From a virus (lineage: Duplodnaviria > Heunggongvirae > Uroviricota > Caudoviricetes): a stretch of 64,000 bases of DNA. The notes below the pieces were generated by a model. That model saw only the letters and a list, made by a program, of their open reading frames with translations, did not search any database and had not been told where the DNA came from. Below, piece by piece: positions 1 through 64,000 of the stretch (positions are counted from its first letter, which is position 1; every line of letters begins with the position of its first letter). The DNA is taken from IMG/VR virus record IMGVR_UViG_3300034357_000765; one strand, given 5' to 3'. The translations under genes and the position numbers were made by a program.

Positions 1-689
1 TTTCCATAGACATTTGAATTACTATTTGTCTGAACGAACGCGAATTCGTCTTCTGATTCATCCCATATCATAGCCTGAGTTGCACCAGTTCCTCTATTTA
101 CAAAAAAACCAGCATCAAAAGATGGTGTTCCTGTCTGTCCATCTGCCAGTACAATGATAGGATCTTTTACTATAAGATTCTCAGAACCTATCGTCGATGT
201 AGTTCCGATTACTCTCAGATTTCCGTTTATTGTAAGTGTCGAACCATCAAAAGTAAGATTTTCTTGAGCTACAGACTTATAAGAAGTTCCATCAGAAACC
301 AACAATCTTCCTGTTCCTTCGTTGGAGATAGTATCATATACGTCAAGCATGAAAGTGCTTGAGTTCAAAACAGTTGATGGTGTGAATAATGCCCAGGTTG
401 ATGCAGTGCCACTCATGAGTTGGTCAGGAGAATCGAAAGGAGCGGTGGCTGTATAGTAGTAGTCTCCATCTATACAGACATATGTATTGCCATTGTATTT
501 GACTGCATCCATCATATAGTAATTCATATCCTGGTCCCAGTCACCTGTCCAAAGAATCGATATATTACTGGTCGTAGCTCCAAATGGATTCAGTAGACTT
601 CCATATCCATCGTAAAAAGATCCGTTTATAGTCTGTACCAGTCTACCATAGGTAGAAGAAACTGTCGCTCCCGTCAAATTGTAGTTCAT
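1..689 (-). CDS. Tail fibre/virion structural protein, truncated at the left window edge
   Basis: Manual translation from ATG at 689: MNYNLTGATVSSTYGRLVQ...WTGDWDQDMNYYMMDAVKYNGNTYVC...NLIVKDPIIVLADGQTG...DAGFFVNRG. The frame is open to base 1, S/T/G-rich and fibre-like. It is absent from the ORF track because it has no stop in the window. Confidence 0.7.
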   Translation of the reverse strand, partial: MNYNLTGATVSSTYGRLVQTINGSFYDGYGSLLNPFGATTSNISILWTGDWDQDMNYYMMDAVKYNGNTYVCIDGDYYYTATAPFDSPDQLMSGTASTWALFTPSTVLNSSTFMLDVYDTISNEGTGRLLVSDGTSYKSVAQENLTFDGSTLTINGNLRVIGTTSTIGSENLIVKDPIIVLADGQTGTPSFDAGFFVNRGTGATQAMIWDESEDEFAFVQTNSNSNVYG

Positions 690-759
690 ATGAGTATATA
701 TTAAGTATCATGAATCCCAACATGAGATATTTAATATATAATGAAATTTATAAAACAAA

Positions 760-1161
760 ATGCCGATTAAATATTCACCACTACTAAATAGTGATTTGAA
801 CTGGACTGACGAAGAAGTCGCTACTGGTAAGAAATGGCTTAAATGGGAAGAGATGACAATCAATTGGGAAAATGTCAATCTTACCTGGGATGAGATATTT
901 ATTCTATTAGAAGTAGAACAACTTATAAGAAAAGGTGGAGGTGGTGGCTCTGGAATGAAGGAATACGTCGATGGTAATCCTTGGATGCAGGTTAAAAAAG
1001 AAATTGGTGATGAAAAGACTAAAAAACTAATTAAGGTATTCTGTCGAGTAAAGGGAATAGAATATGAAGAGTCTCGATCTCCTATAGATGATATAAAAGT
1101 TTCTGTAAACGAATTTGAAAGATTCATAAAGGAAGCAGTTAGTGTAAAAATTGATTTTTAA
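760..1161 (+). CDS. Hypothetical protein
   Basis: 133-aa ORF with Trp-rich N-terminal repeats (LNWT/INWE/LTWD), preceded by a TAATATATAA motif. Confidence 0.7.
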   Translation: MPIKYSPLLNSDLNWTDEEVATGKKWLKWEEMTINWENVNLTWDEIFILLEVEQLIRKGGGGGSGMKEYVDGNPWMQVKKEIGDEKTKKLIKVFCRVKGIEYEESRSPIDDIKVSVNEFERFIKEAVSVKIDF

Positions 1162-1177
1162 AAATAATATATAAGTT

Positions 1178-1996
1178 ATGGAAAAAGATATATTCAAATT
1201 TGATGATTTTGTGACTGGTGGAAAACTAGACGATTTACAAAAGATGAAGTCCAATCTTGTAAAAGAAGGATTGTTCTCAGACCGAGAAGGATACAATGAT
1301 GAAGAAGATGACGATAGTGGTATATTCGCAGGTCATATTCAAAGACAAGATGGTGAAGATGATGAAGAGATAAACCAGGAATTCAATCCTTATAAAGTTC
1401 CTTCTTCAGAAATAGAAGATGAGGATGATGATGATTTTGGATTTGAATCTCCATTTTGCAAACCTTGTGAAGGTACAGGTTGTGAAGAATGTGATGGAAG
1501 TGGAATGAAAAGAAATCCGGTTGTAAACAATGATTATAAAGACCGAAGTATGCACAATCCATACTATGATGAAGATGATAACGAGGAACTTGAAGACTTA
1601 GATGAATCAAAATCCGAATCAGAAGAATACTACAAACTTTTCAAAGACAAAGCAGAAGATTTCGTATGCGACATCGCAGTTGAAGGTGTAAATCAAAACG
1701 ATACTGAAGTAAGACTTATTATTGAATCTGAAGATTGGACACTTATGTTTGTTGGTGAGATAAAGAAAGGTAAATGTATAATTCCTATCAAAAAACTTGG
1801 TATCTTCAACGAAGGACAAACAGGAAACATTAAGTTAGAAGTAAATGCAGACGGAAATCTATTCACACCATGGGAAGATAAGTTTGTTGTTAAAGTATCT
1901 AAAAAGGTAACTGTAAAACTAAACGAAAGTAAAAGTTCAAAACCTAAGGCTCCTGTCAAAAAAAGTCTTGGAGTTAAGGTAAACGTAAGAAAATAA
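1178..1996 (+). CDS. Acidic protein with DnaJ-type Zn-finger motif; candidate head-internal protein
   Basis: CKPCEGTGCEECDGSG (CxxCxGxG); D/E-rich; N-terminus IFKFDDFV resembles the recurring capsid-targeting-like motif. Confidence 0.7.
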   Translation: MEKDIFKFDDFVTGGKLDDLQKMKSNLVKEGLFSDREGYNDEEDDDSGIFAGHIQRQDGEDDEEINQEFNPYKVPSSEIEDEDDDDFGFESPFCKPCEGTGCEECDGSGMKRNPVVNNDYKDRSMHNPYYDEDDNEELEDLDESKSESEEYYKLFKDKAEDFVCDIAVEGVNQNDTEVRLIIESEDWTLMFVGEIKKGKCIIPIKKLGIFNEGQTGNIKLEVNADGNLFTPWEDKFVVKVSKKVTVKLNESKSSKPKAPVKKSLGVKVNVRK

Positions 1997-2029
1997 AAAA
2001 AAAGAGAGTCATTTGACTCTCTTTTTTTT
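1996..2029. terminator. Bidirectional intrinsic terminator
   Basis: A-run + GAGAGTCA-TT-TGACTCTC + T-run between convergent genes. Confidence 0.85.
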
Positions 2030-2984
2030 ATCTGAACTTTAAAAATCCATTTTCGGTAAACTTACTTCTATTTTCTTCATTGACTAAAAAGTACTTTCTT
2101 CCAACTATCTCATCATTCTGATACATCACTACCGATATTTCGGCATTGTTCTCAACAAACCTATAAGACCAGCACCCCGGTTCGGTTATGTTATCAACAT
2201 CATTTACTTTAAAATTGACCGTCTTCGCTCCAAAGTTCTTTAAGAAAAGAATGAATTGATTGTTTAGGTTGTTTGTTATCACAACACAAAGGTTGTCGGA
2301 TCCAGAGTATTTGTTTATTAAGCTGTTTTTAAAAAAAATCTCGCTACTCTCATCTATAACCAAAAGTCTTTCCTTTTCTAAAAACTTTTTATAGAAGGTC
2401 ATTTCCAGTGATTCAGAAAGAAAAGAACCGTTTTCAGAAAGCCATTCTACATACTCTTCCACAGTTAGTGGTAACTTTATACTATTCATAAAATACTCTG
2501 GTGATCCTCCAAATATCAATGTCTCATAAAAGTTATAAGTAACCTCTTTACTTTTAAAGAATATCATTTTTTTATCTTCTTCTTTCATTTTGGACTGAAG
2601 ATTATCTAATAATATGACATCTTCCTCATGAAGAAGATTGTCTGCTTCCATAAAAAAGAAGAAATCGTATCCTAAAGACTTTGCAGTTGATATACCATTA
2701 TACATATTCTTACATATAGTAATACCATGTCCTTGTGCATTTACTTGTAGGTAAAATGATTCATTAGACATCCAACTATATGGCGTTAGATTGTATGGCA
2801 TTAAAATATTTTCTTTGTCATAAATATAATAATCCACCTTTTCTTGAATATCCAATGGAACAGGATAGTGTGATACTATCATAAGGTCATATCCCTTACC
2901 TGACAATCTATCTACACATTCGTTTAGACAATCTATATGTTCCTCTGCTTTTGGATATGTGTCTATTATTATCAACTTTTTCAT
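2028..2984 (-). CDS. Glycosylation-locus protein, possible GT-A-like fold
   Basis: Last gene of the GT operon; has IVSHYP and FFMEADN (DxD-like) motifs. Confidence 0.55.
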   Translation of the reverse strand: MKKLIIIDTYPKAEEHIDCLNECVDRLSGKGYDLMIVSHYPVPLDIQEKVDYYIYDKENILMPYNLTPYSWMSNESFYLQVNAQGHGITICKNMYNGISTAKSLGYDFFFFMEADNLLHEEDVILLDNLQSKMKEEDKKMIFFKSKEVTYNFYETLIFGGSPEYFMNSIKLPLTVEEYVEWLSENGSFLSESLEMTFYKKFLEKERLLVIDESSEIFFKNSLINKYSGSDNLCVVITNNLNNQFILFLKNFGAKTVNFKVNDVDNITEPGCWSYRFVENNAEISVVMYQNDEIVGRKYFLVNEENRSKFTENGFLKFR

Positions 2985-3365
2985 TTAATACACCTTATAT
3001 CCTTTTTGTTCTTGAACTCCAGAGTTTGTTATTTGGTTTATTTGGTTCTTTAACTTAAATCTAAGGTCGTTGGTCATGTATACCAGCCTGGCCTTTTGTA
3101 CAAACTCATCATCGAATCTTTTCTGTGACTCTAAATCTCTCAAATCGTCTTCGATTATCCAAAGCTTCAAATTTACATCAATGAGTTCGTCAAACAAATC
3201 TTTCACTTCTTTAGAATCAAGATAATGTTTTGATTTCTCTTCTAATATATCATACTCTTTCCCTATGTGAACAAGTTTTTCAGGATCTGAAATACGATTC
3301 TTTTTAATACTCAATATTGTCAGTTTGTCCAATATCTCACCTATACTTACTTCTACTAAAATCAT
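2985..3365 (-). CDS. DUF6165-like small protein
   Basis: VEVSIGEILDKLTILSIK...LWIIEDDLR...ARLVYMTNDLRFKLKNQIN pattern. The start was moved to the internal ATG (MILVEV) to avoid overlapping the upstream gene. Confidence 0.65.
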   Translation of the reverse strand: MILVEVSIGEILDKLTILSIKKNRISDPEKLVHIGKEYDILEEKSKHYLDSKEVKDLFDELIDVNLKLWIIEDDLRDLESQKRFDDEFVQKARLVYMTNDLRFKLKNQINQITNSGVQEQKGYKVY

Positions 3366-3378
3366 ACTTTTATTGTTT

Positions 3379-5400
3379 TTATAATGTTTGTAAAGATTTA
3401 ACTTTTTCATTTTTGACTTTCATATACTCAACAACTTTATCAAGAACATCTTTATCTTTTATTCCATGATATAACATTATTTTAGATGAGTTGTCACATC
3501 TTAAAAGATCACTTCCCATTATTCCGTTGTTTATTTTAGGATCTCCTTTTATATCGTCGTTTTTCTCAACATATTCAAAAGGTTCAAACTCTAAAGTATT
3601 TAGATATACTCTTCCAAGGTTTTTTGTCGCGTTTCTTTTCCAAAGAACTACATTTATGGCAGTCTCATCAGGAAACGGGAAAAATACTTTTCTCTTTGAA
3701 AGAAGATACTGATTATCACATATAGATTTCCACTCCATTATAAAGTCTCTACATCTTTCAGAAAAGCTTATTATGTTGGAATAAACATATTCCATTGATC
3801 TTTCAGATACTCCAAAATACTTCATCAAAGCACCCTCGTCATATCTTTGTGTTCCTTCAAACGCATAAGGATAAGACCAGTTACCATTTGCCAATAACGG
3901 ATAATCGTTTTTATTCTCAAAGTAATTAATATCAAATCTTCTACCTACTATGATATCAGTATCTAAGAAAAGTGCTTTTCCACCAAATCTATCCAAATGC
4001 TCTAATATAATGTTTGGTTTGTAAAACTCAAAAGTTCTATATCCCGTAGGCTTGCTCGCATCGATAGGTATCTCGATTTTAGTAAGTCTTTCATGTTCTA
4101 TAGAAGACTCAAATCCTATAGTGTAATAAAACATTTTAATGTCTTCTTCCGTGTTCATCAATATCGATTCCACCAATGATTTGGCTTGATACTCGTAGTT
4201 TGCGTCGGAATAGAATATGATAGACTTTATAGTGTCCTTTACAATCTTTTCTCCGCCTAAAAGTCCGTTTGATATCATAGATTCGATGACCATCTCCGGT
4301 GTTATCGATTTGCTACATTCGAATTGTCTTGGAGTTCCTTTGTGGTCAGGACACCAGTTCCAATCTCCTGGATCAAATTTATGTCTAGCCCAACAATCGT
4401 TACAAACACTTTTTTCTATTATTCTTATTACATTGTCTGTGGGTTCCATATACTCTCCTGTAAATCCAGATATAAGTACTACCGGTATATTCACCGCCCA
4501 AGCAAGCCAACTAAGTCCACTACTTATTCCAATAAAGAACTCACAAGAGTAAAGATTATCAATCAAATCATCAAATGAGTTTTCTGGAAGTTTAATAACT
4601 CCTTTTGGATAAAAGTTACCCATATAACCATCTGCCTCTTTAGACATCATAACTACTTCATAACCCTGTAGTAACAAAAAGTCTGTTAACTCTTGCCATC
4701 CTGTTGGGTTGTTCCAATACTTCGTCTGTGCAGTCGAATGCATTCCGATACCAACTCTTTTCTTTTTCTTTTCTACTCGTGATGGTCTCAATATTGGTCT
4801 AATCTCAGAGTATTCCAATCCAAGTATATCTGTAGCCATTTCTAACAATGAAATCTTTGTAGGATTTTTTCTATGCTTACTATAATCAATTTTTTCATTC
4901 ATAAAGAATAAACCTATTCTATAGGTTGCATATATTTCAGGCACGTTTGTTCCTGGTGATACAAACTCAAGATCAGGATATTGGTCTATAAAAAGATTGT
5001 TGTGGAATGTTGAACAAACTACAGTACATTTCCACTTTTTTCTAAATTCGTCAATATAAGGAAACCAAGCCATAGTATCACCAAGTGATTTTGATTCGAG
5101 TGTTATATAAACTCTTTTGCCTGTAGGATTGTACTTTTCAACAAAGACTATTTTACCCGATTCGTCCTTTACGGTACATGTGTATTCTTCTACATATTTT
5201 TTACTGGTTCTACACCACATATTTGATCCAATCTCAGTAGAGTATTCAATCTGACCTTTTGAGTTGGTAAATTCAACTTTGAATTTTCTTTCAAGTTCCG
5301 ACTGAACTTCTAAATAAGCACCTTCGTTGTAGTTGCATATAAATTTTATAGGATTTACATCCTTTATTGGATTAGGATTTTTTTTCAATGCTTTATACAT
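3379..5400 (-). CDS. TibC/AAH-like protein O-heptosyltransferase fused to a C-terminal GT-A (GT8-like) domain
   Basis: SLGDTMAWFPY, HSTAQTKYWNNPTGWQEL, FIGISSGLSWLAWA, and Cys cluster CNDCW..WNWCP..FECSKSI typical of this family. The C-terminal domain has LFLDTDII (DxD) and FPDETAIN. Confidence 0.75.
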   Translation of the reverse strand: MYKALKKNPNPIKDVNPIKFICNYNEGAYLEVQSELERKFKVEFTNSKGQIEYSTEIGSNMWCRTSKKYVEEYTCTVKDESGKIVFVEKYNPTGKRVYITLESKSLGDTMAWFPYIDEFRKKWKCTVVCSTFHNNLFIDQYPDLEFVSPGTNVPEIYATYRIGLFFMNEKIDYSKHRKNPTKISLLEMATDILGLEYSEIRPILRPSRVEKKKKRVGIGMHSTAQTKYWNNPTGWQELTDFLLLQGYEVVMMSKEADGYMGNFYPKGVIKLPENSFDDLIDNLYSCEFFIGISSGLSWLAWAVNIPVVLISGFTGEYMEPTDNVIRIIEKSVCNDCWARHKFDPGDWNWCPDHKGTPRQFECSKSITPEMVIESMISNGLLGGEKIVKDTIKSIIFYSDANYEYQAKSLVESILMNTEEDIKMFYYTIGFESSIEHERLTKIEIPIDASKPTGYRTFEFYKPNIILEHLDRFGGKALFLDTDIIVGRRFDINYFENKNDYPLLANGNWSYPYAFEGTQRYDEGALMKYFGVSERSMEYVYSNIISFSERCRDFIMEWKSICDNQYLLSKRKVFFPFPDETAINVVLWKRNATKNLGRVYLNTLEFEPFEYVEKNDDIKGDPKINNGIMGSDLLRCDNSSKIMLYHGIKDKDVLDKVVEYMKVKNEKVKSLQTL

Positions 5401-6331
5401 ATCTTAATATATTCTTTTTATTTTCAGATTTGTCACCTACTATATAGGTTACTTTCTCATCATACATGTTTTTGTATGTGTGTAACTTTTTTATGAATGT
5501 AGGTAAGTTATAACTCAAAGCCTCTTTCACTGCCAAAGGACTTAATTCAAAGTTGGAAGTAAAGTAAAAAAGGTCTGCGGCTTTGTAGAACTTATCTACG
5601 TCGTTTCGTTCTCCATGAACAATACAATTTTTAGGTATTGATTCCATAATAGGACCCCAATAGTCTTTGAAGTTTACTGCTTGATTTCCTACGAAATGAA
5701 ACATAACCTTTTCATTTTCGAATTCTTTTGCTAGTTCAAAAAGCTCACCTTGATTTTTACCTCTTGTAAATAAACCAACATTCAAAATATGTTTGTAGTC
5801 TTTGTTCCAACCTAGCTCTTCTTTTGCAGAATCTTTGTCATATTCATATTTCTCAATAGGATACTCCCAGACCTCACACTCAATCTCACCTTTGAAGAAT
5901 TTATCAAAGACATCTTTACTCCATTCAGAAACAAGAACATATCTATCTGCAGTATATTTTATAGTAGATGGATTAGTGGTTGACGAATGTGTCGTCACTA
6001 CTATATGATAGTCTCTATCTGCAGAATAGATGTTGTTTAGTATTCCAACATTGACAAACGTTTCTGGTATTTCATGAAAATGAACTATATCTGGTTCGAC
6101 ATCAGACAAAATACTCAGAAGTTCTGTTTTATTTAAACTAAGACTATAAAACTTAGAACCAAGAATACTTTCTACTGCATTTCTTTGAACGACATATACT
6201 CCACCTGTTATATTTTCCCATTCTACAAGAGATATGTCGTATTCCTCTTTTAGAATCTCTATCTGTTTTAAAACGAATTGTGGCATTCCTCCTGTGGAAA
6301 GATGAGGCACAATAAATAGCAGTTTCTTCAT
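5393..6331 (-). CDS. GT-B glycosyltransferase (GT4-like)
   Basis: PHLSTGGMPQ, NVGLFTRGKNQ, FYKAADLFYFTSNFELSPLAVKEALS (E-x7-E motif). Confidence 0.85.
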   Translation of the reverse strand: MKKLLFIVPHLSTGGMPQFVLKQIEILKEEYDISLVEWENITGGVYVVQRNAVESILGSKFYSLSLNKTELLSILSDVEPDIVHFHEIPETFVNVGILNNIYSADRDYHIVVTTHSSTTNPSTIKYTADRYVLVSEWSKDVFDKFFKGEIECEVWEYPIEKYEYDKDSAKEELGWNKDYKHILNVGLFTRGKNQGELFELAKEFENEKVMFHFVGNQAVNFKDYWGPIMESIPKNCIVHGERNDVDKFYKAADLFYFTSNFELSPLAVKEALSYNLPTFIKKLHTYKNMYDEKVTYIVGDKSENKKNILRYV

Positions 6332-6421
6332 ATGACATTATATATGTACCCGACATGTTTGTTTAAAAAAGCACCATATCAATTTTATATATATAACCTA
6401 TTGATAAAAAACAAAAATCAA

Positions 6422-7792
6422 ATGGAAGACTATAACAAAAATATGGGAAAACTGATAAATCTTAACGAAACCGAAAGTCAAACTTTGTTAGACGAAATTT
6501 TCGCAAACGAAATAGTTGTATTCGAAGACGTTCAAGGATCAAAAATCTGGGCAAACTGGAATGGAAAAGACTTTTCTATCAAACCAAAGTCTATAAGCAA
6601 TCAAGAAATAAATCTTGTCGATTTGGCAATGCAGAATTATTACAATCCTGCAATAGATTATCTTAACTCTTTAGATATAAGAGTAAAATCTCTTTTGAAC
6701 AAAAAATGGTGGTTTTGTTTTGAATACTTTCCGGACAACCAACCAGCAAACATTGAATATGAAAGAATGCCTAAGAACAAACTTGTTTTAAGTGCAATCT
6801 ATAAAAGTGGAAAGTATGATTTTATCATAGATGAGATAGACGAATATGCTAGATTGTTTGATGTAGATATGCTTCCTATAATGTTTCAAGGTGTTTTATC
6901 AGAAAGAATGATAGAAGCCATTAAATACTTCTTAAATACAAGTGAAGAAGATTTAGAATATGTTTTTGGAGAAAAAAACTTTGCTTTCTTCTTTTACAAA
7001 ATACTTAATCCTGCATCAGAAAACTCTTTCTTAATGGAAGACGAATTCCAATCAAACATTGAAAAGTTAATAATTCGATCAAAAATAAAAGATGTTTCTT
7101 TTGAACTTTTAAACCCTCTCTACACAAGAGTAAGTGATTCAAATAGCACCGACTTTGTTGAAATATACACTTTGATATTAGTGAACTTTTTGAATTTCTG
7201 TCAATCGATAGACTTAAAGGATATAAAAATGAAAGGAGAGAAAAAAGATGACATCTATATCTATTTGATGTGTAAACTTTTTAACTTCTATATTGGAGAA
7301 CTAAAACAAGACTTATTAGATTTTGAGTTTATAGTTCCTGAATTTTTTGATAAAGACAAGTTTAAGATAAACACAGAATTGATTGAAAATAAACTTACAA
7401 AAGAATACATAAACGAAAGTCCAAAACTTGAGTACATATTCAAAGTGATATTAGGTTCTTTTAACAAAAAAAGAAAAAAACCAATCGGAGTTTTTACAGA
7501 AAATACCGTAAAACTTTTAAATCTTTTCATAGATGATATCAGTAAACACATTGATAACTATCTAAATAAGATTCATGAACTTGAACTTACGAGGTCTGGT
7601 TTATTAGACTTTGGTGATTTCTTCGATATTCAATACGATACTGATGCGGAAGGTGAAGTTTATCCTGACGTATATGATGAGTTCACAAAAGGTGCTGCGA
7701 CAGACAAAAAGAAAAAAGGTAAAGGTGGTAAAGGACCTGCGATTCCTGAAGAACAAGTAGTAGAAGAAGAACCTAAAGCTCCAATCAAATAA
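6422..7792 (+). CDS. Hypothetical protein with degenerate RNA-ligase/nucleotidyltransferase-like N-terminal domain
   Basis: VFEDVQGSKIW (motif-I-like but lacking Lys), CFEYF, LPIMFQG, IEKLIIR. Start uncertain (6332, 6422 or 6443). Confidence 0.5.
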   Translation: MEDYNKNMGKLINLNETESQTLLDEIFANEIVVFEDVQGSKIWANWNGKDFSIKPKSISNQEINLVDLAMQNYYNPAIDYLNSLDIRVKSLLNKKWWFCFEYFPDNQPANIEYERMPKNKLVLSAIYKSGKYDFIIDEIDEYARLFDVDMLPIMFQGVLSERMIEAIKYFLNTSEEDLEYVFGEKNFAFFFYKILNPASENSFLMEDEFQSNIEKLIIRSKIKDVSFELLNPLYTRVSDSNSTDFVEIYTLILVNFLNFCQSIDLKDIKMKGEKKDDIYIYLMCKLFNFYIGELKQDLLDFEFIVPEFFDKDKFKINTELIENKLTKEYINESPKLEYIFKVILGSFNKKRKKPIGVFTENTVKLLNLFIDDISKHIDNYLNKIHELELTRSGLLDFGDFFDIQYDTDAEGEVYPDVYDEFTKGAATDKKKKGKGGKGPAIPEEQVVEEEPKAPIK

Positions 7793-8007
7793 TGAAATCT
7801 ATAGATTTAAAGATGACCTCTGTTGAAGTAAAAACAGAGACAAGACCTTTGCGTGCTCAATGGACCCGCGAGCTAGCGACTGATTTACAGAGTATGTATG
7901 GTATGGACCATGTCTCTGAAATAGAGGCAACTCTTATGAAAGAATGGAAGGATATTAACAGAACTTCAGGTAGAAGATCAAAGGTTCGCAAAATTTACGA
8001 ATCATGA
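7792..8007 (+). CDS. 71-aa stand-alone fragment resembling the T4-type major capsid protein (gp23) central segment
   Basis: DLKMTSVEVKTETRPLRAQWTRELATDLQSMYGMDHVSEIEATL aligns by eye to gp23 KSRQLKAAYSIELAQDLRAVHGMDADAELSGIL; C-terminal RRSKVRKIY tag. Confidence 0.65.
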   Translation: MKSIDLKMTSVEVKTETRPLRAQWTRELATDLQSMYGMDHVSEIEATLMKEWKDINRTSGRRSKVRKIYES

Positions 8008-9275
8008 AAACATATCCTGAACTAGTGGATATAAAATGTATGAGTGAAAATTCAATCGTACCATTATTCAAAATCAGTGGCTATTCCAATATCAGAAAGA
8101 AACTAGAAGACAAAAAACACAGTCTTCAGTTTTTACCAGAATCGATGGAGGAATTTTCAAAAAACAAAAACTTCGAATATAAAGGTCAAAAACTAAAGTC
8201 TTCATATGCTTTAGATATAGTCCACAACTTAATACTGAAATACTATTTCAAAAAAGACAACAGATTTCATCTCATGTCCACCATTCTCAAAGAGAAGTAC
8301 GGACACCTATACAACTACTATATGGACTATCTAATAGAAACGAAGACCATATCTATGGTCGCAAACTATAGAGCAGGTAGAAACGCCAAAGTCTATAAGA
8401 TATCAGAACACATACTTAAAGGAAAAATAAAGAGATACGTCAACAAAGACACGACTCTTTTGAAGAAGTACAAAAACAAGGTATCACAAGTAGAAGAAGA
8501 TGGAATAAAAAATGGATTAATAGACGCAGATATAAAAGCGATGCTTGTAGACGACCTATTCTATACAAAGATAGAGTTTGATAGAGCCATATTCTATTTA
8601 GATAATCTTCAACACAACGACACTGACATATATAACAGAAACAGATACTCTGTTGAATGTGTGAACGACAAACATATATTCTATCATTTTGATAGTTACG
8701 GAAGAATGCACACAAACTTCACTATATTAAAATCTTTCATTAGAAAGAACTGTCTTTTATTGGATGGTGAGGAAACACATGAGATTGACATAAAGAATAG
8801 TCAACCTTTGTTCCTTACTAAGATAATAGCAGATAGTAACTCTAAATGGGTAAACACCGAGGAGTTTGAGCTATTTAGAGACCTTACGGTAAACGGAAAC
8901 TACTACCAACACGTAATGAATCATATGAAGACAAATGATCGTCCTATGGTCAAAGAAATGACGTACAAAGTCTTATTTGGAAGAAACGTTCACAATAGCA
9001 AAGCAGACAAAGTGTTCAGAGAACTATTTCCAACTATACACAATTTCATAAAACTATACAAAAAGGAAAAAGGAGACTATAAAGTTTTGGCATATGAACT
9101 ACAAAAAGCAGAGTCTAATTTAATCTTCAATAAAATAATACGAGAAGTTAAAAATTCTTTTCCAGAAATAAAAATAGTTACTGTTCACGATAGTATAATA
9201 ATACCAAGAAATAAAAGAGATGAGGTCGAAGCCATATTCAAAACAAAGCTTTATGAGGAATTTCACCTTTTTTAA
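8004..9275 (+). CDS. Minimal family-A DNA polymerase / single-subunit-RNAP-like palm protein
   Basis: DSYGRMHT, motif A-like EIDIKNSQP, motif B-like RPMVKEMTYKVLFG, motif C TVHDS; no exonuclease motifs recognised. Confidence 0.6.
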   Translation: MKTYPELVDIKCMSENSIVPLFKISGYSNIRKKLEDKKHSLQFLPESMEEFSKNKNFEYKGQKLKSSYALDIVHNLILKYYFKKDNRFHLMSTILKEKYGHLYNYYMDYLIETKTISMVANYRAGRNAKVYKISEHILKGKIKRYVNKDTTLLKKYKNKVSQVEEDGIKNGLIDADIKAMLVDDLFYTKIEFDRAIFYLDNLQHNDTDIYNRNRYSVECVNDKHIFYHFDSYGRMHTNFTILKSFIRKNCLLLDGEETHEIDIKNSQPLFLTKIIADSNSKWVNTEEFELFRDLTVNGNYYQHVMNHMKTNDRPMVKEMTYKVLFGRNVHNSKADKVFRELFPTIHNFIKLYKKEKGDYKVLAYELQKAESNLIFNKIIREVKNSFPEIKIVTVHDSIIIPRNKRDEVEAIFKTKLYEEFHLF

Positions 9276-9320
9276 AATAATATATAAGATATACCAGAAG
9301 GAAATATTTATATATAAACT

Positions 9321-9878
9321 ATGCTAGGATTAGAACAACCAAACACTTCATACATGCTTATTTCTTCTTCTGAAAATCTGGATCAGATTACATCAGTATT
9401 GTATGCAAAGAACTATCAAATACTTCCAATAAAAGGATATTTTGAAGGTATGTTCGAAGATTCAATAATGGCATTTGGTAGAACAGACAACGATGAACTT
9501 AGAAACGATGTTCTTTTTCTTTTAGGACATTTCAACGAAAAAAACGCAATCATAAAATATTTAGGTGAGTCAGAAGCCAAAAGAGTTTTCTTTAACGGTT
9601 CAGAAGAACCATTAGAGATAGTAATGTACAATACTAACGAATCAAACAAATCATACATACATAGTGGAATATCATTTTCTTTTGTAGAAAAGACTAGATA
9701 TTGGAAACCAAAATCTCAAGAGGATCTTAAAATAGGAATGGTTGTAGAGTATCAGAACAACAATAAATGGTATGAAAGAATCGTTAGAAATCCTAAAGAA
9801 GAATGGGAAAAACTTTATAAGTTACTTACTAAATATGATAAGGTAAGAATACCAGCAAAAAAACTTCAATATACATAA
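9321..9878 (+). CDS. Hypothetical protein
   Basis: 185-aa ORF between a TATATATAA motif and a terminator. Confidence 0.7.
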   Translation: MLGLEQPNTSYMLISSSENLDQITSVLYAKNYQILPIKGYFEGMFEDSIMAFGRTDNDELRNDVLFLLGHFNEKNAIIKYLGESEAKRVFFNGSEEPLEIVMYNTNESNKSYIHSGISFSFVEKTRYWKPKSQEDLKIGMVVEYQNNNKWYERIVRNPKEEWEKLYKLLTKYDKVRIPAKKLQYT

Positions 9879-9901
9879 AAAGCACTCAAATGAGTGCTTT
9901 T
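9877..9901. terminator. Bidirectional intrinsic terminator
   Basis: AAAAGCACTCA-AA-TGAGTGCTTTT between convergent genes. Confidence 0.85.
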
Positions 9902-9902
9902 C

Positions 9903-10637
9903 TTATTTTACAGTAAACCATACATATTGTTTTTCCCAATGTGGAGTTTCTTTTAGACAATAAGTATTATCTGGTATACTTTTTACACATATAATACCAC
10001 TCTGATCCATTCTACCACCACGAGCGACTATAATCTTATTTGGACTAATGTTTTCATCTAATATAATAGAAATAGTTCCAAGCATAAAATCTGATTGACT
10101 ATCGAACCAATGCCAGTTATTTCTACCGACAATCACTGCGGTTCCTGGACCCATTCTTCCTTCTGCTGCGATAAAGTTGGATGCGTGTGCAATCTTTGTT
10201 ATAATCCTTCTGAAGTTTATTGCGTTGTTTTCCTCTAATGTACTATGTGGGTCGTTCATCGCCACATAATCAAGACTTATTGGATAATGGTGTTTTTGTT
10301 TTGTGTTACTTTCTAAAAATGTGATTACATTATTGTATAAACTCTCATCATCTACAAAAGGATTTGATTGAGTATTTAGAGTCATGATCTTTGGAGATAT
10401 TGTCGCAATAGATCCTTCTTCTGAAGATATTGTCTCAGATGTGTAGTCTCCGTTTTCGTCTACCTCATCTAAAACGGTGTCTATTGTAAGATTTCTTTTC
10501 TTTCTCTTTACCTCTCTTCTAGTCTCGTCGTCTTCTACTATCATATCCATATACATCAATTGGGCAGTTGGACCTATACTCTTATTTTCTTCAGAGTAGT
10601 TACAGATTGATTTTAGTTTATCATTAAAAGTTGTCAT
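9903..10637 (-). CDS. Protein containing a gp23-like major capsid segment
   Basis: NFRRIITKIAHASNFIAAEGRMGPGTAVIV resembles gp23-family FKGLLFQIERDANAIAQRTRRGKGNIII; N-terminal KRNLTIDTVL tag. Confidence 0.5.
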   Translation of the reverse strand: MTTFNDKLKSICNYSEENKSIGPTAQLMYMDMIVEDDETRREVKRKKRNLTIDTVLDEVDENGDYTSETISSEEGSIATISPKIMTLNTQSNPFVDDESLYNNVITFLESNTKQKHHYPISLDYVAMNDPHSTLEENNAINFRRIITKIAHASNFIAAEGRMGPGTAVIVGRNNWHWFDSQSDFMLGTISIILDENISPNKIIVARGGRMDQSGIICVKSIPDNTYCLKETPHWEKQYVWFTVK

Positions 10638-11385
10638 ATTTGTATTTCAAACCTGATTTTGGAGTGACGTTGTTTATCACTTTTTGCAACTCTTCTTTAT
10701 TCATTGGACTAAGTTTTTGAAGAAGTTGAAGATTTCTTTGATACCATTTCATATCTGGTGCAGATCTATCGTGATAGATATGGAAACATTTTGCTTTATT
10801 TTCATACCAGTTTAAGAATGCTTTTACCTTAACTGACTGAAAATCATCTTCTCCGCCCCAACCGATAAAGTCCTCGTGCCATCCACCAATCTTATGTATA
10901 GCTTCTCTTCTAAAGATACAGATTCCACCACATAAAGGAACTTTCTGAATATCAGTTTCTCCTCTACCTGCTCTGTTGATTTGCATTATCTGTTCAAAAC
11001 CGGCACCAGATTCTTGTGGAGTTAGGTCAATAACAGAGTTATAAGGATTGACCATCTCGTATTGGTCTAACATCTTTACAGATTTGATAAACTCTTGTGG
11101 GTCCATTATCAAATCAGAATCACCAAATACTATTACGTTTGAATTCGCATATTTTAATCCTACATTGAATCCCCAAGACTTGTTGAAAGGCATGTTTGAT
11201 TTTATAAAAATATGTCTACATGGTAATTTGATGTCTTTAAGCTTTGAATGCTTGTCCTGTTCTACTATAATAATCTCTGCACCGGAAAAAGCGTTTATCC
11301 ACTCCAATGTTCTTTTTAGATTATTCAGTCTTTCTACACTATGTCTATAACTGATTATATAGGTGAAATTATAATTGAATCCCAT
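10624..11385 (-). CDS. GT-A glycosyltransferase (GT2/GT7 galactosyltransferase-like)
   Basis: IIIVEQD, FNKSWGFNVG, FGDSDLI (DxD), IGGWHEDFIGWGGEDD. Confidence 0.85.
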   Translation of the reverse strand: MGFNYNFTYIISYRHSVERLNNLKRTLEWINAFSGAEIIIVEQDKHSKLKDIKLPCRHIFIKSNMPFNKSWGFNVGLKYANSNVIVFGDSDLIMDPQEFIKSVKMLDQYEMVNPYNSVIDLTPQESGAGFEQIMQINRAGRGETDIQKVPLCGGICIFRREAIHKIGGWHEDFIGWGGEDDFQSVKVKAFLNWYENKAKCFHIYHDRSAPDMKWYQRNLQLLQKLSPMNKEELQKVINNVTPKSGLKYKYDNF

Positions 11386-11422
11386 ATTATATGATTTTTT
11401 TATTATTTTTATGAAATAATCG

Positions 11423-11430
11423 TATCTTTG
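11423..11430 (+). promoter_or_regulatory. Bacteroidota sigma70 -7 promoter element
   Basis: TATCTTTG matches TAnnTTTG, 24 nt upstream of ATG 11455. Confidence 0.6.
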
Positions 11431-11454
11431 TTTATATTATTAGATATAATATTT

Positions 11455-11853
11455 ATGAAATATGTGGGAAGAACAGAAAAAGTTTCTTTTCCTGAGCTTG
11501 GAATAGAAACAACAGACGCGAAAATAGACACAGGTGCCTATGGAAACGCTCTTCATGTAGATGAGATTTTCATAAAAGATGACAAACTTTTCTTTATAAT
11601 AGACGAAAAGGAATATGTGTATGATAAGTACAAAACCATAGTGGTGCGTAACTCTTTTGGTAAGAAACAAAAAAGATTTTCTATAATATCAAAGATGGTT
11701 TTAGGTGAAAAAAGTTATAAGGTTCATATATCCTTAACTAATAGGAAAAAAATGAAATATCCAATGTTGATTGGAAGAAGATTTCTGAACAAGTTTAAAT
11801 ATATGGTGAACGTAAGAAAAAAGAACATAAATGATAGAGCTAAAGCGTTGTAA
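11455..11853 (+). CDS. RimK/LysX-associated retropepsin-like aspartic protease
   Basis: AKIDTGAY (D-T-G) and PMLIGRRFL. The start was reassigned to ATG 11455 because the TTG at 11428 overlaps the promoter. Confidence 0.75.
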   Translation: MKYVGRTEKVSFPELGIETTDAKIDTGAYGNALHVDEIFIKDDKLFFIIDEKEYVYDKYKTIVVRNSFGKKQKRFSIISKMVLGEKSYKVHISLTNRKKMKYPMLIGRRFLNKFKYMVNVRKKNINDRAKAL

Positions 11854-12388
11854 TTATTTTACTGGAGACATAGCATGTGTTTCAAGTGCAGTAAGTTCTA
11901 TTGTTAAATTTTTGGAATTAGATGGTAGAAATCCTATATTGTTCACATCACCAAAACCAACTTCTTCAGGAAAAAACATCACAAATCTTATTTATTACAT
12001 ATCACCACAGATAACTTTTAATGACTTTGAAGATTTTAAATCTAAGATTGAAGATCCCGCAAATAGATTCAGAGTTAATCTAATGATATTTGACTTTTGG
12101 ACTCTTAGTCGGGGTCTTATACCTAAATACAAAGAACTAATCGACGAGTTAGGTATAGACTATATAATAGTAGCAAAAGAATACATCTATAAAGACTCTG
12201 AAGATGTTGCAGACTTTCATGTAAAGTCAGAATACAAAGATTCGGCACCTAATAGTATTTCTGGCTATATGGCCACTAGATCAGAAATTTGGCTAACAAA
12301 TAAAATTGATGGTTGGACAGCAACACTTGATTCTTTAAAGACTGGATATATCCGTGATAAAAAAATCGACGATATTTTCAACAAATAA
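11831..12388 (+). CDS. Hypothetical protein with C-terminal IRDKKIDDIF tag
   Basis: 185-aa ORF, overlaps the upstream gene as in an operon. Confidence 0.7.
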   Translation: MIELKRCNYFTGDIACVSSAVSSIVKFLELDGRNPILFTSPKPTSSGKNITNLIYYISPQITFNDFEDFKSKIEDPANRFRVNLMIFDFWTLSRGLIPKYKELIDELGIDYIIVAKEYIYKDSEDVADFHVKSEYKDSAPNSISGYMATRSEIWLTNKIDGWTATLDSLKTGYIRDKKIDDIFNK

Positions 12389-12423
12389 TTGTTTAAAACT
12401 TTTCTAAATAAGAAAAAGTTCCT

Positions 12424-12431
12424 TATCTTTG
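12424..12431 (+). promoter_or_regulatory. Bacteroidota sigma70 -7 promoter element
   Basis: TATCTTTG upstream of the peptidase gene. Confidence 0.6.
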
Positions 12432-12468
12432 TACCATAATAGTTTATAATAACTTAATATTATTCGAA

Positions 12469-13602
12469 ATGAGAATAACTAAAAAATTCCTAGCACTTAC
12501 AAAGTTTACATATCCACACGGAAAAGAGCATCAATTGTTGCACCAACTTCCAGAAGGATATCAAGAAGATGGCTTAGGAAACTACTACATTCAAATAGGT
12601 GAAACTCCTTCCACGATGTTTACTTGTCACTTAGACACCGCGGACAAAACACAAACTAAAGTAAAACACGTCTTTGATGGAAACATCATTCGTACTGATG
12701 GAAAGTCTATCTTAGGAGCAGACGATAAAGCTGGTATGACTGTTATACTTTATATGATACAAAAGCAAGTTCCAGGACTTTACTACTTTTTCATTGGTGA
12801 AGAAGTTGGTTGTATCGGATCTAGAAAACTTGCAGACACTTGGACAAAAACAGAATTTTCTAAATACATCAAAAAAGTGGTTTCTTTCGACAGACGAGGA
12901 ACAGACTCTATTATCACATACCAAATGTTTGGAAGATGTTGCTCTGACGAGTTTGCACAAGAGTTAGGAAACAGAATGAATGCGACAGGAAACAAAATGA
13001 AGATGGTGTTAGACGACACTGGTATCTTAACTGACTCTGCAAAGTTTGTAAAGTTAGTTCCAGAGTGTACTAACATATCTGTAGGATACCAAAACGAACA
13101 CACTGGAAAAGAAAGTCAAGATATCGAGTTCTTACGAAGATTGTGTAATACGGTTGTTAAAGTAGATTGGGAAACTCTTCCTGTAAAAAGAGATGTTTTA
13201 GAAGAAGACGATTATGATCACTATTATAGTGGATATGGATACGAATCTATGAGTAAGTACAACTATGGGAACTATCAAGAAAACCCAGAGTGGCAAGAAG
13301 AAAACTATACACACGTTCTTTTGGATGGTAAGACTAAAAGAGTTTATATTGCAACTTCTCGTATTGATGAAGAAAAGGCTGAAATCTACAAATGGTTAGG
13401 TACTCAAGTAGAATACTATGATGTACAAAGTATCGTGTGGAATGGACACAGCCTATATTTTGAAGCAAAATCAGGTAAACTTGAGTTTGTTGGAAACAGA
13501 ACAGATTTGATGGAAATGATTGAAGAGTTGAAAGCTATTCCAAAAAACAAAATATCTGAAGTTCTTCCTGGTAAGAAAAAAACATTTATGAATGTATTAT
13601 AA
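12469..13602 (+). CDS. M20/M28-family zinc peptidase
   Basis: TCHLDT, LGADDKAG, GEEVGCIGS, NISVGYQNEHT metal-ligand motifs. Confidence 0.85.
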   Translation: MRITKKFLALTKFTYPHGKEHQLLHQLPEGYQEDGLGNYYIQIGETPSTMFTCHLDTADKTQTKVKHVFDGNIIRTDGKSILGADDKAGMTVILYMIQKQVPGLYYFFIGEEVGCIGSRKLADTWTKTEFSKYIKKVVSFDRRGTDSIITYQMFGRCCSDEFAQELGNRMNATGNKMKMVLDDTGILTDSAKFVKLVPECTNISVGYQNEHTGKESQDIEFLRRLCNTVVKVDWETLPVKRDVLEEDDYDHYYSGYGYESMSKYNYGNYQENPEWQEENYTHVLLDGKTKRVYIATSRIDEEKAEIYKWLGTQVEYYDVQSIVWNGHSLYFEAKSGKLEFVGNRTDLMEMIEELKAIPKNKISEVLPGKKKTFMNVL

Positions 13603-13606
13603 AAAC

Positions 13607-13636
13607 AAAAAAGAGGCTTTAAGCCTCTTTTTTTTT
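13607..13636. terminator. Bidirectional intrinsic terminator
   Basis: AAAAAAGAGGCTT-T-AAGCCTCTTTTTT. Confidence 0.85.
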
Positions 13637-13826
13637 ATCCAAGTATAATACCTGGAGTTTTGTACTCTCTCTGAGAAACGATTTCTAACATTTGGTTAGT
13701 GCTCAATTCTTTTGGATCCCATCCTTTTTTCTTAGAATATTCACTGATGAACTTTTCTCTAAGTAAAAGTGCTTCGTCTTTAGGAAGAGCCTCATTTTTA
13801 ATCATTTTTAAGTCTTTGTTTTCCAT
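13635..13826 (-). CDS. Small hypothetical protein
   Basis: 63-aa ORF at the end of a minus-strand operon. Confidence 0.6.
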   Translation of the reverse strand: MENKDLKMIKNEALPKDEALLLREKFISEYSKKKGWDPKELSTNQMLEIVSQREYKTPGIILG

Positions 13827-13851
13827 AACTCTTTTTATTTTTTTTTATATG

Positions 13852-14343
13852 TTATAATTCTCTTTGTAATAAATCAAGCATAACTTCCAATATATGGTCA
13901 ATGTTGCTAAGACTACCACCGAAACCGTAACCATCGTCGTGTGACTCATACTCAAATACAGGTCTACCATCTAGTTTCAATACACCAGAGGTCGTACCTT
14001 CACCATATTCGTTACGTTTAGTTGAATAATCATCAGTGAACCTTCTTTCCAATTCATCATACATCTTATCAGCATAATCCTCTTCTTTTCCGGTATCACC
14101 TAACACTTCTTCTTCGTTACGTATAAAAAGAATACTATCTCTCAATATATCACAACACTTTCTTACAAGTGAATCTCCAGATCCATAGTCATGTAATCCA
14201 TCAACATAACTCTCTAACACGTTTTCCAATTCATCAGGAGTTGTTTCTTCATTCACTAAAAAAACATCTTCTTCATCGTCGTAGAATTTTTTCCACGATG
14301 TCTCTTCGTTTTCGAAAAGTCTGAAATTTTTAATATACTTCAT
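13852..14343 (-). CDS. Acidic candidate head-internal protein
   Basis: N-terminus MKYIKNFRLFENEE (capsid-targeting-like motif). Confidence 0.7.
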   Translation of the reverse strand: MKYIKNFRLFENEETSWKKFYDDEEDVFLVNEETTPDELENVLESYVDGLHDYGSGDSLVRKCCDILRDSILFIRNEEEVLGDTGKEEDYADKMYDELERRFTDDYSTKRNEYGEGTTSGVLKLDGRPVFEYESHDDGYGFGGSLSNIDHILEVMLDLLQREL

Positions 14344-14358
14344 ATTATTTACTTTTTT

Positions 14359-14973
14359 TTATATATTATTTTTTAACCATCCTATCTTATCTTCTTTAAT
14401 CATTAAACAGTTGGCATTTGTGAAATATTCGAATCCTAAATTCCTCTTAACAAACATATCTCTATATGATGATATTGTAGTATGAGACATTATTTCAAAA
14501 AGCTCAGAAACTGGTGATTTGAATCCTGTATCATATTGTTTAAGTAAGAAAAGTGAATCTGAAAATTCCTGTTTTGTCTTTGCTAATAGTGCCAAATCAG
14601 GAGTACAACTGAATACTATATTCGCACCATCAAATGGTATAACGATATAAGTATTAGTATCTGATGCAAATGCTTCAGCACCTTCTTTTGTAGTAGAACC
14701 AATAAGACTTTTATATCTTGGAACGGTATAGTCTTTTCTATCATCAAAAAAGTCTTTATAGTTGTATGTTCCGATTGTTCCTCTTCTAGCTTCTTCGAAG
14801 AACAAACCAAAGTCTCCAAAGTTGTTTGAGTTTCTCCAAAGCATGTCGTTATCAAACGAGAAGTTTTTACAGTTCTCTCTGAAAACTTCTAAAAACTCTT
14901 GTTCACCGAGTCCTCTTGTTCTAGTTTTAGACTCTCTATCAATAAACTCTTGAAATTCTAATATAAGCCTCAT
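14359..14973 (-). CDS. Candidate head-internal protein, possible ADP-ribosyltransferase fold
   Basis: N-terminus MRLILEFQEF; LWR...IGSTTKEGAEAF...YIVIP resembles the R / S-T-S ART pattern. Confidence 0.5.
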   Translation of the reverse strand: MRLILEFQEFIDRESKTRTRGLGEQEFLEVFRENCKNFSFDNDMLWRNSNNFGDFGLFFEEARRGTIGTYNYKDFFDDRKDYTVPRYKSLIGSTTKEGAEAFASDTNTYIVIPFDGANIVFSCTPDLALLAKTKQEFSDSLFLLKQYDTGFKSPVSELFEIMSHTTISSYRDMFVKRNLGFEYFTNANCLMIKEDKIGWLKNNI

Positions 14974-14977
14974 ATCA

Positions 14978-15604
14978 TTATAATTTTTTTGAAATAGAGT
15001 ATTGTAGTTCTATTTCTTTTTTACTACCAACACCTGTTCCCCAATCTGGAAGTATATACAATAGTTCTGCCATTTTTTTATAATCTACCAATATTCCTTT
15101 GGTTTCATCTTCGGTATGTTTTAATATGTTTACGTGATCACACTCAGGAAACACATACAAAGGAAGATCACTACTCAATGCCAATATAACAGAATGCTTT
15201 AAGGGAACTTTATCGTCTTTTCCTCCGTGTAGAACAAATCCATCTATTCCTTCCAACTCGTCTCCTATCAAAGGAACTGTCGCCCATTGTCTTTTCCAAG
15301 CAGAAGCCACCATACAAACAGACTTTGGAGTTTTTGCTCCTTTATATATGGCTTGCATCAATATGGCACCACCTCTTGAATATCCTACTATCTCACCAAT
15401 ATCTTCTTCATCAAGATAAGATATTGCCTTTTCTTCATCTTCGTCGGTTATATTCATACCATCAGAAAACTTTGGACATCCTGTGTCCTGAGAAGAATCT
15501 TTCCATTCTATTTCACAAGATGGAAGTCTCATTTTCTGTGGAGTCATCAAGAATCCGTGGAATGCTACCTTATCAAAATTTTCAAATTTCTTCAAATGCT
15601 TCAT
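14978..15604 (-). CDS. Alpha/beta hydrolase with capsid-targeting-like N-terminus
   Basis: GYSRGG nucleophile elbow, LHGGKDDKVP, CDHVNI; starts MKHLKKFENF. Confidence 0.8.
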   Translation of the reverse strand: MKHLKKFENFDKVAFHGFLMTPQKMRLPSCEIEWKDSSQDTGCPKFSDGMNITDEDEEKAISYLDEEDIGEIVGYSRGGAILMQAIYKGAKTPKSVCMVASAWKRQWATVPLIGDELEGIDGFVLHGGKDDKVPLKHSVILALSSDLPLYVFPECDHVNILKHTEDETKGILVDYKKMAELLYILPDWGTGVGSKKEIELQYSISKKL

Positions 15605-15641
15605 TTGTTATATATTATTTTATAGTATTGAAAAAAATCCT

Positions 15642-15649
15642 TATATTTG
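15642..15649 (+). promoter_or_regulatory. Bacteroidota sigma70 -7 promoter element
   Basis: TATATTTG, 15 nt upstream of ATG 15665. Confidence 0.6.
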
Positions 15650-15664
15650 TAGAAACATTGATAT

Positions 15665-16111
15665 ATGAGCAAAAGACTAAATAACTCCGACGCGTTAAAG
15701 TTTATCTTCGCAGGTAACTCAACATTTACTTTTTTGAATAGTGAAACTGAAAACAGATTCACTTATCGAGTTAAAAAAGCAAAAGATAGTAATCTTTTCT
15801 TTGTTAGTGTTTTAACTGGTCCCGAGCAGTATTCCTACTTAGGAACAGTTTCTAACGGAATCTACAAACATGGTAAAAAATCCAACTTCACAGGTGCTCA
15901 ATCTGAGAAGGTTTTCTCTTATGTTCTTAATAAACTCAAAAAAGAATCTTTACCAGAGTGTATCGAAATATGGCATGAAGGTAAATGTGGTAAATGTAAT
16001 AGACCACTTACCGTTCCTTCTTCTATTGAAACTGGAATAGGACCGGAATGTTTCAAAACTCTTTCTAAGGCAGAAAAAAGAGATATATTTTTAACTTCAA
16101 TTTTAGGATAA
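15665..16111 (+). CDS. DUF6011-like Zn-binding protein
   Basis: GKCGKCNRPLTVPSSIETGIGPEC. Confidence 0.75.
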   Translation: MSKRLNNSDALKFIFAGNSTFTFLNSETENRFTYRVKKAKDSNLFFVSVLTGPEQYSYLGTVSNGIYKHGKKSNFTGAQSEKVFSYVLNKLKKESLPECIEIWHEGKCGKCNRPLTVPSSIETGIGPECFKTLSKAEKRDIFLTSILG

Positions 16112-16593
16112 TGGTAGCTTTTTTAACTTTTCTTCAATTTTTCGCATTGATTTTTGGATTCATATATTCAACCAGGCGAATCAAAAAGTACAAGTCAATA
16201 ACATTCGAAGTAAGAAGAGGCGAGAAGTGTTATAGCTGTTCTACCGATGTTAATCACGATGATTTAGATTACACAGACTTTGCTGCTATGTTACAAAAAG
16301 AAGATTTTAAACTTTGTGTTGCTTGTAAAAGAGAAGAAAGTTTGGATCAGTTTGTAAAATCAGGATTTCCTGATGCTACTCGAATAAACAAATTTAAAAA
16401 GTATCTTTTTTCAAAGAAATCTGATAGATTAGTTTGGTACTTTCTAATCGCTATATTGACGAGCATAGCTATTGAGTTTATTACTAGATTTGTTTTTGAT
16501 ATAAAAGTATTCTGGTTTTTGACACCAATATTAAATATAATATATTGGAGTATTTTTTGTTATAAATCCAAAATAACATATATAAAAGAATAA
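16111..16593 (+). CDS. Membrane protein with CxxC...CxxC
   Basis: Hydrophobic N-terminus and two C-terminal hydrophobic helices; KCYSC and LCVAC. Confidence 0.65.
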   Translation: MVAFLTFLQFFALIFGFIYSTRRIKKYKSITFEVRRGEKCYSCSTDVNHDDLDYTDFAAMLQKEDFKLCVACKREESLDQFVKSGFPDATRINKFKKYLFSKKSDRLVWYFLIAILTSIAIEFITRFVFDIKVFWFLTPILNIIYWSIFCYKSKITYIKE

Positions 16594-16600
16594 AAATTGC

Positions 16601-16608
16601 TATATTTG
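16601..16608 (+). promoter_or_regulatory. Bacteroidota sigma70 -7 promoter element (probably leaderless transcript)
   Basis: TATATTTG ends 4 nt before ATG 16613. Confidence 0.6.
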
Positions 16609-16612
16609 TAGT

Positions 16613-17143
16613 ATGTTTAAAGTAAAAGGTATATTAGAATTTGATCCTGTTGACGTGTCTAAAAAACATGCACAACAATCGACTTGGAAAAGAGTCGCAA
16701 TGGTTCGTTTCTATGAAGACGATACCTGTAAATACTACAAATGGTTATTAGAACAAAGATTTGGTCTTCGTATTCCAGACACAAACGTGTTTGAATGGAG
16801 AGGAAGACTTAACGATCCTGTTCGTGGAACTCACGTCACTGCAATAAACGATATTGTAGATGATGAAATCTATTTACAAGCTAAAGATATGTTCCACGGA
16901 AAAGAAGTGGAAATCACATACGATCCAACTCTTATCAGGTGTAATACTAAAGGTGATAAGATGTGGTGGCACATAAAAGTATATTCTGACGATATTATGA
17001 ATATACGAACTGCTATGGGTTTAGGAACACCATTTCACAGTCTTCACATGACTATTGGTTTGGTAAATCCGACTTTTATAGAACATAATGAATGGGTTGT
17101 AAAGAGCTGTGAGAAATTAGGAATGTATTTACCAATAAAATAA
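16613..17143 (+). CDS. 2H phosphoesterase-like protein
   Basis: Two H-x-T motifs, GTHVTAI and SLHMTIG, about 80 aa apart. Confidence 0.6.
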   Translation: MFKVKGILEFDPVDVSKKHAQQSTWKRVAMVRFYEDDTCKYYKWLLEQRFGLRIPDTNVFEWRGRLNDPVRGTHVTAINDIVDDEIYLQAKDMFHGKEVEITYDPTLIRCNTKGDKMWWHIKVYSDDIMNIRTAMGLGTPFHSLHMTIGLVNPTFIEHNEWVVKSCEKLGMYLPIK

Positions 17144-17148
17144 ATATA

Positions 17149-17499
17149 ATGAAAACTTATCAAGAAGTAAAAAACGACGAACTGATTGTGACCAGGTACT
17201 ATTCTAAAAGAAAATTAGATAGGTATATTTGGTTCTGTAAGGTTCTTAGAAAGTTGTTCAGTGAGACGTTCTTTTGGATTGTGTCCTTTATTCCATTTCT
17301 TGCGATACCTTCAGTATTCATATACTTAGGTTTTTTCAAATTAAACATAATGACGGTTTCTATGTTTACCGTACTGCACTTTCTTTATTGGTTTCTAAAG
17401 GGAAGAAAGGAAGCCATCAAGCTAATAGACGAGAATCTACCAGAGTTAGATCTTAGTATTGAGGTATTACAGGATATTAGAAAGGAAAGACATGGATGA
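17149..17499 (+). CDS. Small membrane protein
   Basis: Two hydrophobic segments (FWIVSFIPFLAIPSVFIYLGFF; MFTVLHFLYWFL). Confidence 0.65.
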   Translation: MKTYQEVKNDELIVTRYYSKRKLDRYIWFCKVLRKLFSETFFWIVSFIPFLAIPSVFIYLGFFKLNIMTVSMFTVLHFLYWFLKGRKEAIKLIDENLPELDLSIEVLQDIRKERHG

Positions 17500-17845
17500 T
17501 TTTTTTGACAGTTTCAAAAAGCCAGAAAAGAAATATGATCATAAGGTTCGAGTGGTTCACTTTAAAAAGGAGCCATTCGATATTTATATTGGACGAATGC
17601 AGGGTGGTAAGTACAATAAGTGGGCTTATCCAAAAGAACTCAGAAATAGTTTTCCACCAGGAACTCCAAGAAAAGATATTGTTGCTGCTTATGAAGAGTA
17701 TCTTCTTTCAAATGAAGAACTTATGAGCTCTCTTTACGAACTGAAAGATAAAGTACTTGGTTGCTGGTGTAAAAATGAAGGTGGAGGTGGAAAGTCTTGT
17801 CACGGAGATATATTAGTAAAGTGGGTAAAAAAGAATTGTAACTGA
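17492..17845 (+). CDS. DUF4326-like protein
   Basis: VVHFKKEPFDIYIGR...ELKDKVLGCWC...CHGDILV. The start was taken at the internal ATG. Confidence 0.8.
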   Translation: MDDFFDSFKKPEKKYDHKVRVVHFKKEPFDIYIGRMQGGKYNKWAYPKELRNSFPPGTPRKDIVAAYEEYLLSNEELMSSLYELKDKVLGCWCKNEGGGGKSCHGDILVKWVKKNCN

Positions 17846-18099
17846 TGTTAAGAATACATAGTAAAGTAAACACACCATATGGTGAAGGAATATTGGTTTC
17901 TATGGAGACTGAATTCAATGGGCTATATATTACATACGAACGAACAAAATGTGTTGTTTGGTTTGGAACAGAGAATCCCGGTACAAGTGATGCTGGTCAT
18001 GGTAGATGGGTAACTAGAGAAATATCACTAAGAGAACTCATTGAGCTAAACCAAGACTTGATAAGAAACGAAAAAATAAACGACATATTAGATGCCTGA
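17845..18099 (+). CDS. Small protein with C-terminal IRNEKINDIL tag
   Basis: 84-aa ORF; SH3/KOW-like VNTPYGEGILV start. Confidence 0.7.
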   Translation: MLRIHSKVNTPYGEGILVSMETEFNGLYITYERTKCVVWFGTENPGTSDAGHGRWVTREISLRELIELNQDLIRNEKINDILDA

Positions 18100-18880
18100 A
18101 TTAGCAGAATTAAAAATAATGGCTGACTATATAAACGTCAATGCCAAAGAAAAGAAATTCAACAAGATATACGATGTAGCGAAAGGCAATATTCCTTCGG
18201 AATTTACACTTGCAGATGGAGATTTCCGTCTTGAATCTGAATCTAATGGTAAAGAATTAGTATTAAAAGTATATCATGATGTTGCATCTTTTAAGATATC
18301 CGTCTTTATGGGAATGTCAGGGAACTGGCTCTGGATACCCACCAAAGATTGGACTGATAGAAAGTTTGTCAGAATGCGAATGGATACAACCGATGGCTGG
18401 TCTTTACTTCTTTACGGCCTCTATATGGGACCAAAATACAAAGTAGGTGGATTTGCTACAAAAAGAGGTCCGGACCCAACTAAAGAGTTTGAAACCTTTA
18501 AAACCAACGTCGTAGACAATCTTCATCTGAAGCCTTTCAGTAAACCAATCTGTGAAGCTCTTTTAGAACAGAAGTACTTTAACGGGATTGGAAACTATTT
18601 GAGATCGACGATTCTTTACTATCTTGATGTTGATCCTTTTGAGGAAGCTCGCTTAGTCATAAAAAGAAATCCAGAGATACTTGACATGTGTAGAGATATT
18701 CCGATGAAAGCTTACCAACTCAATGGTGGTCAGCTACAAGATTGGAAGAATCCGTTCGATACAGACTATGAAGAGTTCCTCAAATGGGTATTCTATCAGA
18801 AAGGCTTATCATGTAGAGACAACACCGGAAGAACTTTTTGGTATAACCCTAAATGGAAACAAAATTGTCCTTATAAATAA
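18092..18880 (+). CDS. nei: Fpg/Nei DNA glycosylase (NEIL1-like, zincless finger)
   Basis: N-terminal MPELAE (catalytic Pro2/Glu3), H2TH motif FNGIGNYLRSTIL, C-terminal RDNTGRTFWY with no four-Cys finger. Confidence 0.85.
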   Translation: MPELAELKIMADYINVNAKEKKFNKIYDVAKGNIPSEFTLADGDFRLESESNGKELVLKVYHDVASFKISVFMGMSGNWLWIPTKDWTDRKFVRMRMDTTDGWSLLLYGLYMGPKYKVGGFATKRGPDPTKEFETFKTNVVDNLHLKPFSKPICEALLEQKYFNGIGNYLRSTILYYLDVDPFEEARLVIKRNPEILDMCRDIPMKAYQLNGGQLQDWKNPFDTDYEEFLKWVFYQKGLSCRDNTGRTFWYNPKWKQNCPYK

Positions 18881-19437
18881 TGTTTGAAAATAACTTCAAT
18901 ATAATAGTAGGTAGTAATGCTACGTGGAAAAGCTCTGCGTTGCATGCACTTGCTTATGATATGAAGTCTCAACTAAACATGAAAATAATATTTTTGGCAG
19001 CTACAAACGAATTTGAAGAGAAAACACACTTTCTTAATCAAAGATACGAGTTATGTCGATTTTTATCCTCTGACGACGAAAACAATATAAATACACTCAA
19101 AGTAATAGAAGAGATTTCTTTAAAAGATGGAATAGACTTTATATTCATAGACGATATTGATTATCTATATGATTATCTATTTCCAAATAACGACACCACA
19201 ACTAAGAAATATATCAACTTTTTAGATAAGATTCCGGTAAGAAAGATAGCTACATGTAGTGATAGTTCCTCTATTCCTTTATTTAATTTTTCTGAGGAAA
19301 TCACCGATTCAAAAAACTATTTTCTTCAAACTAAATATAACAAAGGACGTTCTTATGCTATAATAAACGATGTAATCGCAAACGACTTCATCAAAGCTTT
19401 CATAAGAGATGAAAAAATAAAAACACTATTAGAATGA
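18880..19437 (+). CDS. Degenerate P-loop protein with C-terminal IRDEKIKTLL tag
   Basis: IIVGSNATWKSS (Walker A-like) and FIFIDD (Walker B-like). Confidence 0.6.
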   Translation: MFENNFNIIVGSNATWKSSALHALAYDMKSQLNMKIIFLAATNEFEEKTHFLNQRYELCRFLSSDDENNINTLKVIEEISLKDGIDFIFIDDIDYLYDYLFPNNDTTTKKYINFLDKIPVRKIATCSDSSSIPLFNFSEEITDSKNYFLQTKYNKGRSYAIINDVIANDFIKAFIRDEKIKTLLE

Positions 19438-20276
19438 TAAAAGCAGACTGGTACTATATCCAAAACCTAAGAAAGATTTTAAAAGAAGGATCTTGGGATG
19501 AAAATCCTCGTCCAAAATGGGCTGACGGAACTCCGGCAAACTCAAAGTTTATAACAGGAGTATTCGAAGAATATGATATTTCAAAAGGTGAGTTTCCAAT
19601 CACTACTTTGAGAAACACCGCAATCAAAACAGGAATCAGAGAGATTCTTTGGATCTATCAAAAACAATCTAACTCTTTGGTTGAAGCTAGAGAGATGGGA
19701 ATCAACTGGTGGGATGAATGGAATGTAGGTGATGACACAATCGGTCAAAGATATGGTGCTACAGTAAAAAGATATGATTTGATGAACAAGCTTTTGAACG
19801 GATTGAAGAACGATCCATTTTCTAGAAGACACATCATCGATATGTACCAATATACTGATTTAGAAGAAACTGAAGGATTGTTTCCTTGTGCATACAAGAC
19901 TACTTGGTCTGTAAGAAAAATAGAAGGTGAATACTATTTAGATATGACTTTAGATCAGCGTTCTAATGACTATCTAATGGCAGGTTATATCAATAAGATT
20001 CAGTATGTTGCACTTCAAATGATGGTTGCACATCACGTAGGATATAAAGTAGGTAAGTTCTGTCATTTAGTTCAAAACCTACACGTTTATGATAGACACG
20101 TAGACTCAATACCAGAAATATTGGGTAGAACTAACCTTACTGATGTAAATCCTTCTATAGAGTTATTAATCATAACAACAAATCGTGACTTTTACTCTAT
20201 AACCATAGACGATTTTAAAATATCTGGGATTGAAGGAATACAAAAACTTTCGTCAAAACTAGAAATCGCTATTTAA
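19434..20276 (+). CDS. thyA: Thymidylate synthase
   Basis: TTLRNTAIKTGIREILW, LFPCAY (catalytic Cys), QRSNDY, NLHVYDRH. Confidence 0.95.
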   Translation: MIKADWYYIQNLRKILKEGSWDENPRPKWADGTPANSKFITGVFEEYDISKGEFPITTLRNTAIKTGIREILWIYQKQSNSLVEAREMGINWWDEWNVGDDTIGQRYGATVKRYDLMNKLLNGLKNDPFSRRHIIDMYQYTDLEETEGLFPCAYKTTWSVRKIEGEYYLDMTLDQRSNDYLMAGYINKIQYVALQMMVAHHVGYKVGKFCHLVQNLHVYDRHVDSIPEILGRTNLTDVNPSIELLIITTNRDFYSITIDDFKISGIEGIQKLSSKLEIAI

Positions 20277-20292
20277 AAATAATAAAAAAAAC

Positions 20293-20802
20293 ATGCCAGA
20301 AAAAGAATTTGTCTTAAACGCAGATGGACCTCAAACACTATATGAGTTTGTTCAGGAACAACTTAAAGATTTAGATACTACTGAATTGTCAGATGATGTA
20401 TCACAAGATCCAGAGGTAGAAATAACTCCAGAAAAAGTTTATTTCTGGACAAGAGTTTATATGAAAGAAGAAAATCCAAATATTGAGATAGGTGATTATA
20501 TCACTATCAAATATCTTCCTTCAGGTGAAGAATTGAAAACTCAGTTCATAACTTATGCTAAGGATGGATTAGAGAAGGATCATGACGATGAACTTACCAG
20601 CTATAATGCGGAAGATAATAAAAAGATTCTTTGTCTTATGGTTGATGAAAAAGAAATAAACGAAAGAGAAGATATTCCGTTCATTAGAACACTCTTCAAA
20701 TTAGGACATCATTATGAATATAATGTCATGAGAAGAGATGAACTTATTTTTACAAACGACAGAAATGGCGTTTTGGTAGAATGGTTTGATTGTGATTTTT
20801 AA
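20293..20802 (+). CDS. Hypothetical protein
   Basis: 169-aa acidic ORF. Confidence 0.7.
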   Translation: MPEKEFVLNADGPQTLYEFVQEQLKDLDTTELSDDVSQDPEVEITPEKVYFWTRVYMKEENPNIEIGDYITIKYLPSGEELKTQFITYAKDGLEKDHDDELTSYNAEDNKKILCLMVDEKEINEREDIPFIRTLFKLGHHYEYNVMRRDELIFTNDRNGVLVEWFDCDF

Positions 20803-20823
20803 ATCCTGTCATTTTTTGTAGAG

Positions 20824-20849
20824 AGGTCCGCTATTAAGCGGACTTTTTT
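20824..20849 (+). terminator. Intrinsic terminator
   Basis: GTCCGCT-ATTA-AGCGGAC followed by a T-run. Confidence 0.8.
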
Positions 20850-20909
20850 GTTTTTATACTAAACCATGTTGAATATCATGACTATAACCTAAACAATAGA
20901 AAAGAAAAT

Positions 20910-22436
20910 ATGTTAATTGAAACTCAATTTTTAAGTCACACCAAAAAGCTAGTATGTAGCTACGTCGACAAGACCGGTGATATCAAACTAAAATACTACG
21001 ACTGGGATAACCCAATGAAGTACGTTTCCTGTGAAGACGACGACCCTCAAAGACATCCAACATTTAAGTCTTGGGACGGAAAGTGTGTTAAGCACGTTGA
21101 GGTAAGTCATCCAGACAGATATGCAATCTATGAGTTTATGGATGCTTTACCAGAATCAGAAAAAGAAGAACTATTCGAATATAACCTTCCTAAGATATAC
21201 TTTATAGATATCGAGACCGAGATTGTAGACGGATTCCCTGAAGCTGCCGATATCAAAGATTTAGAAGGAAACGTAACAAAAGAAGGTGCTTCAACACAAG
21301 TTCTTTCTATCTCTATCGTTTATGATGATAAGATTATACTTCTTGGTCTGAAAGACATGCCTGATGATATGCAGGAAAGAATTTTGAATAACACCAACAA
21401 ATATTTTGAGAAGTTTGGTACAGAGTATAAATTCAAATATGTCAAATATGAAGACGAATTTGATATGCTTTATGCTTTCTTTCACAAAATGGTTCCAAAG
21501 ATGCCTGTTCTTACAGGATGGAACTTCTTACAATATGACTGGTTGTTCTTAGTGAACAGATCTAGAAAGCTTTCTAAATGGATGAATGGTAAAGAGTACA
21601 AGATAAACCCTGCAGAATCTTCACCTGTAAAGAAAATCAATAAGATGTGGGGTACAGAATATGAAGTTCCTGCACATAGGATGATTTTTGACTACATGCA
21701 GCTGTATGAAATCTGTGATACTTCTATTAAAGTAAAAGAGTCATCATCTTTAGACTTTGTTTCTAGTAAGTTAGTTGGAGTTGATAAGATTAAGTACAAT
21801 GGTTCTTTACAAAAGCTTTATGAAGATGACTTTGAGACTTTTATGTATTATAACGCGGTCGATAGTGTTTTGGTTCAAAAGATTCACGATGCAAGAAACT
21901 ACATATCAATCATTTATGCGATTTCATCGTTAGCAAGGATTAGAATTGTCGACGTAGTTTCACAGATGAACAACGCCTTAGGATCTTTGGCTATTACAGA
22001 AGGAGTTTTAAGAAATCGATTCAGAGAGCAAGACAACATCGTACTCTTTAAAGAAGATAGAGGTGATGCTGAGTCTACTATTGCTGGTGGATGGGTAAAA
22101 GACCCTGTAGTTGGAATGAACAGATGGTGCGTGACATACGATTTTGCCTCACTTTATCCTACAACACAAAGACAATTCTTTATTGCACCGGAAAACTTCA
22201 TTGGAATACAGAATCCAAACAACAAATCACAATGTGATAATGGTAGGCCAATCGATTTGGATAAACATGTTTTATGTGTGAATGGTGCAGTATTCGAAAA
22301 AAGACTTTCTCCAACACTGAGAATGCTTGAAGATGTCTACGCAGATAGAAAGAAAGCCAAGAAGGTGATGATGGACAAAAAAGAAGAATATAAGGACATA
22401 CAAAACCAGATTGAGAAGCTTGAAGCAGAACTTTAG
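20910..22436 (+). CDS. Family B DNA polymerase, N-terminal subunit (3'-5' exonuclease + motif A); split polymerase
   Basis: FIDIETE (ExoI), GWNFLQYDWLFL (ExoII), YYNAVDS-like ExoIII, YDFASLYP (motif A). Ends in the fingers helix (YADRKKAK); no KxxxNSxYG or YGDTDS. Confidence 0.85.
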   Translation: MLIETQFLSHTKKLVCSYVDKTGDIKLKYYDWDNPMKYVSCEDDDPQRHPTFKSWDGKCVKHVEVSHPDRYAIYEFMDALPESEKEELFEYNLPKIYFIDIETEIVDGFPEAADIKDLEGNVTKEGASTQVLSISIVYDDKIILLGLKDMPDDMQERILNNTNKYFEKFGTEYKFKYVKYEDEFDMLYAFFHKMVPKMPVLTGWNFLQYDWLFLVNRSRKLSKWMNGKEYKINPAESSPVKKINKMWGTEYEVPAHRMIFDYMQLYEICDTSIKVKESSSLDFVSSKLVGVDKIKYNGSLQKLYEDDFETFMYYNAVDSVLVQKIHDARNYISIIYAISSLARIRIVDVVSQMNNALGSLAITEGVLRNRFREQDNIVLFKEDRGDAESTIAGGWVKDPVVGMNRWCVTYDFASLYPTTQRQFFIAPENFIGIQNPNNKSQCDNGRPIDLDKHVLCVNGAVFEKRLSPTLRMLEDVYADRKKAKKVMMDKKEEYKDIQNQIEKLEAEL

Positions 22437-22438
22437 AG

Positions 22439-22466
22439 AAAAAGACACCATATGGTGTCTTTTTTT
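22439..22466 (+). terminator. Intrinsic terminator directly after the polymerase fragment
   Basis: AAAAAGACACCAT-ATGGTGTCTTTTTT palindrome. Confidence 0.85.
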
Positions 22467-22505
22467 GTTAAAACTCAAAAAATGCGTTTTTTATTTTAAT
22501 ATATA

Positions 22506-24269
22506 ATGTATTATAAAAATAAAAAAACATGTATGAGAGTTAATAATTTTTCAAATTACACAAAAATGTACGAATCCAGACTTCAGGAATGCGACTTTTT
22601 TAGAGAGCAGAATATTACAGCAGACGATATCATCACTCCTTTAGAGGATTTAGTAAATGAAGAATTTCTAGATTATTTCATGAACGAAAATTGGGCTAGT
22701 GATTTATGGGCAGGAACTAAAAAGGTTGCTGGACAAGTATGGGACGGAACTAAAAAAGTTTTTAATACGGTTAAAGATGCAATAGCTGCCTTTTTCGGTA
22801 AGATTGTAGACTTCTTTAAAAACTTTTCTTTATCAAAACTGATTAGTGGTATTTGGGAGAAAATCAAATCGATTGGTTCTGCAATGTGGAACAAAATCAA
22901 AGAAGCACTTGGATCACTTAAAGAGTTCATCGTTGGAAACGATATGGTGGATGAAAACAACAAGCCAAAATTTGGAAATATCTGGTCTACTTTATGTCAA
23001 AAAGGAAAAGATTTGGTAGGTTGGGAAAAAGAAGGAGTTACTCCTGAACAGCTTGCACAAGCAGGAGAAAAAATAAAAATAAACGAATCTGATGCACACT
23101 CTATTGGTGATGATGAAGTTAAGTATTATGGAATGTTTGAAAAAATAGCACATGCTTTGGGTGTCAAAAACGCTAGATTCAATGGTGTTGTTTCTCAGAT
23201 TATGAAAAAGGGTACTTATGGTCTTATAATCATGGGTATATTAAAATTTGCTGGTCTTAGTTTAGGTGCATTAACATTAGGAATGAGTCCTATAGCAATG
23301 GCTGCTATTGGTGGTATGTTGTTGATGGCTGGGTTGATTATATTAGCAATCTGGGTTTGTAAACCTTATCCTACCGTAGATGATTGTTTGGCATATCTTC
23401 ATATCGCGTTTGGTGGTAACTGTGCAGTTGTTAATGTTCCTAACATTTTTGTACAAAATATTAACTATTACTATATCAACAATACTACTATAACAAATAC
23501 AAGTATCGCAAATACAAGTATTAGTAACACTAGCAACACGAACAACACAAGTTTAAGCAATACAAACGTGAACAACACGAATGTGAACAACACAAACGTG
23601 AACAACACAAGTGCGAACAACACAAACGTGAACAACACGAATGTGAACAACACAAACGTGAACAACACAAGCTCGACGAGTTATAGTAACTCTAGTATGA
23701 GAGTTTCTAAATCTGAGTTGAGAGTTGGTCAAGAGTATATCTATACTAGTAAAAAAGGTCAAAAAATAGTTAAGGTAGTTTCATTGACTAACGATGTTCT
23801 ATCTGGAAAAGATAAAAAATGGCTTACAGGTGATGACCAAAGTAGAGAAAAACTTAAAGACGGATATGTAGACGTTATCTATCAAGATAAAGACGGTGAA
23901 TACACAACTACAACTAACTTTGTTCCGATTCTTATATCAAAACTTACACCTTTAAATGCAGATTTACAAGTTGGTCAAGAATACATCTATAAAAACAGAG
24001 AAGGAAAAGAAAGAGTAGTTAAGGTAGTTTCTTTAACACATGATACTTTATCTGGAAAAGACAAAAAATGGCTTACAGGTGATGACAAAAAAAGAGAAGA
24101 ACTGAAAGACGAATATGTTGACGTTATTTATCAAGATAAAAACGGTGAATACACAACTTCAACTAACTTCCAACCAATTCTTAAATCTAGACTTACACCA
24201 TTAAAAGAGAAAAGCTATAAAGAAAGCTTAAGATATATTTCTTCTTTTGAAAAATATAATAACAAATAA
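22506..24269 (+). CDS. Membrane-associated protein with Asn/Thr-rich repeat and two C-terminal ~82-aa repeats
   Basis: Hydrophobic segments GLIIMGILKFAGLSLG and IGGMLLMAGLIILAIWV; NNTNV repeats; duplicated VGQEYIY...KLTPL units. Possible start at 22533. Confidence 0.8.
   Translation: MYYKNKKTCMRVNNFSNYTKMYESRLQECDFFREQNITADDIITPLEDLVNEEFLDYFMNENWASDLWAGTKKVAGQVWDGTKKVFNTVKDAIAAFFGKIVDFFKNFSLSKLISGIWEKIKSIGSAMWNKIKEALGSLKEFIVGNDMVDENNKPKFGNIWSTLCQKGKDLVGWEKEGVTPEQLAQAGEKIKINESDAHSIGDDEVKYYGMFEKIAHALGVKNARFNGVVSQIMKKGTYGLIIMGILKFAGLSLGALTLGMSPIAMAAIGGMLLMAGLIILAIWVCKPYPTVDDCLAYLHIAFGGNCAVVNVPNIFVQNINYYYINNTTITNTSIANTSISNTSNTNNTSLSNTNVNNTNVNNTNVNNTSANNTNVNNTNVNNTNVNNTSSTSYSNSSMRVSKSELRVGQEYIYTSKKGQKIVKVVSLTNDVLSGKDKKWLTGDDQSREKLKDGYVDVIYQDKDGEYTTTTNFVPILISKLTPLNADLQVGQEYIYKNREGKERVVKVVSLTHDTLSGKDKKWLTGDDKKREELKDEYVDVIYQDKNGEYTTSTNFQPILKSRLTPLKEKSYKESLRYISSFEKYNNK
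23562..23671 (+). repeat. Intragenic 15-nt tandem repeat with 60-nt higher-order period (NNTNV)
   Basis: Repeated aacaacacaaacgtg / aacaacacgaatgtg units. Confidence 0.9.
23718..24203 (+). repeat. Intragenic domain duplication (about 246-nt period)
   Basis: gttggtcaaga at 23724 and 23970; near-identical SGKDKKWLTGDD and YVDVIYQDK segments. Confidence 0.9.
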
Positions 24270-24278
24270 ACCAAAGAT

Positions 24279-24965
24279 ATGAGTAGAATAGAAAATTTCA
24301 AAAACTTCGCTAATGAAGGACTAGCTTCGACTGGTTCTAAAATGAGAAGAATCGTTACTGGGCAATCTGCTGGGGACGAAATACAAAAGCTGTCTATTGA
24401 ACAGCAAAACCGACTGCTTGATTTGTATCGTAAAGATCCAACGGAGGCTGCAAAATATTTGAGAAGTATAATCATCAAAGAGAAAAACTCTCAGTTTGGA
24501 TTGGGATTAGCCTTAGTATTGGCTGGTGCCGGAATGATATACAAAGCTAATCATGTTGATCCGCCACCAAAACCAGGACCAGATGGTCATTGGGAAGATG
24601 GAGGAACCGGTTACACATACATTCTTAACGACAAAACAGGATCTCATCTTACACCAGATTCTCCTCCAGAAGACGTTATAGAAGCTATTAAAAATTGGCC
24701 AGGTGCTAATGGCGACTTTCATAAAGGATTAGATTTTATGACAAGAGGAGTTTCGGGTGCAGCCCGCGACGAGGCCATAAATGTTTTTAATAATCTATAT
24801 TCAAATCCTCATGAATATGGTGATACACTAGGTGAAATATTTCAAGGAAGTATGTCAGGAACTGGTAAAACCGCTGGTGACTTATTGGATTTTGCACCTG
24901 GAACAAAAGTTTGGATTCCTGATGCACCCACTCCATTTATAGTACCGCCACCTGGTGTAAAGTAA
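24279..24965 (+). CDS. Candidate head-internal protein with one transmembrane segment
   Basis: MSRIENFKNFANE; FGLGLALVLAGAGMIYK. Confidence 0.7.
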   Translation: MSRIENFKNFANEGLASTGSKMRRIVTGQSAGDEIQKLSIEQQNRLLDLYRKDPTEAAKYLRSIIIKEKNSQFGLGLALVLAGAGMIYKANHVDPPPKPGPDGHWEDGGTGYTYILNDKTGSHLTPDSPPEDVIEAIKNWPGANGDFHKGLDFMTRGVSGAARDEAINVFNNLYSNPHEYGDTLGEIFQGSMSGTGKTAGDLLDFAPGTKVWIPDAPTPFIVPPPGVK

Positions 24966-25002
24966 ATAAACCATATGGTGAAGGAATCTTGGTTTCTATG
25001 GA
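24957..25002 (+). pseudogene. 46-bp remnant copy of the 5' part of the 17845 gene
   Basis: 43/46 identical to 17861-17906; reads KVNKPYGEGILVSME with no start codon. Confidence 0.65.
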
Positions 25003-25034
25003 ATACTTGGAAAATAAAATTTAATTAAAAATAT

Positions 25035-25066
25035 AAAGCTTCTATTTTAAATAGAAGCTTTTTTTT
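25035..25066 (+). terminator. Intrinsic terminator
   Basis: AAAGCTTCTATTT-T-AAATAGAAGCTTT followed by a T-run. Confidence 0.8.
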
Positions 25067-25069
25067 GTT

Positions 25070-25077
25070 TATATTTG
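25070..25077 (+). promoter_or_regulatory. Bacteroidota sigma70 -7 promoter element
   Basis: TATATTTG upstream of ATG 25096. Confidence 0.55.
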
Positions 25078-25095
25078 TGTAAACAAAAAAGCTCT

Positions 25096-25716
25096 ATGAA
25101 AAACATACTAGTACTTCTTGCCGTAATATTCTCATCTTACATACTATTTTTTGATGATTCTTTACCTTCTAAAGAAAATGTTGAAAACAATGAAAATAAT
25201 GAAATCGTATCCGATAATTCTGATGTAAAAGTCTATATAAGAGGATTGGACAATTTCAATAAAGAAGATTTGAATATTGTAAAGACTATCATCGAAAATA
25301 AATATGGTGTCATATGTAAAATCGAATCTCCTATAACTACATCTTATCAAAACGATGATAATAAAGATTGTGATCTTCTCCAAAATGAATTTGGACTGAC
25401 AAGATCATTCGTATATGATGAAAGTGAGTCAATAACTATTTATGTCACAAATTCTAAAATAAGTACAAATGGAAATATTAAAACAGGTCTTTGTTATGGT
25501 AATAGTATCTATATACCACATCCTATTGATTCACCATCATTTTTAGAAAAATCTTACATCGAAATGATTGCGATACATGAGCTTTCACATTCTTTCGGTA
25601 TGGATCACTGCGATGAATATAAATGTATTATGAATGGATATTTCGATGAAAAGGGAAATCTACCATTCTGTGAAAAACATATGGAAGAAGCTTTAGCTGC
25701 AGGATTCAGACCTTAA
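25096..25716 (+). CDS. Membrane-anchored/secreted zinc metalloprotease (archaemetzincin-like)
   Basis: HELSHSFGMDHC..CIMN (HExxHxxGxxH + Met-turn); N-terminal hydrophobic signal. Confidence 0.8.
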   Translation: MKNILVLLAVIFSSYILFFDDSLPSKENVENNENNEIVSDNSDVKVYIRGLDNFNKEDLNIVKTIIENKYGVICKIESPITTSYQNDDNKDCDLLQNEFGLTRSFVYDESESITIYVTNSKISTNGNIKTGLCYGNSIYIPHPIDSPSFLEKSYIEMIAIHELSHSFGMDHCDEYKCIMNGYFDEKGNLPFCEKHMEEALAAGFRP

Positions 25717-26384
25717 GCTTTGTTTTGATACTTTATTGCGGTATAGTCAAAGTCTGGTAAAACTTCTTTTACCACTTTACTTGCCGCTTTTATGTATTTT
25801 TGATTGTCGTCGTAGAAAACAACCTTTTTGAATCCTGTCTTTTCGATAAGCTCGACTATCTTATTTCCTTTCCAAGTACCTGCTCTATAATGATTTAAGT
25901 GAGGATACATATGAACTCCGTATTTTGGATAGTTTAATCCAAGTTCTCCAAGTGACCTTTCAACCTTTTCTCTCATTTGAATCGGCCTCGCGGTTACTAT
26001 ACATTTGTTTTGTACAGAGTTGTAGAATGATTTTAGATCTGTAGTCATTGTAGGAAGAGACATGTCACTTAAACCAAATTCGTCTGGTTGAAGAAGATAA
26101 ACTCTAGCACCTTTTCTTACCCAGTTTTTGTCATTATTCTGTACCGATATTTTGGCATTTGGGTCCTCGACGTATATTCTACCATCCTGCCATTTTAAAT
26201 CTGATAGAGATATTCCTATTGTTTTTATAGACATGTTGAGTAACGATTCAATCGTCACGTTTTCTTTCAAAAAGTCTATAGCCAGCTCCTCAAAGTCTGG
26301 TGTCACCACTAAAGTATCGTCATAGTCAAACACGTAAAGAGTGTCTTCGTTAGAAAAACTTTCAAATTTTTTAATCCTCGTCAT
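25713..26384 (-). CDS. HAD-superfamily phosphatase with capsid-targeting-like N-terminus
   Basis: VFDYDDTL (DxD), IVTAR, K, FYDD motifs; starts MTRIKKFESFSNE. Confidence 0.8.
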   Translation of the reverse strand: MTRIKKFESFSNEDTLYVFDYDDTLVVTPDFEELAIDFLKENVTIESLLNMSIKTIGISLSDLKWQDGRIYVEDPNAKISVQNNDKNWVRKGARVYLLQPDEFGLSDMSLPTMTTDLKSFYNSVQNKCIVTARPIQMREKVERSLGELGLNYPKYGVHMYPHLNHYRAGTWKGNKIVELIEKTGFKKVVFYDDNQKYIKAASKVVKEVLPDFDYTAIKYQNKA

Positions 26385-26556
26385 AAAAAAATATATCGTC
26401 TATAATGTGTTTAAAGTCTATTCCAAAGTAGCTTAAACATTTACTATATATTTCTTCTTTAATTTCGATTCCTTCGTTTATTAGGCTTTCGATGTAGTTT
26501 TCGACGTCGGTTGGCGTCGTGTAGATGTTGAATTCGTCGTAGTCGAGGATGTGCAT
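26371..26556 (-). CDS. Small acidic protein
   Basis: 61 aa, starts MHILDYDEFN; TATATT motif upstream on the minus strand. Confidence 0.55.
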   Translation of the reverse strand: MHILDYDEFNIYTTPTDVENYIESLINEGIEIKEEIYSKCLSYFGIDFKHIIDDIFFYDED

Positions 26557-26677
26557 TGGGTCCGGCAGTTATTTTTCTTTATATATTAAGGAAAAAACAT
26601 AAAAAACCCCACTTTTTAAACTATTTTAAACTATTTCTGATTATTTGATATAAATTTTACAAAAACTTTCATATTAT

Positions 26678-28345
26678 ATGTCGTTAAAAAAAGATGTGGC
26701 TAAATTCAAGCCGAGAAAAGAACAGAGAGAGGCTTTAGAATTTATAAACTCTGAATATCAAAAGAATAAAATGAACAAGTTTTTCTTGCTCAACCTGCCA
26801 GTCGGTGTGGGAAAATCTCATTTAGCGATGATGATTTCTGATTGGTACAAAACCAATGTTAGTAAGTTTGCAAGAGTCGATGTGATAACCAATAGTAAGA
26901 TTCTACAAGATCAGTACTCTGGAACATACGACTCTATATGTGACCTAAAAGGAAAAGAAAACTATGAGTGTGAACAATATGCTTGTTCTTGTGCATCTGG
27001 TGGTGAGTTCAATCGTTTGAATAAAACCAGTTGTGAAAGTTGTCCTTATGCCAATGCCAGAGAGTCATATATTAGTGGTGGTGTTTCTCTAACAAACTTC
27101 TATTTATACATACTATACGCAATCTATAACCAGAAGCTTATGGAATCAAGAGACGCTCGAGTTCTTATCGTAGATGAATCACATGAGTTTGACGACGTTA
27201 TGTCTGATTTCGTTTCTATAAAGATAACTGAAACTATTGTTAAGAAGTTCAAATTTGCCAACGAATACGAAATCATCAAAAAGCTTAAGGCCGTTTCCGG
27301 TATACCGGGTTACGTAGAGTTTCTTAGATACCTAAATGGTGAGATATTAGAGACTTGTGAGCAGATGGAGAAAGGAATGGGTACCGTACAAAGAAACGCG
27401 AAGGAAGACAAAAGAGATTTGAAGATTTCGAAAGTTTTGAACGTAAAGAACGGAGATGTAAAACTTATGAATCTTGTTTCTGACTTAAAGCAATATCAGC
27501 TTAAGATAGAAGTATTTTTGAAAGAATATAAAGAGAATCCAGACAACTGGGTATTAGAAAGTAACTACAACGAAAAACTTAGACAAAAAGAATTGTCACT
27601 TGAACCAATCTGGGCGTTTGACTACTTAGATAAGTATGTTTTCAGTCACTATGATATGGTATTCCTTATGTCAGGAACTATTTTAGATAAAAATCTTTTC
27701 TGTACTTTAAATGGGGTAGACTCATCAAAAGCAGCTTACTATTCTATAGGATCTCCTTTCCCTGTCAATAATAGACCAATCTATTACATGCCATTAGGTA
27801 AGATGTCTTATAAGAGTAAAGAAGAAACATTTCAAAGATATATTCCTTATATACAGAAACTACTTGATAAATACAAGAATAAGAAGGGTATCATACATAC
27901 CAATTCGTTCGAACTTTCCAACTGGATTCAAAAGTCTATTAAAGACAATCGATTGATATTTCACGACTCGTCTAACAAAGACGAGATGTTGAAACTACAC
28001 TTTGAAAGTGAAGAACCGACAGTTATAGTTTCACCTTCAATGGGAACAGGAGTCAGTTTTGATAATGACCGAGCAAGATTTCAGATAATCGCAAAAATAC
28101 CTTATCCAAGTTTAGGTTCACAAAAGAACAAAATGAGACAAAGCAACAATCCGGAATGGTATTCCTGGAAGACCGTATGTGGAATTGTTCAGATGACTGG
28201 TCGTTCTGTAAGATCTAACACAGATTATGCCGATACTATTATTATTGATGGTGGTTTTGGAGATGTAATCAAACATAGCTCTCATTATTTACCAGATTGG
28301 ATACAAGAAGCAATCAAACGAATAAACATAAAAATAGAAGCATAA
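26678..28345 (+). CDS. DinG/XPD-family SF2 helicase
   Basis: LPVGVGKSH (Walker A), Cys cluster (ECEQYACSC..SCESCPY), VDESH, MSGT, SPSMGTGV, QMTGRSVR. Confidence 0.9.
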   Translation: MSLKKDVAKFKPRKEQREALEFINSEYQKNKMNKFFLLNLPVGVGKSHLAMMISDWYKTNVSKFARVDVITNSKILQDQYSGTYDSICDLKGKENYECEQYACSCASGGEFNRLNKTSCESCPYANARESYISGGVSLTNFYLYILYAIYNQKLMESRDARVLIVDESHEFDDVMSDFVSIKITETIVKKFKFANEYEIIKKLKAVSGIPGYVEFLRYLNGEILETCEQMEKGMGTVQRNAKEDKRDLKISKVLNVKNGDVKLMNLVSDLKQYQLKIEVFLKEYKENPDNWVLESNYNEKLRQKELSLEPIWAFDYLDKYVFSHYDMVFLMSGTILDKNLFCTLNGVDSSKAAYYSIGSPFPVNNRPIYYMPLGKMSYKSKEETFQRYIPYIQKLLDKYKNKKGIIHTNSFELSNWIQKSIKDNRLIFHDSSNKDEMLKLHFESEEPTVIVSPSMGTGVSFDNDRARFQIIAKIPYPSLGSQKNKMRQSNNPEWYSWKTVCGIVQMTGRSVRSNTDYADTIIIDGGFGDVIKHSSHYLPDWIQEAIKRINIKIEA

Positions 28346-28372
28346 AAAAAACCACTCAATGAGTGGTTTTTT
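28344..28372. terminator. Bidirectional intrinsic terminator
   Basis: AAAAAAACCACTCA-A-TGAGTGGTTTTTT. Confidence 0.85.
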
Positions 28373-28400
28373 GTTTATATATAATTCGATGATACTCTAA

Positions 28401-29006
28401 TTATTTTTTACTTTGTGTTTTTGCGATTCTTCCTTTCAAAGGTACTTTTTTGATAGGTGCGTCTTTTTTACCAGTTTCTTCTTTATCGTCTTTTTTATCT
28501 TTGGCGTCTTTAGCAGCTTTTTTCATTGGCTCTTTTTTGTCACCATCTTTGTCTAAATCTAAGAAATCAGGTTTAGCTCCTTTTTTAGCAGGTGCTTTTT
28601 TGTCATCTTTTTTATCGTCTTCTTTATCATCAGACTTTTTACCTTTAAGACGTTCTTTGAATTTCTTTTGTGCTGCAAGTTGTGCTGCAGAGAATTTTTT
28701 CTCTTCGTTTACGAAAGATCCAAAAGATTTAACTCTTTCTAAAGTTTGTGCATCGTTCCAGTCTTTAACTTCTTCGTCTCCGTCTTCACAATCATCACAT
28801 TCTTCACCATCTTCGTCGAAGTATTCTTCTTCTTCACCGTAAGTATCTTCTTCGTCTTCTTCCCCTTCTTCAGAATGGAATACTTCAAAGTCTTCTTCAT
28901 CTTCCTGACCATATTTTGGTGCGAAAGCGTCTTTTTCTTCTTCTGCTCCAAATCTGTTCAATTCGAAGTTTTCAAACTTTTTTAAATGTTTCATAGTTTT
29001 AGTCAA
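28401..29006 (-). CDS. Acidic-then-basic candidate prohead core/internal protein
   Basis: MKHLKKFENFE; PDFLDLDKDGDKKEPMKKA (EF-hand-like loop seen in T4-like head proteins). Possible start at 28994. Confidence 0.7.
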   Translation of the reverse strand: MTKTMKHLKKFENFELNRFGAEEEKDAFAPKYGQEDEEDFEVFHSEEGEEDEEDTYGEEEEYFDEDGEECDDCEDGDEEVKDWNDAQTLERVKSFGSFVNEEKKFSAAQLAAQKKFKERLKGKKSDDKEDDKKDDKKAPAKKGAKPDFLDLDKDGDKKEPMKKAAKDAKDKKDDKEETGKKDAPIKKVPLKGRIAKTQSKK

Positions 29007-29068
29007 TTAGTTTTATAATGATATATATTAAAATAAAAAATCGTTTTTTTACTTTTTATATATAGAAT

Positions 29069-30352
29069 ATGAGATTATTAAACTATTTTGACTTTATTCT
29101 TGAAGAAAGATCTGAATTGAAGGGTCAGATGAGATATTCGGCTGAAATGAAAAGCAAACTCAACAAGATTGGTGGTAAAGTCGCAGAAGCACTTCTTGAT
29201 CTTGAGATGACTGAGCAAGAGTTTACATATATTGATTTAGGAGAAAAAGACAATACAATCACATTTATTGAAGTAGATAAAGTATTTGACTTCCTAAAAT
29301 CGAAAACGGCTATGCCACCTGGTTATCTAAATAGGTTCATAAGAATAACATGGCTTAGTAAAGAAGATGCTCGTCACGTCGAATTAAAGATTGGTAAGTT
29401 TACTAAATCACTTTTATTGGATACTTTTACCGATCCAGAATATGGTGAGTTTGTTGATAAATGGAGAGCACTGAAAGATATCTCAACATTCGAGCTTTGG
29501 AAAGGACAAGACATAATGGATGCATATAGCTCGGAAAACTATGAAGATTGTAGTGGATCTCATTTAGACAACTCATGTATGAATGATAGTGAATATGTTC
29601 TTTTCTATTCCGCTATAGAAGAATGTGAAGTTTTAGTTCTTTTAGATGAAGATAGGTCTTATGGTCCTACTATAAAAGGAAGAGCATTAGTTTGGACAGA
29701 TTATAAAGGAAGAAGAATAATGGATAGAGTTTACTATAACTTCAGTAAGGACTATCAAAAGTTTTTAAACTGGGCAAAAGAAAATAATGTTTATTACAAA
29801 AAGACTCAAAGTACATTCATATTAGGTGATAAAGAAGAAAGGATTGAAACAAAAATAAAAGTTCCTAATGTATTCACATATAGAGGCGATGGATTTCCTT
29901 ATATGGATACTTTCTGCTATGCACAAGACGAATGGGTAATGAACTACGAACCAGATGGTAGATACTACAAACTTCAGGATACCGATGGCGAATATGAAGA
30001 ATTCAACTCTTTGGTGGATATATATGGTGAAGAGATTGAAGATATCTCTGACTATGTATTTTCTGAATATCAAAATGGATATATCTGGAAGTCAGATGCA
30101 GTTCATCTTAAATATGATGGTGGCTCCGGTTTTGAAAGCTATTCTTTTGAAAGCTGGTTGGAAAGTGAATTTGTTGAGACAGGAATACCTCAATACGGGA
30201 AAAGAGTAAGTTTCGTAGAGATTGATGGAAAATGGTATTTTCAAAAACATTGTGTCTATTCCGAGAAAGAAGGACAATGGATCTGGAGACCAGAGGCAAT
30301 CTATAATAATGGAGACTGGGCTTCTAATGAAAATTTCAATCCAGGAAAATAA
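29069..30352 (+). CDS. Conserved phage hypothetical protein with capsid-targeting-like N-terminus
   Basis: MRLLNYFDFILEE; NSCMN, GRALVW, MDRVY, FPYMDTF motifs. Confidence 0.7.
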   Translation: MRLLNYFDFILEERSELKGQMRYSAEMKSKLNKIGGKVAEALLDLEMTEQEFTYIDLGEKDNTITFIEVDKVFDFLKSKTAMPPGYLNRFIRITWLSKEDARHVELKIGKFTKSLLLDTFTDPEYGEFVDKWRALKDISTFELWKGQDIMDAYSSENYEDCSGSHLDNSCMNDSEYVLFYSAIEECEVLVLLDEDRSYGPTIKGRALVWTDYKGRRIMDRVYYNFSKDYQKFLNWAKENNVYYKKTQSTFILGDKEERIETKIKVPNVFTYRGDGFPYMDTFCYAQDEWVMNYEPDGRYYKLQDTDGEYEEFNSLVDIYGEEIEDISDYVFSEYQNGYIWKSDAVHLKYDGGSGFESYSFESWLESEFVETGIPQYGKRVSFVEIDGKWYFQKHCVYSEKEGQWIWRPEAIYNNGDWASNENFNPGK

Positions 30353-30364
30353 TATATAGAATAT

Positions 30365-31276
30365 ATGGCAACGATTAAAAGATTCAATCAATATTTCTCT
30401 AACGAACTTATGACTAATTTCGTGGTAGATTCACTATTAACAGTATCTGAAGGAAGAGACTCAAATGCGAACGCAAAAATAGAAGAGTATAAAAACGAGT
30501 TTAGAAAAATAAAAGACGATTTAGGACTAAACTCTAGACTTATTCCTACATTTGGATTTGGTATTGGTGGTTTTTATCCTATAGTCGAAAGTATAATGAG
30601 ACTTGAGGGATTTGAGATATCTAGAAGAAGTGTTGTTCTTCTTACTTTAGCCGCCATATCTATAATAATAATCGGAGATGGTAAGAAAAAAGACAAAAAA
30701 AGTGAGGCAGATGTTGAAAGAGACTTGGTTGTTGATGATATAAATGTTAAAGTTCTTCAAGAACTTAATCAAACGGTTTCTCCAAACTCCTCTACTGGTC
30801 AATCTCCTATCTTAAAAAAAGTAGTTTCTATAATAAAGTCATTCCACGAATCATTTTGGAAAAAAATATTCAAAGGTGAACTTAAAAATACTCTTACAGG
30901 GCTTAGATCTAAAGTAAAGATGACATGGGACTCTGTAAAGACTGGCTTTAATCAAGCCGCGGGTGGTCTTATCGATATGCTTGCTTATACTGCAATGCTT
31001 ATTCCTGTTATGAATGTTTTAGACAACGCGATAAACAACTTTCCTGACCTTTTCAAAACTGCTCAGATTCTTCCAGAGAACCTATTGGCATTTGCCGGTG
31101 GTATTGGTGTAGTTGTTGCTAAGCATGGAATAGCAAAGCTTATTTCAAGATTTGGTGACACAGAAGACGAACAAGAGATAATGGATGAGATTGAAACGCC
31201 TATAATACAAAAAATCGCTAACTACAAAGACTTTGATTCTGAGGCACAACCACCTCTTATAAAGGAAGAGCCTTGA
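30365..31276 (+). CDS. Candidate head-internal protein with hydrophobic segments
   Basis: MATIKRFNQYFSNE; VVLLTLAAISIIII; LLAFAGGIGVVVA. Confidence 0.7.
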   Translation: MATIKRFNQYFSNELMTNFVVDSLLTVSEGRDSNANAKIEEYKNEFRKIKDDLGLNSRLIPTFGFGIGGFYPIVESIMRLEGFEISRRSVVLLTLAAISIIIIGDGKKKDKKSEADVERDLVVDDINVKVLQELNQTVSPNSSTGQSPILKKVVSIIKSFHESFWKKIFKGELKNTLTGLRSKVKMTWDSVKTGFNQAAGGLIDMLAYTAMLIPVMNVLDNAINNFPDLFKTAQILPENLLAFAGGIGVVVAKHGIAKLISRFGDTEDEQEIMDEIETPIIQKIANYKDFDSEAQPPLIKEEP

Positions 31277-31352
31277 TTCTTTCATGCGGATTTAATTTAA
31301 ACTAACCACTATAGTTTGATATAATACATGTTAAAATAATTAAATCCACAAA

Positions 31353-32684
31353 ATGACAACGCCTCAACTAGAGAAAGTTTATTTCAATTACATACTGAAC
31401 AACAAGAAGTATTTCGATATTGTAAAGTCCTATTTTTTCAGAAACTCTGAAATACAGTTCGTCTATGGCGTGATAAGAGAGTATATGCTCAAAGGAGACG
31501 CAAAAGTACCTACTCCGAGACAGATACTTGACATGGTCAACATCGAGGACAAAGAAGCACTTATCACCAAAGAGATATTAAAATCAATACTTCAAGTAGA
31601 CTTGAAAGAGTATGATGAAAAGAACTTCATCGAACCAAACTTCAATGGTTGGGTATTGGCAAATCGTTTAAAGACAGGAACCGTAGACATCATTGATGAA
31701 ACAAGAAACTTAGATTCTATTTCAGACTTTGGTAAAGCAGTTGAAGCCGCCAATCGAATAAGAGGAATCGTAGAAGAAATGTCTTCAACCAACTTCATAC
31801 AAGACGATGACATGGGATCCGACTTTGATGACGCAGAACATCACGTACAAGACTCTTCGAGATTTAAAGTAAAGTGTGGATATGAAACTATTGACCATAT
31901 GCTTGGTGGTGGTTGGGATATCTCTACACTAAATGTAATCATGGCTCAAACAAATGGTGGTAAGTCATTATGGATGCAAAACTTTGCTGTTCAGTCTGCC
32001 AACATGGGTCATAACGTTCTTTATATAACACTCGAGATGAGTGAAAGAAAGGTTATGAAGAGACTTGGTGCGATGAGACTTCATATCCCTATCAATGACT
32101 ATGATACTCTCTCTAAAGACACCGAAATGATTAAGAAGAAGATTGCCAACCTATCTAAGACGGTTGGAGGAAACGATTTATTTGAGAAAAAAGTTGGTAA
32201 GATTATCACAAAATTCTGGGCAGCAGGAACTGCCACCGTTCAGGATTTTGACAACTACATTCAGAAGTTAAAAGAAAAGAAGGATATAAAAATCGACATG
32301 ATAATAGTCGACTATATTACTTTGGTTGCAACTGTAAAAGGAGCGATGGCAGACAACCTTTATACAAAAGGTAAAAATCTTGCAGAGGGTTTAAGAGCAG
32401 TTGGTGCAAAATACAAATGTCCTGTAATCACAGGAGTACAGGTTGCTAAAGATGCTTGGAATGCATCAGACATAACATTAGAATCGGTTCCAGAATCAAA
32501 GGCAATTGCAGAGACTGCAGATACTTTCTTTGCCATAATAAGAACAGAAGAAATGAAAAGACAAAATATGTTTAGGTTTAAACTTCTAAAGCAACGTGAT
32601 GGAGATTTTTCCAAATCACAGATAAAGCTTAATCTTAACCCTACCTTTTTGACATTAGAGAACGATCAATTCATTGATCAATAA
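31353..32684 (+). CDS. Replicative helicase (T4 gp41/DnaB-like)
   Basis: MAQTNGGKSLWM (Walker A), YITLEMSE, IIVDYI, ESKAIAETAD, KQRDG. Confidence 0.9.
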   Translation: MTTPQLEKVYFNYILNNKKYFDIVKSYFFRNSEIQFVYGVIREYMLKGDAKVPTPRQILDMVNIEDKEALITKEILKSILQVDLKEYDEKNFIEPNFNGWVLANRLKTGTVDIIDETRNLDSISDFGKAVEAANRIRGIVEEMSSTNFIQDDDMGSDFDDAEHHVQDSSRFKVKCGYETIDHMLGGGWDISTLNVIMAQTNGGKSLWMQNFAVQSANMGHNVLYITLEMSERKVMKRLGAMRLHIPINDYDTLSKDTEMIKKKIANLSKTVGGNDLFEKKVGKIITKFWAAGTATVQDFDNYIQKLKEKKDIKIDMIIVDYITLVATVKGAMADNLYTKGKNLAEGLRAVGAKYKCPVITGVQVAKDAWNASDITLESVPESKAIAETADTFFAIIRTEEMKRQNMFRFKLLKQRDGDFSKSQIKLNLNPTFLTLENDQFIDQ

Positions 32685-32727
32685 ACAAAGCTATTATTAG
32701 TTTATATAAAAAAAAACATTATATTTT

Positions 32728-33687
32728 ATGGCCAAGAAAACCAGAGACGAAGACGACTTCGAAGACGAAATGGACGACAACCTAAACGAAATAGTCGAAG
32801 ACCAATCAGATGAAGACGACACAGATGACGATTCGGATGACGAAAAATCAGGAGTAAGTCTTGATGACGACGATGACGTAGACATTGACATACTGATTGA
32901 GATAGACGAAGACGATTTAGAACTTTTAGATAAAGAAGAAGAAAAGAAAGACGAAGACTCAGAGAACGATATAGTTCTTTCTAAACACAAGCTTGAAGGA
33001 AAACACTCACTTAAATACGACTCTATCTTTAAAGGTAAGAAAGAAGATCCTTTGGATGAAGATGACATGGATGGATTCGCACTTTACCACAAAGAGTCTA
33101 TTGAAGTTGATAAATCTTCAAACTACTACTTTGAATCTATTGACAACGAAGCTTATGTTAGAACAAAGCTTGTGAAAGAAAAAGTTTATTTAGTATTGAG
33201 TGAGAACACCAGTCTTAACTTTTTAAACAACAGAAGAAAACCATCAAGAGTAGACTTTAATGAGTATTTCAATCTTCTAAAGAAACATTTAGATAGTGAA
33301 AGTTTTACAAACATAGAACTTTTTAACGAGCTTGCGGTATATTTTTCAGACAATCTTTTCAACATGTTCAAACTACTTGACAACAAATGGAGAAACCAAA
33401 TAATAAATGAGTTGCAGGAACATATTGGAAAAACTTCTAACTCTAAAGAAGTTCAGAATAGAAACATCTATGAAGGTACAGAAATAGAATTTGAATGGGA
33501 AGACGAGTTCGGTGAACCTATGATTATAACAGGAGTGGTAATGGAAACAGACTATCCTAACTCTACTTTCAACGTAGATTCGTATGAAAATATTTATGAA
33601 GTTCATTTGAGTATCATAACAAAAATTCTAAATAACAACAAATTTAAAAACAATTTAAATAAACTTAACAATATTGACTTTTTATAA
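32728..33687 (+). CDS. Hypothetical protein with very acidic N-terminus
   Basis: 319-aa ORF in the replication block. Confidence 0.7.
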   Translation: MAKKTRDEDDFEDEMDDNLNEIVEDQSDEDDTDDDSDDEKSGVSLDDDDDVDIDILIEIDEDDLELLDKEEEKKDEDSENDIVLSKHKLEGKHSLKYDSIFKGKKEDPLDEDDMDGFALYHKESIEVDKSSNYYFESIDNEAYVRTKLVKEKVYLVLSENTSLNFLNNRRKPSRVDFNEYFNLLKKHLDSESFTNIELFNELAVYFSDNLFNMFKLLDNKWRNQIINELQEHIGKTSNSKEVQNRNIYEGTEIEFEWEDEFGEPMIITGVVMETDYPNSTFNVDSYENIYEVHLSIITKILNNNKFKNNLNKLNNIDFL

Positions 33688-33782
33688 AAGTAATTTTTAC
33701 GACTATAAAAAATCTTTTTTTTTCGAGCATTTGAAATTTTAAATCAAATTTTTAATCAATATATAAAAAACAAAAATAAAAA

Positions 33783-36335
33783 ATGAGCATGATAAAAGTA
33801 ACAAAAAGAAATGGCAAGAAGGAGCCAGTGAAGTTTGATAAGATCGTGGATCGTATAACTCAGCAAACTTACGGGCTAGACCAGAAATGGATCGTGCCTT
33901 TCGAGATTGCCCAAAAGGTAATCGAAGGAATCACTCCCGATGTTAAGACTTCTATTCTTGACCAGCTTTCGATGGAGACCGCAGCGTCTCTTGCAACAAA
34001 GCATCCTGATTATTCGATACTAGCCGCGAGATTGGCGATTACATCTTTACACAAAGAAACTAAGAAAAGTTTCTCTGAGACTGTAGAAGATTTATACAAA
34101 TACGTTGACCCTAAGACTGGACTACACTCTCCAATCGTCTCTGAAAAATTCAACGCTTTAGTAAAAGCACACGCAGACGAAATTGATTCTGCGATTGTTC
34201 ACTCTAGAGATCACAACTTTGACTATTTTGGATTCAAAACATTAGAGAAATCTTATCTTTTGAAGATTGATGGTAGAGTTGCTGAAAGACCTCAGTATAT
34301 GTATATGAGAACTGCACTTCAAATCTGGGGAGAGAACCTAGAAAGAGCATTCAAAACGTATAACGAACTATCAGAAGGGTATTACACTCACGCAACTCCA
34401 ACGTTGTTCAACTCTGGAACTCCAAGACCTCAATTGTCTTCTTGTTTCCTTTTAGATACTGAGTCGGATTCTATCGAAGGTATCTTTGATACTTTAAAAG
34501 AAGCGGCTTTGATTTCTAAAAATGCAGGTGGTATCGGTATTTCTTTTAACAAAGTAAGATCTAAAGGAACTTACATTGCAGGTACAAACGGAACTTCAAA
34601 TGGTATCGTTCCTTTTTTGAAAATCTTCAACGAAACTGCAAGAGCGGTGGACCAAGGTGGTGGAAAAAGAAAAGGATCTATTGCAATCTATATGGAACCG
34701 TGGCACGGTGATATCATGGACTTCTTGGATTTGAGAAAGAACCAAGGTAAGGATGAGATTAGAGCTAGAGATTTATTCTTGGCAATGTGGATGAACGACC
34801 TTTTCATGGAAAGAATCGAACTTGATGAAGATTGGGCTTTGATGTGTCCTCACGAATGTGCTGGTCTTAATGAGACTTACGGTGAAGAGTTTAGAGCACT
34901 TTATACTAAGTATGAAGCAGAAGGTAAATACAAAAAGGTTGTTAAGGCTAGAGATGTTTGGAACAAAATTTTAGAATCTCAAATCGAAACAGGAACTCCT
35001 TATTTACTTTACAAAGATTCTATCAATATGAAATCTAACCAATCAAATATTGGAATCATCAGATCCTCAAACCTTTGTGCAGAAATTGTTGAGGCAACTG
35101 GAGCTACTAAGACTCAAAAGGATATTTTGAATAACAAAGAATTGTTAGAGAAATTAGGATTAGGAGATTTCTATGGTGAAGAGTCTATAAACGAAACAGC
35201 TGTATGTAATTTAGCATCTGTTGCTCTTCCTAAGTTTGTCAATAAGAACAAAACATACAACTACAACAAATTGTATGAAGTTGCTTACGATGCTATCGTA
35301 AACTTAAACAACGTTATTGATGTGAACTACTATCCTTCAAGAGGTGCTAAGTTTTCAAACTTATGTCATCGTCCAGTTGGTTTAGGTGTTCAAGGATTGG
35401 CAGATGTTTACTTTATGATGGGACTTCCTTATGAATCAGAAGAAGCTAAACAAATCAACAAAGAGATTTTTGAAACTATCTATTACGCTTCTATCAAAGC
35501 TTCTTGTGACTTAGCTAAAGAACAAGGTACTTATGCTACTTACGAAGGATCTCCAATCTCTAAAGGAGAATTTCAGTTTGACTTATGGGGTGCTAAACCT
35601 AGTAAAAGATGGGATTGGGAAAAACTTAGAGAAGAAGTTAAGAAACACGGTGTTAGAAACTCTCTAACGACTTGTATCATGCCAACTGCATCAACTGCAT
35701 CTATCTTAGGAAACGAAGCATCTTGTGAGGCACAGACATCAAATATGTACACAAGAAGTGTTCTTTCTGGAACTTTCATTATGGTAAACAAATACTTAGT
35801 GAAAGAACTTGTTAAACTTGGATTGTGGAATGAGGCATTAAGAAAGAAAATCATTACTGAAAACGGTTCTGTTCAGAATGTTCCTGAGGTTCCCACGAAC
35901 TTGAAAGAAATATTCAAAACTGTTTATGAGATTAAACAAAAAGACGTTATTGATATGGCGGCTGAAAGAGGTGCTTTCATCGACCAAACACAATCAATGA
36001 ACATCTTTATGGATTCTCCAAACTTTGCTAAGTTAACTGCTATGCATTTTTATGGTTGGGGAAGAAGAAACTTTATGAAAAATGAAAATGGTGAGATTAT
36101 CATACCACAAGGTGATAATATACAAATCATTTATGATTCAGAAGGTGAGGCAAGATGTTATAGAGATAAGAGATATAGTTTGAAAACTGGGATCTACTAT
36201 TTAAGAAACAAATCTGCAAACGATGCTGTTAAGTTTACGGTTCAAGAAGAGTCTAAGAAAACTGTTGAAGAACAAATGGCAGAAATCAGTTGTTCACTTG
36301 ACAATCCAGATGATTGTTTGGCGTGTGGAGCTTAA
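33783..36335 (+). CDS. nrdA: Class Ia ribonucleotide reductase alpha subunit with ATP cone
   Basis: VTKRNG ATP cone, ATPTLFNSG, QLSSCFL, SNLCAEI, VCNLAS, MPTAST, LKTGIYYLR, C-terminal CxxxxxxxCLACG. Confidence 0.97.
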   Translation: MSMIKVTKRNGKKEPVKFDKIVDRITQQTYGLDQKWIVPFEIAQKVIEGITPDVKTSILDQLSMETAASLATKHPDYSILAARLAITSLHKETKKSFSETVEDLYKYVDPKTGLHSPIVSEKFNALVKAHADEIDSAIVHSRDHNFDYFGFKTLEKSYLLKIDGRVAERPQYMYMRTALQIWGENLERAFKTYNELSEGYYTHATPTLFNSGTPRPQLSSCFLLDTESDSIEGIFDTLKEAALISKNAGGIGISFNKVRSKGTYIAGTNGTSNGIVPFLKIFNETARAVDQGGGKRKGSIAIYMEPWHGDIMDFLDLRKNQGKDEIRARDLFLAMWMNDLFMERIELDEDWALMCPHECAGLNETYGEEFRALYTKYEAEGKYKKVVKARDVWNKILESQIETGTPYLLYKDSINMKSNQSNIGIIRSSNLCAEIVEATGATKTQKDILNNKELLEKLGLGDFYGEESINETAVCNLASVALPKFVNKNKTYNYNKLYEVAYDAIVNLNNVIDVNYYPSRGAKFSNLCHRPVGLGVQGLADVYFMMGLPYESEEAKQINKEIFETIYYASIKASCDLAKEQGTYATYEGSPISKGEFQFDLWGAKPSKRWDWEKLREEVKKHGVRNSLTTCIMPTASTASILGNEASCEAQTSNMYTRSVLSGTFIMVNKYLVKELVKLGLWNEALRKKIITENGSVQNVPEVPTNLKEIFKTVYEIKQKDVIDMAAERGAFIDQTQSMNIFMDSPNFAKLTAMHFYGWGRRNFMKNENGEIIIPQGDNIQIIYDSEGEARCYRDKRYSLKTGIYYLRNKSANDAVKFTVQEESKKTVEEQMAEISCSLDNPDDCLACGA

Positions 36336-36339
36336 AAAT

Positions 36340-36372
36340 AAAAATAGTGAGATTTTTTCTCACTATTTTTTT
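36340..36372 (+). terminator. Intrinsic terminator after nrdA
   Basis: AAAAATAGTGAGA-TTTT-TTCTCACTATTTTT. Confidence 0.8.
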
Positions 36373-36390
36373 GTATTTGAATTTTATTCT

Positions 36391-36398
36391 TATCTTTG
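36391..36398 (+). promoter_or_regulatory. Bacteroidota sigma70 -7 element pointing into the ncRNA-Ro60 locus
   Basis: TATCTTTG; a one-mismatch copy, TATATCTG, lies at 36515-36522. Confidence 0.5.
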
Positions 36399-36605
36399 TA
36401 GAAGAATAATCGACTATAAAAAATCCACTTTAGAAAAAAACGAAATTTTAGAGGTCGATATATACTAAACAAAATAAAAAACTTTAAAACTTTTTGGTAG
36501 ATTGAAATATAAAATATATCTGTGTAAGACAAAATCAAGCAAAGAAATATTTTTAACTAAATCAAAACTTTTTAAAAAAACTTAATAAAACATAAACAAT
36601 ATTTA

Positions 36606-36675
36606 ACCGTAGCAAGACAAAAGAGTTACTTCGAAATTGGATTCTAAAAAAACACTCTTTATCGCTTTTCTCGGT
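36606..36675 (+). ncRNA. Short Y-RNA-like hairpin (unit 1)
   Basis: Terminal ACCG/CGGT; AAAGAGT(36620-26)/ACTCTTT(36654-60) helix continuing past a bulged C; contains AGTTACTTCGAAA; lies upstream of Ro60. Confidence 0.5.
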
Positions 36676-36685
36676 CATTTTATTA

Positions 36686-36974
36686 TAGCAAACATAGCAA
36701 TAGTTTAAGTTACTTCGAAACTAAATTATAACTACGATCGAAAGTGCCTAGCGACAGCGAAGCTACTGAATCAAGAAACGAAGCTCGAAAGAGACATTCT
36801 TGATTAAAGTGAAAAAGTCCAGTTGACTACTGAAGTCCTCTTTTTAAGAGGCGGCGTCAAGGAAAAAGTTTACTTCCTTTAAATAAAAAAACTCGTGGGA
36901 TGGACACGTTAACCACAGGCAGAGTTTCGGGAGAATTCTCTGTAACGCCTTAGGCTAACCTTTCTTGTTTGCTA
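36686..36974 (+). ncRNA. About 290-nt multi-hairpin structured RNA (unit 2, long Y-RNA-like)
   Basis: Closing stem TAGCAAACA(36686-94)/TGTTTGCTA(36966-74); second AGTTACTTCGAAA; GCCTAG/TTAGGC; AATCAAGAA/TTCTTGATT enclosing CTC-GAAA-GAG; CCTCTT/AAGAGG; TTGAC/GTCAA; GTGG/CCAC; GCAGAG/CTCTGT. GC-richer than the flanks and without an ORF. Confidence 0.65.
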
Positions 36975-36985
36975 AACTACTAATG

Positions 36986-37025
36986 ACCAGAATACTACAG
37001 AAATGTACTATTCTGGTTTTTTTTT
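36986..37025 (+). terminator. Intrinsic terminator/attenuator just upstream of the Ro60 start
   Basis: ACCAGAATA-C-TACA-GAAA-TGTA-C-TATTCTGGT followed by a T9 run, ending 24 nt before ATG 37050. Confidence 0.75.
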
Positions 37026-37049
37026 GAACTTAAAAAAATTTTATATATT

Positions 37050-38504
37050 ATGAGTAAATTCAACACAACCGTAACAAAGTCTAAGACTTTAACAGAAAAC
37101 TTGGCAGGTGGTCAAGCATATGCACAATCTAATGAACTAGCATTGGTATCAATGTTATTGACTTCGTTTGTAAACGACCAATTCTATAAAAGTGGTTCAA
37201 CTACTTTAAAGGATCTTAAAGCTTTGTCTGAAAAGATTAAAGATAAAGAGTTTGTGGCTAAAGCTGCAATCTATGCTAGAGATAAGTTTGGTATGAGATC
37301 AATCACTCACGGATTGGCAGGTGAACTTACGTCTCAACTTACAGGTTTTGATTGGGGTAAGAACTTTTATGATAAAGTAGTTGTTCGTCCAGACGACATG
37401 ACTGAAATCTTATCTTATTACTTAGCCAATAAGACTGATAAGTCTAAACCAAAGTTTCCTAACGCTTTGAAGAAAGGTTTTGCTACTGCGTTTGATAAGT
37501 TTGATGGATACCAATTGGCTAAGTATAAAGGTGAAAACAAAGAAGTTAAACTTGTTGATGTCGTGAACATCGTACACCCTATCCCAACAGATAGAAACCG
37601 TGAGGCACTTAACTTGTTAATCAACGATAAGTTGAAAAACACTGACACTTGGGAAGCAAAACTTTCTGCGGCGGGTCAAACTGCTGAGAATGAAGAAGAC
37701 TTATCTAAGTTGAAGTCTGATGCTTGGGGAGAGTTAATCTCTACAAGAAGAATTGGATACTTTGCTCTTTTGAGAAACTTGAGAAACATCATCACTCAAG
37801 CACCAGATGCAGTAACCGCTGCTTGTGAGTTGTTAGTTGATGAAAACTTAATCAAAAGAAGTCGTGTACTTCCTTTCAGATTCGCTACGGCTTATGAGGA
37901 AATCTCTAAGCTAGGTTCTGACAAAGCGGTGAGAGACGTTTTGGTTGCTATCAACCAAGCACTTGAAGTTTCTTTGGTGAACGTTCCTAAGTTTGATGGT
38001 GAGACGCTTGTTGTTATGGACGTTTCTGGATCTATGTCTGGTAAACCATCTGAAATCGCGAGTTTGTTTGGAGCTATTTTGGCGAAAGTCAACAACTGCG
38101 ACGTTATGACATTCTCAAACGATGCTCAGTATAAGTCTTACAATCCATTGGATTCTGTAATGACAATAAGAGGATCTTTCAGATACTCTGGTGGTGGTAC
38201 TAACTTCAAGGCAATCTTCAACAAAGCCAACAAGAAGTATGACAGAGTGATTATCCTTTCAGACATGCAAGGATGGATGGGTTATACCACTCCAGCATAT
38301 GAGTTCGCTTCTTACAAGAAGAAATTCGATGCTAACCCATTTGTTTACTCTTGGGACTTGGCTGGTCTTGGAACACTTCAGTTCCCAGAACAAAATGTCT
38401 TCGCATTGGCAGGATTCTCTGACAAAGTATTCGACATCATGAAGTTGATGGAGATTGACAAAAAGGCTCTCTTCAATGAGATTAAAGCTATTCAACTTAG
38501 CTAA
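37050..38504 (+). CDS. rsr: Ro60/TROVE-domain RNA-binding protein with C-terminal vWA domain
   Basis: NLAGGQAY, YARDKFGMRS, YQLAKY, GYFALLRNLRN, RVLPFRF, MIDAS-like MDVSGSM, GGGTNF, IILSDMQ, LAGFSDKVF. Confidence 0.92.
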   Translation: MSKFNTTVTKSKTLTENLAGGQAYAQSNELALVSMLLTSFVNDQFYKSGSTTLKDLKALSEKIKDKEFVAKAAIYARDKFGMRSITHGLAGELTSQLTGFDWGKNFYDKVVVRPDDMTEILSYYLANKTDKSKPKFPNALKKGFATAFDKFDGYQLAKYKGENKEVKLVDVVNIVHPIPTDRNREALNLLINDKLKNTDTWEAKLSAAGQTAENEEDLSKLKSDAWGELISTRRIGYFALLRNLRNIITQAPDAVTAACELLVDENLIKRSRVLPFRFATAYEEISKLGSDKAVRDVLVAINQALEVSLVNVPKFDGETLVVMDVSGSMSGKPSEIASLFGAILAKVNNCDVMTFSNDAQYKSYNPLDSVMTIRGSFRYSGGGTNFKAIFNKANKKYDRVIILSDMQGWMGYTTPAYEFASYKKKFDANPFVYSWDLAGLGTLQFPEQNVFALAGFSDKVFDIMKLMEIDKKALFNEIKAIQLS

Positions 38505-38506
38505 AT

Positions 38507-38540
38507 AAAAAAACCTACTCAAATCGAGTGGGTTTTTTTT
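38507..38540 (+). terminator. Intrinsic terminator after Ro60
   Basis: AAAAAACCTACTC-AAATC-GAGTGGGTTTTTTTT. Confidence 0.8.
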
Positions 38541-38568
38541 ATATATAGAGAAAGTAAAATTTTAAACT

Positions 38569-39219
38569 ATGGCATTTCACTATTCGCCGAGAATCATAAA
38601 TGATAGAAGTCTAATACTATATTTGGATGCTGGCAATCCTAAAAGTTATACTGGTTCCTCTATCATATGGACTGATATAAGTAAGAGCGAGTATAATTCT
38701 ACACTGAACAGCGTAACATACAACTCTGTAGATAGTGGAAGTATGGTTTTTAACGGATCTACTAGTAATGTCACCTGTGGTAATATACCAATTGGTAGTT
38801 CGGGAACTGTGAATGTTTGGTTCAAACAGGATGCAGCAGTGGCGAACAAGGGATTGGTGGGTATTGGTACGAACACATGGCTATATATAGGTGGTTCGGG
38901 TGCAAATACCATGTTGGGTGTATACAACGGAACGACTTACTCTAGCGGAATATTGTTAAATGGATCTACATCTTGGAACTTTGCTTCTTTTGTTTGGAGT
39001 GGAACTACACTAACTATATACCTCAATGGTGGATCTCCGATATCTTCAACTATTTCTTTTACCAATTCGGGTAATGTTGTTATAGGAGTCTATCCTTCCA
39101 ATGTAGTCGGTTCATATTTTAACGGAAAAATATCCAATGTTCAGATATACAACAGAAACCTTTCTGCTGACGAGATATTACAGAACTACAACGCTCTAAA
39201 AACTAGATTTGGACTATAG
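38569..39219 (+). CDS. LamG/concanavalin-A-like domain virion protein
   Basis: LILYLDAGNPKSY, TVNVWFK, FNGKISNVQIYNRNLSADEILQNYNA. Confidence 0.85.
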   Translation: MAFHYSPRIINDRSLILYLDAGNPKSYTGSSIIWTDISKSEYNSTLNSVTYNSVDSGSMVFNGSTSNVTCGNIPIGSSGTVNVWFKQDAAVANKGLVGIGTNTWLYIGGSGANTMLGVYNGTTYSSGILLNGSTSWNFASFVWSGTTLTIYLNGGSPISSTISFTNSGNVVIGVYPSNVVGSYFNGKISNVQIYNRNLSADEILQNYNALKTRFGL

Positions 39220-39987
39220 TTTCCAGATCTCTTGAAGGTTTATCTTCGAACTCATTTCTATTATCTTGTTGTTTCTCTTTAGAGAATACTTTTGAAGAGG
39301 AATAAACATCTTTACCACACTATCTGTCTTATCGACTTCTTCTTCATCCATATCGAAGTTGAATATTTGTATAAGATTTTCTATTTCGTCGAAGGTGACA
39401 AATTCTTTATCTCCTAAAAAGTAAGTAAAGTTATAGCTATAGTCGTTGTATTGACTTGAGTCTTCTTCATATGATTTGTCTATAAGAAAACTAGTTAAAG
39501 AATTTTCTATACCTATCGATGGTAGTGTAAACTTGTATCCGTTTATGTCAAAACATCTGTCTTCGGAATTCCAATCCTTCATTATTTCTTCATCAAGATA
39601 GCAATAGTTGAATGTTTTTTCATCAAAGTCTACTTTGTCTATCAACCCAATTTCATCATTGAAGTATTCCAATTGTACTGGCTTGTTTTTGGTAAGTCTT
39701 ACTATCTCCAGGAATATGAATATTACGTCTATACTCTTTATATGGTTGAATGAGTATCCTTCTGTTAAAACTATGTTGTTTTCTACGATTCTCTTCAACT
39801 TTCCTAAAACTATACTAAGATCTTCTCTGTCATACCCGGTTTCATATTCTAATACTTCTTTCTTATCAACTTTCTTAATAGTTATCTTAAAATTATCTTT
39901 GTAAAACAATCCTTGTGAAGGAAGGTTTTTAATATCTATTGTCTTCTTCTTGGTGAAGAACCTCTTTATAAAATCTATTAGTATCAT
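39214..39987 (-). CDS. Possible baseplate hub protein (T4 gp26-like)
   Basis: IDIKNLPSQGLFY N-terminal motif and FTLPSI, as seen in gp26-like proteins. Confidence 0.5.
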   Translation of the reverse strand: MILIDFIKRFFTKKKTIDIKNLPSQGLFYKDNFKITIKKVDKKEVLEYETGYDREDLSIVLGKLKRIVENNIVLTEGYSFNHIKSIDVIFIFLEIVRLTKNKPVQLEYFNDEIGLIDKVDFDEKTFNYCYLDEEIMKDWNSEDRCFDINGYKFTLPSIGIENSLTSFLIDKSYEEDSSQYNDYSYNFTYFLGDKEFVTFDEIENLIQIFNFDMDEEEVDKTDSVVKMFIPLQKYSLKRNNKIIEMSSKINLQEIWKL

Positions 39988-40049
39988 ATTAAATTCTATT
40001 TTTTTTATATATTATTTTTAGGCGCACATGTTCGGTGAATATATAGTTT

Positions 40050-40778
40050 ATGACTATAAACGATGACTGCTTCAACTACCTAAAGGAAATACCAAACGGA
40101 TCGGTTGATTTGATATTAGTTGATCCACCCTACCTAATATCGAAAAAGTCAGGTTTTACAAGATATTCAGACGATGCGAACTCAGATATGATAACAAAAT
40201 ATGGAAAAGTTTCTATAGACTTTGGTGAATGGGACAAAGACGAAATCGATTGGGATCTTCTTCTAAAAGAATATCATCGAGTTCTTAGAGATGGTGGTAC
40301 TCTAATATTTTTCTTTGATATCTGGAAATCCACAATGATAAAGGAGATTGCAGAAAAATACAAGTTCAAGCAACCAAGGATAGGACAATGGCAAAAAACG
40401 AATCCAGTTCCTATAAATTCGAAGATAAACTATTTGTCTAACGCGATTGAGTATTTCTTTACTTTTACAAAAGGAAAAAAACCAACTTTCAACTCTGTTT
40501 ACGACAACGGGGTATATAGATATCCTTTATGTCATGGAAAGGAAAGATTAGACCATCCAACACAAAAACCATTAGGGTTGATATCAGAGCTTCTACTTAA
40601 ACATTCTAAACCTGGTGATACGGTACTTGATACTTTTGCAGGAACTGGAACTACAGGACATGCTTGTATTCTGAATGATAGAAAATACATTCTTATAGAA
40701 AGAGACGAAAACTATTTTGAGATACTGAAAAAAAGAATAGATGGACTATCAACAAAACAAGAATTGGATAATATATAA
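40050..40778 (+). CDS. Orphan beta-class N6-adenine/N4-cytosine DNA methyltransferase
   Basis: VDPPY precedes HPTQKP and DTFAGTGTT; no adjacent restriction gene. Confidence 0.9.
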   Translation: MTINDDCFNYLKEIPNGSVDLILVDPPYLISKKSGFTRYSDDANSDMITKYGKVSIDFGEWDKDEIDWDLLLKEYHRVLRDGGTLIFFFDIWKSTMIKEIAEKYKFKQPRIGQWQKTNPVPINSKINYLSNAIEYFFTFTKGKKPTFNSVYDNGVYRYPLCHGKERLDHPTQKPLGLISELLLKHSKPGDTVLDTFAGTGTTGHACILNDRKYILIERDENYFEILKKRIDGLSTKQELDNI

Positions 40779-40804
40779 ACAAAGATAAAAATAAAAACAA
40801 AAAT

Positions 40805-41206
40805 ATGTCTATTAAAGTAAAAAACTCTCAATTAAACGACGATACAATCACAGCATTAAATATGTTGATTGATTTGGACATCAATGCACAATCTGCCTTT
40901 AGGCTTATGAGAATAATAAAAGAACTTTCTTCTATATTAGATGACAAAATCAAAATGGAAAAAAGAATTCTCGACAAATGGACCGCAAAAGACGAGGCTG
41001 GAAATCCAACTGACGCAAAAGATGAAGCTGGAAATATAATCGAAGGTGCTGTAAACATATCAGATTCGACTGCATTTTCTAAGGAAATGGAAACACTATT
41101 AGATATAGAAAATGAGATTCCATATGAAAAGATAAAATTTGAAGAGTTGAATCTTCAGACTGCAAAGGTTAAAGACCTTATAAAGCTAGAGTTTCTTTTT
41201 GACTAA
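40805..41206 (+). CDS. Hypothetical protein (helical; possibly a tail assembly chaperone)
   Basis: 133-aa ORF. Confidence 0.65.
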   Translation: MSIKVKNSQLNDDTITALNMLIDLDINAQSAFRLMRIIKELSSILDDKIKMEKRILDKWTAKDEAGNPTDAKDEAGNIIEGAVNISDSTAFSKEMETLLDIENEIPYEKIKFEELNLQTAKVKDLIKLEFLFD

Positions 41207-41288
41207 TGCCACTACCACACTACACACACTTTATTTTTAATGCCACACATATTAAAAGAAAGCGAAAGATAAGTAATATTTTTAAATT

Positions 41289-41315
41289 AAAAGCCTGATA
41301 AAACTATCAGGCTTT
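41289..41315. terminator. Intrinsic terminator
   Basis: AAAAGCCTGATA-AAC-TATCAGGCTTTT. Confidence 0.8.
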
Positions 41316-41350
41316 TGCTTTTTAATATATAAAGAAAAATATTTAATCTA

Positions 41351-43126
41351 ATGCCGGCAACGTATAGTATAAATGTTGGAACTCAGCTTGAGGCTTATAG
41401 AAAAACTGATATTATATCTGTTTTAAAAGATATTCCTGATAATACACATAAGCTGATATCTCCAAAAGACATCAGAGACGCTTTTTTGTCTACATGGGCA
41501 AATTCACCATTTAAACAGACAAAGAATTTATCTGGTACAGAATACATTGGAATCGATTCTGGAAATCCTGCGGACCGAGACATAAAGCAAAAGATATTCT
41601 TAGGTAAGAGAAGTTTTGCAAATCTTGATATAATGACAGATACTTTATTATCTAATAATAGAGCAGATATTTACATATACAATACAAAACCTGATAGTTA
41701 TTTAACACAAAGTTCTACCAAAGTTGCCATATTAGCAGGAACAAATTCTACGTTATACCAAACAGCTCCTTATATAGAATCTAAAATAGTCAACAACGTC
41801 AATCATTTTGAATTTAGAAATCCTTCGTTGAGTAATGGTCCAATAAGCATATATAGTTCTACCGGTCGCGTTGCCATAAACGGAATACTATTTCCTACCG
41901 TTGCAGAAACTGCAGCAAAGCTACCAACCGATATTATACTTAAATACTCTGGATCTTACCCAAATGGATATTTGAAATGGGGTCCTATATCGTTTGATGA
42001 GACAAATGTCGGTGCTGCCGGTGTTCCTACGAATATATACGGATCTCCGGTAAAATTAAATGGTCATTCTCTGGAGTTTGTGGAAAATTCTATAGTTCCT
42101 AATACGGTAGGTGGTGTTCCTGCAGGATTTTCATTCTCTTCTAATTCATATTATAGTGCAATAACTGCAACACAACAAAATTGGCCTATTTCAGAAGTTC
42201 TTAGAAAAGTTCTTTATCCTTATGTTGCACCAACATTATCACTTAGTCTGACAGATAACATTACCGGATCTACATACGCCGAGGCAGGAACTACAATAAC
42301 CGCCAAATTATCTTATCTACTAACAATATATCCAAGGACTGTAGATGAATACGTCAGTAACTATTATATACTCAATCAAGTTAACACTATTGCAGCTATC
42401 GGTATTACTGCAGGAACATCATATAGCGGACTTTCTTTTTCTGGAGATCCTGGAAAGACATTCTCTGCCGATATACCTTTCACTATAACCGGACCATCAT
42501 CAGGTGGTTTCCACAAATACACTATGGCTTATTCAAATGTTCCTGGAACAACCGTACCTGGATATCCTTTATCAAGTTCTTATAATTCTGGATGGAGTTA
42601 TAGTACGACTGCTGAAATAAGATTTATCAGACCTATATTCTATGGTTTTAGTGGAACTTCATCTGTAGTTTCTTTAAATCCTACCACTACTAATGTATTA
42701 AATACATTCAAAACGAAATTGACTACTCTACAGAATACTAAGTTGACTAAGCTTATAAAGCCATATCCTGGTATAAATTCATCTCTTCAGCTTAGTGTTT
42801 CTGGAACTGGTAGAATATACTTTTCTTATCCACGTGCAAACGGAATCGGTGACGTTTTAAATGAATCCAGCCTTTTGACAATCAAAGATCCTAATGGATT
42901 TGTTCTTTATCAGAAAGGAAATCCGACCGCGTCTGCTTTTTACCCGGCATCATTTGATATGAATTCACAATCTGGATGGACTGATCATGTTCTTTGGGTA
43001 TCCAAATTTCCGTGTAGCTATCCCGCTACTGGATTCTTTGAATTGACTTTTGGAACTTCAAGTACTTTTAATTGGCCGGTGATTGCTTTAAATGGAAATA
43101 AGGGCCTTATGGGACCACTAATTTAA
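41351..43126 (+). CDS. Tail/baseplate-associated structural protein
   Basis: S/T/G-rich beta-type protein; paralogous to the next gene. Confidence 0.7.
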   Translation: MPATYSINVGTQLEAYRKTDIISVLKDIPDNTHKLISPKDIRDAFLSTWANSPFKQTKNLSGTEYIGIDSGNPADRDIKQKIFLGKRSFANLDIMTDTLLSNNRADIYIYNTKPDSYLTQSSTKVAILAGTNSTLYQTAPYIESKIVNNVNHFEFRNPSLSNGPISIYSSTGRVAINGILFPTVAETAAKLPTDIILKYSGSYPNGYLKWGPISFDETNVGAAGVPTNIYGSPVKLNGHSLEFVENSIVPNTVGGVPAGFSFSSNSYYSAITATQQNWPISEVLRKVLYPYVAPTLSLSLTDNITGSTYAEAGTTITAKLSYLLTIYPRTVDEYVSNYYILNQVNTIAAIGITAGTSYSGLSFSGDPGKTFSADIPFTITGPSSGGFHKYTMAYSNVPGTTVPGYPLSSSYNSGWSYSTTAEIRFIRPIFYGFSGTSSVVSLNPTTTNVLNTFKTKLTTLQNTKLTKLIKPYPGINSSLQLSVSGTGRIYFSYPRANGIGDVLNESSLLTIKDPNGFVLYQKGNPTASAFYPASFDMNSQSGWTDHVLWVSKFPCSYPATGFFELTFGTSSTFNWPVIALNGNKGLMGPLI

Positions 43127-43135
43127 TAAGAAAAA

Positions 43136-44698
43136 ATGGCGATATACGACAAATATGACGGACTTCCTTGGCATGCTACAAGTAGTACACTTATAATAGG
43201 TACTACAAATAGTACATCTTTTGAATTTACCAACAACACAGTTTTGGAAAATCTAAAGGATAATGAAGAATATTATATTCTACCTAGATATTTAAGAGAT
43301 ATGATAATATCTGTTTGGGACACTACCGTATTCAAACCAACATATGCATCAGGATCTACTACAGAGTATATAGGTATAGATTCTGGACTTGCAGATGATC
43401 TTTTGCAAAAACCAAATAGAGATTTAGAGGTAAACAAAATATTGATAGGTAAAAGATCATATTCAGGAACTTATTCTTATGCACAATCTCATGATATAAT
43501 GTCTGATAGTTTGATATCTAATGATATTGATTTATTTTTTAATAATACGAGAGCTGATATAGAAAATCAAAGAAGCACAAGAGTTGTATTGTTGGCCGGC
43601 ACAAACCCTACACTATTTAATACTGCACCATATTTACAATCTCAGGTAGTTTCTTTGATAGGTGGTTCACAATCTCTTTCGTTTGATATTGTCAATAATG
43701 GTGGAAACATATACTTTCAATCACAGGGAGTCGATTTTTTTGGTAATGACGTGAATATAGGCGGAACAGTATCTATCAACAATGTAGTATTCCCTACTAT
43801 TGCATCATCTTCTAACGCATTAAGCGGAATGGCTCTTATTGATAGAGGTGATTTATTAAATTGGGAAAAGATAAAGTTTCCTCCGAGAGACTTTATAGGT
43901 ATAACCGGAAGTCTTATCAACATTCATGGAACTCCTGTAAACCTAAATGGACATTCTTTGGAATTTACAGATAGTCGTCCGATTCCAGCAACGATAGGGG
44001 ATATTACGCTTGGATCAACTTTTAATGGTATGTCTATGACAGACGTTCTTAGAAAAATAGTATATCCATACTTAGCTCCTTCTTGTACACTTAGTCTAAA
44101 TAATTCGACAGGTTATGTTGAAGTTGGAACATATCCAGACATAAGATTAGACTACTCAATAACAAAAAGAACTAATCCGACACTTCCTACAAAGTTTACA
44201 AATATGATACCCGGTACTTATCCACCTATAACCACTAATGGACAATCTACGGTAAGTGGTGTTGTAAGAGGTGTTGTTATAAGTCCTATTACTGCAACAT
44301 CTTCAACCTTTACTATAAAAGTAAACGATGGTACTTCTAATAGTAGTGTTAGTACTACGGTTACCGGAATATATCCTTATTTCTATGGATTTACATCATC
44401 AAATACACTTACCGTTGCTGCATTACAATCTATGACAAAAGTTGTGGAACCAAAAGGTGATAAAACATTTGATTTAGTTGGTGGTGAAAACTTCTTTTTT
44501 GCATATGATGCAGACTATGGTTTACTATCATCTATAGTTGATAACGATGGTATAAATATTTTTGCAACCTTTTCTACATCTACTAAGATACTATCTTCAC
44601 CAACTGGTCTATGGACATCAAAAGAATATAGAATATACAAATGGAGCAATGTTTCACAAATTGGACCTCCATCAGAAAACTTCGATTTTAAATATTAA
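43136..44698 (+). CDS. Tail/baseplate-associated structural protein (paralog of 41351)
   Basis: Shares GKRS..DIM..L.SN, LAGTN..L..TAPY, GSPV.LNGHSLEF and LRK..YPY.AP blocks with the previous ORF. Confidence 0.7.
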   Translation: MAIYDKYDGLPWHATSSTLIIGTTNSTSFEFTNNTVLENLKDNEEYYILPRYLRDMIISVWDTTVFKPTYASGSTTEYIGIDSGLADDLLQKPNRDLEVNKILIGKRSYSGTYSYAQSHDIMSDSLISNDIDLFFNNTRADIENQRSTRVVLLAGTNPTLFNTAPYLQSQVVSLIGGSQSLSFDIVNNGGNIYFQSQGVDFFGNDVNIGGTVSINNVVFPTIASSSNALSGMALIDRGDLLNWEKIKFPPRDFIGITGSLINIHGTPVNLNGHSLEFTDSRPIPATIGDITLGSTFNGMSMTDVLRKIVYPYLAPSCTLSLNNSTGYVEVGTYPDIRLDYSITKRTNPTLPTKFTNMIPGTYPPITTNGQSTVSGVVRGVVISPITATSSTFTIKVNDGTSNSSVSTTVTGIYPYFYGFTSSNTLTVAALQSMTKVVEPKGDKTFDLVGGENFFFAYDADYGLLSSIVDNDGINIFATFSTSTKILSSPTGLWTSKEYRIYKWSNVSQIGPPSENFDFKY

Positions 44699-44716
44699 AA
44701 AAATTATATATAGTAT

Positions 44717-46708
44717 ATGCAAATAATAGATGGATTCACAGTAAATACTGCACAACCAATAGATGATAGATTAGTCACTTCAGGTACTGCCTCTAGAAAT
44801 GCCATTGTTTATAAATACAATGGTCTTAGAGTATATGATATAGTGGCAAACCAACCATATGTTTGGAATGGTACTATATGGACAAGTGAAAATAGTAGTA
44901 CGGTTACAATAACAGGAACAACTACAACAGGTTATATACCTACTTTTGATACTAGTACTTCTCAAATAACAAATAGTTTAATATCACAGTTTACTGTTGG
45001 TCCTACTGAGAAATATGTAAATATCGCCACCGGAAACTACACACTACATGCTTTAAAAGTTGCTGGTATTGTTCAAGCCACCGGCTTTAGAGGATTAGGA
45101 ACAGATATTACAAACATTTTAGGATCGAACATAACTGGTCCTATCGCAGTAAGTAAACTATCTCCAAAAGATAGTCCAACTACTGGCGAAATATACATAT
45201 TGAAATCAGGAACTTCCACTCCAGAGTGGATGGCACTAAGTTCTATTCCTGCAAATCAAATTCCTTCTGCAGCACCTCAACCAGATACTTTTTCAAATTC
45301 TACAAATGTTTTGTATGTACCGTTTGTTTCAACAACTGGTGGTGTAACTAAATACTATCAAACAACTGGTGGAGATTCTTTTAAATTCATACCAAGAGTA
45401 GGTACGACTGAGGGTGCACAGCTTCAAGTTCCTAATGGAAGTGAGGCAAATCCATCTGTTGCATTTTCTACTAATAATAGCACAGGAATCTATAGAGCTG
45501 GATGGAATATGCTTGGTATATCGGCAGCTGGTAAAGAAAAGATGAGATTTACAGAAAATGGAGTACTTATAAAGTCTACTTCTAACACCGAATCAACATT
45601 GAAAGTTCTTAATAGTGGAGGAAGACCATTCACCGCACTATATGGACTAAACGGTGATTCTATAATGAGTGGATCTATTGGATTTTCAGGTTTATTTAAT
45701 GGTGGTCCATTAAGAGATCTTATTATAGAAAATCTTGCAGGTACTGCCACGGTTACATATCCTCAGACAACTGCACATTTTGATGCTAATATTTCTGCAC
45801 CTACTGATGGAAGAAGACATATGATAAATTTGGACACACATGGTCGTACTATAATCGCGACAAACGTTGGTTCTGTTGTTAACACATTCACTGGTGGTGT
45901 TGCAGGAAGTTCTGGATCTCCATTTCTAAATGGTGCTTACGGATGTGACATATACAACTCAAATCCTTCAATGGGACATGGTTTGATTGTTAGATCAGGT
46001 GGTGGGCCCAATACGGTTTCTGCAAGATTTGATAATGGTTCTAAAACTATTGCTTACTTTACCGATAGAGGACTTCAAATATTATCAGGTAGTGAAAACG
46101 CACCATCTATATGTTTTGATAGTGATAAGGCACAAGGTAAAAATACAGGATTCTTTTTAGAGTCTATAGGAAAGATTGGAATTGTTGCCAATAACAAAAA
46201 AGTACTTACTATATCAGATACAGAAATAAGACTTCCTAAAGTCTCTAACCTAGCTTATATATTTGGTGATAGTACTAGAATAGAAGGAACTACAAGAACA
46301 AACAGCCTTGAGATCTATAGACCTACTACGATTGGTGGTTATGCCATCTGTCACTTCTATAGTGATATTGGTGGTACAAAGGCCGCCAAAGCTTATATCT
46401 GGCCCGATGGAACTTACTACAGACTTTCTGATAGAAATCAAAAAGAAAACATTATTCCACTTGAATATGGTCTTAATGAAGTATTGAGACTTAACCCTGT
46501 TACCCATACTTGGCTTTATAGTGACTCTACAACACCTTCTATAGGTTTGATTGCACAAGAAGTTGAGGAAGTTCTTAAAGAGCTTGTAAACACTTCTATG
46601 GATGGTGATAGAGAGATAAAGGCATTAGACTACAATGGAATAATACCTGTCTTAATAAAGTCTATACAAGAGCTAAACAAAAAGATAGAAATCTTAGAAG
46701 CAAAATAA
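44717..46708 (+). CDS. Tail fibre with C-terminal intramolecular chaperone (peptidase S74)
   Basis: SDRNQKENI...LNPVTHTW...IGLIAQEVEEV...LDYNGIIPVLIKSIQEL coiled-coil end; N-terminal QPIDDRLV. Confidence 0.85.
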   Translation: MQIIDGFTVNTAQPIDDRLVTSGTASRNAIVYKYNGLRVYDIVANQPYVWNGTIWTSENSSTVTITGTTTTGYIPTFDTSTSQITNSLISQFTVGPTEKYVNIATGNYTLHALKVAGIVQATGFRGLGTDITNILGSNITGPIAVSKLSPKDSPTTGEIYILKSGTSTPEWMALSSIPANQIPSAAPQPDTFSNSTNVLYVPFVSTTGGVTKYYQTTGGDSFKFIPRVGTTEGAQLQVPNGSEANPSVAFSTNNSTGIYRAGWNMLGISAAGKEKMRFTENGVLIKSTSNTESTLKVLNSGGRPFTALYGLNGDSIMSGSIGFSGLFNGGPLRDLIIENLAGTATVTYPQTTAHFDANISAPTDGRRHMINLDTHGRTIIATNVGSVVNTFTGGVAGSSGSPFLNGAYGCDIYNSNPSMGHGLIVRSGGGPNTVSARFDNGSKTIAYFTDRGLQILSGSENAPSICFDSDKAQGKNTGFFLESIGKIGIVANNKKVLTISDTEIRLPKVSNLAYIFGDSTRIEGTTRTNSLEIYRPTTIGGYAICHFYSDIGGTKAAKAYIWPDGTYYRLSDRNQKENIIPLEYGLNEVLRLNPVTHTWLYSDSTTPSIGLIAQEVEEVLKELVNTSMDGDREIKALDYNGIIPVLIKSIQELNKKIEILEAK

Positions 46709-46739
46709 AAAAAACCCGTTCTTTTGAACGGGTTTTTTT
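46707..46739. terminator. Bidirectional intrinsic terminator
   Basis: A-run + CCCGTTC-TTTT-GAACGGG + T-run. Confidence 0.85.
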
Positions 46740-47421
46740 ATTTATCTATATTTTCGAACCACCAGTTGAAATAAACAAAGTTGTCTCCTACTAAGTTATA
46801 AGTCTCACTTTCGTGTCGTACTACGATTCTATTATCATATGCTCTTACAACCTCTATTTCAATACCTTTTTTCATTTCTAACTGTCTTCCTGTTTCTATT
46901 GAGAAACAGATTACTTCATCATTTATCAATTTGTATTTTCCTGGTTCTGGTTTCATCCAAGCTTTTATAGTCTTTATGACCAAACCTTTTATTTTTATTA
47001 TCCATTCTTTTGCTTGATATAGGTCATAATCTTTAAACACTTCTGATTCAAGTTCTGGATCTGAGGTAAGTATTCCATTTATGACTCCCCAATATTCGTT
47101 GTCTCCAATAACAAATGTTACATACACATCGTAGTTTATACCATTTACCTTTGTTATTCTGAGTATTTTCATACTCTTTATGTCTTGATTCTCTAATGCA
47201 AGCTTACCTCTAAGATTTTTGTATGCATTAGAACCAGTTAGATTCCAAAGTATATCATTTACTCTTGACATTGCTTGTCTTATCGCATCCTGGTGTTTAT
47301 CAAATGCATTTGTTGATAGAGAAGGATCATCAACATGCATAGATGCTTGTACCGAATCTGGGTTCAACCTTTGCATATTAAACTCTGTGAATTCTAGAAT
47401 TAGTTTATTTCTCTTTTTCAT
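46738..47421 (-). CDS. Candidate head-internal protein
   Basis: N-terminal KLILEFTEFN motif. Confidence 0.7.
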   Translation of the reverse strand: MKKRNKLILEFTEFNMQRLNPDSVQASMHVDDPSLSTNAFDKHQDAIRQAMSRVNDILWNLTGSNAYKNLRGKLALENQDIKSMKILRITKVNGINYDVYVTFVIGDNEYWGVINGILTSDPELESEVFKDYDLYQAKEWIIKIKGLVIKTIKAWMKPEPGKYKLINDEVICFSIETGRQLEMKKGIEIEVVRAYDNRIVVRHESETYNLVGDNFVYFNWWFENIDK

Positions 47422-47454
47422 ATTAATATATATATTAAAATCTAATATTTAAAA

Positions 47455-47775
47455 ATGAAAAGAATCAAAAGATTTAACGAAAGTGAACAAGTTGACGTAT
47501 CGACAGAAAGAGTTGATGAGATATTAGTCGATTTGAAAGAACTTACATCTACTTTAGATGATAAGAAAAAGATGATAGATTCTTTGATTAGCGAGTTAAA
47601 CAACTATAAAAACAAATCCGACAAAGGAAACGATCAAATAGACGATTCAATCGCGGCCCTTCAGGTTATAATGAAAGATTTAGAAAACTCTACAGACAAA
47701 ACAGACACCGTTATTGGAAACCTTCAGAGTTACAACGACGATGGTAGAAAATATCTTTATACTGAAAACAAATAA
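47455..47775 (+). CDS. Small coiled-coil candidate head-internal protein
   Basis: MKRIKRFNESE; heptad pattern. Confidence 0.7.
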   Translation: MKRIKRFNESEQVDVSTERVDEILVDLKELTSTLDDKKKMIDSLISELNNYKNKSDKGNDQIDDSIAALQVIMKDLENSTDKTDTVIGNLQSYNDDGRKYLYTENK

Positions 47776-47796
47776 TACTATACGGATATAATAAGT

Positions 47797-47949
47797 ATGG
47801 CAGTGATTAATGATGATGGTGACTATCTAAGTCCGATATTCGAAATAGATTGGAAAGCCATACGAAACCTTTTAAGAAAAGAAAAAATAGAAAGAATATA
47901 TGGCGATTTGGGACAATCACTCGGAAACGACGAAGAAAACAATTCTTGA
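47797..47949 (+). CDS. 50-aa micro-ORF with LRKEKIERIY tag
   Basis: Manual translation: MAVINDDGDYLSPIFEIDWKAIRNLLRKEKIERIYGDLGQSLGNDEENNS. Confidence 0.55.
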   Translation: MAVINDDGDYLSPIFEIDWKAIRNLLRKEKIERIYGDLGQSLGNDEENNS

Positions 47950-48031
47950 AGGAATTAGAGCATTTTCTAAGATGTTGAGAAAAGACAAACGAAAAGAAAA
48001 GATAAACAATGTTTTGTGCTCCAGATCCTAA
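47900..48031 (+). CDS. 43-aa micro-ORF with KRKEKINNVL tag
   Basis: Manual translation: MAIWDNHSETTKKTILEGIRAFSKMLRKDKRKEKINNVLCSRS. Confidence 0.5.
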   Translation: MAIWDNHSETTKKTILEGIRAFSKMLRKDKRKEKINNVLCSRS

Positions 48032-48041
48032 TCTAGTCGTA

Positions 48042-48182
48042 ATGGGAGGCCCTTCCAGTAATAAATGGGAAAATATGAAATTCAACCCCAATATCGGAAC
48101 AATGTTTAGGTCCCAGAAAAGAATCAAAAAGATAAGAAAGATATTTGATGGGAAAATTCAAAAAGAAGAAGTTCGGTTCTGA
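48042..48182 (+). CDS. 46-aa micro-ORF with KRIKKIRKIF tag
   Basis: Manual translation: MGGPSSNKWENMKFNPNIGTMFRSQKRIKKIRKIFDGKIQKEEVRF (alternative start at 48075). Confidence 0.5.
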   Translation: MGGPSSNKWENMKFNPNIGTMFRSQKRIKKIRKIFDGKIQKEEVRF

Positions 48183-48252
48183 GTTTAGAAATATACTTAG
48201 AATAATAAAAATAGAAAGAATATTCAATGCTGATAGGAAAGAAAGGAAATAG
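48148..48252 (+). CDS. 34-aa micro-ORF with LRIIKIERIF tag
   Basis: Manual translation: MGKFKKKKFGSEFRNILRIIKIERIFNADRKERK. Confidence 0.5.
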   Translation: MGKFKKKKFGSEFRNILRIIKIERIFNADRKERK

Positions 48253-48460
48253 TCCGGGAGTAGTCTGGGCTCCTTATCTAATACAAAGTACAACACCTGC
48301 AATAGTAGAAAGCAATTTCTCACCAAGAATGACACTTAAAAGTAGATATTCAACTACAACCGTAAACAACGGATTCTATATGGATTTCTGGATGAAGAAC
48401 TGGAGAAGAAAATCAAGAATAGAAAAGATATACAAAATAGAAAAGCCTACTGAAGAGTAG
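48227..48460 (+). CDS. 77-aa fragment resembling the gp23 major capsid C-terminus, with RKSRIEKIY tag
   Basis: GKKGNSPGVVWAPYL..IVESNFSPRMTLKSRYS aligns by eye to gp23 GYKG..AGIYYAPYV..DPKNFQPVMGFKTRYG. Confidence 0.65.
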   Translation: MLIGKKGNSPGVVWAPYLIQSTTPAIVESNFSPRMTLKSRYSTTTVNNGFYMDFWMKNWRRKSRIEKIYKIEKPTEE

Positions 48461-48466
48461 GCTTTT
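48441..48466. terminator. Bidirectional intrinsic terminator
   Basis: AAAAGCCTACT-GAAG-AGTAGGCTTTT. Confidence 0.85.
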
Positions 48467-48483
48467 CTGATATAATAATACTT

Positions 48484-49026
48484 TTATTTAGTATATTTAA
48501 GCTTATAAAGAGTTTTGTAAACCAGAACAACAATATCATCTATTACACTATGTAGGTGAGTATCTTCTATATTGATACATTTTCTTTCTTCTTTGACAAA
48601 TCTTGCTAACTCATTAAAATATTCAATAGTATCTTTTGATTTAGTATCTTTAGTATCAATCACATCATACTCTTCGATAATACCATATTGACCTTGATAT
48701 GTCTCAATCACATCATCGATTAAACTTAAAACACCATCGTAGTATTCACCTAATGCAATATGTTTTGCATGTGAACCCATATCACCATTTACTTGTAAGT
48801 GATAAATGTGTGCCATTTCTCTAGATTCAAACAATTTAGAGAAAAATTTACCTGGGTGTGAACCTTCTCCTAATATTTGTGGTCTTTCAACACCACTTTC
48901 TTGTTCTGCCTGAGCTTGAGCCTGTACTTGTGCACCTACTGCTTGTGGTAGGTTTGCTACAGACATTTCGTCTTGCTCGAATATTCTTCTTATTTTAGGT
49001 TTTTTTAAGTCTGAAAATTTCTTCAT
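48484..49026 (-). CDS. Ferritin-like helical-bundle protein
   Basis: AHIYHLQ...HAKHIALGEYYD...DDVIETYQG...LYKLKY pattern. Confidence 0.6.
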   Translation of the reverse strand: MKKFSDLKKPKIRRIFEQDEMSVANLPQAVGAQVQAQAQAEQESGVERPQILGEGSHPGKFFSKLFESREMAHIYHLQVNGDMGSHAKHIALGEYYDGVLSLIDDVIETYQGQYGIIEEYDVIDTKDTKSKDTIEYFNELARFVKEERKCINIEDTHLHSVIDDIVVLVYKTLYKLKYTK

Positions 49027-49047
49027 CTGTTTTTTGATTAGTTTTTA

Positions 49048-50154
49048 TTATATATTATTTTTCTTTTCTGCAAAATCGTAAAGCTTCCCAAGCTTTGTCT
49101 TTAGTTTTGTACCAGCTTTGTTTATTCTCTTACCCATATACTTTATGAAGTAGTTGCAATCATTTTTCTTTAGTCTTTCAAAGTCAATGCTTGGTCCTTC
49201 CTTTTCATATTCGAATTGCTTTTGATACTCTTTAAGCCACATTTCTTTAAGCCTTTCTTTTAATGGAAGAGCCAATACTCCTGAGTAAAGCCCTGTTCTT
49301 TCAGGTCCTTTTGTCGAAATATATTCGTCGATTGTAGAGTCGAGCATTTCTATGAAATCTTCAGCGCTGAATCTTGTCATCAAAATTGCGTTCTTCCAAG
49401 CCTCTGTTTCGAAAAGTCGTTCGAATCCGTGTTTCATTACGGTATAAGCGGCTTCTTGAACTTGTGCGTTTATCTCATAAGGCTCTGATAGATAGAAATT
49501 ATAGACTAAATCATTAGACCATATAGAATAAACATCATTTGGTATCTTCCATCTATTTACGTCTGCATAAGTTATAGCAAGCTTTGGACTTCTTTTGTAT
49601 ATAGGTAGTCCCTTTTGATTTACAAGTCTACCATAATACTCATATAGATGATTCAGTTCGTGATATATTGTTTCCATAAGAGTATCTTCAAGTTTTTCGT
49701 CTTGTTCAATCTTATAGCTTTTAGGTATGTAAACTTCGATTCCAATAAGCAGGTTTATACCAAATGGAAGGTCTTTAATCTCGGTCTTTACTTTCTTTGA
49801 ATATCCTGACCAGTTCTTATGTCCAAACCTATAAGCACTTCCACCAACCGAATGTGACTTTCCTGAATTAAACTCATCTTCAAATATATCATCTTCTATC
49901 TTTTTGAAATGTAAGTCTAATGTGATTCCTACTACTGGAAACTTTTTATACTCTTCTTCGGTTCCTATTGATGATTTCAAGTTTTCTGTAGAAATCTTAG
50001 GATCATTCAAATACTCTTTATAACTCGAATGTTCTGTAAGAAATGATTTTAACTCTTCTATAGTCTTTTTGTATATGGCATCCGCATACTCAATCGATGG
50101 TAAAGCCACTCCAAGTCTCTCTAATATGAAATTTTTGAAATTGTATATTTTCAT
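49048..50154 (-). CDS. Zincin-like metallopeptidase with capsid-targeting-like N-terminus
   Basis: IYHELNHLYE (HExxH) and downstream EPYEINA; starts MKIYNFKNFILE. Confidence 0.65.
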   Translation of the reverse strand: MKIYNFKNFILERLGVALPSIEYADAIYKKTIEELKSFLTEHSSYKEYLNDPKISTENLKSSIGTEEEYKKFPVVGITLDLHFKKIEDDIFEDEFNSGKSHSVGGSAYRFGHKNWSGYSKKVKTEIKDLPFGINLLIGIEVYIPKSYKIEQDEKLEDTLMETIYHELNHLYEYYGRLVNQKGLPIYKRSPKLAITYADVNRWKIPNDVYSIWSNDLVYNFYLSEPYEINAQVQEAAYTVMKHGFERLFETEAWKNAILMTRFSAEDFIEMLDSTIDEYISTKGPERTGLYSGVLALPLKERLKEMWLKEYQKQFEYEKEGPSIDFERLKKNDCNYFIKYMGKRINKAGTKLKTKLGKLYDFAEKKNNI

Positions 50155-50217
50155 ACGTTATATATTATTTTTGAGATTATCATTTTAATATATATCGTAA
50201 GAAAAAAAAATAACGAT

Positions 50218-50424
50218 ATGAAGTATATTAAAAAATACATCAAGTTTTTTGAAACTACAATGGTTGCACCAGAAGTTGCTAAGAAAACTTTGCTATCAGA
50301 TAACTTGACACTTAGTCACAAAGGAGAAGAAAGCACAGAATCAGAAGTAGTAGAAAGATTTTCCAAAATATACAGCGGATTGTCAGAAGATGAAAAGTCT
50401 GAAATCAATTCATACTTTAAATAA
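50218..50424 (+). CDS. Small candidate head-internal protein
   Basis: MKYIKKYIKFFE; TAATATATA upstream. Confidence 0.65.
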   Translation: MKYIKKYIKFFETTMVAPEVAKKTLLSDNLTLSHKGEESTESEVVERFSKIYSGLSEDEKSEINSYFK

Positions 50425-50436
50425 AAACAACGATAT

Positions 50437-52149
50437 ATGAAGAATTATTTACAATTTTTAAAAGAAGAAGTTGATCTTAAAGGTAATAAGGGAATTGATG
50501 ACGATTTCATGAAAAAGGCTGAGGATCAAGCTAAGCAAAATCTTGGAGTAACACCAAATACAAATGTTCCTGTTGCAGGAGACATAGGTTCTTTGATGAG
50601 AAGATCCGCACAACTTCTTACTAATGGTTTAAATACAGACCAAATAGAAGAAAGATACACTAAATTAGAACAACTTGCTAAAAGAGTTATAATGGATGAG
50701 TATGGTGATATTATTGAAGCTTCTGAAAAACCAGTTGAGCTTTTGATAAAACTTATCAGACCTAATCAATCGGTATTAGGAGAAGTTCCAAACCTATTGA
50801 ACGTTCCTGCAGAGTCAGATGAAAGACCAGAGTATTCTGAAGAAGAAACTGAAACAGATGTACCACAAAGTCAACCACAAAGTCAACCACAAGGTCAACA
50901 AGAAACTGAAGACGAAGAGGAAGAAGATGACTTCATGTCTTTTTTTGATGATGATACAGATTATGAGGATCAAGAAGAAGAAAATCCTGAAGAAGTAGAA
51001 GAGCTTACTAACAAAGATGTTGCAATGGCAATCGATAAGAAAAAGATTCTTAACATGCTTACTCAAGGTGAAGGTAAAGCAACTAAAGACATCATCAAAT
51101 TTTCAGAAGTAGTTGAAAGTGGTTTAAGAGAAATCTTAGGAGACTCTCACAGAGAACTTTTAGACGTTTGGGTAAAAACATCTGAAGTAGCACACAAATT
51201 AGATTGGGCTGTAACCGATAAAGCAAAAGGTAGTATGATGAAAAACATGCCTGGTGGTTTAGCTGGTGCAGTTGATTTGACTTGGGAAAACACTACAAGT
51301 AAATTTAACAAAATACACCTTTTAACAGAAAATACAGATTTCAATAAGATTGTAATAAGAGCTTATGGTATAGATTTTCCAATGCTTTTACATGAAGCTA
51401 TAAAAGGAATCTATTTACTTCTTCAATCAAGTGCTATCAAAAAAGATGATGAGATTGCCGAAGAGATTAAAAGAGCAACTTCTTCTTTCAAAGATGAATC
51501 ACAAGACTTTAAATATGGTGTAGTTGCACAAAATATGTTTAGAGATTTTATCAATGCCTGTAAAGACGCTGGTAAATATACACAAATGAGAGCTAGAGTA
51601 TTTGCACAACTTGCTGTTGATAAAGGAAGAGGAGGTAGATATACTGATGAAGAGTTTTTAGAAATAACAAAAAGTTTGTTTTCTGTATTTGATAGTAAAA
51701 CTGAAGCAGGTAAAACATCTTTTGTAATAAATCAAGAAAGATTTGCACAATCTAAAGCAAAATCTGAGATTGAAAAAGTAGTTGCTGATATAGTTAGAGC
51801 AGAAGACGAATATAGAGATGAACTCAACAAATGGGAAATGGAACAAAGATTTGGACACAATGCACCAGAACCACAAGGTGATGGTGAAGATTATCCAGAA
51901 CAAGGTGAAGAGTCTCAATCTGATATCGATAGATTGGTAAGACAATCTTTGGAAAAACCAGCTAAAGAAGACGATGAAAGCGACCTTAGTAAAAGAGAGA
52001 TACAAGAACTTATAGATGATGCATTAGATGCTGAAGACTATAAAGAAGTAGAAAGATTGGCAAAACTTCCAAACTATCTAAAAGAGGGTTTAGTATATCT
52101 TGCTGAGTTAAAAAGAATAAATGAATCAAAAATAACAAGAAGAAAATGA
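50437..52149 (+). CDS. Large acidic candidate head-internal protein
   Basis: MKNYLQFLKEE; IRAYGIDFPMLLHEAIKGIY segment. Confidence 0.75.
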   Translation: MKNYLQFLKEEVDLKGNKGIDDDFMKKAEDQAKQNLGVTPNTNVPVAGDIGSLMRRSAQLLTNGLNTDQIEERYTKLEQLAKRVIMDEYGDIIEASEKPVELLIKLIRPNQSVLGEVPNLLNVPAESDERPEYSEEETETDVPQSQPQSQPQGQQETEDEEEEDDFMSFFDDDTDYEDQEEENPEEVEELTNKDVAMAIDKKKILNMLTQGEGKATKDIIKFSEVVESGLREILGDSHRELLDVWVKTSEVAHKLDWAVTDKAKGSMMKNMPGGLAGAVDLTWENTTSKFNKIHLLTENTDFNKIVIRAYGIDFPMLLHEAIKGIYLLLQSSAIKKDDEIAEEIKRATSSFKDESQDFKYGVVAQNMFRDFINACKDAGKYTQMRARVFAQLAVDKGRGGRYTDEEFLEITKSLFSVFDSKTEAGKTSFVINQERFAQSKAKSEIEKVVADIVRAEDEYRDELNKWEMEQRFGHNAPEPQGDGEDYPEQGEESQSDIDRLVRQSLEKPAKEDDESDLSKREIQELIDDALDAEDYKEVERLAKLPNYLKEGLVYLAELKRINESKITRRK

Positions 52150-54302
52150 TATTTAAGAAATATAACCAATTTTTAGATCAGTTTTCAATAAACGAAAATC
52201 TAGACAAAGCCAAAAAGCTCATGAAGGATAGATATATCCTTACTACTGCTGCAAATCAATTGAACCTTATTGATGATGAGACAAAATATGATATGTCAAA
52301 TGGTAATAAACGTTCTGTAACTCCTTTAGACTTTATAAAATTAGACGCCGAGAAGAAAAAAGAGCTTGGTGATACTATGAGAACAATCACGGTGAGTGAA
52401 GAACAGCTTAGAGAACTCATATCTACTAACGAGTTTAAACAAGTAAGAGAGCTTAAGACCAAAATTCCTGTTCAGGATGTAAATGGTAATACGATTGAAA
52501 AAGAATATCAATTAGATAGAGACCACATGGGTTGGTTGGGAAATTTTGTTTATTTTTACTATTATGAAAATGCTAATCTTCAGGATTTAAAAACTTTATA
52601 CACAAATTTATTACTAAATAAAGATATATTGTCAAACCTTGATATATCAGTAAATGGTAAAATAACCAAAAAGGCATTCGATACTAACTACATAAACATG
52701 AAAGTTCCTAACAATATGGAGCTTTTGATTGATGGATTGAACAGGCTTGAGAATCTAAGATACTATAAGAAAATGGAGGCAGATCTTCCGCCACATTTGA
52801 AAAGAGACTTAAAGGATTCTCCACAGATAATCAAAGACCAATTTTTAGAAGTAGCTATGGCATTCGACGCTCTTGGTGGTGGTGATAAATCAAAACACGA
52901 TGAACTATACAAAGGATTCTGGGGAAGAATGTTATTGGATGATAGAGAAGGTTCAAAAACAAAAGGACAGGTAGTTTTTAGAAGCCCTGTTTCTAGATAT
53001 AAAAATATTAGAGATTTGATTGAAAAGGCATTAGCATATGCAAAAGCAACAGACAATGATGGATTCAACAGCTTCTACCAAAAGTTTCAAGATTGTACAA
53101 TGAAATTTGGTGCGATGGGTGGAGAAGAGATTTTCAACGAAAACGGCATATTCATCATATCAGTTAAGTCTTTTGGTGCAAATAGAATACTTAATGCACA
53201 TACTTCACATTGTATCAAAGACTCTTTGTCACAATGGGAGGGTTATGTGAACAAAGACAGACAGGGTAGACAGGTAGAAGAAAACATGCAATATTATGTT
53301 TATAACTTCAACTTGGCACAATCAAACTCTCTTTTTACTATAGGAATCACAATCGAGCCAGATGATAGACAAAATCACATTAGAGCAGCACACAACAAGA
53401 TAGATGGAAATGTTGCAGGAAACGTGATAAACATATTGAAGGATTGGGGTACAGAATACGATGTGGAAAGTAATGCTAAAGAAAAGGCTAAACAACTTGG
53501 TGCTACAGATGCTGAGGTTTCAAAATACGGTGCACTTTTCGCTCTTTTAAGACCAGTTACTTCTGAAGATCTTGAAAAAAGAAGAAAATCAAGAGCCGCA
53601 AATATTGAGATTGTTAAAAAAGGAATAACCATGGAACAGATTAAGCAATATGTTACTGTAGATGGTGCCGATATCAATAGAGAAGCTTGTAAAGTTCTTC
53701 AACATGCTGTTCAGGAAAATGATTTAGAGAAAGCTAAATTGATATTATCTCTTGGTGGTTCACCAAATCTAAAACCACCAAAAGAAGGTGTTATCAACGA
53801 TGCAACTTCATTGGAAATGATTAAACTTTTAGTTGCAAATAATTCAGAACTTACTGCAACGGTATACAACAATATCTGTCATGATATAGATGCGGTTAAA
53901 TTCTGTTTGGATAATGGATTAGATCCTAGTTTTGAAGATTCACTTCCTGTAAGAAGATCTTGTAAGGGTAGTTATGTAAGTGCCTCAGATATTGGAGAGT
54001 GCTACTTAGATGGTATTAAAATGCTACTTGATTATGGTGCAAGTCTTACTGATAAAAGAGGTAGATATATGATTATAAAATGGGCTATTGAATATGGTAG
54101 AACAGAAGTTATTGATTATGTTATTGAAAATGGAGGAACAATGGGATTCGCTTCAGCATACACTTGGTTAGGACATAGTAGAAAACTAGCTATAGAAGAT
54201 AGAAAAAAACTATATTTAGAATATCTTAAGCCTCTAATTGAGAAATATGAACAAACCGAATTTGACGAGCTTCCACCAAACAAGTTATGGCATTTAAAAT
54301 AA
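52146..54302 (+). CDS. Large protein with C-terminal ankyrin-like repeats
   Basis: LQHAVQENDLEKAKLILSLGG, IKLLVANN, VKFCLDNG, IKMLLDYGA, IKWAIEYGRTEVIDYVIENG. Confidence 0.7.
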   Translation: MIFKKYNQFLDQFSINENLDKAKKLMKDRYILTTAANQLNLIDDETKYDMSNGNKRSVTPLDFIKLDAEKKKELGDTMRTITVSEEQLRELISTNEFKQVRELKTKIPVQDVNGNTIEKEYQLDRDHMGWLGNFVYFYYYENANLQDLKTLYTNLLLNKDILSNLDISVNGKITKKAFDTNYINMKVPNNMELLIDGLNRLENLRYYKKMEADLPPHLKRDLKDSPQIIKDQFLEVAMAFDALGGGDKSKHDELYKGFWGRMLLDDREGSKTKGQVVFRSPVSRYKNIRDLIEKALAYAKATDNDGFNSFYQKFQDCTMKFGAMGGEEIFNENGIFIISVKSFGANRILNAHTSHCIKDSLSQWEGYVNKDRQGRQVEENMQYYVYNFNLAQSNSLFTIGITIEPDDRQNHIRAAHNKIDGNVAGNVINILKDWGTEYDVESNAKEKAKQLGATDAEVSKYGALFALLRPVTSEDLEKRRKSRAANIEIVKKGITMEQIKQYVTVDGADINREACKVLQHAVQENDLEKAKLILSLGGSPNLKPPKEGVINDATSLEMIKLLVANNSELTATVYNNICHDIDAVKFCLDNGLDPSFEDSLPVRRSCKGSYVSASDIGECYLDGIKMLLDYGASLTDKRGRYMIIKWAIEYGRTEVIDYVIENGGTMGFASAYTWLGHSRKLAIEDRKKLYLEYLKPLIEKYEQTEFDELPPNKLWHLK

Positions 54303-54303
54303 T

Positions 54304-54333
54304 AAAAAAAACCAGTCTTTTAAGACTGGTTTT
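54304..54333. terminator. Bidirectional intrinsic terminator
   Basis: A-run + CCAGTCTT-TT-AAGACTGG + T-run. Confidence 0.85.
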
Positions 54334-55045
54334 CTTTTTTAAGAACGCTGTATATCAAAAATGCGTCATTTACATCTTCATACGGTTTTGGAATTGTGGC
54401 AACACCTAACACATCAGACTTTACAAGTTTACAATGTTTAGTCCAAAAGTCTTGCATTTCGTTGTTATCAACTATTGCCATAAACATATCAGTTTTGGTG
54501 AACTTTCCGCCTGATAATCCAAGATTATTTCTATACTCAATCTTTACTTTTTTCACTTTTTTCCCTGTTTCGGTAACAATAGGTGGATAAGTCAGTTTAC
54601 ATGATTCTAATTTTAGTGTAGACGGAGACATAACTGTTATATCTTCCGAAATCTGATCAAATAGTTTCTTTCTTAATAGAGTTGAAAATGTAACTAAATC
54701 GATTATATCACCTGCAGTACTTGAAAAAGAATATCCTTCTATTCCAATCTTTGTTGGTTTTGATGTATCGATATTTGACAATATATCTGATATGATTTCG
54801 TCAGTTATCTTATCATAGTCTTTTAACTTTGTAAGTTCTCCTTCTGAATAGTCTACAAATTCTCTATACGTTATAAACTTGTAAGTTACGAATTGTTCTG
54901 CTAATTTGAACCATTTTTTTATTCCTGTTTTACCAAATGCAGAGCTTTCTCTACAATAATTATACATCTTAAATGTTTCTCCAGAGCTTATTACGAGAGC
55001 GGTCGATATCAAAGAAGGGTCTAATGCTACTATATTATATTTCAT
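54320..55045 (-). CDS. RuvC-like Holliday junction resolvase / RNase H-fold nuclease
   Basis: IVALDPSL, IGIEGYSF, SPSTLK, DVNDAFLI acidic residues. Confidence 0.75.
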   Translation of the reverse strand: MKYNIVALDPSLISTALVISSGETFKMYNYCRESSAFGKTGIKKWFKLAEQFVTYKFITYREFVDYSEGELTKLKDYDKITDEIISDILSNIDTSKPTKIGIEGYSFSSTAGDIIDLVTFSTLLRKKLFDQISEDITVMSPSTLKLESCKLTYPPIVTETGKKVKKVKIEYRNNLGLSGGKFTKTDMFMAIVDNNEMQDFWTKHCKLVKSDVLGVATIPKPYEDVNDAFLIYSVLKKENQS

Positions 55046-55125
55046 AGTTTATATATCTTCTTATCATGTTTCTATTTTCTTTATAATCATATTATATTTT
55101 TAATATATAATGTATTATAAATACA

Positions 55126-55581
55126 TTGATAGTTATGATAGAATCATATGAAATAAGCTTGTTACCTTGTGATAAGTTTGTAGTGAAATATGGATTCACC
55201 GATATGGATGGAAATGATTATTTGGTTCAATTCAAAAACGATTCGACAGGACCTAACAACTCTATTTTAGGTAGTTCTTACGAACTTACTTATTTTGTTT
55301 GGGATGAGGATATTTTGGATTGGAGCGTTGATAAGATTGTTAATTCTAGCATATTTAGAGTTACAAAGACTATTTTTGGTGATGTTGTTACTTCTTTTTT
55401 GAATTCGACACCTTGGGTAAAGACTTTAAGATTTGAAGGAATCTCTAAGGAAACAGAAGGTAAATATGTAATAACAAAAAGAACAAAACTTTATACTAGA
55501 TATTTGAAAAACAATCCTATAGAAGGATATAGATTAGAAAGTGACATGAATAGGATAAACCTAATAAAAACAATAAGTTAA
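55126..55581 (+). CDS. Hypothetical protein
   Basis: About 150-aa ORF; start uncertain. Confidence 0.65.
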   Translation: MIVMIESYEISLLPCDKFVVKYGFTDMDGNDYLVQFKNDSTGPNNSILGSSYELTYFVWDEDILDWSVDKIVNSSIFRVTKTIFGDVVTSFLNSTPWVKTLRFEGISKETEGKYVITKRTKLYTRYLKNNPIEGYRLESDMNRINLIKTIS

Positions 55582-55583
55582 AC

Positions 55584-55952
55584 ATGCAAAGACCAGAAGT
55601 AAGGCTTATACAAGGCCAACAAGTTGAGACAAACGAAAATCCTAACATTGATAGTTGGGAAGCAGAGCAGCTTTTGAGAAAGTATGGATATCAAAATACA
55701 CAATATTCTACACATCAAGAACCTACTACTCATGTAGATAACGGATTAACATTTGAACAAATGTTGGCACAGGAAGAATCTAAGAGAAAAGAAGAGGAAA
55801 TGAGAAGAAGGCAACAAATGAATGGTCCAAAACCTATTTCGTTTGATGGTGGATATGGATATCATACAGAAACTAAATATGGATCTGATGAAGATAGTGG
55901 TTATGGATTTAAGATACAAATAACAAGTGATATGCCAATCCCTAAATATTAA
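55584..55952 (+). CDS. Hypothetical protein
   Basis: 122-aa ORF. Confidence 0.65.
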   Translation: MQRPEVRLIQGQQVETNENPNIDSWEAEQLLRKYGYQNTQYSTHQEPTTHVDNGLTFEQMLAQEESKRKEEEMRRRQQMNGPKPISFDGGYGYHTETKYGSDEDSGYGFKIQITSDMPIPKY

Positions 55953-56217
55953 GCATTTTTAGTTTTAAGTCTCTTAAATGAGGTGTTACGATATTTCGAT
56001 CCTTTTCATCTAATATTTCCATTCTATGGTTTACTAAATTTAGAAAACTTTCTATACTTAAATCTTCTTCGAATACTATAGAATATCCCAATTCTTTTTT
56101 AACACCTCTTATCCATGCCGCGATTTCGTAGTACTGTGATTTTATAGCCATATTCATTATGAAATCTATAAACTCATAATACTCTTTATACTTATCTTCA
56201 TCTATGAAGTCTTTCAT
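55942..56217 (-). CDS. Small protein with C-terminal LRDLKLKML tag
   Basis: 91 aa; TATCTTTG on the minus strand (56222-56229) immediately upstream. Confidence 0.65.
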   Translation of the reverse strand: MKDFIDEDKYKEYYEFIDFIMNMAIKSQYYEIAAWIRGVKKELGYSIVFEEDLSIESFLNLVNHRMEILDEKDRNIVTPHLRDLKLKMLNI

Positions 56218-56282
56218 TTAACAAAGATAGTAATAAAAAGAATCTGAAATTTTATATATAGAATATAAAATAATATTTTTAA

Positions 56283-58685
56283 ATGGCTCAAGTTATATTT
56301 AATAATCGTATAAATATGGTAACGACCGCTGCGACACCTTCCGTGGATGGATATACTATCGGATATGATACAGACGGTGTTATAAAACAAAAAGATTCTG
56401 CAGGTGTGGTTACTCCTTTGTTTACTAGTTCGTCACAGACTTTGAGACAGACTCTTAATCTTGGAAATGATTCCGGAATCTACTCTATAATGATGGGTAC
56501 TTCAACTTCTATCTATAGTTCGAATTCTACCGGAAGAATAATATTGGATCATAACGGTTCTGTTTTCATTTCATCAACCTCATCTTCAACAGGAACATCA
56601 TCGATTACTTTATCTAATTCTGGTATAGATATCTCTAACTCTACACAATCAAACTATGGCACTTTCAAACTTTCAGGAAGTACATATTCTGTAGAAGTAG
56701 GATCTGCAACAAATTCTGTTTTACTTACTCAAAATAGAAACACATTTTCTATCATACACAGAGATAAAGACGCTGCTATAAGTTCAGTTAATGCTTTGGA
56801 AATAGGTAGTTCTTATGATGGTGATATTTTAGAAAATAAAGTATATTTTCATATAAATTCTAAAGGAGCTTATACTAATAGTGGTGTTAAAAACTCTGTA
56901 GTTATAGGTGGTAGTGGATTGACCGCATCGATTAGTTCCACAGTTTATTTAGGAAACTATGTAAACATAAACAACGCATATACTCTTCCAAATGTAGATG
57001 GAACCACTAATCAATATCTTAGAACTGCAGGAGATGGAACAATCACTTGGGAAGATGTTACTGCAACAACAGCACCTTTAAATGAAGTATTAGAAGTTGG
57101 TAACAACTCTGGATCTTATAGTATAGTTTTAGGAACAGGAACTTCTCTTAGATCCACAAATGGTAATTCTACTATATTTTTAGATAGTGAATCAACTAGT
57201 AATAAAATACTTATGTCAACGGATGGTACTACAAAGGCCAAATCTTATATAGAAATAGATAACTCTACACTTGTTATAAGTGCAACTTCTGGAACAGTAA
57301 CGACTGGTGATCTTAAAGGACTTCAATACTCTGCAGACTATACTACTACATTTGTAAATAACTCTTTGATTACTAAACAATATGTAGATTCTCAGTTAGG
57401 AAACGTATTTACGACATACAAAACTGCGTATGTTGATCCATCAGAGGGTAGTGATACTACCGGTTTAGTTGATAGAGTGGATAAACCTTTCCAATCAATA
57501 GAAAAGGCCATATATGGCCTTACTACATCATATATTTTCGCTGATGGAGATCCAGGACTTGTATATCTTAAAAAAGGATCATATACACTACCTGCATATC
57601 TATATAATCATTTAAATTTTTATTGTGAAGCAGATGTAATCTTTTCTCAAAATGGATTTACAGACATAAAAGGTGCAGTAAACTCTTCGATATTTGGATA
57701 TGCCAAATTTATTGGAACAGATGAAAACTTGATTCCTTTAGATGTTACTAAATCTTCTAATATAAACTTTGAGTTTTCTAGAATAGAGAACCAAAGTGTT
57801 GCTTTAAAGATAACTAATACATTAGGTACTTCTAATGTGAACATGAAAGGTGACTATATCTCATGTAAGGCGGCTTCTTCAACTGCAATATTGATAGGTA
57901 GTATCAATGGTGATGCCGATGTTTCTTCAAACGTAAATATAAGAATTGGTGAAAATATAAAATCTGCATATAATACTATAAATGTTACCAATAGATTTAG
58001 TGGTACTTTAGAAGTAAATACTTCTTTAATAGAATGTAATTCAGATTTTAATACAAGTGGTCCACAATCTGAACTTCAACATGCTTTATTGGTTAGAAGT
58101 GCAAGTGCAAGTGTTAGAATAAATGCAGATTTACTTGAAAGCTCTTCTGCTAATGGTGGTGGAATAAACTCTGCAGTTTATATCAATGCAGGAACCGTAA
58201 GTATATTTGGAAATATATCTGGAGGAGAATGTCCTGGTCTGTATCTTGGTGATAGTGCAGTTGCAAATGTTTCTGTTACAGGAGATATAGTAAGTAAAAA
58301 AGAGTCTATAATAAACGAAAGTAATAACACAAACTTTAAAGTAAATAATTCTCTTATAAAGACAGAAGGTCTTGGAACCAACACCTATCCAATACACATA
58401 AACGCGGGATCTATGTCTAGTACGTATCTCTATAATACGAGAATATACAACTCACTTGAAAATTCAGGAGCCATATTGATGACATCAACAAGTTCTCGAT
58501 TTGGTATATACAACTCGACTGCATATATGGCAGGAACTTCAGGAAACTTTATTTATTGTGCAGGAACCGTATCTGTAGGAATGCACAATACAAGATCAAA
58601 CAAAGACAACTCGGATAACGTAGAGGATCACTTTACACCAAGTGGATTTATATACGACCAAAATTTATACTTAGGAGATTTCTAA
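56283..58685 (+). CDS. Tail fibre/spike-like structural protein with probable beta-helix C-terminus
   Basis: S/T/N/G-rich; AYVDPSEGSDTTG...KPFQSIEKAI (polysaccharide-depolymerase-type N-cap); repetitive beta pattern. Confidence 0.7.
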   Translation: MAQVIFNNRINMVTTAATPSVDGYTIGYDTDGVIKQKDSAGVVTPLFTSSSQTLRQTLNLGNDSGIYSIMMGTSTSIYSSNSTGRIILDHNGSVFISSTSSSTGTSSITLSNSGIDISNSTQSNYGTFKLSGSTYSVEVGSATNSVLLTQNRNTFSIIHRDKDAAISSVNALEIGSSYDGDILENKVYFHINSKGAYTNSGVKNSVVIGGSGLTASISSTVYLGNYVNINNAYTLPNVDGTTNQYLRTAGDGTITWEDVTATTAPLNEVLEVGNNSGSYSIVLGTGTSLRSTNGNSTIFLDSESTSNKILMSTDGTTKAKSYIEIDNSTLVISATSGTVTTGDLKGLQYSADYTTTFVNNSLITKQYVDSQLGNVFTTYKTAYVDPSEGSDTTGLVDRVDKPFQSIEKAIYGLTTSYIFADGDPGLVYLKKGSYTLPAYLYNHLNFYCEADVIFSQNGFTDIKGAVNSSIFGYAKFIGTDENLIPLDVTKSSNINFEFSRIENQSVALKITNTLGTSNVNMKGDYISCKAASSTAILIGSINGDADVSSNVNIRIGENIKSAYNTINVTNRFSGTLEVNTSLIECNSDFNTSGPQSELQHALLVRSASASVRINADLLESSSANGGGINSAVYINAGTVSIFGNISGGECPGLYLGDSAVANVSVTGDIVSKKESIINESNNTNFKVNNSLIKTEGLGTNTYPIHINAGSMSSTYLYNTRIYNSLENSGAILMTSTSSRFGIYNSTAYMAGTSGNFIYCAGTVSVGMHNTRSNKDNSDNVEDHFTPSGFIYDQNLYLGDF

Positions 58686-58702
58686 AAAATTAAAACGAAA
58701 AG

Positions 58703-61700
58703 ATGCAAGAATCAAGATATGGCTACACAAATATAACAAGCGAGTATTTAATATATCCGTTTAGCTCGCCTATTGGCTATAATTTCAACTATACTGGAAC
58801 CTATTCTAAATATTCCATAATAGACAAATTCTACGTAAACTCTTTGGTTAAGCCAGTAAAAAGGCTTTATTATGGTGGTGCCGAATGGTCTAATGTTGGA
58901 ACTATCTCACTTACTTTTAGTCTTACTAACTTAGCATATACTTTTGCAGATGAGATAATCTTCAAGACTGCAAGTATGCCAGCTGTTGCTGTTTCTGTAT
59001 CACATCCAACTTATGATAGAATAGATGCCATAGTTATAAATGAAGATGGTGTTGTAAAAATAAAACAAGGAACTCCTGCTCCGATTCCAAAAAAACCGGT
59101 ATTAGCAGAAGATGAGGTTCTTATCCAATACGCTCTTATAAAGAAATCTGTCGATAAGGTAGGAACTTTAGAAAAAGTATATGAAAACAATGGTCAGTGG
59201 GCCACATCAGCATACCAGATATCAGGAACTTTAGATCCACTGGACGTTAATTTTCAATCTACTACAAATCAATATACTTCTACATACTGCATAGCAGCAA
59301 ACACAGACTATAGAACAGGACTTAACTTTACAAAATCTGTGGGTACTATCAAAAGAAGTGATTATGCATCTCTTTCTATGAGAGTTAGGTTCAATAGTGT
59401 ATTGGATCACAATAGATTTTTAAGTGTTCAAATATATGGTACTTCAAGTAACTACGTGGGTACTGCATCTGGTAACACAATCAATTTGATGGCATATGGT
59501 CTTGAACCAAATGTAATCAATGAATGGCAACATGTTGTCGTTCCTACAATCAAGTTTGGAACAAAAGTAGAAACCATAAAGGGACTTACCGTTAGAATGA
59601 TAGGTGGTGCAAGTGCATCAAAAACATCTTGGGATTTAGACTACGTTCTTTTCCAAACAGGTGTCGACTATGACGAATATATGGATCCTAGTAATTGTGG
59701 TCCATGTAACGGATCTACGACCGTTTCTGGTGGTGTTGGAGGTGGAACCTTTTCATTAACTATACAAGACTATTTGACTGGAGAAGAGTTCACTGATATA
59801 AACAAGATAATATTTAGAGGAAACACCGTAGTTGTAAACCATGCACTTGGACTTACTGCAACAGGGGTTACTGTTACGGGACAGACTCCAGAGGTTGTTG
59901 TTTGGATTCCAGCTCCTAACTACGTTTCTTTTTTCAATCCTAACATAGATGCAACTGGTGCAGATAGATATGTTTCTTTACCAGCTACTCAATCTTATTC
60001 ATCTATTAGTACACCTGGTACTTTTGGAACAGGAGATTGGAGTATGTTAACTGACTTTCAGGCAAACTCTACATCAGTAGGAACTACAAGAAAGACTAAA
60101 AATAATACTACTAACTTAACTTCGTTTGAGTTTTCACCATTTGTTAGCTCTTCTGCATTTTCATGTTCTTCACAAGTAACTACTATAAAGTTTGAAGTTT
60201 TTAAAGAAGATGAATCGACTGCAATCAGAACAATGACAAAAACATTAAATGTTGCAACATGTGGTCAAACATATACAACAGACGATAGTTCTCTAACTGG
60301 AGTAAGTCTTATATTAGGTGTTTTCTCAAACGATCAAGACAAATTCAAAGTTGCCAGTCTTACTGCTAAGGTAAATTGCAATACGCTATTTCCAAATGGT
60401 GGTAGATTCAAATGTAGAATAACACATGATAATGGTGTGGATGGAACTATCATAAAAGACACAATGAGTTTCTTTTATGATAGTGATGCTTTACCAACAA
60501 GTGCAAGTGTTGGATCTGTTACTTTTGATGAAAAGGTTGCGGTTCTTAAAAAGTTTTCAGGAGTTGCTTATTATAACTCAGGTTCTACATTTGCAATGAC
60601 TGCATCAAACATAGACCTTTTGAATGATTTAACATTTCCAACTACTAAACAAATAGACTTTTTTCCAAACAACCTTTCTATGATTAATTCCGGAGTAAAC
60701 TTCTTAAATGGACATGCAGATGGAACAAAATCCGGTGTTGGTGTTGCAATAACTGGTTGGGGAATAAACTGGGACAAAAGTGGATTGACATTCTCAAGAT
60801 CAGGTGCGATAAATGTTGTTATGAACAATGATAATAGCACACTCTTTCCTGGAATAGCTACCGTTGGTTATATACCTGGTTTTTCACCACACACAACCAA
60901 CACTTTGGATACCAGTAAGGATTCAAGCATTACCGTAAGACTTTTTGACTACGGAAATCCTGATATTACTCTTATATCCTCTGCTAAAAAGACATTAATA
61001 GATACCGATGTTGCTGGTGCAACTACTACGGTGAGTAACCCTATAGATAGTGAAAATAACAGACTTTCTTTTTCTGGTGTTTTAGCTGGCACCGGTACTA
61101 GTGTATTTGATTCTAATATACTATTAGGAGCTGCACCAAACACTGCAGAACTTCAGTATATCTTTGGAAGAATAATATATCCACAACACAATTTCACAAC
61201 TTATATGCCATACTATAACTTTGGAACAAGTTGTAACTATTCTGCTCTTGCCGGATCGACAGATACCTTTAATATGTTAACCGTTGCTTTGAACATCGCA
61301 GGAACAACTACACCATATACAACTACTGATTATAGATGGTACGTTACACAGTATCAAAAAGCAAGTGGGCAATCCTCTACTGCGGGTCAATTCGTAATAG
61401 AATCTAACATAACTGAGGCAGACTTTCATTGTCAAAAAGGAGTTTCTTCTGTTAGTGGAAACGAAGATGCCATAATAATGATAGGATTTGATGGATCTGG
61501 TGCAAATTCAGCACCAAATAAATACCTTTTCTTGACAGGAAACACAGGAACCTATGGTGGAAGAACAAATGGTTCTGTAAACTATTTTGGCTCTAGTGGA
61601 AACTCAACCATTTCTTTTACGATGGGTTATGTTTCTGCACCTTGTATTAAATTTTGGCTCTTCATAGGATTTAAAAGTACTACAAGAGGAAAAGCACTTT

Positions 61701-61732
61701 ATTTAAGCGATATTCAGTTTACCGGTGTTTAA
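58703..61732 (+). CDS. Large tail/baseplate structural protein with carbohydrate-binding-like module
   Basis: RIDAIVINEDG...GTPAPIP.KP fibre motif; EWQHVVVP..F CBM-like segment; 1009 aa. Confidence 0.7.
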   Translation: MQESRYGYTNITSEYLIYPFSSPIGYNFNYTGTYSKYSIIDKFYVNSLVKPVKRLYYGGAEWSNVGTISLTFSLTNLAYTFADEIIFKTASMPAVAVSVSHPTYDRIDAIVINEDGVVKIKQGTPAPIPKKPVLAEDEVLIQYALIKKSVDKVGTLEKVYENNGQWATSAYQISGTLDPLDVNFQSTTNQYTSTYCIAANTDYRTGLNFTKSVGTIKRSDYASLSMRVRFNSVLDHNRFLSVQIYGTSSNYVGTASGNTINLMAYGLEPNVINEWQHVVVPTIKFGTKVETIKGLTVRMIGGASASKTSWDLDYVLFQTGVDYDEYMDPSNCGPCNGSTTVSGGVGGGTFSLTIQDYLTGEEFTDINKIIFRGNTVVVNHALGLTATGVTVTGQTPEVVVWIPAPNYVSFFNPNIDATGADRYVSLPATQSYSSISTPGTFGTGDWSMLTDFQANSTSVGTTRKTKNNTTNLTSFEFSPFVSSSAFSCSSQVTTIKFEVFKEDESTAIRTMTKTLNVATCGQTYTTDDSSLTGVSLILGVFSNDQDKFKVASLTAKVNCNTLFPNGGRFKCRITHDNGVDGTIIKDTMSFFYDSDALPTSASVGSVTFDEKVAVLKKFSGVAYYNSGSTFAMTASNIDLLNDLTFPTTKQIDFFPNNLSMINSGVNFLNGHADGTKSGVGVAITGWGINWDKSGLTFSRSGAINVVMNNDNSTLFPGIATVGYIPGFSPHTTNTLDTSKDSSITVRLFDYGNPDITLISSAKKTLIDTDVAGATTTVSNPIDSENNRLSFSGVLAGTGTSVFDSNILLGAAPNTAELQYIFGRIIYPQHNFTTYMPYYNFGTSCNYSALAGSTDTFNMLTVALNIAGTTTPYTTTDYRWYVTQYQKASGQSSTAGQFVIESNITEADFHCQKGVSSVSGNEDAIIMIGFDGSGANSAPNKYLFLTGNTGTYGGRTNGSVNYFGSSGNSTISFTMGYVSAPCIKFWLFIGFKSTTRGKALYLSDIQFTGV

Positions 61733-61779
61733 TAAGATTCAAATTTAATATATAATAGATAAAAATATACATTTAAGAT

Positions 61780-64000
61780 ATGCCAATAATAAATCCAGAT
61801 AGTAAGCTAACAGGTGCCTTTTTTCACTGGTTGGGTAAGGTAAACACAAAAGATGGAAACTATGCAGGTAGTGAAAACTACAAAAGTGCTCATAATGTTA
61901 GATCCAATGAAGTTTGGATGGACGATGTTCCTGTTGCTTATACTTTTGCTTCTGCTTCTGCATATTCTGACGCATATCCAAACATAATAAGAAAAGTAGG
62001 AACGGTTAGTTCTGTCGGTAATGACGGATTAGGAAATGACCTTGTAGGACAACCTGGTTATCTATATCCACTTCATAATACTTTATACCAATCTTGGTTT
62101 CTTGACACTGGTACACCTAGTTTAGGAAATGCTTTTGGTGAGTTTATTCCTTCAGATGAATGGGTAAAACCAATAATAAATATATCAGATATTCCCGATT
62201 TATTAGGAGCACCTTCTACAGGATATGCTGTTATATTATATGCACCTACTACTGCAGGAAAATTCAATTCTGTATCATATGACAATGCATATTATGACAT
62301 AGATACTTTTTCTGGAATATTCAGATTCAACGTTGGTAAAACACCTATTGACTTAGGAAATGGTTCCGGTTATACAATGGATAAGGCGGCGTTTGAGGCT
62401 GCTAGAAATATCGGAGTAGCTGACGCAATAAACTTTATAAAGAGTGTAAATGGTGGTCTTAGAGCAATCGCATATCAATATGTAGGACAAACATTAGATA
62501 CCTTCACAAAAGGTGCTACCGGTGCGACTGGGTCTATTGGTGCTACCGGTGCGACTGGGTCAGATGGTACATCGGGTACTTCTGGAGTCAGTGATAGATA
62601 CAGAAGTATAAACACACTTACTATCGATTCTTCACAACCTTCATGGACACTTTCTATAGAAGCAGGACTTGCATATAGTCCAGGACAATCTATAATACTT
62701 GCAATCGATAGTCTAAACTATATAGAGGCAACGGTAACTTCTTATAATATAGGAACTGGTACTATGAGTGCCACAAAAGGAAACACTTTACACCCACTTT
62801 CAAGTGGTGTTGTAGGAACTCCTACAAACGCTTCTGCAACATGGATTGTAAACTTAGATGGTGCATCTGGTGGAGACGGTTCTTCAGGAACAAGTGGAAC
62901 ATCAGGAGTTGACGGAACAAGTGGAACATCAGGAGTTGACGGAACATCAGGAACTACGGGAACATCAGGAACAAGTGGAACATCAGGAGTTGACGGAACA
63001 AGTGGAACATCAGGAATTGACGGAACATCAGGAACATCAGGAGTTGACGGAACAAGTGGAACATCAGGAACTTCTGGAATCGATGGAACATCAGGAACAT
63101 CAGGAGTTGATGGAACATCAGGAACTTCCGGAGTTGATGGAACATCAGGAACTTCTGGAATCGATGGAACATCAGGAACTTCCGGAATCGATGGAACATC
63201 AGGAACTTCTGGAGTTGACGGAACATCAGGAACTTCCGGAATCGATGGAACATCAGGAACATCAGGAACATCAGGAACATCGGGTACAACAGGAACATCG
63301 GGTACAACAGGAACATCAGGAACTTCTGGATATGCAGGAGACAAATACAGATATGACTATAGTGGTAGTATAACACCTACAGACCCTTTGAACCTTACAA
63401 TAGGAACCGAATATGCATACAGTCCCGCTCAATCGATAATAATATCAAAAGACACGAACAACTTTATACAAGGAACCGTATCATCATACGATGCAGGAAC
63501 AGGACAAATATCCATAGTTGGAGTCACTACAACCGGAACAATGACCGGAACTACATTTGTAGTGAATTTAGATGGTGCATCTGGTGGTGACGGTTCTTCA
63601 GGAACATCAGGAGTTGACGGAACAAGTGGAACATCGGGAGTTGACGGAACAAGTGGAACATCTGGGACTACGGGAACATCTGGAACTACGGGAACATCAG
63701 GAACATCAGGAGTTGATGGAACATCAGGAACTTCCGGAGTTGATGGAACATCAGGAACTTCTGGAATCGATGGAACATCAGGAACTTCCGGAATCGATGG
63801 AACATCAGGAACTTCCGGAATCGATGGAACATCTGGAACTAGTGGTGTTGATGGAACATCAGGAACAAGCGGTATAGGAATTCCTTCAGGTGGTACATCA
63901 GGTCAGGTTTTGTCTAAGATAGATGGAACAGACTACAATACACAATGGGTAGACCAAACTGGTGGATCTGGTGGTGGACCAACATTCTCACTTACAGTTG
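61780..64000 (+). CDS. Collagen-like (Gly-Thr-Ser repeat) tail fibre, truncated at the right window edge
   Basis: Manual translation from ATG 61780 ([12 protein letters not shown]...) stays open to the end; GATG and GTSG(V/I)DGTSG triplet repeats. Confidence 0.85.
62870..63870 (+). repeat. Gly-X-Y coding tandem repeats (ggaacatca / ggaacttcc / ggagttgat)
   Basis: 9-nt-period repeats in two blocks (about 62870-63330 and 63585-63870) separated by a duplicated spacer domain. Confidence 0.9.

What the first reader, a model, noticed from the sequence alone, without database searches (positions are those of the whole stretch)
1178..54302. About 17 unrelated proteins share a T4 capsid-targeting-like N-terminal tag: a large injected-cargo set
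Seen: N-termini of the form M-(K/R)-x-(I/L)-x-x-(F/Y)-x-x-F-x(0-3)-E. Examples: MKYIKNFRLFENE (14343), MRLILEFQEF (14973), MKHLKKFENF (15604 and 28994), MSRIENFKNFANE (24279), MTRIKKFESFSNE (26384), MHILDYDEFN (26556), MRLLNYFDFILE (29069), MATIKRFNQYFSNE (30365), KLILEFTEFN (47421), MKRIKRFNESE (47455), MKIYNFKNFILE (50154), MKYIKKYIKFFE (50218), MKNYLQFLKEE (50437), MIFKKYNQFL..INE (52146), with weaker versions at 1178 and 22533. Many follow a TAATATATA-type motif. Established: T4 IPII/IPIII use the 10-aa CTS MKTYQEFIAE for packaging and are cleaved by gp21 after Glu. Inference: this phage packages and injects a large enzymatic arsenal (hydrolase, HAD phosphatase, metallopeptidase, ART-like, ankyrin) using a portable tag.
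Basis: partly seen in the sequence, partly recalled or inferred. Interest (0 to 1): 0.75.

Follow-up and report, generated by a model that had tools for sequence, protein, structure and literature searches.

The report
Capsid-loading tag on huge-phage proteins
About one in five genes in this piece of a huge, uncultured phage starts with the same short peptide; the peptide copies a repeat in the head scaffold of related phages and ends in a head-protease cutting motif, so it most likely loads many unrelated proteins into the virus head, as in phage T4 but on a far larger scale.

Summary
Fourteen of the 17 listed N-termini hold up as one tag, and three are weak (1178, 22533, 26556). The tag has two interchangeable forms: M-K-[YH]-[LI]-K-x-[FY]-x-E, and M-x-[IL]-K-K-Y-x-x-F-[IL]-x-E. 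It is about 45-fold over composition-matched shuffles and is absent from internal Met sites.

In the nearest public relative (LR745206.1, 635 kb), about 135 of 899 ORFs carry the tag, and their bodies fall into 129 unrelated families.

- Codon usage at tag positions is ordinary, so selection acts on the peptide.
- Tagged genes sit in units driven by the phage box A[AT]TATATA and almost never behind host-type promoters.
- Two AlphaFold models leave the tag unstructured outside a confident fold.

The link to the head comes from relatives. They have T4-type portal, capsid and gp21-type protease genes. The protease is fused to 10-12 tandem YSEY[IL]AE|NLDKNI units, close to the T4 tag core YQEFIAE. 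The capsid propeptide ends EYAEFHSINE|NA. One small capsid-arm paralogue carries the tag in place of that propeptide.

Packaging, cleavage and injection are inferred, not shown. The ART-like claim found no support, and the metallopeptidase claim rests only on an HExxH motif.

This scan found the same tag, and its link to the scaffold repeat, earlier on other megaphage DNA. I found no paper that describes it.

The parts
13852..14343 (-). Tagged gene, 163 aa, starts MKYIKNFRLFENE (form 1). No known domain.
   Evidence: matrix score 7.3. Phage box upstream.
14359..14973 (-). Tagged gene, 204 aa, starts MRLILEFQEFIDRE (form 2-like).
   Evidence: Lies downstream of 14978-15604 in the same unit.
14978..15604 (-). 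Tagged gene, 208 aa, starts MKHLKKFENFD (form 1). Weak esterase/lipase-like match.
   Evidence: score 14.7; phrog_789, E 3e-4. Phage box upstream.
24279..24965 (+). Tagged gene, 228 aa, starts MSRIENFKNFANE.
   Evidence: Follows 22533-24269 in one unit.
25713..26384 (-). Tagged HAD-superfamily phosphatase, 223 aa. The tag MTRIKKFESFSNE lies directly before the first strand and the DxDDT motif.
   Evidence: All 120 listed homologues keep a tag dialect before the motif. AlphaFold mean pLDDT 86.7 with residues 1-11 under 50. Weak but uniform HAD fold matches.
28401..28994 (-). Tagged gene, 197 aa, starts MKHLKKFENFE (form 1).
   Evidence: score 14.7; phrog_24078, unknown function. Phage box upstream.
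29069..30352 (+). Tagged gene, 427 aa, starts MRLLNYFDFILE (form 2). Belongs to a paralogous family in which some members are tagged and some are not.
30365..31276 (+). Tagged gene, 303 aa, starts MATIKRFNQYFSNE.
   Evidence: Its homologue in the relative has a tag at a second Met. Phage box upstream.
46738..47421 (-). Tagged gene, 227 aa. The tag KLILEFTEFN follows five extra residues (MKKRN). This layout is conserved in the relative.
   Evidence: Phage box upstream.
47455..47775 (+). Tagged gene, 106 aa, starts MKRIKRFNESE (form 1). Helical body.
   Evidence: (score 7.6), (its homologue in the relative is tagged too).
49048..50154 (-). Tagged gene, 368 aa, starts MKIYNFKNFILE (form 2). Invariant HExxH motif. 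Fold unknown.
   Evidence: Forty homologues keep M-x-I-x-x-F-x-x-F-I-N-E, with F9 and E12 invariant. Its homologue in the relative carries form 1. AlphaFold mean pLDDT 85.5 with residues 1-7 under 50. No fold match.
50218..50424 (+). Tagged gene, 68 aa, starts MKYIKKYIKFFE (form 1).
   Evidence: score 6.0. Phage box upstream.
50437..52149 (+). Tagged gene, 570 aa, starts MKNYLQFLKEE (compare T4 MKTYQEFIAE).
   Evidence: its homologue in the relative starts MKNFKDFMNEE.
52146..54302 (+). Tagged gene, 718 aa, starts MIFKKYNQFLDQFSINE|NLDK. Weak ankyrin repeats near the C-terminus.
   Evidence: The INE|NLDK junction matches the capsid propeptide end and the scaffold unit in relatives.
22533..24269 (+). 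Weak tag (MRVNNFSNYTKMYE|S, read from the second ATG). The body has a domain also found in tape-measure and endolysin proteins (aa 62-143).
   Evidence: The box-to-ATG spacing favours the start at 22533.
1178..1996 (+). Weak tag (MEKDIFKFDDF, no Glu). Doubtful member.
26371..26556 (-). Weak tag (MHILDYDEFN), 61 aa. Doubtful member.

Best explanation
The shared N-terminus is a T4-type capsid-targeting propeptide, used here on a very large scale.

Proposed mechanism:
1. The 10-17 residue tag is a flexible, probably amphipathic N-terminal piece. It imitates one unit of the 14-residue repeat YSEY[IL]AE|NLDKNI that builds the scaffold part of the phage's protease-scaffold protein, and it imitates the end of the capsid protein's own propeptide.
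2. Late in infection the tagged proteins are made together with the structural proteins.
3. The tag docks them into the scaffold core of the prohead.
4. The gp21-type serine protease then cuts after the Glu that closes the tag (hydrophobic-x-E, followed by Ser, Ala, Asn or Gly), at the same time as it shreds the scaffold and trims the capsid protein.
5. The mature proteins stay in the head with the DNA and probably enter the host with it.

Shown here: the tag, its enrichment, its portability, selection at peptide level, its link to the phage promoter box, its likeness to the scaffold repeat and the capsid propeptide, and the T4-type head genes in relatives.

Inferred: binding to the scaffold, cleavage, presence in virions, and injection.
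For: **The tag is real and specific.**
- Window: 9 of 68 starts match, against 0.2 expected.
- Relative LR745206.1: 117 form-1 tags plus 18 form-2 tags among 899 ORFs. The looser regex matches 51 of 899 starts against 11 of 3609 internal Met sites.
- A matrix trained on the relative picks out window N-termini and no internal Met site.

**It is portable.**
- The 135 tagged proteins fall into 129 BLAST families.
- Homologous pairs swap form 1 for form 2, and tagged and untagged paralogues coexist.

**Selection is on the peptide.**
- Synonymous codons at tag positions follow genome usage.
- 64 of 135 tagged genes are operon-internal, and 131 untagged genes have the same promoter box.

**Timing fits.**
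- Phage box: 64 of 135 tagged against 131 of 764 untagged (p 5e-13).
- Host-type box: 4 of 135 against 101 of 764.
- Window tail-fibre genes carry the same phage box.

**A cleavage-type end.**
- 88% of tagged proteins have hydrophobic-x-E with the Glu at residue 8-20, against 35% of untagged.
- The next residue is Ser, Ala or Gly in 50%.

**Head machinery in relatives.**
- T4 portal family, 195 bits, and Gp23 capsid family, 89 bits.
- The protease domain aligns to T4 gp21 by hhalign at 93.9% probability, E 1.6e-7, with conserved GE.DHP and VSSRxxG motifs.

**Mimicry.**
- The protease is fused to 10-12 tandem YSEY[IL]AE|NLDKNI units in six phages.
- A pattern taken from that unit hits 21 of 898 N-termini against 2.2 expected (p 4e-14), and 3 of 68 in the window against 0.19.
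- The capsid propeptide ends in the conserved EYAEFHSINE|NA in eight phages.
- The 84-aa protein at 93266-93520 of LR745206.1 reads MRYLKPYKKFIE|NA and then a copy of the capsid N-arm (58% identity), so the tag sits in place of the propeptide.

**The T4 precedent, checked on the T4 sequence.**
- ipII and ipIII start MKTYQEFIAE|A.
- gp23 reads FGSFLTE|A at residue 65, and gp22 starts MLKEQLIAE|A.
- The function of the CTS and the L/I-x-E rule are taken from PMC9026906 and PMC5694885.

**The tag lies outside the fold.** In two AlphaFold models it is the only low-confidence N-terminal piece.

**Ortholog families keep the tag.** 120 and 40 homologues do so.

**Spread.** A DNA pattern for the tag hits at least 118 IMG/VR loci, against 4 for its reversed control. 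Tag-rich contigs in which a head module could be found all have a Gp23-type capsid gene.
Against: - No virion proteomics, N-terminal sequencing or cultured relative exists, so packaging, cleavage and injection are untested.
- The window's own head genes are outside the window and its genome is not held. The protease, scaffold and capsid evidence therefore comes from relatives, about 68% nucleotide identity for the nearest.
- Roughly 15% of all ORFs would be cargo. That is far beyond any studied phage and needs a very roomy head.
- Several strong window tags lack a clean hydrophobic-x-E: 14978 ends FENFD, 28401 ends NFE, and 24279, 25713 and 30365 end [SA]-N-E.
- In the HExxH family, F9, E12 and G15 are invariant. 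That could also mean the segment has a role in the mature protein.
- Two tag-rich contigs that CheckV rates 91% and 94% complete lack a full capsid gene, although one of them overlaps a longer contig that has one.
- Gene starts were called by the first ATG, so counts carry a few false positives (for example a tRNA synthetase) and some misses.
Confidence: 0.65

Rival explanations
1. The tag is a prohead-protease propeptide that brings proteins into the assembling head, but most tagged proteins are not injected effectors. They serve assembly itself (core or scaffold accessories, DNA-condensing or pressure-buffering internal proteins), or they are destroyed or expelled during maturation.
For: All the head-linked evidence fits this equally well. 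Several tagged genes lie beside the head genes and are small and very acidic, like T4 core proteins. Most cargo has no recognisable enzyme domain.
Against: The tagged set includes enzymes with no obvious role in assembly: a HAD phosphatase, Rnl1-type RNA ligase, 2H/Acb1-like phosphoesterase, GH108 lysozyme, nucleotide cyclase, DHH and RNase T-like domains. These resemble host-takeover or counter-defence functions, as do T4 IPI and Alt. The bodies are very diverse and turn over fast, which is typical of arms-race cargo.
Confidence: 0.18
2. The tag is a peptide signal unrelated to the capsid. It could be a degron or recognition site for a cytoplasmic protease or chaperone, a membrane-binding or compartment-targeting amphipathic helix, or a site for N-terminal modification.
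For: The tag is short, basic and aromatic, probably amphipathic, and disordered in models. About 135 client proteins is more typical of a sorting or quality-control signal than of known virion cargo sets.
Against: This reading does not explain several observations:
- the same heptad is repeated 10-12 times in the protease-scaffold protein;
- the same motif ends the capsid propeptide;
- the tag replaces that propeptide in a capsid-arm paralogue;
- the tag closes with Glu plus a small residue.
The tag has no hydrophobic stretch for secretion.
Confidence: 0.1
3. The conservation is at RNA or DNA level: an A/T-rich start region that helps leaderless or Shine-Dalgarno-less translation, or promoter clearance, downstream of the phage box.
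For: The tag residues (K, Y, L, I, F, N) all have A/T-rich codons.
Against: Synonymous codons vary as in the rest of the genome: K is AAA 61 and AAG 23 against 62 and 22 expected; L uses TTA, CTA, CTT and TTG; Y uses TAC more than expected. Leu/Ile and Phe/Tyr swaps keep chemistry, not bases. 64 of 135 tagged genes are operon-internal, and 131 untagged genes share the box and its spacing. Shuffling the same N-terminal residues destroys the signal.
Confidence: 0.03
4. The tag is chance, low-GC composition bias, or one diverged paralogous family whose N-terminus is its best-kept part.
Against: Shuffle and internal-Met controls reject chance. A matrix trained on another genome transfers to the window. 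The bodies fall into 129 families out of 135 and include unrelated known folds. The reversed DNA pattern gives 4 loci against at least 118.
Confidence: 0.01

Closest known systems
Capsid targeting sequence (CTS) of phage T4 internal proteins IPI, IPII, IPIII and Alt, removed by prohead protease gp21 (Mullaney and Black 1996; reviewed in PMC9026906 and PMC5694885)
   Same: Both are a 10-19 residue N-terminal propeptide on otherwise unrelated proteins, ending in hydrophobic-x-Glu. Form 2 here (Y-x-x-F-[IL]-x-E) matches the T4 core Y-Q-E-F-I-A-E position for position. The phage lineage has T4-type portal, capsid and gp21-type protease genes.
   Different: The scale differs: about 14 genes in 64 kb, and about 135 per genome in the relative, against a handful in T4. 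A second dialect (MK[YH]LKx[FY]xE) dominates here. The tag visibly copies a tandem repeat of the scaffold. Nothing has been shown experimentally here.
T4 gp21 protease with the gp22 scaffold and the gp23 propeptide
   Same: The protease fold family and its catalytic motifs are shared. In both, the scaffold and the capsid protein are cut after Glu. The T4 gp23 site FGSFLTE|A and the gp22 start MLKEQLIAE|A show the same pattern as the T4 CTS.
   Different: In the relatives of this phage, protease and scaffold are one gene. The scaffold there is a regular array of 14-residue units that each carry the site.
Propeptides of ejection and inner-body proteins of giant phages phiKZ, 201phi2-1 and SPN3US (S/A-x-E sites; PMC5694885, PMC9026906)
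   Same: Many head-internal proteins, about 50 head proteins in all, are processed after Glu by a gp21 homologue, and their propeptides are thought to target them to the prohead. Several window tags end in [SA]-N-E.
   Different: Those propeptides are mostly more than 100 residues long and not a common short tag. These phages are a different lineage with no repeat-built scaffold.
Cargo-loading peptides of encapsulins, and scaffold-mediated cargo loading in HK97-fold shells
   Same: A short, portable, disordered terminal peptide directs diverse cargo into an HK97-fold protein shell.
   Different: Encapsulin peptides are usually C-terminal, bind the shell directly and are not cleaved. They are not homologous to this tag.

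Membership tests
T4-type capsid targeting sequence system | A short (10-19 residue) N-terminal extension shared by otherwise unrelated proteins | tested here: met
   14 window genes carry it. In the relative, 135 tagged proteins fall into 129 body families. In two models the tag lies outside the confident fold.
T4-type capsid targeting sequence system | The tag ends in a prohead-protease site: hydrophobic (L/I in T4)-x-Glu, with the cut after Glu | tested here: met
   The sequence motif is met: 88% of tagged against 35% of untagged proteins, with Ser, Ala or Gly next in 50%. Most window tags fit, but five do not: 14978 and 28401 lack a hydrophobic residue at P3, and 24279, 25713 and 30365 end [SA]-N-E. 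The cleavage itself was not tested and cannot be tested with these tools.
T4-type capsid targeting sequence system | The phage encodes a gp21-type (MEROPS S77) prohead protease and a T4-type head (gp20 portal, gp23 capsid) | tested here: met
   Met in relatives only. Portal_T4 scores 195 bits and Gp23 scores 89 bits. The protease profile against T4 gp21 gives 93.9% probability, although Pfam S77 alone is below its cut-off. The window's own head module lies outside the window and its genome is not held.
T4-type capsid targeting sequence system | Sequence likeness to the T4 CTS MKTYQEFIAE | tested here: met
   Form 2 and the scaffold unit share Y-x-x-[FY]-[IL]-x-E with T4. Form 1 matches only in outline: K2, an aromatic at residue 7, and a closing Glu.
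T4-type capsid targeting sequence system | The tag is sufficient to carry a protein into the prohead, and tagged proteins are present in virions in processed form | not testable with these tools
   No cultured phage and no proteome are available. The predicted-complex job gave no verdict.
T4-type capsid targeting sequence system | Cargo is ejected into the host with the DNA | not testable with these tools
   This is inferred only by analogy with T4 IPI and Alt (PMC3012670).

The most novel reading that the evidence does not exclude
Mahaphage-type huge phages load more than 100 different proteins, about 15% of their coding repertoire and including enzymes against host defences, into the head. 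They do so by giving each protein one copy of the scaffold's own 14-residue repeat as an address label. The fused protease then cuts the label off together with the scaffold. That would be by far the largest virion-delivered proteome known in phages. It would also give a simple, general rule (tag = one scaffold unit) for how capsid targeting works, T4 included.
Probability: 0.4. Interest if true: 0.8.

Novelty: new variant of a known kind. Interest (0 to 1): 0.6.

Why it matters
If the tag really loads cargo, three things follow.

First, it marks from sequence alone the set of proteins a huge phage carries into the cell before any gene is expressed. That turns hundreds of 'hypothetical' megaphage genes into candidates for first-minute takeover and counter-defence functions.

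Second, it helps explain what very large heads and genomes are used for.

Third, the likeness between tag, scaffold repeat and capsid propeptide suggests a testable mechanism for capsid targeting. That mechanism is still unresolved even in T4. It could also be used to load chosen proteins into phage heads.

The idea is an extension of a known T4 principle, and this scan has met it repeatedly in related megaphages. It is therefore not a new kind of system. I found no paper describing it for huge phages.

Tried and rejected
- **Own genome.** It is not held. An exact 50-mer is absent from viral contigs and metagenome contigs, so all head-gene evidence had to come from relatives.
- **Predicted complex.** A job pairing a window tag (first 40 aa of 52146-54302) with the scaffold repeat region of a relative gave no verdict. 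It counts neither way.
- **rpS21 idea.** The 'basic/aromatic N-terminal extensions' of phage rpS21 reported in PMC7162821 might have been this tag. They are not: rpS21 in five tag-rich phages is 64-72 aa with no extension.
- **Cargo functions.** Pfam and PHROGs are mostly blank. The ESM Atlas returns only viral hypotheticals. Foldseek against PDB and AFDB finds no fold for the HExxH protein. I found no ART-like protein.
- **Pfam S77 alone.** It was below its cut-off, and a PDB sequence search of the protease-scaffold found nothing. Only the profile comparison with T4 gp21 settled the protease assignment.
- **Cultured relatives with proteomes.** The nearest cultured phages with a homologous protease are Rak2/121Q-type jumbo phages at about 25% identity. 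They have separate gp21, gp22 and gp23-like genes and a different N-terminal dialect (MSKLEKLLKE|S, MSQLLNE|S), so they cannot serve as direct evidence.
- **Capsid gene as a strict companion of the tag.** Two tag-rich contigs lack a full capsid gene. They are probably fragments, so this test is only consistent, not decisive.
- **T4 gp23 cleavage position.** I could not find the position (after residue 65) stated in the papers I opened. It rests on my own knowledge.


Full report
**What the window is.** The 64-kb window has 33% G+C and no tRNA genes. Its nearest public relatives are two uncultured huge phages, LR745206.1 (634,780 bp) and LR756502.1 (642 kb), at about 68% nucleotide identity over a fibre module. 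Thirty-nine of the 68 ORFs I called have homologues in LR745206.1, largely in the same order. Genomes of this size were placed in the Bacteroidetes-infecting 'Mahaphage' clade (PMC7162821). That paper's text does not name the accession, so the assignment is my inference. The window's own genome is not held and could not be found by exact match.

**The observation.** The strict regex fits four ORFs. A looser form fits 9 of 68 starts, against 1 of 416 internal Met sites and 0.2 expected after shuffling the N-terminal residues. The core [ILVY]xx[FY]xx[FY] fits 14 of 68 starts against 2 of 416 internal sites.

To avoid judging a motif on the data that suggested it, I fetched the whole of LR745206.1 and called 899 ORFs. 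I then let a two-component mixture model find any N-terminal motif. It converged on M-K-[YH]-[LI]-[KR]-x-[FY]-[ENK]-x-[F] in 117 ORFs. A second form, M-x-[IL]-K-K-Y-x-x-F-[IL]-x-E, occurs in 18 more.

The matrix trained there picks out the window's tags and no internal Met site. Fourteen window genes are convincing and three (1178, 22533, 26556) are weak.

**Ruling out the dull explanations.**
- The 135 tagged proteins of the relative fall into 129 BLAST families, so this is not one paralogous family.
- Homologous pairs between the window and the relative keep a tag but may switch form. For example, 49048-50154 has form 2 and its homologue has form 1. Tagged and untagged paralogues coexist.
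- Synonymous codons at tag positions follow genome-wide usage.
- Half of the tagged genes are operon-internal, and 131 untagged genes have the same promoter box at the same spacing. The signal is therefore in the peptide, not in the RNA or the promoter.
- In two deep ortholog families the tag is kept in every member, in lineage-specific dialects. Among 120 listed homologues of the HAD phosphatase, the tag sits immediately before the first strand and the DxDDT motif. Among 40 homologues of the HExxH protein, F9 and E12 are invariant.
- AlphaFold models of both proteins are confident (mean pLDDT 86.7 and 85.5), except for the tag residues 1-11 and 1-7.

**Expression class.** In the relative, the phage-specific box A[AT]TATATA precedes 47% of tagged and 17% of untagged genes (p 5e-13). 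The host-type TAnnTTTG box precedes 3% of tagged and 13% of untagged genes. In the window, all 14 tagged genes lie in units headed by the phage box, none lies behind a host-type box, and the tail-fibre genes use the same phage box.

**Link to the head.** The relatives have a T4-type portal (195 bits) and a Gp23-type capsid protein (89 bits). Immediately upstream of the capsid gene is a 707-aa ORF. Its N-terminal domain aligns to T4 gp21 with 93.9% probability and keeps the GE.DHP and VSSRxxG motifs.

In six phages this protease is fused to 10-12 tandem 14-residue units, YSEY[IL]AE|NLDKNI, followed by an acidic region. The unit core is nearly the T4 tag core YQEFIAE. I verified on the T4 genome that ipII and ipIII start MKTYQEFIAE. 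A pattern taken only from the scaffold unit is found at 21 of 898 N-termini against 2.2 expected (p 4e-14), and at 3 of 68 in the window against 0.19 expected.

The capsid propeptide ends in a strictly conserved EYAEFHSINE|NA in eight phages. That is the same [FY]xx[FY]..[IL]NE ending seen in window tags such as FSINE|NLDK (52146) and FSNE (25713, 30365).

Most tellingly, the 84-aa protein at 93266-93520 of LR745206.1 reads MRYLKPYKKFIE|NA followed by a copy of the capsid N-arm (58% identity). A tag stands exactly where the capsid protein has its propeptide.

Tagged proteins have hydrophobic-x-E with the Glu at residue 8-20 in 88% of cases, against 35% of untagged proteins. A small residue follows in half of them. 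This matches the published L/I-x-E rule for gp21 and the S/A-x-E rule for phiKZ (PMC9026906).

T4 itself shows the same logic. Its gp23 has FGSFLTE|A ending at residue 65, and gp22 starts MLKEQLIAE|A. That gp23 is cut after residue 65 is from my own knowledge.

**Cargo.**
- Window: only the HAD phosphatase is secure. The esterase and ankyrin matches are weak. 22533-24269 has a domain shared with tape-measure and endolysin proteins. 49048-50154 has an invariant HExxH motif but no fold match. I found nothing ART-like.
- Relative: the 45 largest tagged proteins include Rnl1-type RNA ligase, 2H/Acb1-like phosphoesterase, GH108 lysozyme, a nucleotide cyclase, DHH and RNase T-like domains. An NFACT-R protein with a form-2-like start (MIKKYKLFKE) lies beside the capsid gene; it was not among the ORFs classed as tagged.
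- These functions would suit proteins that act at the moment of entry, but that is inference.

**Spread.** A degenerate DNA pattern for the tag hits at least 118 IMG/VR loci, against 4 for its reversed control. Tag-rich contigs carry 13-54 copies of a looser pattern, against 0-7 for the control. The one contig of the 19 with no excess over the control (4 against 2; complete at 253 kb) has no Gp23 gene. Wherever a head module was present in a tag-rich contig, it was Gp23-type.

**Verdict.** The reading as a T4-like capsid-targeting, protease-removed tag is the best-supported explanation (about 0.65). Packaging, cleavage and injection remain unproven, and part of the cargo list is unsupported.

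The tag and its likeness to the scaffold repeat were already noted by this scan on other megaphage genomes and in another window of this genome. I re-derived the scaffold-repeat link here before I read the notes that describe it. I found no publication describing it. I class it as a new variant of a known kind.

Noticed in passing
window 17149-17499 (+) and 8004-9275 (+): Two untagged-looking genes start MKTYQEV... and MKTYPELVD... They match the first four to six residues of the T4 tag MKTYQEFIAE. However, 17149 lies in a unit headed by a host-type promoter box and lacks the aromatic at residue 7 and the [IL]-x-E end. It is unclear whether these are decayed tags or chance.
   Followed up: partly
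LR745206.1 291407-291880, 93266-93520, 554784-555284 (loci L021, L011, L034): This is a small family of proteins that copy the N-terminal arm of the major capsid protein. One has the complete capsid propeptide, one has the tag instead, and one has a different leader ending ENLILE|TS. They may be decoys or minor head or core components.
   Followed up: partly
window 48227-48460 (+); LR745206.1 255082-255243: A roughly 77-aa ORF resembles only the C-terminal 50 residues of Gp23-type capsid proteins (19 bits in LR745206.1; 33 bits, above the Pfam cut-off, in two IMG/VR contigs). It recurs in several huge phages. Function unknown.
   Followed up: no
proteins P0015, P0031, P0033, P0044, P0049 (homologues of window 25713-26384): In some relatives the HAD phosphatase is fused behind another tagged protein. 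An internal tag remnant (...KVKSLFESFENSDT) is kept at the junction. This suggests gene fusion at the tag, or a polyprotein that the protease could split.
   Followed up: no
LR745206.1 198546-200669, residue 210: A tag-like site, YSNYLVNE|LA, lies just after the protease domain and before the scaffold part, where self-release of the protease would be expected. It is conserved as YS[KQ]YLV[NK]E in four relatives.
   Followed up: partly
window 11455, 12469, 15665, 16613, 25096, 55942, 63572 (upstream regions): Host-type Bacteroidota promoter boxes (TAnnTTTG) precede a separate set of genes, none of them tagged. This looks like an early class, distinct from the units with the phage box.
   Followed up: partly
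window 7792-56217 and elsewhere in this genome: Other first-stage notes report a second, C-terminal tag (R-x-x-K-[IL]-x-x-[IL]-[LFY]) on small proteins of this genome (e1-5441019, e1-5441033). T4 Alt is processed at both ends (PMC9026906), so a C-terminal head-targeting signal is worth testing against the same scaffold idea.
   Followed up: no
Escherichia phage 121Q, KM507819.1 332550-336820 (locus L186): In this cultured jumbo phage the scaffold, capsid protein, protease and two neighbouring proteins all start with a short M-x-x-L-L-x-E|S type leader (MSKLEKLLKE|S, MSQLLNE|S, MLKDIFE|S). This may be a different dialect of the same principle, in a phage where it could be tested.
   Followed up: no

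What the first reader, a model, noticed from the sequence alone, without database searches (positions are those of the whole stretch)
7792..56217. A second, mutually exclusive tag R-x-x-K-I-x-x-I-(L/F/Y) on 12-14 small unrelated proteins
Seen: IRDKKIDDIF (12388), IRNEKINDIL (18099), IRDEKIKTLL (19437), RRSKVRKIY (8007), RKSRIEKIY (48460), LRDLKLKML (55942), KRNLTIDTVL (N-terminal part of 9903-10637), LRKEKIERIY, KRKEKINNVL, KRIKKIRKIF and LRIIKIERIF (47797-48252). Weaker matches: KRDIFLTSIL (16111) and KREESLDQF (within 16111-16593). It is mostly at the C-terminus, forms an amphipathic helix, and never occurs on proteins with the capsid-targeting-like tag. Inference: a phage-wide docking, localisation or degron code that recruits diverse proteins to one partner (membrane, replication/assembly compartment or protease). 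I know of no assigned function for it.
Basis: partly seen in the sequence, partly recalled or inferred. Interest (0 to 1): 0.75.

Follow-up and report, generated by a model that had tools for sequence, protein, structure and literature searches.

The report
Shared C-terminal tag, early phage proteins
Roughly one protein in seven to nine in two related huge phages, mostly small, unrelated to each other and apparently made early in infection, ends in the same ten-residue helical peptide, which is selected as a peptide, was found only in phage DNA, and looks like an address label whose reader is still unknown.

Summary
The cited peptides are all present, and the motif is far above chance (9 observed against 0.5 expected, 8 within 15 residues of a C-terminus).

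(A) The main tag is h-R-[DEN]-x-[KR]-[IL]-x-x-[IL]-[LGI] at the extreme C-terminus. The window has three clear carriers (ORFs ending 12388, 18099, 19437) and two degenerate ones (16111, 55942). In related huge phages it ends 109 of 992 genes (635 kb genome) and 81 of 525 genes (344 kb contig). The bodies are unrelated (67-69 clusters) and have no Pfam family.

Synonymous codons are random wherever no downstream start abuts, so the peptide is selected, not the DNA. The tag is absent from 185,579 cellular genomes. Tagged genes avoid the phage-specific promoter box, while genes with the N-terminal capsid-targeting-like tag sit behind it. This explains the mutual exclusivity.

(B) A second, basic tail (h-R-K-x-K-I-x-K-I-F) sits on tiny proteins, including two capsid-protein fragments and a conserved array of five overlapping mini-ORFs.

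(C) Two internal matches are not tags.

The partner is unidentified. A docking or degron handle on early proteins is the best reading.

The parts
12350..12379 (+). Tag A (IRDKKIDDIF, 2 residues before the stop) on the 185-aa protein 11831-12388
   Evidence: kept in L002/L003 through synonymous and K-to-R changes, with no adjacent downstream start; the orthologue in LR745206 keeps RRDKKINDIF with a 5-residue extension.
18061..18090 (+). Tag A (IRNEKINDIL) on the 84-aa protein 17845-18099
   Evidence: the orthologue in L002 keeps VRNEKIDDILN* although a convergent gene follows instead of a same-strand start.
19402..19431 (+). Tag A (IRDEKIKTLL) on the 185-aa RecA/Rad51-like protein 18880-19437
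   Evidence: (A1): I175, R176, D177 and K179 are invariant down to 36-40% identity; the model has a RecA-like core, and the tag is the distal, lower-confidence half of the last helix (167-184).
16076..16105 (+). Probable degenerate tag A (KRDIFLTSIL-G*, F in place of K4) on the DUF6011 protein 15665-16111
   Evidence: C-terminal, R-D and spacing kept, conserved in L002, L003 and LR745206, and in the same operon behind a host-type promoter box.
55951..55977 (-). Possible off-register variant of tag A (LRDLKLKML-NI*) on the 91-aa protein 55942-56217
   Evidence: C-terminal with R-D-x-K-L, but one residue short before the last hydrophobic pair; a host-type box lies at 56222-56229. No orthologue was found, so its status is open.
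7972..7998 (+). Tag B (RRSKVRKIY) ending the 71-aa capsid-protein fragment 7792-8007
   Evidence: Gp23 family, 38.4 bits; a family of 49 clusters, nearly all 41-76 aa, with tail consensus R-[KR]-x-[KS]-[IV]-x-[KN]-[IL]-[FYL]; the tail lies over the native capsid helix SKQIVAKIF.
47797..48460 (+). Array of five overlapping mini-ORFs (starts 47797, 47900, 48009, 48148, 48227; each next ORF in the +1 frame). Each ends in tag B (47872-47901, 47987-48016, 48117-48146, 48196-48225, 48407-48433)
   Evidence: all five stay open in L005, L006, L008 and L009. The junction DNA is nearly invariant, while the ORF bodies vary with in-frame indels; the last ORF derives from the capsid protein's C-terminal part (z=20); phage-type box at 47423-47432.
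10470..10499 (-). Not a tag: internal KRNLTIDTVL in the capsid-protein paralogue 9903-10637
   Evidence: 188 residues from the C-terminus; the protein aligns with the lineage's major capsid protein at z=15.6.
16327..16353 (+). Not a tag: internal KREESLDQF in the membrane protein 16111-16593
   Evidence: 79 residues from the C-terminus, without the K-I or I-L positions.
15642..15649 (+). Host-type -7 promoter box (TATATTTG) heading the operon 15665-20802 that holds three tag A carriers. Similar boxes lie at 11423-11430, 12424-12431 and 16601-16608
   Evidence: The TAnnTTTG consensus of Bacteroidota promoters is given in PMC6847099 and PMC9723704.

Best explanation
Tag A is a portable peptide of about 10-15 residues that forms a self-capped amphipathic helix at the C-terminus. 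Its pattern is h-R-[DEN]-x-[KR]-[IL]-x-x-[IL]-[LGI], often preceded by an S/T-x-E-E cap. It is attached to about 11-15% of the proteins in two sampled relatives of this huge-phage lineage, mostly small, unrelated proteins encoded outside the phage-promoter class.

Its conserved residues (h0, R1, K4, I/L5, I/L8, position 9) lie on one helical face. I read that face as a docking surface for one common reader, so that the phage can handle its early proteome as a group.

Shown: the tag exists; it is selected at the protein level; it sits on unrelated bodies; it is phage-specific; it belongs to one promoter class; and its consensus shifts in concert between lineages.

Inferred: a common reader exists. 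My preferred version is timed removal or hand-off to an AAA+ protease (host, or the lineage's own ClpC-like/ClpP). Recruitment to a hub is about equally likely.

Tag B (h-R-K-x-K-I-x-K-I-F on proteins of 35-83 aa) is a separate, basic tail with a different promoter bias. In the mini-ORF array its coding DNA also serves as the A-rich leader of the next ORF.
For: - Enrichment and position: (109 of 992 genes against 0.24 expected; 81 of 525 genes).
- Arg is invariant without being presupposed: 72 of the 73 proteins ending h-G-h have R at -7.
- Conservation in orthologues down to 36% identity.
- The tag is kept where no downstream start abuts (33 of 81).
- Synonymous-codon agreement is 0.397 against 0.388 expected for such tags.
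- Bodies are unrelated: 67-69 clusters. No Pfam family in 30 of the largest carriers. In the window it sits on a RecA-like fold, on a DUF6011 protein and on an 84-aa protein with no family match.
- Phage-specific: the viral scan returned 60 stretches, and 59 of them hold 219 tagged ORF ends. The scan of 596 Gbp of cellular genomes returned 18 stretches, about the chance number. The only real ones are tiny phage-like contigs in MAGs.
- Promoter class: C-tag host-type versus phage box 37:1 and 56:14; N-tag 12:29 and 11:62; Fisher p=6e-11 and 1.5e-15.
- Concerted lineage shift at position 9: G in 53 of 78 tags against 18 of 109, p=3e-12.
Against: - No reader was identified and nothing was measured.
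- Clp unfoldase genes are present in all 7 near-complete tag-bearing records, but also in two distant huge phages that lack this tag pattern, so the link is not specific.
- No PDZ, S41 protease or phage clamp was found.
- The distance to the C-terminus varies from 0 to 7 residues, so a free carboxylate is not required. This fits a classical C-terminal degron poorly.
- The host-type box TAnnTTTG is short and common by chance (about 38 expected per strand of the window by my own composition estimate, against 55 and 52 found). 'Early' therefore rests mainly on depletion behind the specific phage box.
- Gene calls are greedy ORFs, and the patterns were defined after seeing the data.
- The genome-wide numbers come from relatives, not from the window's own genome.
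Confidence: 0.6

Rival explanations
1. The 'tag' is a by-product of DNA or RNA constraints. Either the A-rich, Shine-Dalgarno-less leader of the next gene is read in the upstream gene's frame, or a conserved DNA cassette at gene boundaries is used for regulation or recombination.
For: Eight of the 13 cited peptides end within -8 to +5 nt of the next ATG. Leaders are 55-70% A at -18 to -9, with no SD. Tags that overlap a start show excess codon agreement (0.513 against 0.389) and always use ATA for the last Ile (17 of 17). The junction DNA in the mini-ORF array is nearly invariant.
Against: 33 of 81 tags have no start within 20 nt and keep the same peptide with random synonymous codons (0.397 against 0.388; nucleotide identity 0.54 against 0.525 expected). 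Orthologues keep the tag when a convergent gene follows. The invariant R and the acidic position 2 are not explained by A-richness. This remains a real overlay for tag B junctions only.
Confidence: 0.04
2. The carriers are one large, fast-diverging paralogue family of small proteins. Only the last helix stays recognisable, so the shared tail reflects common descent, not a portable tag.
For: Carriers are small (median 95-102 aa), often in head-to-tail arrays, and a few clusters of 2-6 paralogues exist.
Against: There are 67-69 clusters among 81 bodies by BLASTP and phmmer. Carrier lengths run from 33 to 731 aa. The tag sits on a RecA-like fold, a DUF6011 protein and a capsid fragment. The tail consensus shifts in concert within a genome. 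That needs a shared constraint even under common descent.
Confidence: 0.12
3. The tail is a self-association handle. Tagged proteins dimerise, or bundle with each other, through the amphipathic helix.
For: The helix has a hydrophobic face flanked by complementary charges (R1/K4 against position 2 and often position 7 acidic).
Against: No positive evidence. Promiscuous pairing among about 100 different proteins would be hard to reconcile with specific functions.
Confidence: 0.1
4. The tail is a membrane-targeting amphipathic helix like those of MinD or FtsA.
For: It is C-terminal, short and amphipathic, with Lys/Arg present.
Against: An acidic or amide residue at position 2 is near-invariant and E7 is frequent. 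Mean net charge is only +0.5 to +1.2. The two basic residues sit inside the hydrophobic face. Sequence-specific invariance (R in 72 of 73) exceeds what lipid binding needs.
Confidence: 0.05
5. The last ten residues act as a nascent peptide in the ribosome tunnel, tuning termination or re-initiation at overlapping stop-start junctions.
For: In the 344 kb relative most tags end exactly one residue before the stop, and 40 of 81 are followed by a start within 5 nt of the stop or overlapping it.
Against: Tail length varies from 0 to 7 residues in the closest complete genome and between orthologues. 33 of 81 have no downstream gene nearby.
Confidence: 0.04

Closest known systems
T4 capsid targeting sequence (N-terminal about 10 residues of internal proteins IPI-III and Alt; from established knowledge)
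   Same: A short terminal peptide shared by otherwise unrelated phage proteins that sorts them as a group. This phage also has a look-alike N-terminal tag on a different gene set.
   Different: Tag A is C-terminal and sits on genes depleted behind the phage-specific promoter. There is no sign of cleavage and no link to head genes.
C-terminal degrons read by AAA+ proteases (ssrA ...LAA and the MuA-type RRKKAI signal for ClpX; from established knowledge)
   Same: A short C-terminal peptide, portable between proteins, ending in aliphatic residues. The lineage encodes its own ClpC-like unfoldase and ClpP.
   Different: The sequence is different. A helix with an invariant Arg and an acidic position 2 is unlike known ClpX motifs. 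It may lie up to 7 residues from the end. No degradation has been shown, and Clp genes are not specific to tag-bearing phages.
Clamp-binding C-terminal peptides (T4 gp43, gp33 and gp55 on gp45; PIP box Q-x-x-h-x-x-a-a; bacterial QL[SD]LF; from established knowledge)
   Same: One docking peptide at the C-termini of several unrelated proteins. The h-x-x-a-a spacing of the last five tag residues matches the PIP layout.
   Different: There is no conserved Q. The invariant R-[DE] is unknown in clamp motifs. No gp45-type or DnaN-type clamp was detected in three relative records, two of them at least 91% complete. There are about 100 carriers, most with no DNA-related annotation.
Encapsulin cargo-loading peptides and the P22 scaffolding protein's C-terminal coat-binding helices (from established knowledge)
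   Same: C-terminal peptides that dock cargo onto an HK97-fold shell protein. This is relevant to tag B, which ends capsid-protein fragments and tiny basic proteins near head genes and leans towards the phage-type promoter.
   Different: No binding to the capsid protein was tested. Tag A carriers belong to the wrong expression class for virion cargo.
Other shared terminal tags noted by this scan in other phages (e1-4772764, e1-831089, e1-173140, e1-3433680)
   Different: Different peptides and phage groups. Here the carrier count is large (81-109 per genome examined) and a promoter-class assignment is available.

Membership tests
ssrA-like / ClpX C-motif degron | Extreme C-terminal aliphatic tripeptide with a free carboxylate (L-A-A type), or the basic RRKKAI type | tested here: not met
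   Tags end in L-G-I or I-L-x with 0-7 further residues. No LAA ending and no basic run in tag A.
ssrA-like / ClpX C-motif degron | Tag-dependent degradation by a Clp or Lon protease | not testable with these tools
   Only the presence of phage ClpC-like and ClpP genes was shown, and that presence is not specific.
Sliding-clamp binding motif (QL[SD]LF, PIP box, T4 gp45 tails) | Conserved Gln followed by h-x-x-a-a or L-x-L-F | tested here: not met
   The position logo has R-[DEN] and no Q at the equivalent place. Only the h-x-x-a-a spacing fits.
Sliding-clamp binding motif (QL[SD]LF, PIP box, T4 gp45 tails) | A clamp encoded by the phage | tested here: not met
   PF09116 and PF00712 were not found in G001, G002 or G004, two of which are at least 91% complete. 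The host clamp was not tested.
T4-type capsid targeting sequence | N-terminal position on proteins expressed with head genes | tested here: not met
   Tag A is C-terminal, and its genes are rarely behind the phage-specific box (1 of 38 and 14 of 70 classified).
MinD/FtsA-type membrane-targeting helix | Net-positive amphipathic helix without sequence-specific invariant polar residues | tested here: not met
   R is invariant in 72 of 73. Position 2 is acidic or amide in 66 of 73. Mean charge is +0.5 to +1.2.
Gp23 major capsid protein family (for ORFs 7792-8007 and 48227-48460, the carriers of tag B) | Significant match to PF07068 or to the lineage's own capsid protein | tested here: met
   ORF 7792-8007: 38.4 bits against a cut-off of 24.4, and z=5.1 to the lineage's capsid protein. 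ORF 48227-48460: 22.1 bits (below cut-off) but z=20 to capsid residues 489-536. Both are fragments, not full capsid proteins.
Gp23 major capsid protein family (for mini-ORFs 47797-48252) | Significant similarity to the capsid protein | tested here: not met
   m1-m4 score no better than shuffles against both a cyanophage gp23 and the lineage's own capsid protein.

The most novel reading that the evidence does not exclude
Tag A is a phage-specific, lineage-tuned degron or hand-off code. About a hundred early proteins carry it so that one reader, possibly the phage's own N-domain-less ClpC-like unfoldase with ClpP, clears or re-routes the whole early proteome at the switch to late development. 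This would be a built-in timer not described for any phage.
Probability: 0.15. Interest if true: 0.9.

Novelty: new variant of a known kind. Interest (0 to 1): 0.78.

Why it matters
Huge phages are full of small proteins of unknown function. This work shows that 11-15% of the genes in two related huge-phage genomes share one C-terminal peptide. The peptide is under protein-level selection, was not found in cellular genomes, and belongs to one expression class.

That turns about a hundred orphan genes per genome into a single testable set. The tag predicts co-regulation or co-handling of early proteins. Its lineage-specific variants (…L-G-I against …I-L-x) give a handle for finding the co-varying partner.

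It would also be a ready-made portable tag for Bacteroidota biology.

Tried and rejected
- **Split genes or frameshift sites.** Rejected: the genes downstream of the tags at 18092 (Fpg/Nei, matched from residue 1) and 19434 (thymidylate synthase, full length) are complete.
- **Whole mini-ORF array as a decayed capsid gene.** Only the last ORF and the 7792 fragment are capsid-derived. m1-m4 are not significant.
- **Structured RNA under the conserved junctions.** No Rfam family in 47300-48600, only terminator-like noise.
- **Longer forms of the 71-aa capsid fragment.** None found.
- **Close relatives through the two 185-aa carriers in viral contigs.** None. tblastn of 185B against cultured phages: none. 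No cultured relative of the lineage.
- **Phage-encoded reader candidates.** No gp45-type or DnaN clamp, no PDZ_2, no S41 protease. Clp unfoldase and ClpP are present but not specific to tag-bearing phages.
- **Link to a phage tmRNA tag peptide.** ARAGORN finds no tmRNA in either whole relative. Earlier notes give no tag peptide for this lineage. Dropped.
- **Pfam on 30 of the largest tagged proteins.** No family.
- **Literature.** Four full-text searches and one review read found no description of such a tag.
- **Complex prediction of two different tagged proteins (185B with the 84-aa protein).** No verdict. It counts neither for nor against binding.
- **Whole genome of the window.** Not held. 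All genome-scale numbers come from relatives.


Full report
**What the window is.** The window is AT-rich (33% GC). It carries phage replication, nucleotide-metabolism and fibre genes.
- No gene has a Shine-Dalgarno sequence. Leaders are 55-70% A at -18 to -9, as described for Bacteroidota (PMC6847099).
- Its nearest public relatives are uncultured huge phages of 635-642 kb (75-79% identity in a helicase) and IMG/VR contigs up to 465 kb.
- No whole genome is held for the window.

**Checking the observation.**
- The loose motif occurs 9 times against 0.5 expected from within-protein shuffles, and 8 of the 9 lie within 15 residues of a C-terminus.
- A sharper pattern with an acidic or amide residue after the Arg was scanned in all six frames of the window and of related loci. 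It hits only 1-2 residues before the stop codons of real ORFs (16 of 16).

**First rival: a side effect of the next gene's leader.** Eight of the 13 peptides end within a few bases of the next ATG, and leaders here are A-rich. The peptide could therefore be the leader read in frame. Several results reject this for the main tag.
- Orthologues keep the tag when a convergent gene follows (L002). The 185-aa protein at 11831-12388 keeps it through synonymous changes with no adjacent start.
- In the family of the 185-aa protein at 18880-19437 the core I-R-D-x-K is invariant down to 36-40% identity.
- In a 344 kb relative, 33 of 81 tagged genes have no same-strand start within 20 nt. For these, synonymous-codon agreement is 0.397 against 0.388 expected from genomic usage, and nucleotide identity is 0.54 against 0.525 expected.
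- Only tags that overlap a start show extra codon agreement (0.513 against 0.389), and their last Ile is always ATA because it shares ATA-TGA with the next start.

The peptide is selected. The leader only biases codon choice.

**Scale.**
- In the 344 kb relative (G001), 81 of 525 ORF-called genes end in the tag. Without presupposing the Arg, 73 proteins end in h-G-h, and 72 of them have R exactly seven residues upstream.
- In the closest complete genome (LR745206, 635 kb), 109 of 992 genes carry it, against 0.24 expected.
- Carriers are small (median 95-102 aa, but up to 731 aa).
- With the tag removed, the 81 bodies fall into 67-69 clusters. Thirty of the largest carriers have no Pfam family.
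- In the window the tag sits on a RecA/Rad51-like fold, on a DUF6011 protein, on an 84-aa protein and on a 185-aa protein of unknown fold.

**Distribution.** A back-translated tag-plus-stop pattern of about 35 bits was used to scan public collections.
- In viral contigs it returned 60 stretches, probably the cap. Of these, 59 are AT-rich and together hold 219 tagged ORF ends in 490 kb.
- In 596 Gbp of cellular genomes it returned 18 stretches, roughly the chance number. Fifteen are not ORF ends. The real ones sit on tiny phage-like contigs binned into MAGs.
- The tag is therefore phage-specific and does not copy a host C-terminus.

**Expression class and exclusivity.** Genes were assigned to the nearest upstream promoter-like box in their operon.
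- C-tagged genes follow host-type TAnnTTTG boxes (PMC6847099, PMC9723704) rather than the phage-specific TTTAATATATA box 37:1 in G001 and 56:14 in LR745206.
- Genes with the N-terminal capsid-targeting-like tag show 12:29 and 11:62 (Fisher p=6e-11 and 1.5e-15).
- Double-tagged genes are depleted: 2 against 9.1 expected, and 5 against 11.4.
- In the window, the clear carriers lie behind boxes at 11423-11430 and 15642-15649, and the possible variant behind 56222-56229. The mini-ORF array lies behind a phage box at 47423-47432.
- The host-type box is short and frequent by chance. The firm part of this result is the depletion behind the phage box. 'Early' is an inference from it.

**Anatomy.**
- The conserved positions (h0, R1, K4, I/L5, I/L8, position 9) fall on two adjacent stripes of one helical face.
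- Upstream residues often form an S/T-x-E-E cap. I read the frequent …L-G-I ending as a glycine C-cap.
- Mean net charge is near +0.5 to +1.2.
- The model of the RecA-like carrier ends in one long helix, and the tag is its distal, less confident half.
- The ending differs by lineage on dozens of unrelated proteins at once: G at position 9 in 53 of 78 tags in G001 against 18 of 109 in LR745206 (p=3e-12). This argues for a shared constraint such as a common reader.

**The second tail.** Six of the cited peptides have a basic residue at position 2, which the main tag never has.
- In LR745206, 16 proteins of 35-83 aa end in h-R-K-x-K-I-x-[KN]-I-F followed by 2-7 residues, against 0.44 expected. 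Their promoter bias is 6 phage boxes to 2 host boxes.
- In the window this tail ends a 71-aa fragment of the major capsid protein (Gp23 family, 38.4 bits). That fragment belongs to a family of 49 clusters of about 65 aa with the tail conserved. The tail overlies the capsid protein's own helix SKQIVAKIF.
- The tail also ends each of five overlapping mini-ORFs at 47797-48460. These ORFs stay open in four relatives. Each next ORF starts in the +1 frame at the previous tail, and the junction DNA is almost invariant.
- The last mini-ORF derives from the capsid protein's C-terminal part (z=20). The first four are not detectably capsid-derived.
- A more distant relative has neither the array nor the basic tail on that fragment.
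- In these junctions, the peptide and the next ORF's leader probably constrain the same DNA.

**Reader.** None was found.
- No phage clamp, PDZ domain or S41 protease was detected.
- The lineage does encode a ClpC-like unfoldase lacking the usual N-domain, and a ClpP.
- All seven near-complete tag-bearing records have the unfoldase. But two distant huge phages without the tag pattern have one too, so this is a candidate only.
- I found no description of the tag in the searched literature.

**Verdict.** The docking or degron idea remains the best reading of the main tag, now tied to an expression class. The mechanism is not shown.

Noticed in passing
window 7792-8007 (+): A 71-aa ORF is a fragment of the T4-type major capsid protein (strand plus spine-helix region). 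It belongs to a diversified family of about 65-aa mini-proteins (49 clusters at 50% identity) kept as separate genes beside a full-length capsid gene elsewhere. Its function is unknown.
   Followed up: partly
window 47797-48460 (+): Five overlapping mini-ORFs (34-77 aa), each starting in the +1 frame at the end of the previous one. The array is conserved in at least four relatives with near-invariant junction DNA, and it follows a 106-aa coiled-coil protein that carries the N-terminal tag. The last ORF is a capsid-protein C-terminal fragment that overlaps a terminator hairpin.
   Followed up: partly
window 9903-10637 (-): A 244-aa protein is a paralogue of the C-terminal half of the lineage's major capsid protein (z=15.6). 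Relatives have similar 246-269-aa copies.
   Followed up: partly
window 11455-13602 (+): A RimB-like retropepsin-type peptidase (PF05618), then the tagged 185-aa protein, then an M28-like peptidase behind its own promoter-like box. Together this looks like a small peptidase neighbourhood.
   Followed up: no
G001 93802-95922 and 243344-244093 (loci L045, L053); LR745206 424469-424990, 123568-124089 and 75197-75721: The lineage encodes a two-ring ClpC-like unfoldase with a VGF loop and a UVR-like linker but no N-domain (an acidic N-terminal stretch instead), plus one or two canonical ClpP genes. In G001, 3 of the 5 tagged genes in the tag-poor first 140 kb lie within 2 kb upstream of a Clp gene.
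   Followed up: partly
LR745206, loci L164-L168: About 60 tRNA genes sit in a few clusters, including two that ARAGORN reads with irregular anticodon loops (L167 7364-7437 'gtag'; L167 19836-19923 'gt'). ARAGORN found no tmRNA.
   Followed up: no
L133 (contig of a Cloacimonadota MAG, 4.2 kb) and L130: Small AT-rich contigs binned into bacterial MAGs carry 9 and 2 tagged small ORFs. They are probably phage fragments mis-binned into those genomes.
   Followed up: no
window 20910-22436 (+): The family-B DNA polymerase ORF is only 508 aa (exonuclease domain and part of the polymerase domain). The same length is called in relative L002, so the polymerase may be split or unusually short.
   Followed up: no

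What the first reader, a model, noticed from the sequence alone, without database searches (positions are those of the whole stretch)
36391..38504. Phage Ro60 gene preceded by a tandem pair of Y-RNA-like structured RNAs, one with an unrecognised ~230-nt domain
Seen in sequence: the ORF-free, GC-richer region before Ro60 holds two units that each begin TAGCAA followed 13-14 nt later by AGTTACTTCGAAA (36624 and 36708). Unit 1 (36606-36675) is a ~70-nt hairpin with a bulged-C helix. Unit 2 (36686-36974) is closed by a perfect 9-bp long-range stem and contains at least six nested helices, including a GNRA-capped one. Established: bacterial Ro60 (Rsr) genes are flanked by Y RNA genes (Deinococcus Yrn1/2, Salmonella YrlA/YrlB) whose Ro-binding stem tethers an effector domain, often tRNA-like. 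Inference: this is a phage Ro60-Y RNA module in which the long RNA carries a domain that does not look tRNA-like, possibly a decoy or tether for host RNases or RNA-targeting defences.
Basis: partly seen in the sequence, partly recalled or inferred. Interest (0 to 1): 0.85.

Follow-up and report, generated by a model that had tools for sequence, protein, structure and literature searches.

The report
Phage Ro60 with two Y RNAs
A huge freshwater phage encodes the ring-shaped RNA-binding protein Ro60 and, just upstream, two conserved partner RNAs built on one shared "handle"; the longer one carries a ~230-base pseudoknotted domain where related RNAs carry a tRNA look-alike, and I found no description of that domain.

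Summary
Window 37050-38504 encodes a TROVE+vWA Ro60. Its closest solved relative is the Thermus phage phiLo Ro60, which binds two upstream Y-like RNAs.

Upstream lie two structured RNAs, 36606-36675 and 36686-36974, followed by a strong terminator. Both recur in every related locus that could be checked: 64 and 66 distinct sequences from phage contigs and lake metagenomes, always in the order unit 1, unit 2, Ro60. Covariation is strong in both (about 95% of cells paired against 33-49% in slid controls; 0/500 shuffles).

The two units share one handle: closing stem, bulged U, a 5-bp helix with a conserved mismatch, a 3-nt bulge, a second stem, then an invariant UACUUCG. The same handle carries plain T-arm/D-arm (YrlA-type) inserts in more distant phage and Bacteroidota Ro60 loci. 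There UACUUCG aligns onto YrlA's proposed Ro60-binding motif.

Unit 2's insert is instead at least eight helices plus a covarying pseudoknot. It matches no Rfam family, and I found it in no bacterial locus.

This is a new variant of a known kind, the Ro60-Y RNA module. Binding, expression and the insert's function are untested. This scan had already noted Ro60-linked handle RNAs on other DNA.

The parts
36563..36592 (+). Upstream box conserved among relatives (AAACTTT ... ATAAAA-type), a candidate promoter of the RNA unit. Not validated.
   Evidence: Conserved block in the alignment of 16 upstream regions. The sigma-70 consensus scan finds nothing here.
36606..36675 (+). Unit 1, a short Y RNA consisting of the handle only. 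P1 is 36606-09/36672-75. U36610 is bulged. Px is 36611-15/36667-71, with C36613/U36669 non-Watson-Crick. The 3-nt bulge is 36664-66. P2 is 36616-26/36654-63. The apical part is a short hairpin plus an A-rich strand, 36646-53.
   Evidence: 64 distinct homologues: 95.3% of cells paired, 11 of 19 pairs with changes on both sides, 0/500 shuffles, slid controls 32-49%. Covariance model R1 scores it 70 bits, E 1.5e-13.
36627..36633 (+). UACUUCG motif of unit 1, at the mouth of the apical loop.
   Evidence: The UUCG columns are invariant and the preceding UAC columns are at least 90% conserved in 64 sequences. The motif aligns to the GNCGAA(N)G region of Rfam YrlA in the sister locus L019.
36686..36974 (+). 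Unit 2, a long Y RNA: handle plus a ~230-nt cargo domain.
   Evidence: 66 distinct homologues: 95.4% of cells paired, 25 of 51 pairs with changes on both sides, 215 such cells, 0/500 shuffles, slid controls 33-44%.
36688..36717 (+). 5' half of the unit 2 handle: P1 36688-94, bulged U36695, Px 36696-700, P2 36701-09, UACUUCG 36711-17.
   Evidence: The layout and consensus match unit 1.
36718..36948 (+). Cargo domain.
- Variable hairpin after the motif.
- P4 36746-47/36762-63, whose loop contains the conserved sequence AGCGACAGC.
- P5 36764-67/36808-11, with a GAAA-capped extension.
- A-rich joiner 36812-17.
- P6 36825-27/36856-58.
- Optional P7 36859-64/36874-79.
- P8 36894-98/36904-08.
- P9 36920-24/36938-42, capped by GGGA at 36929-32.
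   Evidence: Per-helix counts. P7 is absent from 21 of the 66 sequences. No Rfam match at E<=10.
36899..36917 (+). Pseudoknot: the P8 loop 36899-903 pairs with 36913-17.
   Evidence: 83-95% of cells paired, with changes on both sides in 3 of 5 pairs. Examples: GGCC/GGCC in L041 against GGUC/GACC in L043, and UGG/CCA in the window against CGG/CCG in L060.
36949..36972 (+). 3' half of the unit 2 handle: P2 36949-57, 3-nt bulge 36958-60, Px 36961-65, P1 36966-72.
36985..37027 (+). Intrinsic terminator: hairpin 36985-37018 followed by a U tract.
   Evidence: -16 kcal/mol, z = -5.2. Conserved in all 16 aligned relatives.
37050..38504 (+). Ro60 gene, 484 aa, with TROVE and vWA domains.
   Evidence: Pfam TROVE 3.9e-20, plus weaker vWA-domain matches below Pfam's cut-offs (VWA_CoxE, vWA_Ro60). 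phrog_850, 1.2e-44. Best PDB match is phiLo phiRo60 (9KOP/9L5Y), E 3.6e-22 over residues 12-476.

Best explanation
The locus encodes two Y RNAs that partner the phage's Ro60. They are probably made from one promoter-to-terminator unit (about 36595-37027) and may then be cut apart.

Each RNA has the same handle: a closing stem, one bulged U, a 5-bp helix with a conserved mismatch, a 3-nt bulge on the other strand, a second stem, and an invariant UACUUCG where the apical part begins. I infer that this handle is where the Ro60 ring docks, as the bulged helix and CGAA-type motif do in animal, Deinococcus, Salmonella and phiLo Y RNAs.

The apical part is exchangeable cargo. In unit 1 it is only a short hairpin and an A-rich strand, like YrlB. 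In unit 2 it is a ~230-nt domain of at least eight helices with a pseudoknot. By analogy with the Ro60-Y RNA-PNPase machine, I think the cargo most likely recruits or positions a partner on Ro60. The best candidate is a host 3'-5' exoribonuclease such as PNPase, bound through the conserved A-rich single strands. This would steer Ro60-dependent handling of structured RNA during infection.

Shown here: the structures, their conservation, their linkage to Ro60, and homology of the handle with YrlA-type RNAs. Inferred: transcription, Ro60 binding, and any role of the cargo.
For: 1. Ro60 identity. The closest solved relative is phiLo phiRo60, which binds two upstream Y-like RNAs and forms ternary complexes with host PNPase (PMC12135203).

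2. Linkage.
- All 66 metagenome loci found through a unit 2 5' pattern have unit 1 directly upstream.
- They have Ro60 about 65-225 nt downstream wherever the contig reaches that far.
- All 15 true viral-contig hits to a cargo pattern show the same arrangement.

3. Covariation. Conserved G-U pairs in P2 (UG in 62 and 60 of 66 sequences) fit only the + strand.

4. The two units have the same handle consensus.

5. The handle model R1 finds units upstream of Ro60 in:
- all 13 more distant phage loci searched (Ro60 47-71% identical), some hits spanning T-arm/D-arm inserts end to end;
- 11 of 19 bacterial MAG loci, with all 21 hits on the Ro60 strand and upstream of it.
In three 6.4-8.4 Mb genomes the only hits at E<=0.01 lie at the Ro60 locus.

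6. In L019 two such units hit Rfam YrlA (40.2 bits, E 1.5e-7; 33.8 bits, E 1e-5). UACUUCGAAUGC aligns on the YrlA 5' consensus that holds the GNCGAA(N)G motif proposed to bind Rsr (PMC4201824).

7. Loci with the cargo form one 100/100-supported Ro60 clade. Sister clades carry tRNA-like inserts.
Against: - There are no expression data.
- There is no binding evidence for this protein or these RNAs.
- Neither window unit reaches Rfam YrlA even at E<=10.
- Only UUCG, not CGAA, is conserved in the motif.
- R1 does not detect the phiLo Yrl RNAs, so the link to the one experimentally bound phage pair rests on the protein and the architecture only.
- R1 misses unit 2. Its handle is matched by consensus comparison, not by a score.
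- Unit 1 is thermodynamically unremarkable.
- A conserved local complement (AACUAU-like, about 36731-36) could compete with P2, so the drawn fold may be one of two states.
Confidence: 0.8

Rival explanations
1. The region is mainly a cis-acting leader of the Ro60 mRNA. The structured RNA and the terminator 22 nt before the ATG would form an attenuator. Ro60 binding its own leader, or another signal, would set read-through.
For: Same strand, immediately upstream of Ro60. A strong conserved terminator lies between the RNA and the ATG. No clear separate promoter for Ro60 was found, only a weak TTGAAC/TATTAT match. There may be alternative pairing around P2.
Against: The same handle occurs far from Ro60 inside tRNA arrays in LR745206.1, and in arrays of several units upstream of bacterial Ro60 genes in some MAG loci. 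Neither fits a leader. No sequence in unit 2 competes with the terminator stem. About 12 nt separate the end of P1 from the terminator hairpin. This rival is compatible with the best explanation, since a Y RNA can also be the front of a read-through transcript.
Confidence: 0.12
2. The ~230-nt domain is a self-contained functional RNA, for example a protein sponge, a mimic of a host RNA, or a ligand-binding or catalytic fold. It would use the Y RNA handle only as a stable frame or processing signal, and would act without Ro60.
For: The cargo has its own highly conserved single-stranded and loop sequences (AGCGACAGC, GUGAAAAAGUCC, GUUUCGGGAGAAUUC) and a pseudoknot. These are typical of a specific binding surface. 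Cargo is exchangeable on this handle.
Against: In the collections searched the cargo was found only on the handle and only next to Ro60. It matches no Rfam family. A BLAST search found no sequence match in five bacterial genomes that carry the related Ro60 (best E 0.015 over 37 nt).
Confidence: 0.08

Closest known systems
Thermus phage phiLo phiRo60 with Yrl1 and Yrl2 (PMC12135203; PDB 9KOP, 9L5Y)
   Same: A phage Ro60 gene preceded on the same strand by two Y-like RNAs. Each has a 5'-3' stem and a CGAA-type motif at an internal loop. It is the protein in the PDB most similar to the window's Ro60 (E 3.6e-22, full length).
   Different: The phiLo RNAs are short and GC-rich, and the handle model does not detect them. 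No large structured cargo has been described for them.
Bacterial and phage YrlA / YrlB (Rfam RF02553; Chen et al. 2014, PMC4201824)
   Same: Encoded next to Ro60 on the same strand, as one long and one short RNA. The UACUUCG(AA) motif corresponds to the GNCGAA(N)G motif. Sister loci carry the YrlA order T arm, stem-loop, D arm on the same handle.
   Different: Neither window RNA has T or D arms or reaches YrlA even at E<=10. Unit 2 carries a ~230-nt pseudoknotted domain instead. Both strands of a bulged handle helix are conserved here, whereas only the 5' strand is recognisable in the Salmonella and M. smegmatis RNAs (PMC4201824).
Deinococcus radiodurans Yrn1-Rsr-PNPase (RYPER)
   Same: A modular Y RNA: a bulged stem for Ro60 and a separate effector module that tethers a nuclease. 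This is the model for the mechanism proposed here.
   Different: No PNPase link has been shown here. The effector module is unrelated in sequence and much larger.
Metazoan Y RNAs
   Same: The handle has a single-nucleotide bulge on the 5' strand, a short conserved helix and a bulge on the 3' strand. This is the general layout of the bulged helix that Ro60 recognises in animal Y RNAs (as summarised in PMC12135203; the detailed layout is from my own knowledge).
   Different: The sequences differ (GGUCCGA against UAGYRA and UACUUCG), the transcription machinery differs, and animal Y RNAs have no large structured body.

Membership tests
Y RNA in the broad sense (Ro60 partner RNA) | Gene lies next to a Ro60/TROVE gene, on the same strand | tested here: met
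   Units 1 and 2 lie 375 and 76 nt upstream of Ro60 on the + strand. The same order is seen in every related locus long enough to check.
Y RNA in the broad sense (Ro60 partner RNA) | The 5' and 3' ends pair into a stem that contains a conserved bulged helix | tested here: met
   P1, bulged U, Px, 3-nt bulge, P2. These covary in 64 and 66 sequences.
Y RNA in the broad sense (Ro60 partner RNA) | Physically bound by Ro60 | not testable with these tools
   Needs EMSA or pull-down. Only analogy to phiLo phiRo60-Yrl (PMC12135203) is available.
Y RNA in the broad sense (Ro60 partner RNA) | Expressed as a discrete stable RNA | not testable with these tools
The conserved terminator is indirect support.
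YrlA (Rfam RF02553) | Reaches the family's gathering score (69 bits) | tested here: not met
   No YrlA hit in the window at the gathering score or at E<=10. Sister-locus units reach 40.2 and 33.8 bits.
YrlA (Rfam RF02553) | tRNA-like domain in the order T arm, stem-loop, D arm | tested here: not met
   No T-arm or D-arm strings in the window's upstream region. No tRNA or YrlA match in the window or in nine divergent unit 2 loci. Present on the same handle in L018-L025, L032 and LR745206.1 369033-369175.
YrlA (Rfam RF02553) | GNCGAA(N)G motif near the 5' end | tested here: inconclusive
   The window has UUCGAAA in both units, so CGAA is present. Across homologues only UACUUCG is invariant and the leading G is a U. 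The correspondence is supported by the YrlA alignment of L019.
YrlB-like short Y RNA | Short Ro60-linked RNA with the binding motif but no tRNA-like module | tested here: met
   Unit 1 is 70 nt and has only the handle. This is a likeness of layout; no sequence homology to Salmonella YrlB was tested.

The most novel reading that the evidence does not exclude
The Y RNA handle is a general display platform, and unit 2 shows a large, non-tRNA, pseudoknotted cargo of a kind I did not find described. On this reading the domain is a new class of structured RNA that gives phage Ro60 a second specificity, different from tRNA mimicry. It might recruit host PNPase or another nuclease to structured host RNA. 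Because the class I ribonucleotide reductase gene lies directly upstream in the whole clade, the nucleoside diphosphates released by PNPase could feed phage DNA synthesis.
Probability: 0.3. Interest if true: 0.75.

Novelty: new variant of a known kind. Interest (0 to 1): 0.55.

Why it matters
All characterised bacterial and phage Y RNAs either mimic tRNA or are short. What the effector modules do remains the main open question about bacterial Ro60.

This locus supplies a natural comparison: the same handle appears beside one Ro60 bare, with a large structured non-tRNA body, and (in relatives) with a tRNA mimic. More than 60 covarying sequences define each fold. The handle's conserved bulges and the UACUUCG motif give precise mutations for testing how a phage Ro60 recognises its RNAs. 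The cargo gives a bait for finding what Ro60 is tethered to during infection by huge phages whose hosts are probably Bacteroidota.

Tried and rejected
- Rfam at gathering score on the whole window, and at E<=10 on 36300-37100: only terminator-like or chance hits. The same was true for nine divergent homologous loci.
- ARAGORN found no tRNA or tmRNA in the window.
No whole genome is held for it.
- Handle model R1 against the phiLo locus gave nothing better than E 0.77.
- R1 with filters off over the whole window found only unit 1. Unit 2's 230-nt insert is beyond what the model tolerates.
- BLAST of the cargo against five bacterial genomes carrying related Ro60 gave only chance-level pieces. 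An HMM of unit 2 against 19 bacterial Ro60 loci gave no hit at E<=10.
- MAFFT Q-INS-i (structure-aware alignment) is not installed in the box.
- Pairing of UACUU with the conserved AAGUG at 36742-46 was considered and set aside. It breaks in several homologues and has no counterpart in unit 1.
- Reading the cargo as a T-loop or D-loop relic was rejected. UUCG is followed by any base, and P9's UUCGGGA lacks the A58 equivalent.
- 5S rRNA likeness (AAGUGAAA, GAUGGU strings) was rejected: there is no 5S hit in Rfam at E<=10.
- Five of the 20 viral-contig hits to the 16-mer cargo pattern were chance matches without the RNA.
- No protein-complex prediction was attempted, because the partner in question is an RNA.
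Full report
**What is there**

The window between a class I ribonucleotide reductase gene (33783-36335) and a 484-aa ORF (37050-38504) has no long ORF.

The ORF is a Ro60:
- Pfam TROVE 3.9e-20, plus weaker vWA-domain matches below Pfam's cut-offs.
- PHROG 850 "RNA-binding protein", 1.2e-44.
- Its best match among solved structures, over its full length, is the Ro60 of Thermus phage phiLo (9KOP/9L5Y, E 3.6e-22).

The surrounding genes are a DnaB-type helicase, another helicase, a DNA methylase and a fibre protein with an S74 chaperone domain. The closest records are a 634-kb uncultured phage, LR745206.1, and IMG/VR contigs of up to 483 kb. Together these show the window comes from a huge phage.

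**The observation**

The 13-mer AGTTACTTCGAAA occurs only at 36624 and 36708. TAGCAA precedes each copy by 13-14 nt.

The whole 36600-37030 stretch folds somewhat better than shuffles (z = -2.4). Unit 1 alone does not (z = -0.33). The terminator 36985-37027 is strong (z = -5.2).

**Conservation and linkage**

I collected related loci in three ways:
- A protein-seeded scan of viral contigs gave 37 loci.
- A scan for a cargo 16-mer gave 15 true hits and 5 chance hits.
- A metagenome scan for the 25-nt 5' end of unit 2 gave 66 loci, many of them contigs from a few recurring JGI projects that I take to be freshwater-lake samples; two are labelled marine metagenome.

In all 66 metagenome loci unit 1 lies directly upstream of unit 2. 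Ro60 follows about 65-225 nt downstream wherever the contig continues. After removing identical copies there are 64 distinct unit 1 and 66 distinct unit 2 sequences.

The neighbourhood DnaB, ORF, RNR, RNAs, Ro60, then (after a variable gap) a 257-aa ORF and a methylase is syntenic across the clade.

**Structure**

| Measure | Unit 1 (19 pairs) | Unit 2 (51 pairs in 11 helix segments, incl. the pseudoknot) |
|---|---|---|
| Cells forming standard pairs | 95.3% | 95.4% |
| Same, with 3' partners slid 1-3 columns | 32-49% | 33-44% |
| Pairs with changes on both sides | 11 (106 cells) | 25 (215 cells) |
| Shuffles reaching the observed values | 0 of 500 | 0 of 500 |

In unit 1, nine of the ten P2 pairs covary.

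The pseudoknot joins the P8 loop to the 4-5 nt that follow the hairpin. Independent compensatory changes support it:
- GGCC/GGCC in L041 against GGUC/GACC in L043.
- UGG/CCA in the window against CGG/CCG in L060.
- G-C replaced by U-A in five sequences.

Conserved U-G and G-U pairs in P2 fix the RNA on the + strand.

Several cargo elements are optional or variable in length. P7 is absent from 21 of the 66 sequences. The P5 extension and P6 vary. Total length therefore runs from about 220 to about 300 nt.

**The shared handle**

Consensus extraction shows one layout in both units:
1. P1, of 4-7 bp.
2. An invariant bulged U on the 5' strand.
3. A 5-bp helix, AGYRA/UUNCU. Its outer pairs are invariant. 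Its central position is mostly non-Watson-Crick (C-U or C-A in unit 2; U-A, U-U and others in unit 1).
4. A 3-nt bulge on the 3' strand.
5. P2, of 9-10 bp.
6. UACUUCG.

This is the general design of the bulged helix that Ro60 recognises in animal Y RNAs (summarised in PMC12135203).

**Relation to YrlA**

The motif RGWUACUUCG occurs one to four times upstream of Ro60 in 12 of the 13 more distant phage loci (Ro60 47-71% identical); the exception, L024, has UACUUCA variants that the handle model still detects.

In L018-L025 and L032 the units that carry it contain plain T arms (GGUUCGAUUCC), a stem-loop and D arms (UAGCUCAGUUGGUAGAGC), in the YrlA order. Two of them match Rfam YrlA below the gathering score but significantly (40.2 bits, E 1.5e-7; 33.8 bits, E 1e-5). 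The YrlA 5' consensus holding the proposed Rsr-binding GNCGAA(N)G motif aligns onto ACUUCGAAUGC (PMC4201824).

I built a covariance model from unit 1 (R1). It finds:
- a short unit in every one of these loci;
- full-length matches that span tRNA-like inserts;
- 21 units, all upstream and on the Ro60 strand, in 11 of 19 bacterial MAG loci, mostly Bacteroidota such as Flavobacterium, Lutibacter and Saprospiraceae, plus Verrucomicrobia.

In three bacterial genomes of 6.4-8.4 Mb the only hits at E<=0.01 lie at the Ro60 locus. The handle is therefore the signature of the partner RNAs of this Ro60 branch. It is homologous to the Ro60-binding end of YrlA.

**The cargo**

Neither window unit, nor unit 2 in nine divergent loci, matches YrlA, tRNA or any other Rfam family at E<=10. 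An HMM of unit 2 finds nothing in the bacterial loci. BLAST of the cargo finds nothing meaningful in five bacterial genomes with related Ro60.

On a Ro60 tree the cargo-bearing loci form one clade with 100/100 support. It also contains L017, whose long unit has a different large body. The sister clades carry tRNA-like inserts. The root of that tree is not known, so "replacement" is only the parsimonious reading.

The clade is not devoid of tRNA mimics. In the complete relative LR745206.1, R1 finds three more handle RNAs inside tRNA arrays 100-150 kb from Ro60. One, at 369033-369175, is a textbook handle plus T arm, stem-loop and D arm. The window's 64 kb holds no tRNA array and no further handle, so I cannot say whether its genome has such RNAs.

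**Mechanism**

*Shown:* two conserved, covarying RNAs with one handle, strictly linked to Ro60. The handle is homologous to that of YrlA-type RNAs. The cargo is exchangeable.

*Inferred:* Ro60 binds the handle. The cargo positions a partner. The best-documented model is Ro60-Y RNA-PNPase in Deinococcus, with the ternary phiRo60-Yrl-PNPase complexes seen for phiLo (PMC12135203).

The invariant A-rich single strands are the kind of element that S1/KH domains bind (my own knowledge, untested). They are AAAAAAC in unit 1, and GUGAAAAAGUCC and UUUAAAUAAAGA in unit 2.

The RNR gene directly upstream makes a link to nucleotide salvage attractive, but that synteny is a property of the whole phage group and is absent from distant loci.

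The main rival is a leader or attenuator role for the RNA-plus-terminator. It is not excluded and could coexist with the Y RNA role.

**Novelty**

A phage Ro60 with two upstream Y-like RNAs is published (phiLo, 2025). Phage YrlA RNAs have been known since 2014. [quoted passage not shown]

I found no description of a Ro60-linked RNA with a large non-tRNA structured body in three literature searches or in Rfam.

Earlier agents of this scan have repeatedly noted Ro60-linked handle RNAs with variable cargo on other DNA. The platform idea is therefore not new within the scan. What is specific here is the handle's anatomy and the ~230-nt pseudoknotted cargo family.

Noticed in passing
L028:2501-4633 (also L029, L034, L086, L108): In several relatives the Ro60 gene is split into 156-aa and 324-aa ORFs. 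The split is made by a free-standing 224-aa ORF with weak NUMOD3/HNH hits, which looks like a homing-endonuclease insertion after about residue 160.
   Followed up: partly
LR745206.1 342959-343032, 369033-369175, 388895-389000 (L153-L155): Three more handle RNAs sit inside tRNA gene arrays 100-150 kb from the Ro60 locus of the closest complete relative. One is a full YrlA-type tRNA mimic on the same handle.
   Followed up: partly
window 36700-36705 with about 36731-36736: AUAGUU of the unit 2 handle has a second, local complement (AACUAU-like) in 65 of 66 homologues. It competes with the long-range P2 pairing, so this may be a conformational switch. The 5' side is invariant, so no covariation test is possible.
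   Followed up: partly
L016:2385-2500; also L065/L087 and L068: Some relatives have an extra 100-220 nt between the unit 2 terminator and Ro60. In L016 this stretch is GC-richer and folds into a multi-hairpin structure (-23.7 kcal/mol, z = -2.1). It has no UACUUCG motif.
   Followed up: partly
window 36672-36676 and 36985-37018; relatives: In most relatives the 3' end of unit 1 (CUCUGGUC) repeats the 3' half of the terminator stem (UCUGGUC) and is complementary to its 5' half (GACCAGA). In the window the match is imperfect. Its meaning is unknown.
   Followed up: no
window 39214-39987 (- strand): A 257-aa ORF with no Pfam or PHROG match lies downstream of Ro60 in 54 related loci; in the window it is on the strand opposite to Ro60.
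   Followed up: partly
L128, L130, L135 (bacterial MAG contigs), upstream of Ro60: Bacteroidota-type Ro60 loci carry tandem arrays of four to five handle units, each with T and D arms. This is many more than the one or two Y RNAs described for Salmonella or Deinococcus.
   Followed up: partly

Follow-up and report, generated by a model that had tools for sequence, protein, structure and literature searches.

An array of overlapping, tagged micro-genes in a very large T4-like phage, with a capsid-protein fragment as its last member

Five overlapping micro-ORFs on the plus strand of phage DNA, lying between a conserved anchor gene (47455-47775) and a convergent DUF5856 gene (48484-49026), are on evolutionary evidence real protein-coding genes, and each joins a short body to a shared basic tag. 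Judged from sequence, this array of tagged micro-genes is real and conserved, and it appears to be undescribed; the tag, the array, and tagged fragments of core proteins have no Pfam or PHROG entry, and no paper on them was found in a literature search with subscription journals mostly outside its coverage. The array is read here, with a probability of roughly 0.4, as a separately transcribed, translationally coupled operon of peptides, each made of a body and a basic helix, that would serve as decoys for host sensors.

The array was studied in a window of 64,000 nt, meaning the whole stretch of DNA analysed, from the virus record IMGVR_UViG_3300034357_000765 (IMG/VR; Caudoviricetes), and in relatives comprising 300-480 kb IMG/VR contigs and the 634,780-bp record LR745206.1. 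The window is a 33% GC fragment with a helicase, a ribonucleotide reductase, and a Ro60-like gene, and its source is a very large T4-like phage, whose host is probably a member of the Bacteroidota. Shine-Dalgarno motifs precede none of the 48 window genes and are at or below background in four relatives, as expected with such a host, since Bacteroidota do not use Shine-Dalgarno sequences (PMC6847099). The largest genomes described by Al-Shayeb et al. belong to the Mahaphage clade, whose predicted hosts are Bacteroidetes (PMC7162821). Elsewhere in the window, the Ro60/TROVE-like RNA-binding protein (37050-38504, plus strand; PHROG 850) follows a 700-bp ORF-poor gap, and a fibre-like protein is encoded at 44717-46708 (plus strand), with a Peptidase_S74 chaperone domain on its orthologues. 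In the region 61700-64000, GC climbs to 0.42 and the ORFs listed with standard starts are all short and repetitive; a long collagen-like repeat frame probably extends here past the edge of the window.

Architecture and conservation of the five reading frames

All five ORFs lie on the plus strand, and gene callers find just some of them. ORF1 (family A; 47797-47949, 50 aa) has an acidic body, a tag at 47875-47901, and an unselected tail, while ORF2 (family B; 47900-48031, 43 aa) carries its tag at 47990-48016. ORF3 (family C; 48009-48182, 57 aa) has a Gly-Gly-Pro body and a tag at 48120-48146; ORF4 (family D; 48148-48252, 34 aa) has the shortest body, of only 17 residues, ahead of a tag at 48199-48225; and ORF5 (family E; 48227-48460, 77 aa) bears the capsid-protein copy at residues 2-47 and a tag at 48407-48433. 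For ORF3, the original prediction gave the correct stop (48182) and a start at 48042 (46 aa) that is corrected here to the ATG at 48009; all close relatives retain this ATG, as do distant homologues, and several carry another residue in place of the Met at 48042. With this start every ORF overlaps the next and the frame advances by +1 at each junction, so that an arrangement first described as mostly overlapping, in alternating frames, becomes one in which all four junctions overlap with the same frame step.

The pattern R-x-x-K-[ILV]-x-x-[ILV] is matched in each of the five ORFs, whose stops also agree with those first proposed. In ORF5 the conserved tag register spans residues 61-69 (RKSRIEKIY) and lies three residues ahead of the pattern match first noticed, and in ORF1 the Lys at tag position 4 is Thr in 8 of 13 sequences. 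The view that five such tags in a row are unlikely to be chance is borne out: k-let-preserving shuffles (k=2-5, 4,000 each) gave a mean of 0.11-0.17 matches and a maximum of 3, other 664-bp stretches of the window hold at most two matches each, and chance in A-rich DNA was rejected as an explanation because five tags in 664 bp were never reached in the 16,000 shuffles. Two further candidates were discarded. A DNA repeat or cassette site is contradicted by the tags, which show just weak two-copy repeats and synonymous change within them, and a structured non-coding RNA by a folding z of -1.35 once the terminator is left out and by Rfam matches that are sub-threshold and fall on the terminator only.

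Selection was assessed in 12 close relatives with 80-89% DNA identity, omega being derived by per-column parsimony on mosaic sequences, so that the p-values that follow are approximate. Omega was 0.23 for ORF1 (p 2e-8), 0.28-0.36 for ORF2 (p <= 0.004), 0.29 for ORF3 (p 8e-7), 0.15-0.17 for ORF4 (p <= 5e-4), and 0.20 for ORF5, with p <= 0.004 for each of the five, whereas the shifted frames in the same relatives gave 0.7-2.1 and contained many stop codons. The indels in these sequences, of 3, 27, 30, and 33 nt, are all multiples of three. All five frames are thus kept, at an omega of 0.15-0.36, in the comparison that had been proposed as a check. Selection on the bodies is as strong as that on the tag, which overturns the notion that the peptides are essentially tag carriers. 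Past the tag, the ORF1 tail has an omega of 2.0 and a variable stop that yields peptides of 42-54 aa; being unselected, it indicates that the working ORF1 peptide ends at the tag, and the tails of the other ORFs are too short for omega to be judged. One relative has a stop inside the ORF1 tag (L007), which shortens this ORF.

A TATAAT promoter-like box (47787-47792, plus strand) stands 4 nt ahead of the first ATG. The same box or a one-base variant precedes the first ATG by 3-6 nt in about 20 relatives, regardless of which family (A, B, F, or E) leads the array, and it is mostly missing where the array is empty; the array message would probably be leaderless or nearly so. At the other end, a perfect 13-bp hairpin (48439-48468) contains the ORF5 stop and is common to the convergent DUF5856 gene. 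The single terminator originally proposed at the end of the array is thus present as a hairpin, albeit one scored as a terminator on the minus strand only; its symmetry suggests that it is probably a two-way terminator that also serves the plus strand. Taken with the conservation of the frames, dN/dS, and the in-frame indels, the promoter-like box and the terminator hairpin support the proposal of an operon of translated mini-peptides that bear the tag.

The borders of the locus are conserved as well. The upstream anchor gene (47455-47775, plus strand, 106 aa), which marks the locus, has 312 homologue clusters and was found at 46 viral loci, and the ferritin/Dps-like DUF5856 gene (48484-49026, minus strand) downstream is the usual right border. 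N-termini of the MK-x-[ILF]-K-x-F type, resembling the T4 capsid-targeting sequence, occur on many window genes, among them 47455-47775, 48484-49026, 50218-50424, and others.

Across about 60 related loci the array holds zero to six members drawn from eight families, always in a fixed order in which the capsid-fragment family comes last. The compositions ABCDE and E alone were each seen 14 times and no recognised member 13 times, in addition to BFE, FE, F, BE, GHBCDE, GHCDE, BCE, and CE, and roughly one locus in four lacks any array member. Members have been gained and lost among loci. Families C and E extend to phages with only 62-64% identity in the anchor gene, among them LR745206.1 (634 kb; 64%), where both stand beside the anchor copy; family C forms 11 small-protein clusters at 50% identity and was found at this locus only in the cases checked. 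Read from these sequences, the variation of the array is old and selected. The array site, downstream of the anchor gene, is occupied in some relatives (L037/L038, L019, L031, and L045) by an unrelated larger gene of 189-271 aa, which marks it as a general insertion hot spot. In another locus (L004, 2067-2963, minus strand), an inserted 298-aa ORF with repeated Cys-x-x-Cys motifs, homing endonuclease-like, separates the anchor gene from the gene upstream of it.

The tag and the bodies that carry it

The tag was surveyed in four near-complete relatives and falls into two subtypes. An acidic subtype, R-[DEN]-x-K-[IL]-x-x-[IL]-[LG], is found at the C-terminus of 22-72 ORFs per genome with a median length of 100-120 aa, whereas a basic subtype, [RK]-x3-R-[KIM]-x-[KST]-I-x-[KRN]-I-[FY], is carried by 7-14 ORFs per genome, all shorter than 100 aa except for one spurious 154-aa frame. 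The net charge of the basic tag is +5 compared with +1 for the acidic one, and R1, K4, I5, and I8 are common to both. All five array ORFs have K or I at position 2 of the tag, which is of the basic subtype, and do not fit the acidic C-terminal pattern; their tags end in I-[FY] in four ORFs and in V-L in ORF2. As a helix, the tag has a net charge of +2 to +6 and a hydrophobic moment of 0.17-0.64. Its Ile codons are nearly always ATA, and Arg1 varies synonymously only (AGA, CGA, AGG, CGT). In the window, the acidic tag stands at the C-terminus of five unrelated proteins (11831, 15665, 17845, and 18880 on the plus strand, and 55942 on the minus strand), and 26678-28345 contains an internal acidic-tag match.

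Basic-tag ORFs are often tandem elsewhere in these genomes, with the same overlap geometry, and one genome (G001) has ORFs of 20-21 aa that consist of little more than the tag. Counted from the eighth tag codon, the following ATG falls at -5, +1, or +4 in 50 of 60 array junctions, so that the A-rich DNA of a tag doubles as the region from which the following gene starts; this would explain the tiling of the ORFs. Among 49 basic tags, 25 have no start nearby.

The clearest assignment of a body is that of ORF5. Profile comparison and modelling identify it as the C-terminal strand and long beta-hairpin of a gp23-type major capsid protein (MCP): residues 2-47 align with residues 497-544 of the clade MCP (hhalign 97%, E 4e-11, 43% identity), a segment that forms a short strand and a long beta-hairpin (508-523/530-543) in the clade MCP model, which itself matches T4 gp23 at E 7e-16. 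This long hairpin we take to lie in the P domain of the HK97 fold. Direct matches are weaker, with E 1.2e-4 and 22.1 bits against Pfam Gp23 (PF07068), below the curated cut-off of 24.4, E 0.004 against PHROG 138, and a weak alignment (E about 1) of residues 8-43 with residues 379-414 of T4 gp23*. ORF5 homologues form 69 clusters, and the residues invariant among them are those invariant across MCPs; some have internal deletions. Full MCPs of 560-590 aa are located elsewhere in the relatives, and ORF5, with 77 aa and an AlphaFold2 model that is disordered save for one tag helix at 48-68 (low confidence, pLDDT 58), does not qualify as a full HK97 fold. The tag is the least variable part of ORF5. 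In the window it comes after the capsid fragment; in homologues from five loci (L001, L002, L022, L026, L028) it interrupts the hairpin turn, and L064 has a different, acidic tag in its place. The tag is thus portable and depends on neither a free terminus nor a gene behind it.

For the bodies of ORF1-4, nothing significant was found in Pfam, PHROGs, PDB sequences, a tblastn search of cultured phages, the ESM Atlas, or four whole proteomes, nor for family C in a 1.8-billion library, and profile-profile scores were no higher than those of reversed controls. At such lengths only fragments with a conserved motif are recognisable, so that a missing match is weak evidence either way. Some leads may be mentioned. 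ORF1 shows a likeness to portal protein, and ORF3 a hint of an adenylate-kinase P-loop (E 0.086) or of a tail-tube N-terminus. ORF2 has a weak likeness (E 0.048-0.24) to the C-terminal region of the protease/scaffold protein; its family fills the first five ranks when 6,360 small ORFs are compared with the scaffold C-terminal profile, a pairing that was picked post hoc, and the likeness is absent from the profile-profile ranking. An 8-residue NrdA match in ORF4 (E 0.014) is inside the range of reversed controls.

Tagged pieces of hallmark proteins also occur outside the array. Five near-complete relatives each contain, besides the MCP, 2-5 extra short Gp23 matches to different segments, mostly in small ORFs. 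In the window, a second tagged capsid fragment (7792-8007, plus strand, 71 aa) combines Gp23 positions 132-187 with a basic tag and scores above the Pfam cut-off (E 1.3e-9). It is 41-47% identical to canonical T4-like MCPs and matches the clade's own MCP at 12 of 45 residues, and orthologues stand at the same locus in four relatives; being of a foreign type, it fits a generic mimic better than a leftover duplicate. A 30-aa ORF (41206-41298, plus strand), missed by ORF calling with a 60-aa limit, starts with a stretch resembling the tail-tube N-terminus, followed by a basic tag, and its best matches in two proteomes are suggestive ones to tail-tube N-termini (E 0.8 and 9). In L064 (IMGVR_UViG_3300027896_000352; 2175-4936, plus strand), an independent tandem array of at least seven small ORFs repeats another acidic tag, which contains DPYGEE and is joined to pieces of prohead protease, tail tube, and capsid (N-terminus, middle, and C-terminus).

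A broader comparison asked which of 143 core-family profiles best matched each body in four relatives. The best match lay in a nine-family hallmark set, fixed after motifs had been spotted by eye, for 14 of 42 bodies with the basic tag. The corresponding figures were 4 of 77 with the acidic tag, 8 of 150 without a tag, and 8 of 252 after shuffling (3-5% of controls; p <= 1e-4); the comparison pools orthologues from four genomes and reflects about eight independent families. The 14 basic-tag bodies comprise capsid (6), protease (3, one of which is really capsid), terminase (2), sheath (2), and helicase (1) pieces. By E-value alone the excess is small, at 8/47 versus 7/78 for E<0.01.

Several further observations concern single micro-ORFs. 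A conserved pair of adjacent tagged micro-ORFs (G002, 181803-182157; G005, 207209-207554) has bodies resembling a helicase Walker B and a terminase Walker A, and a conserved tagged micro-ORF in four genomes (G002, 127466; G001, 209152; G005, 146518; G003, 165670) has a body that by eye resembles motif B of family B polymerases. The polymerase-like bodies, and gp32-like ones also seen by eye, were unconfirmed by profile searches, and the micro-fragments were also missed when the relatives were scanned with Pfam for terminase, polymerase, and gp32. Another tagged micro-ORF (G002, 166192; G005, 190956) has a sheath N-terminal motif before its tag and a terminase-like motif after it, and is an apparent two-fragment mosaic. 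A small ORF matching capsid residues 37-88 (E 4e-5) without a basic tag occurs at L151 (1158, plus strand; G001).

Candidate functions of the array

In the reading put forward here, each micro-protein would consist of a short body and a basic docking helix; the tag would dock all members on one partner or on the membrane, and the bodies would be mimic epitopes. The peptides would thereby, without setting them off, either occupy the immune sensors or quality-control factors by which the host recognises conserved core phage proteins or keep these away from their site of action. This reading is favoured by the finding that the folds sensed by Avs receptors include those of capsid, portal, tail, terminase, polymerase, and helicase, with the tail tube among the ligands (PMC13581612). 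The same sensors, however, read folded cores through large shape-complementary interfaces, and the three MCP sensors bind the A-domain interface (PMC13581612). It thus counts against a decoy role that ORF5 copies mainly the long hairpin rather than the A domain, and that its body is modelled, at low confidence, as disordered.

The alternative that survives best, although unlikely, is that the bodies are dominant-negative fragments that bind the matching proteins (capsid, terminase, sheath, or helicase) or folding intermediates of a co-infecting T4-like phage, while the tag tethers them away, so that competitors would be excluded. Some fragments are indeed closer to the proteins of other phages than to those of the clade, and the sharing of invariant residues between ORF5 and MCPs would be expected if the partner were a capsid fold. 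Yet ORF5 is closely enough related to the clade's own MCP (43% identity) that self-poisoning would have to be avoided, and catalytic-motif scraps of 15-25 residues would make poor assembly partners.

Two other possibilities are both improbable, and to a similar degree. The peptides might be regulators of the phage's own assembly or replication, with a timing or chaperone-like role and recruited by the tag to where replication or assembly takes place, which would suit a locus set among conserved genes with capsid-targeting-like N-termini and the head-related nature of both ORF5 and the possible scaffold piece in ORF2; the emptiness of the array in about a quarter of loci and the foreign type of some fragments speak against it. 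Alternatively, as first suggested, the peptides might compete for the receptor of the genome-wide tag and titrate it, the bodies merely tuning stability. The four residues shared by both subtypes, the near tag-only ORFs, and the 17-residue body of ORF4 agree with such competition, but titration needs no set of five to six different conserved bodies. The suggestion is accordingly weakened by the selection on the bodies, the capsid piece in ORF5, and the use of the basic subtype instead of the common acidic tag.

It is more doubtful still that the tag is a by-product of the A-rich start region of the downstream gene, read as R, K, and I codons. The offsets at 50 of 60 junctions, the lack of Shine-Dalgarno motifs (0/48), and the ATA codons for Ile all point that way; nevertheless, no same-strand gene follows the ORF5 tag, which is the most constant part of that protein, about half of the basic tags have no nearby start, the tag is mid-gene in at least five relatives, and Arg1 changes only synonymously. 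As the sole cause, this origin is largely refuted. Least probable of all is a nursery of new genes, as originally entertained, or a graveyard, in which debris or newborn genes pick up the tag and drift: the member number of 0-6, the truncated ORF1, and the internal deletions in ORF5 homologues would suit it, but low omega, indels in multiples of three, the fixed family order, and the spread of C and E to distant phages refute it at this locus, unless an ancestral function was lost very recently.

Relation to known systems and implications

The array resembles several known systems and departs from each. Like T4 gp23 (PF07068; PDB 5VF3, 8GMO, 6UZC), ORF5 aligns with gp23* and the clade MCP, but it comprises about 46 of 560 residues, is free-standing, fused to a basic helix, and far from the head genes, and no HK97 fold is possible. 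The T4 Gol peptide, an N-proximal region within gp23 that triggers defence in the Lit/EF-Tu system, is likewise a short capsid-derived peptide, whereas ORF5 is a separate gene with a copy of the C-terminal hairpin. Eukaryotic microProteins and dominant-negative fragments are likewise small, come from part of a larger protein, and are kept by selection; unlike them, the tagged phage pieces are motif-sized scraps, not interaction domains, and all share an added tag.

The tag has its own precedents. The T4 capsid-targeting sequence and the C-terminal clamp-binding epitopes of gp43, gp55, and gp33 are short peptides that serve unrelated proteins as an address or docking signal; the phage tag differs in sequence, needs neither terminus, and can sit in a hairpin turn. 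The membrane-targeting amphipathic helices of MinD and FtsA are short and basic, with Ile and Phe on one face, and the tag, predicted to be a short basic helix, is compatible with them in charge and hydrophobic moment. Unlike in MinD and FtsA, the fixed Arg and the pattern shared with the near-neutral acidic subtype suggest that the reader of the tag would be a protein.

The set of proteins sensed by Avs/STAND receptors overlaps the tagged copies of this clade (capsid, terminase, and helicase, and probably tube and polymerase), but their ligands are full folds, and protease and sheath pieces are not among them (PMC13581612). No phage-encoded fragment decoys were found in the text of that paper (PMC13581612).

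Bacterial sensors read most core phage proteins, and a question on which these findings may bear is how phages whose core folds cannot change escape them. More tentatively than for the array itself, huge Bacteroidota phages may encode a mimic library of 7-14 micro-proteins per genome that neutralises host pattern-recognition receptors or rival phages. Every member would carry a conserved piece of a hallmark protein on the shared, portable docking helix, ordered tandem operons would gain and lose such members, and the bodies of ORF1-4 would correspond to triggers not yet known. If true, these peptides would be effectors of a new kind, directed against defence or against other phages, and the fragments would chart the epitopes that matter. 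The tagged fragments are candidate peptides of 30-80 residues that can cheaply be expressed together with a sensor and the corresponding trigger. Should the decoy idea prove wrong, a real gene class overlooked by gene callers would still stand, together with the division of a genome-wide tag into two subtypes with different cargo.
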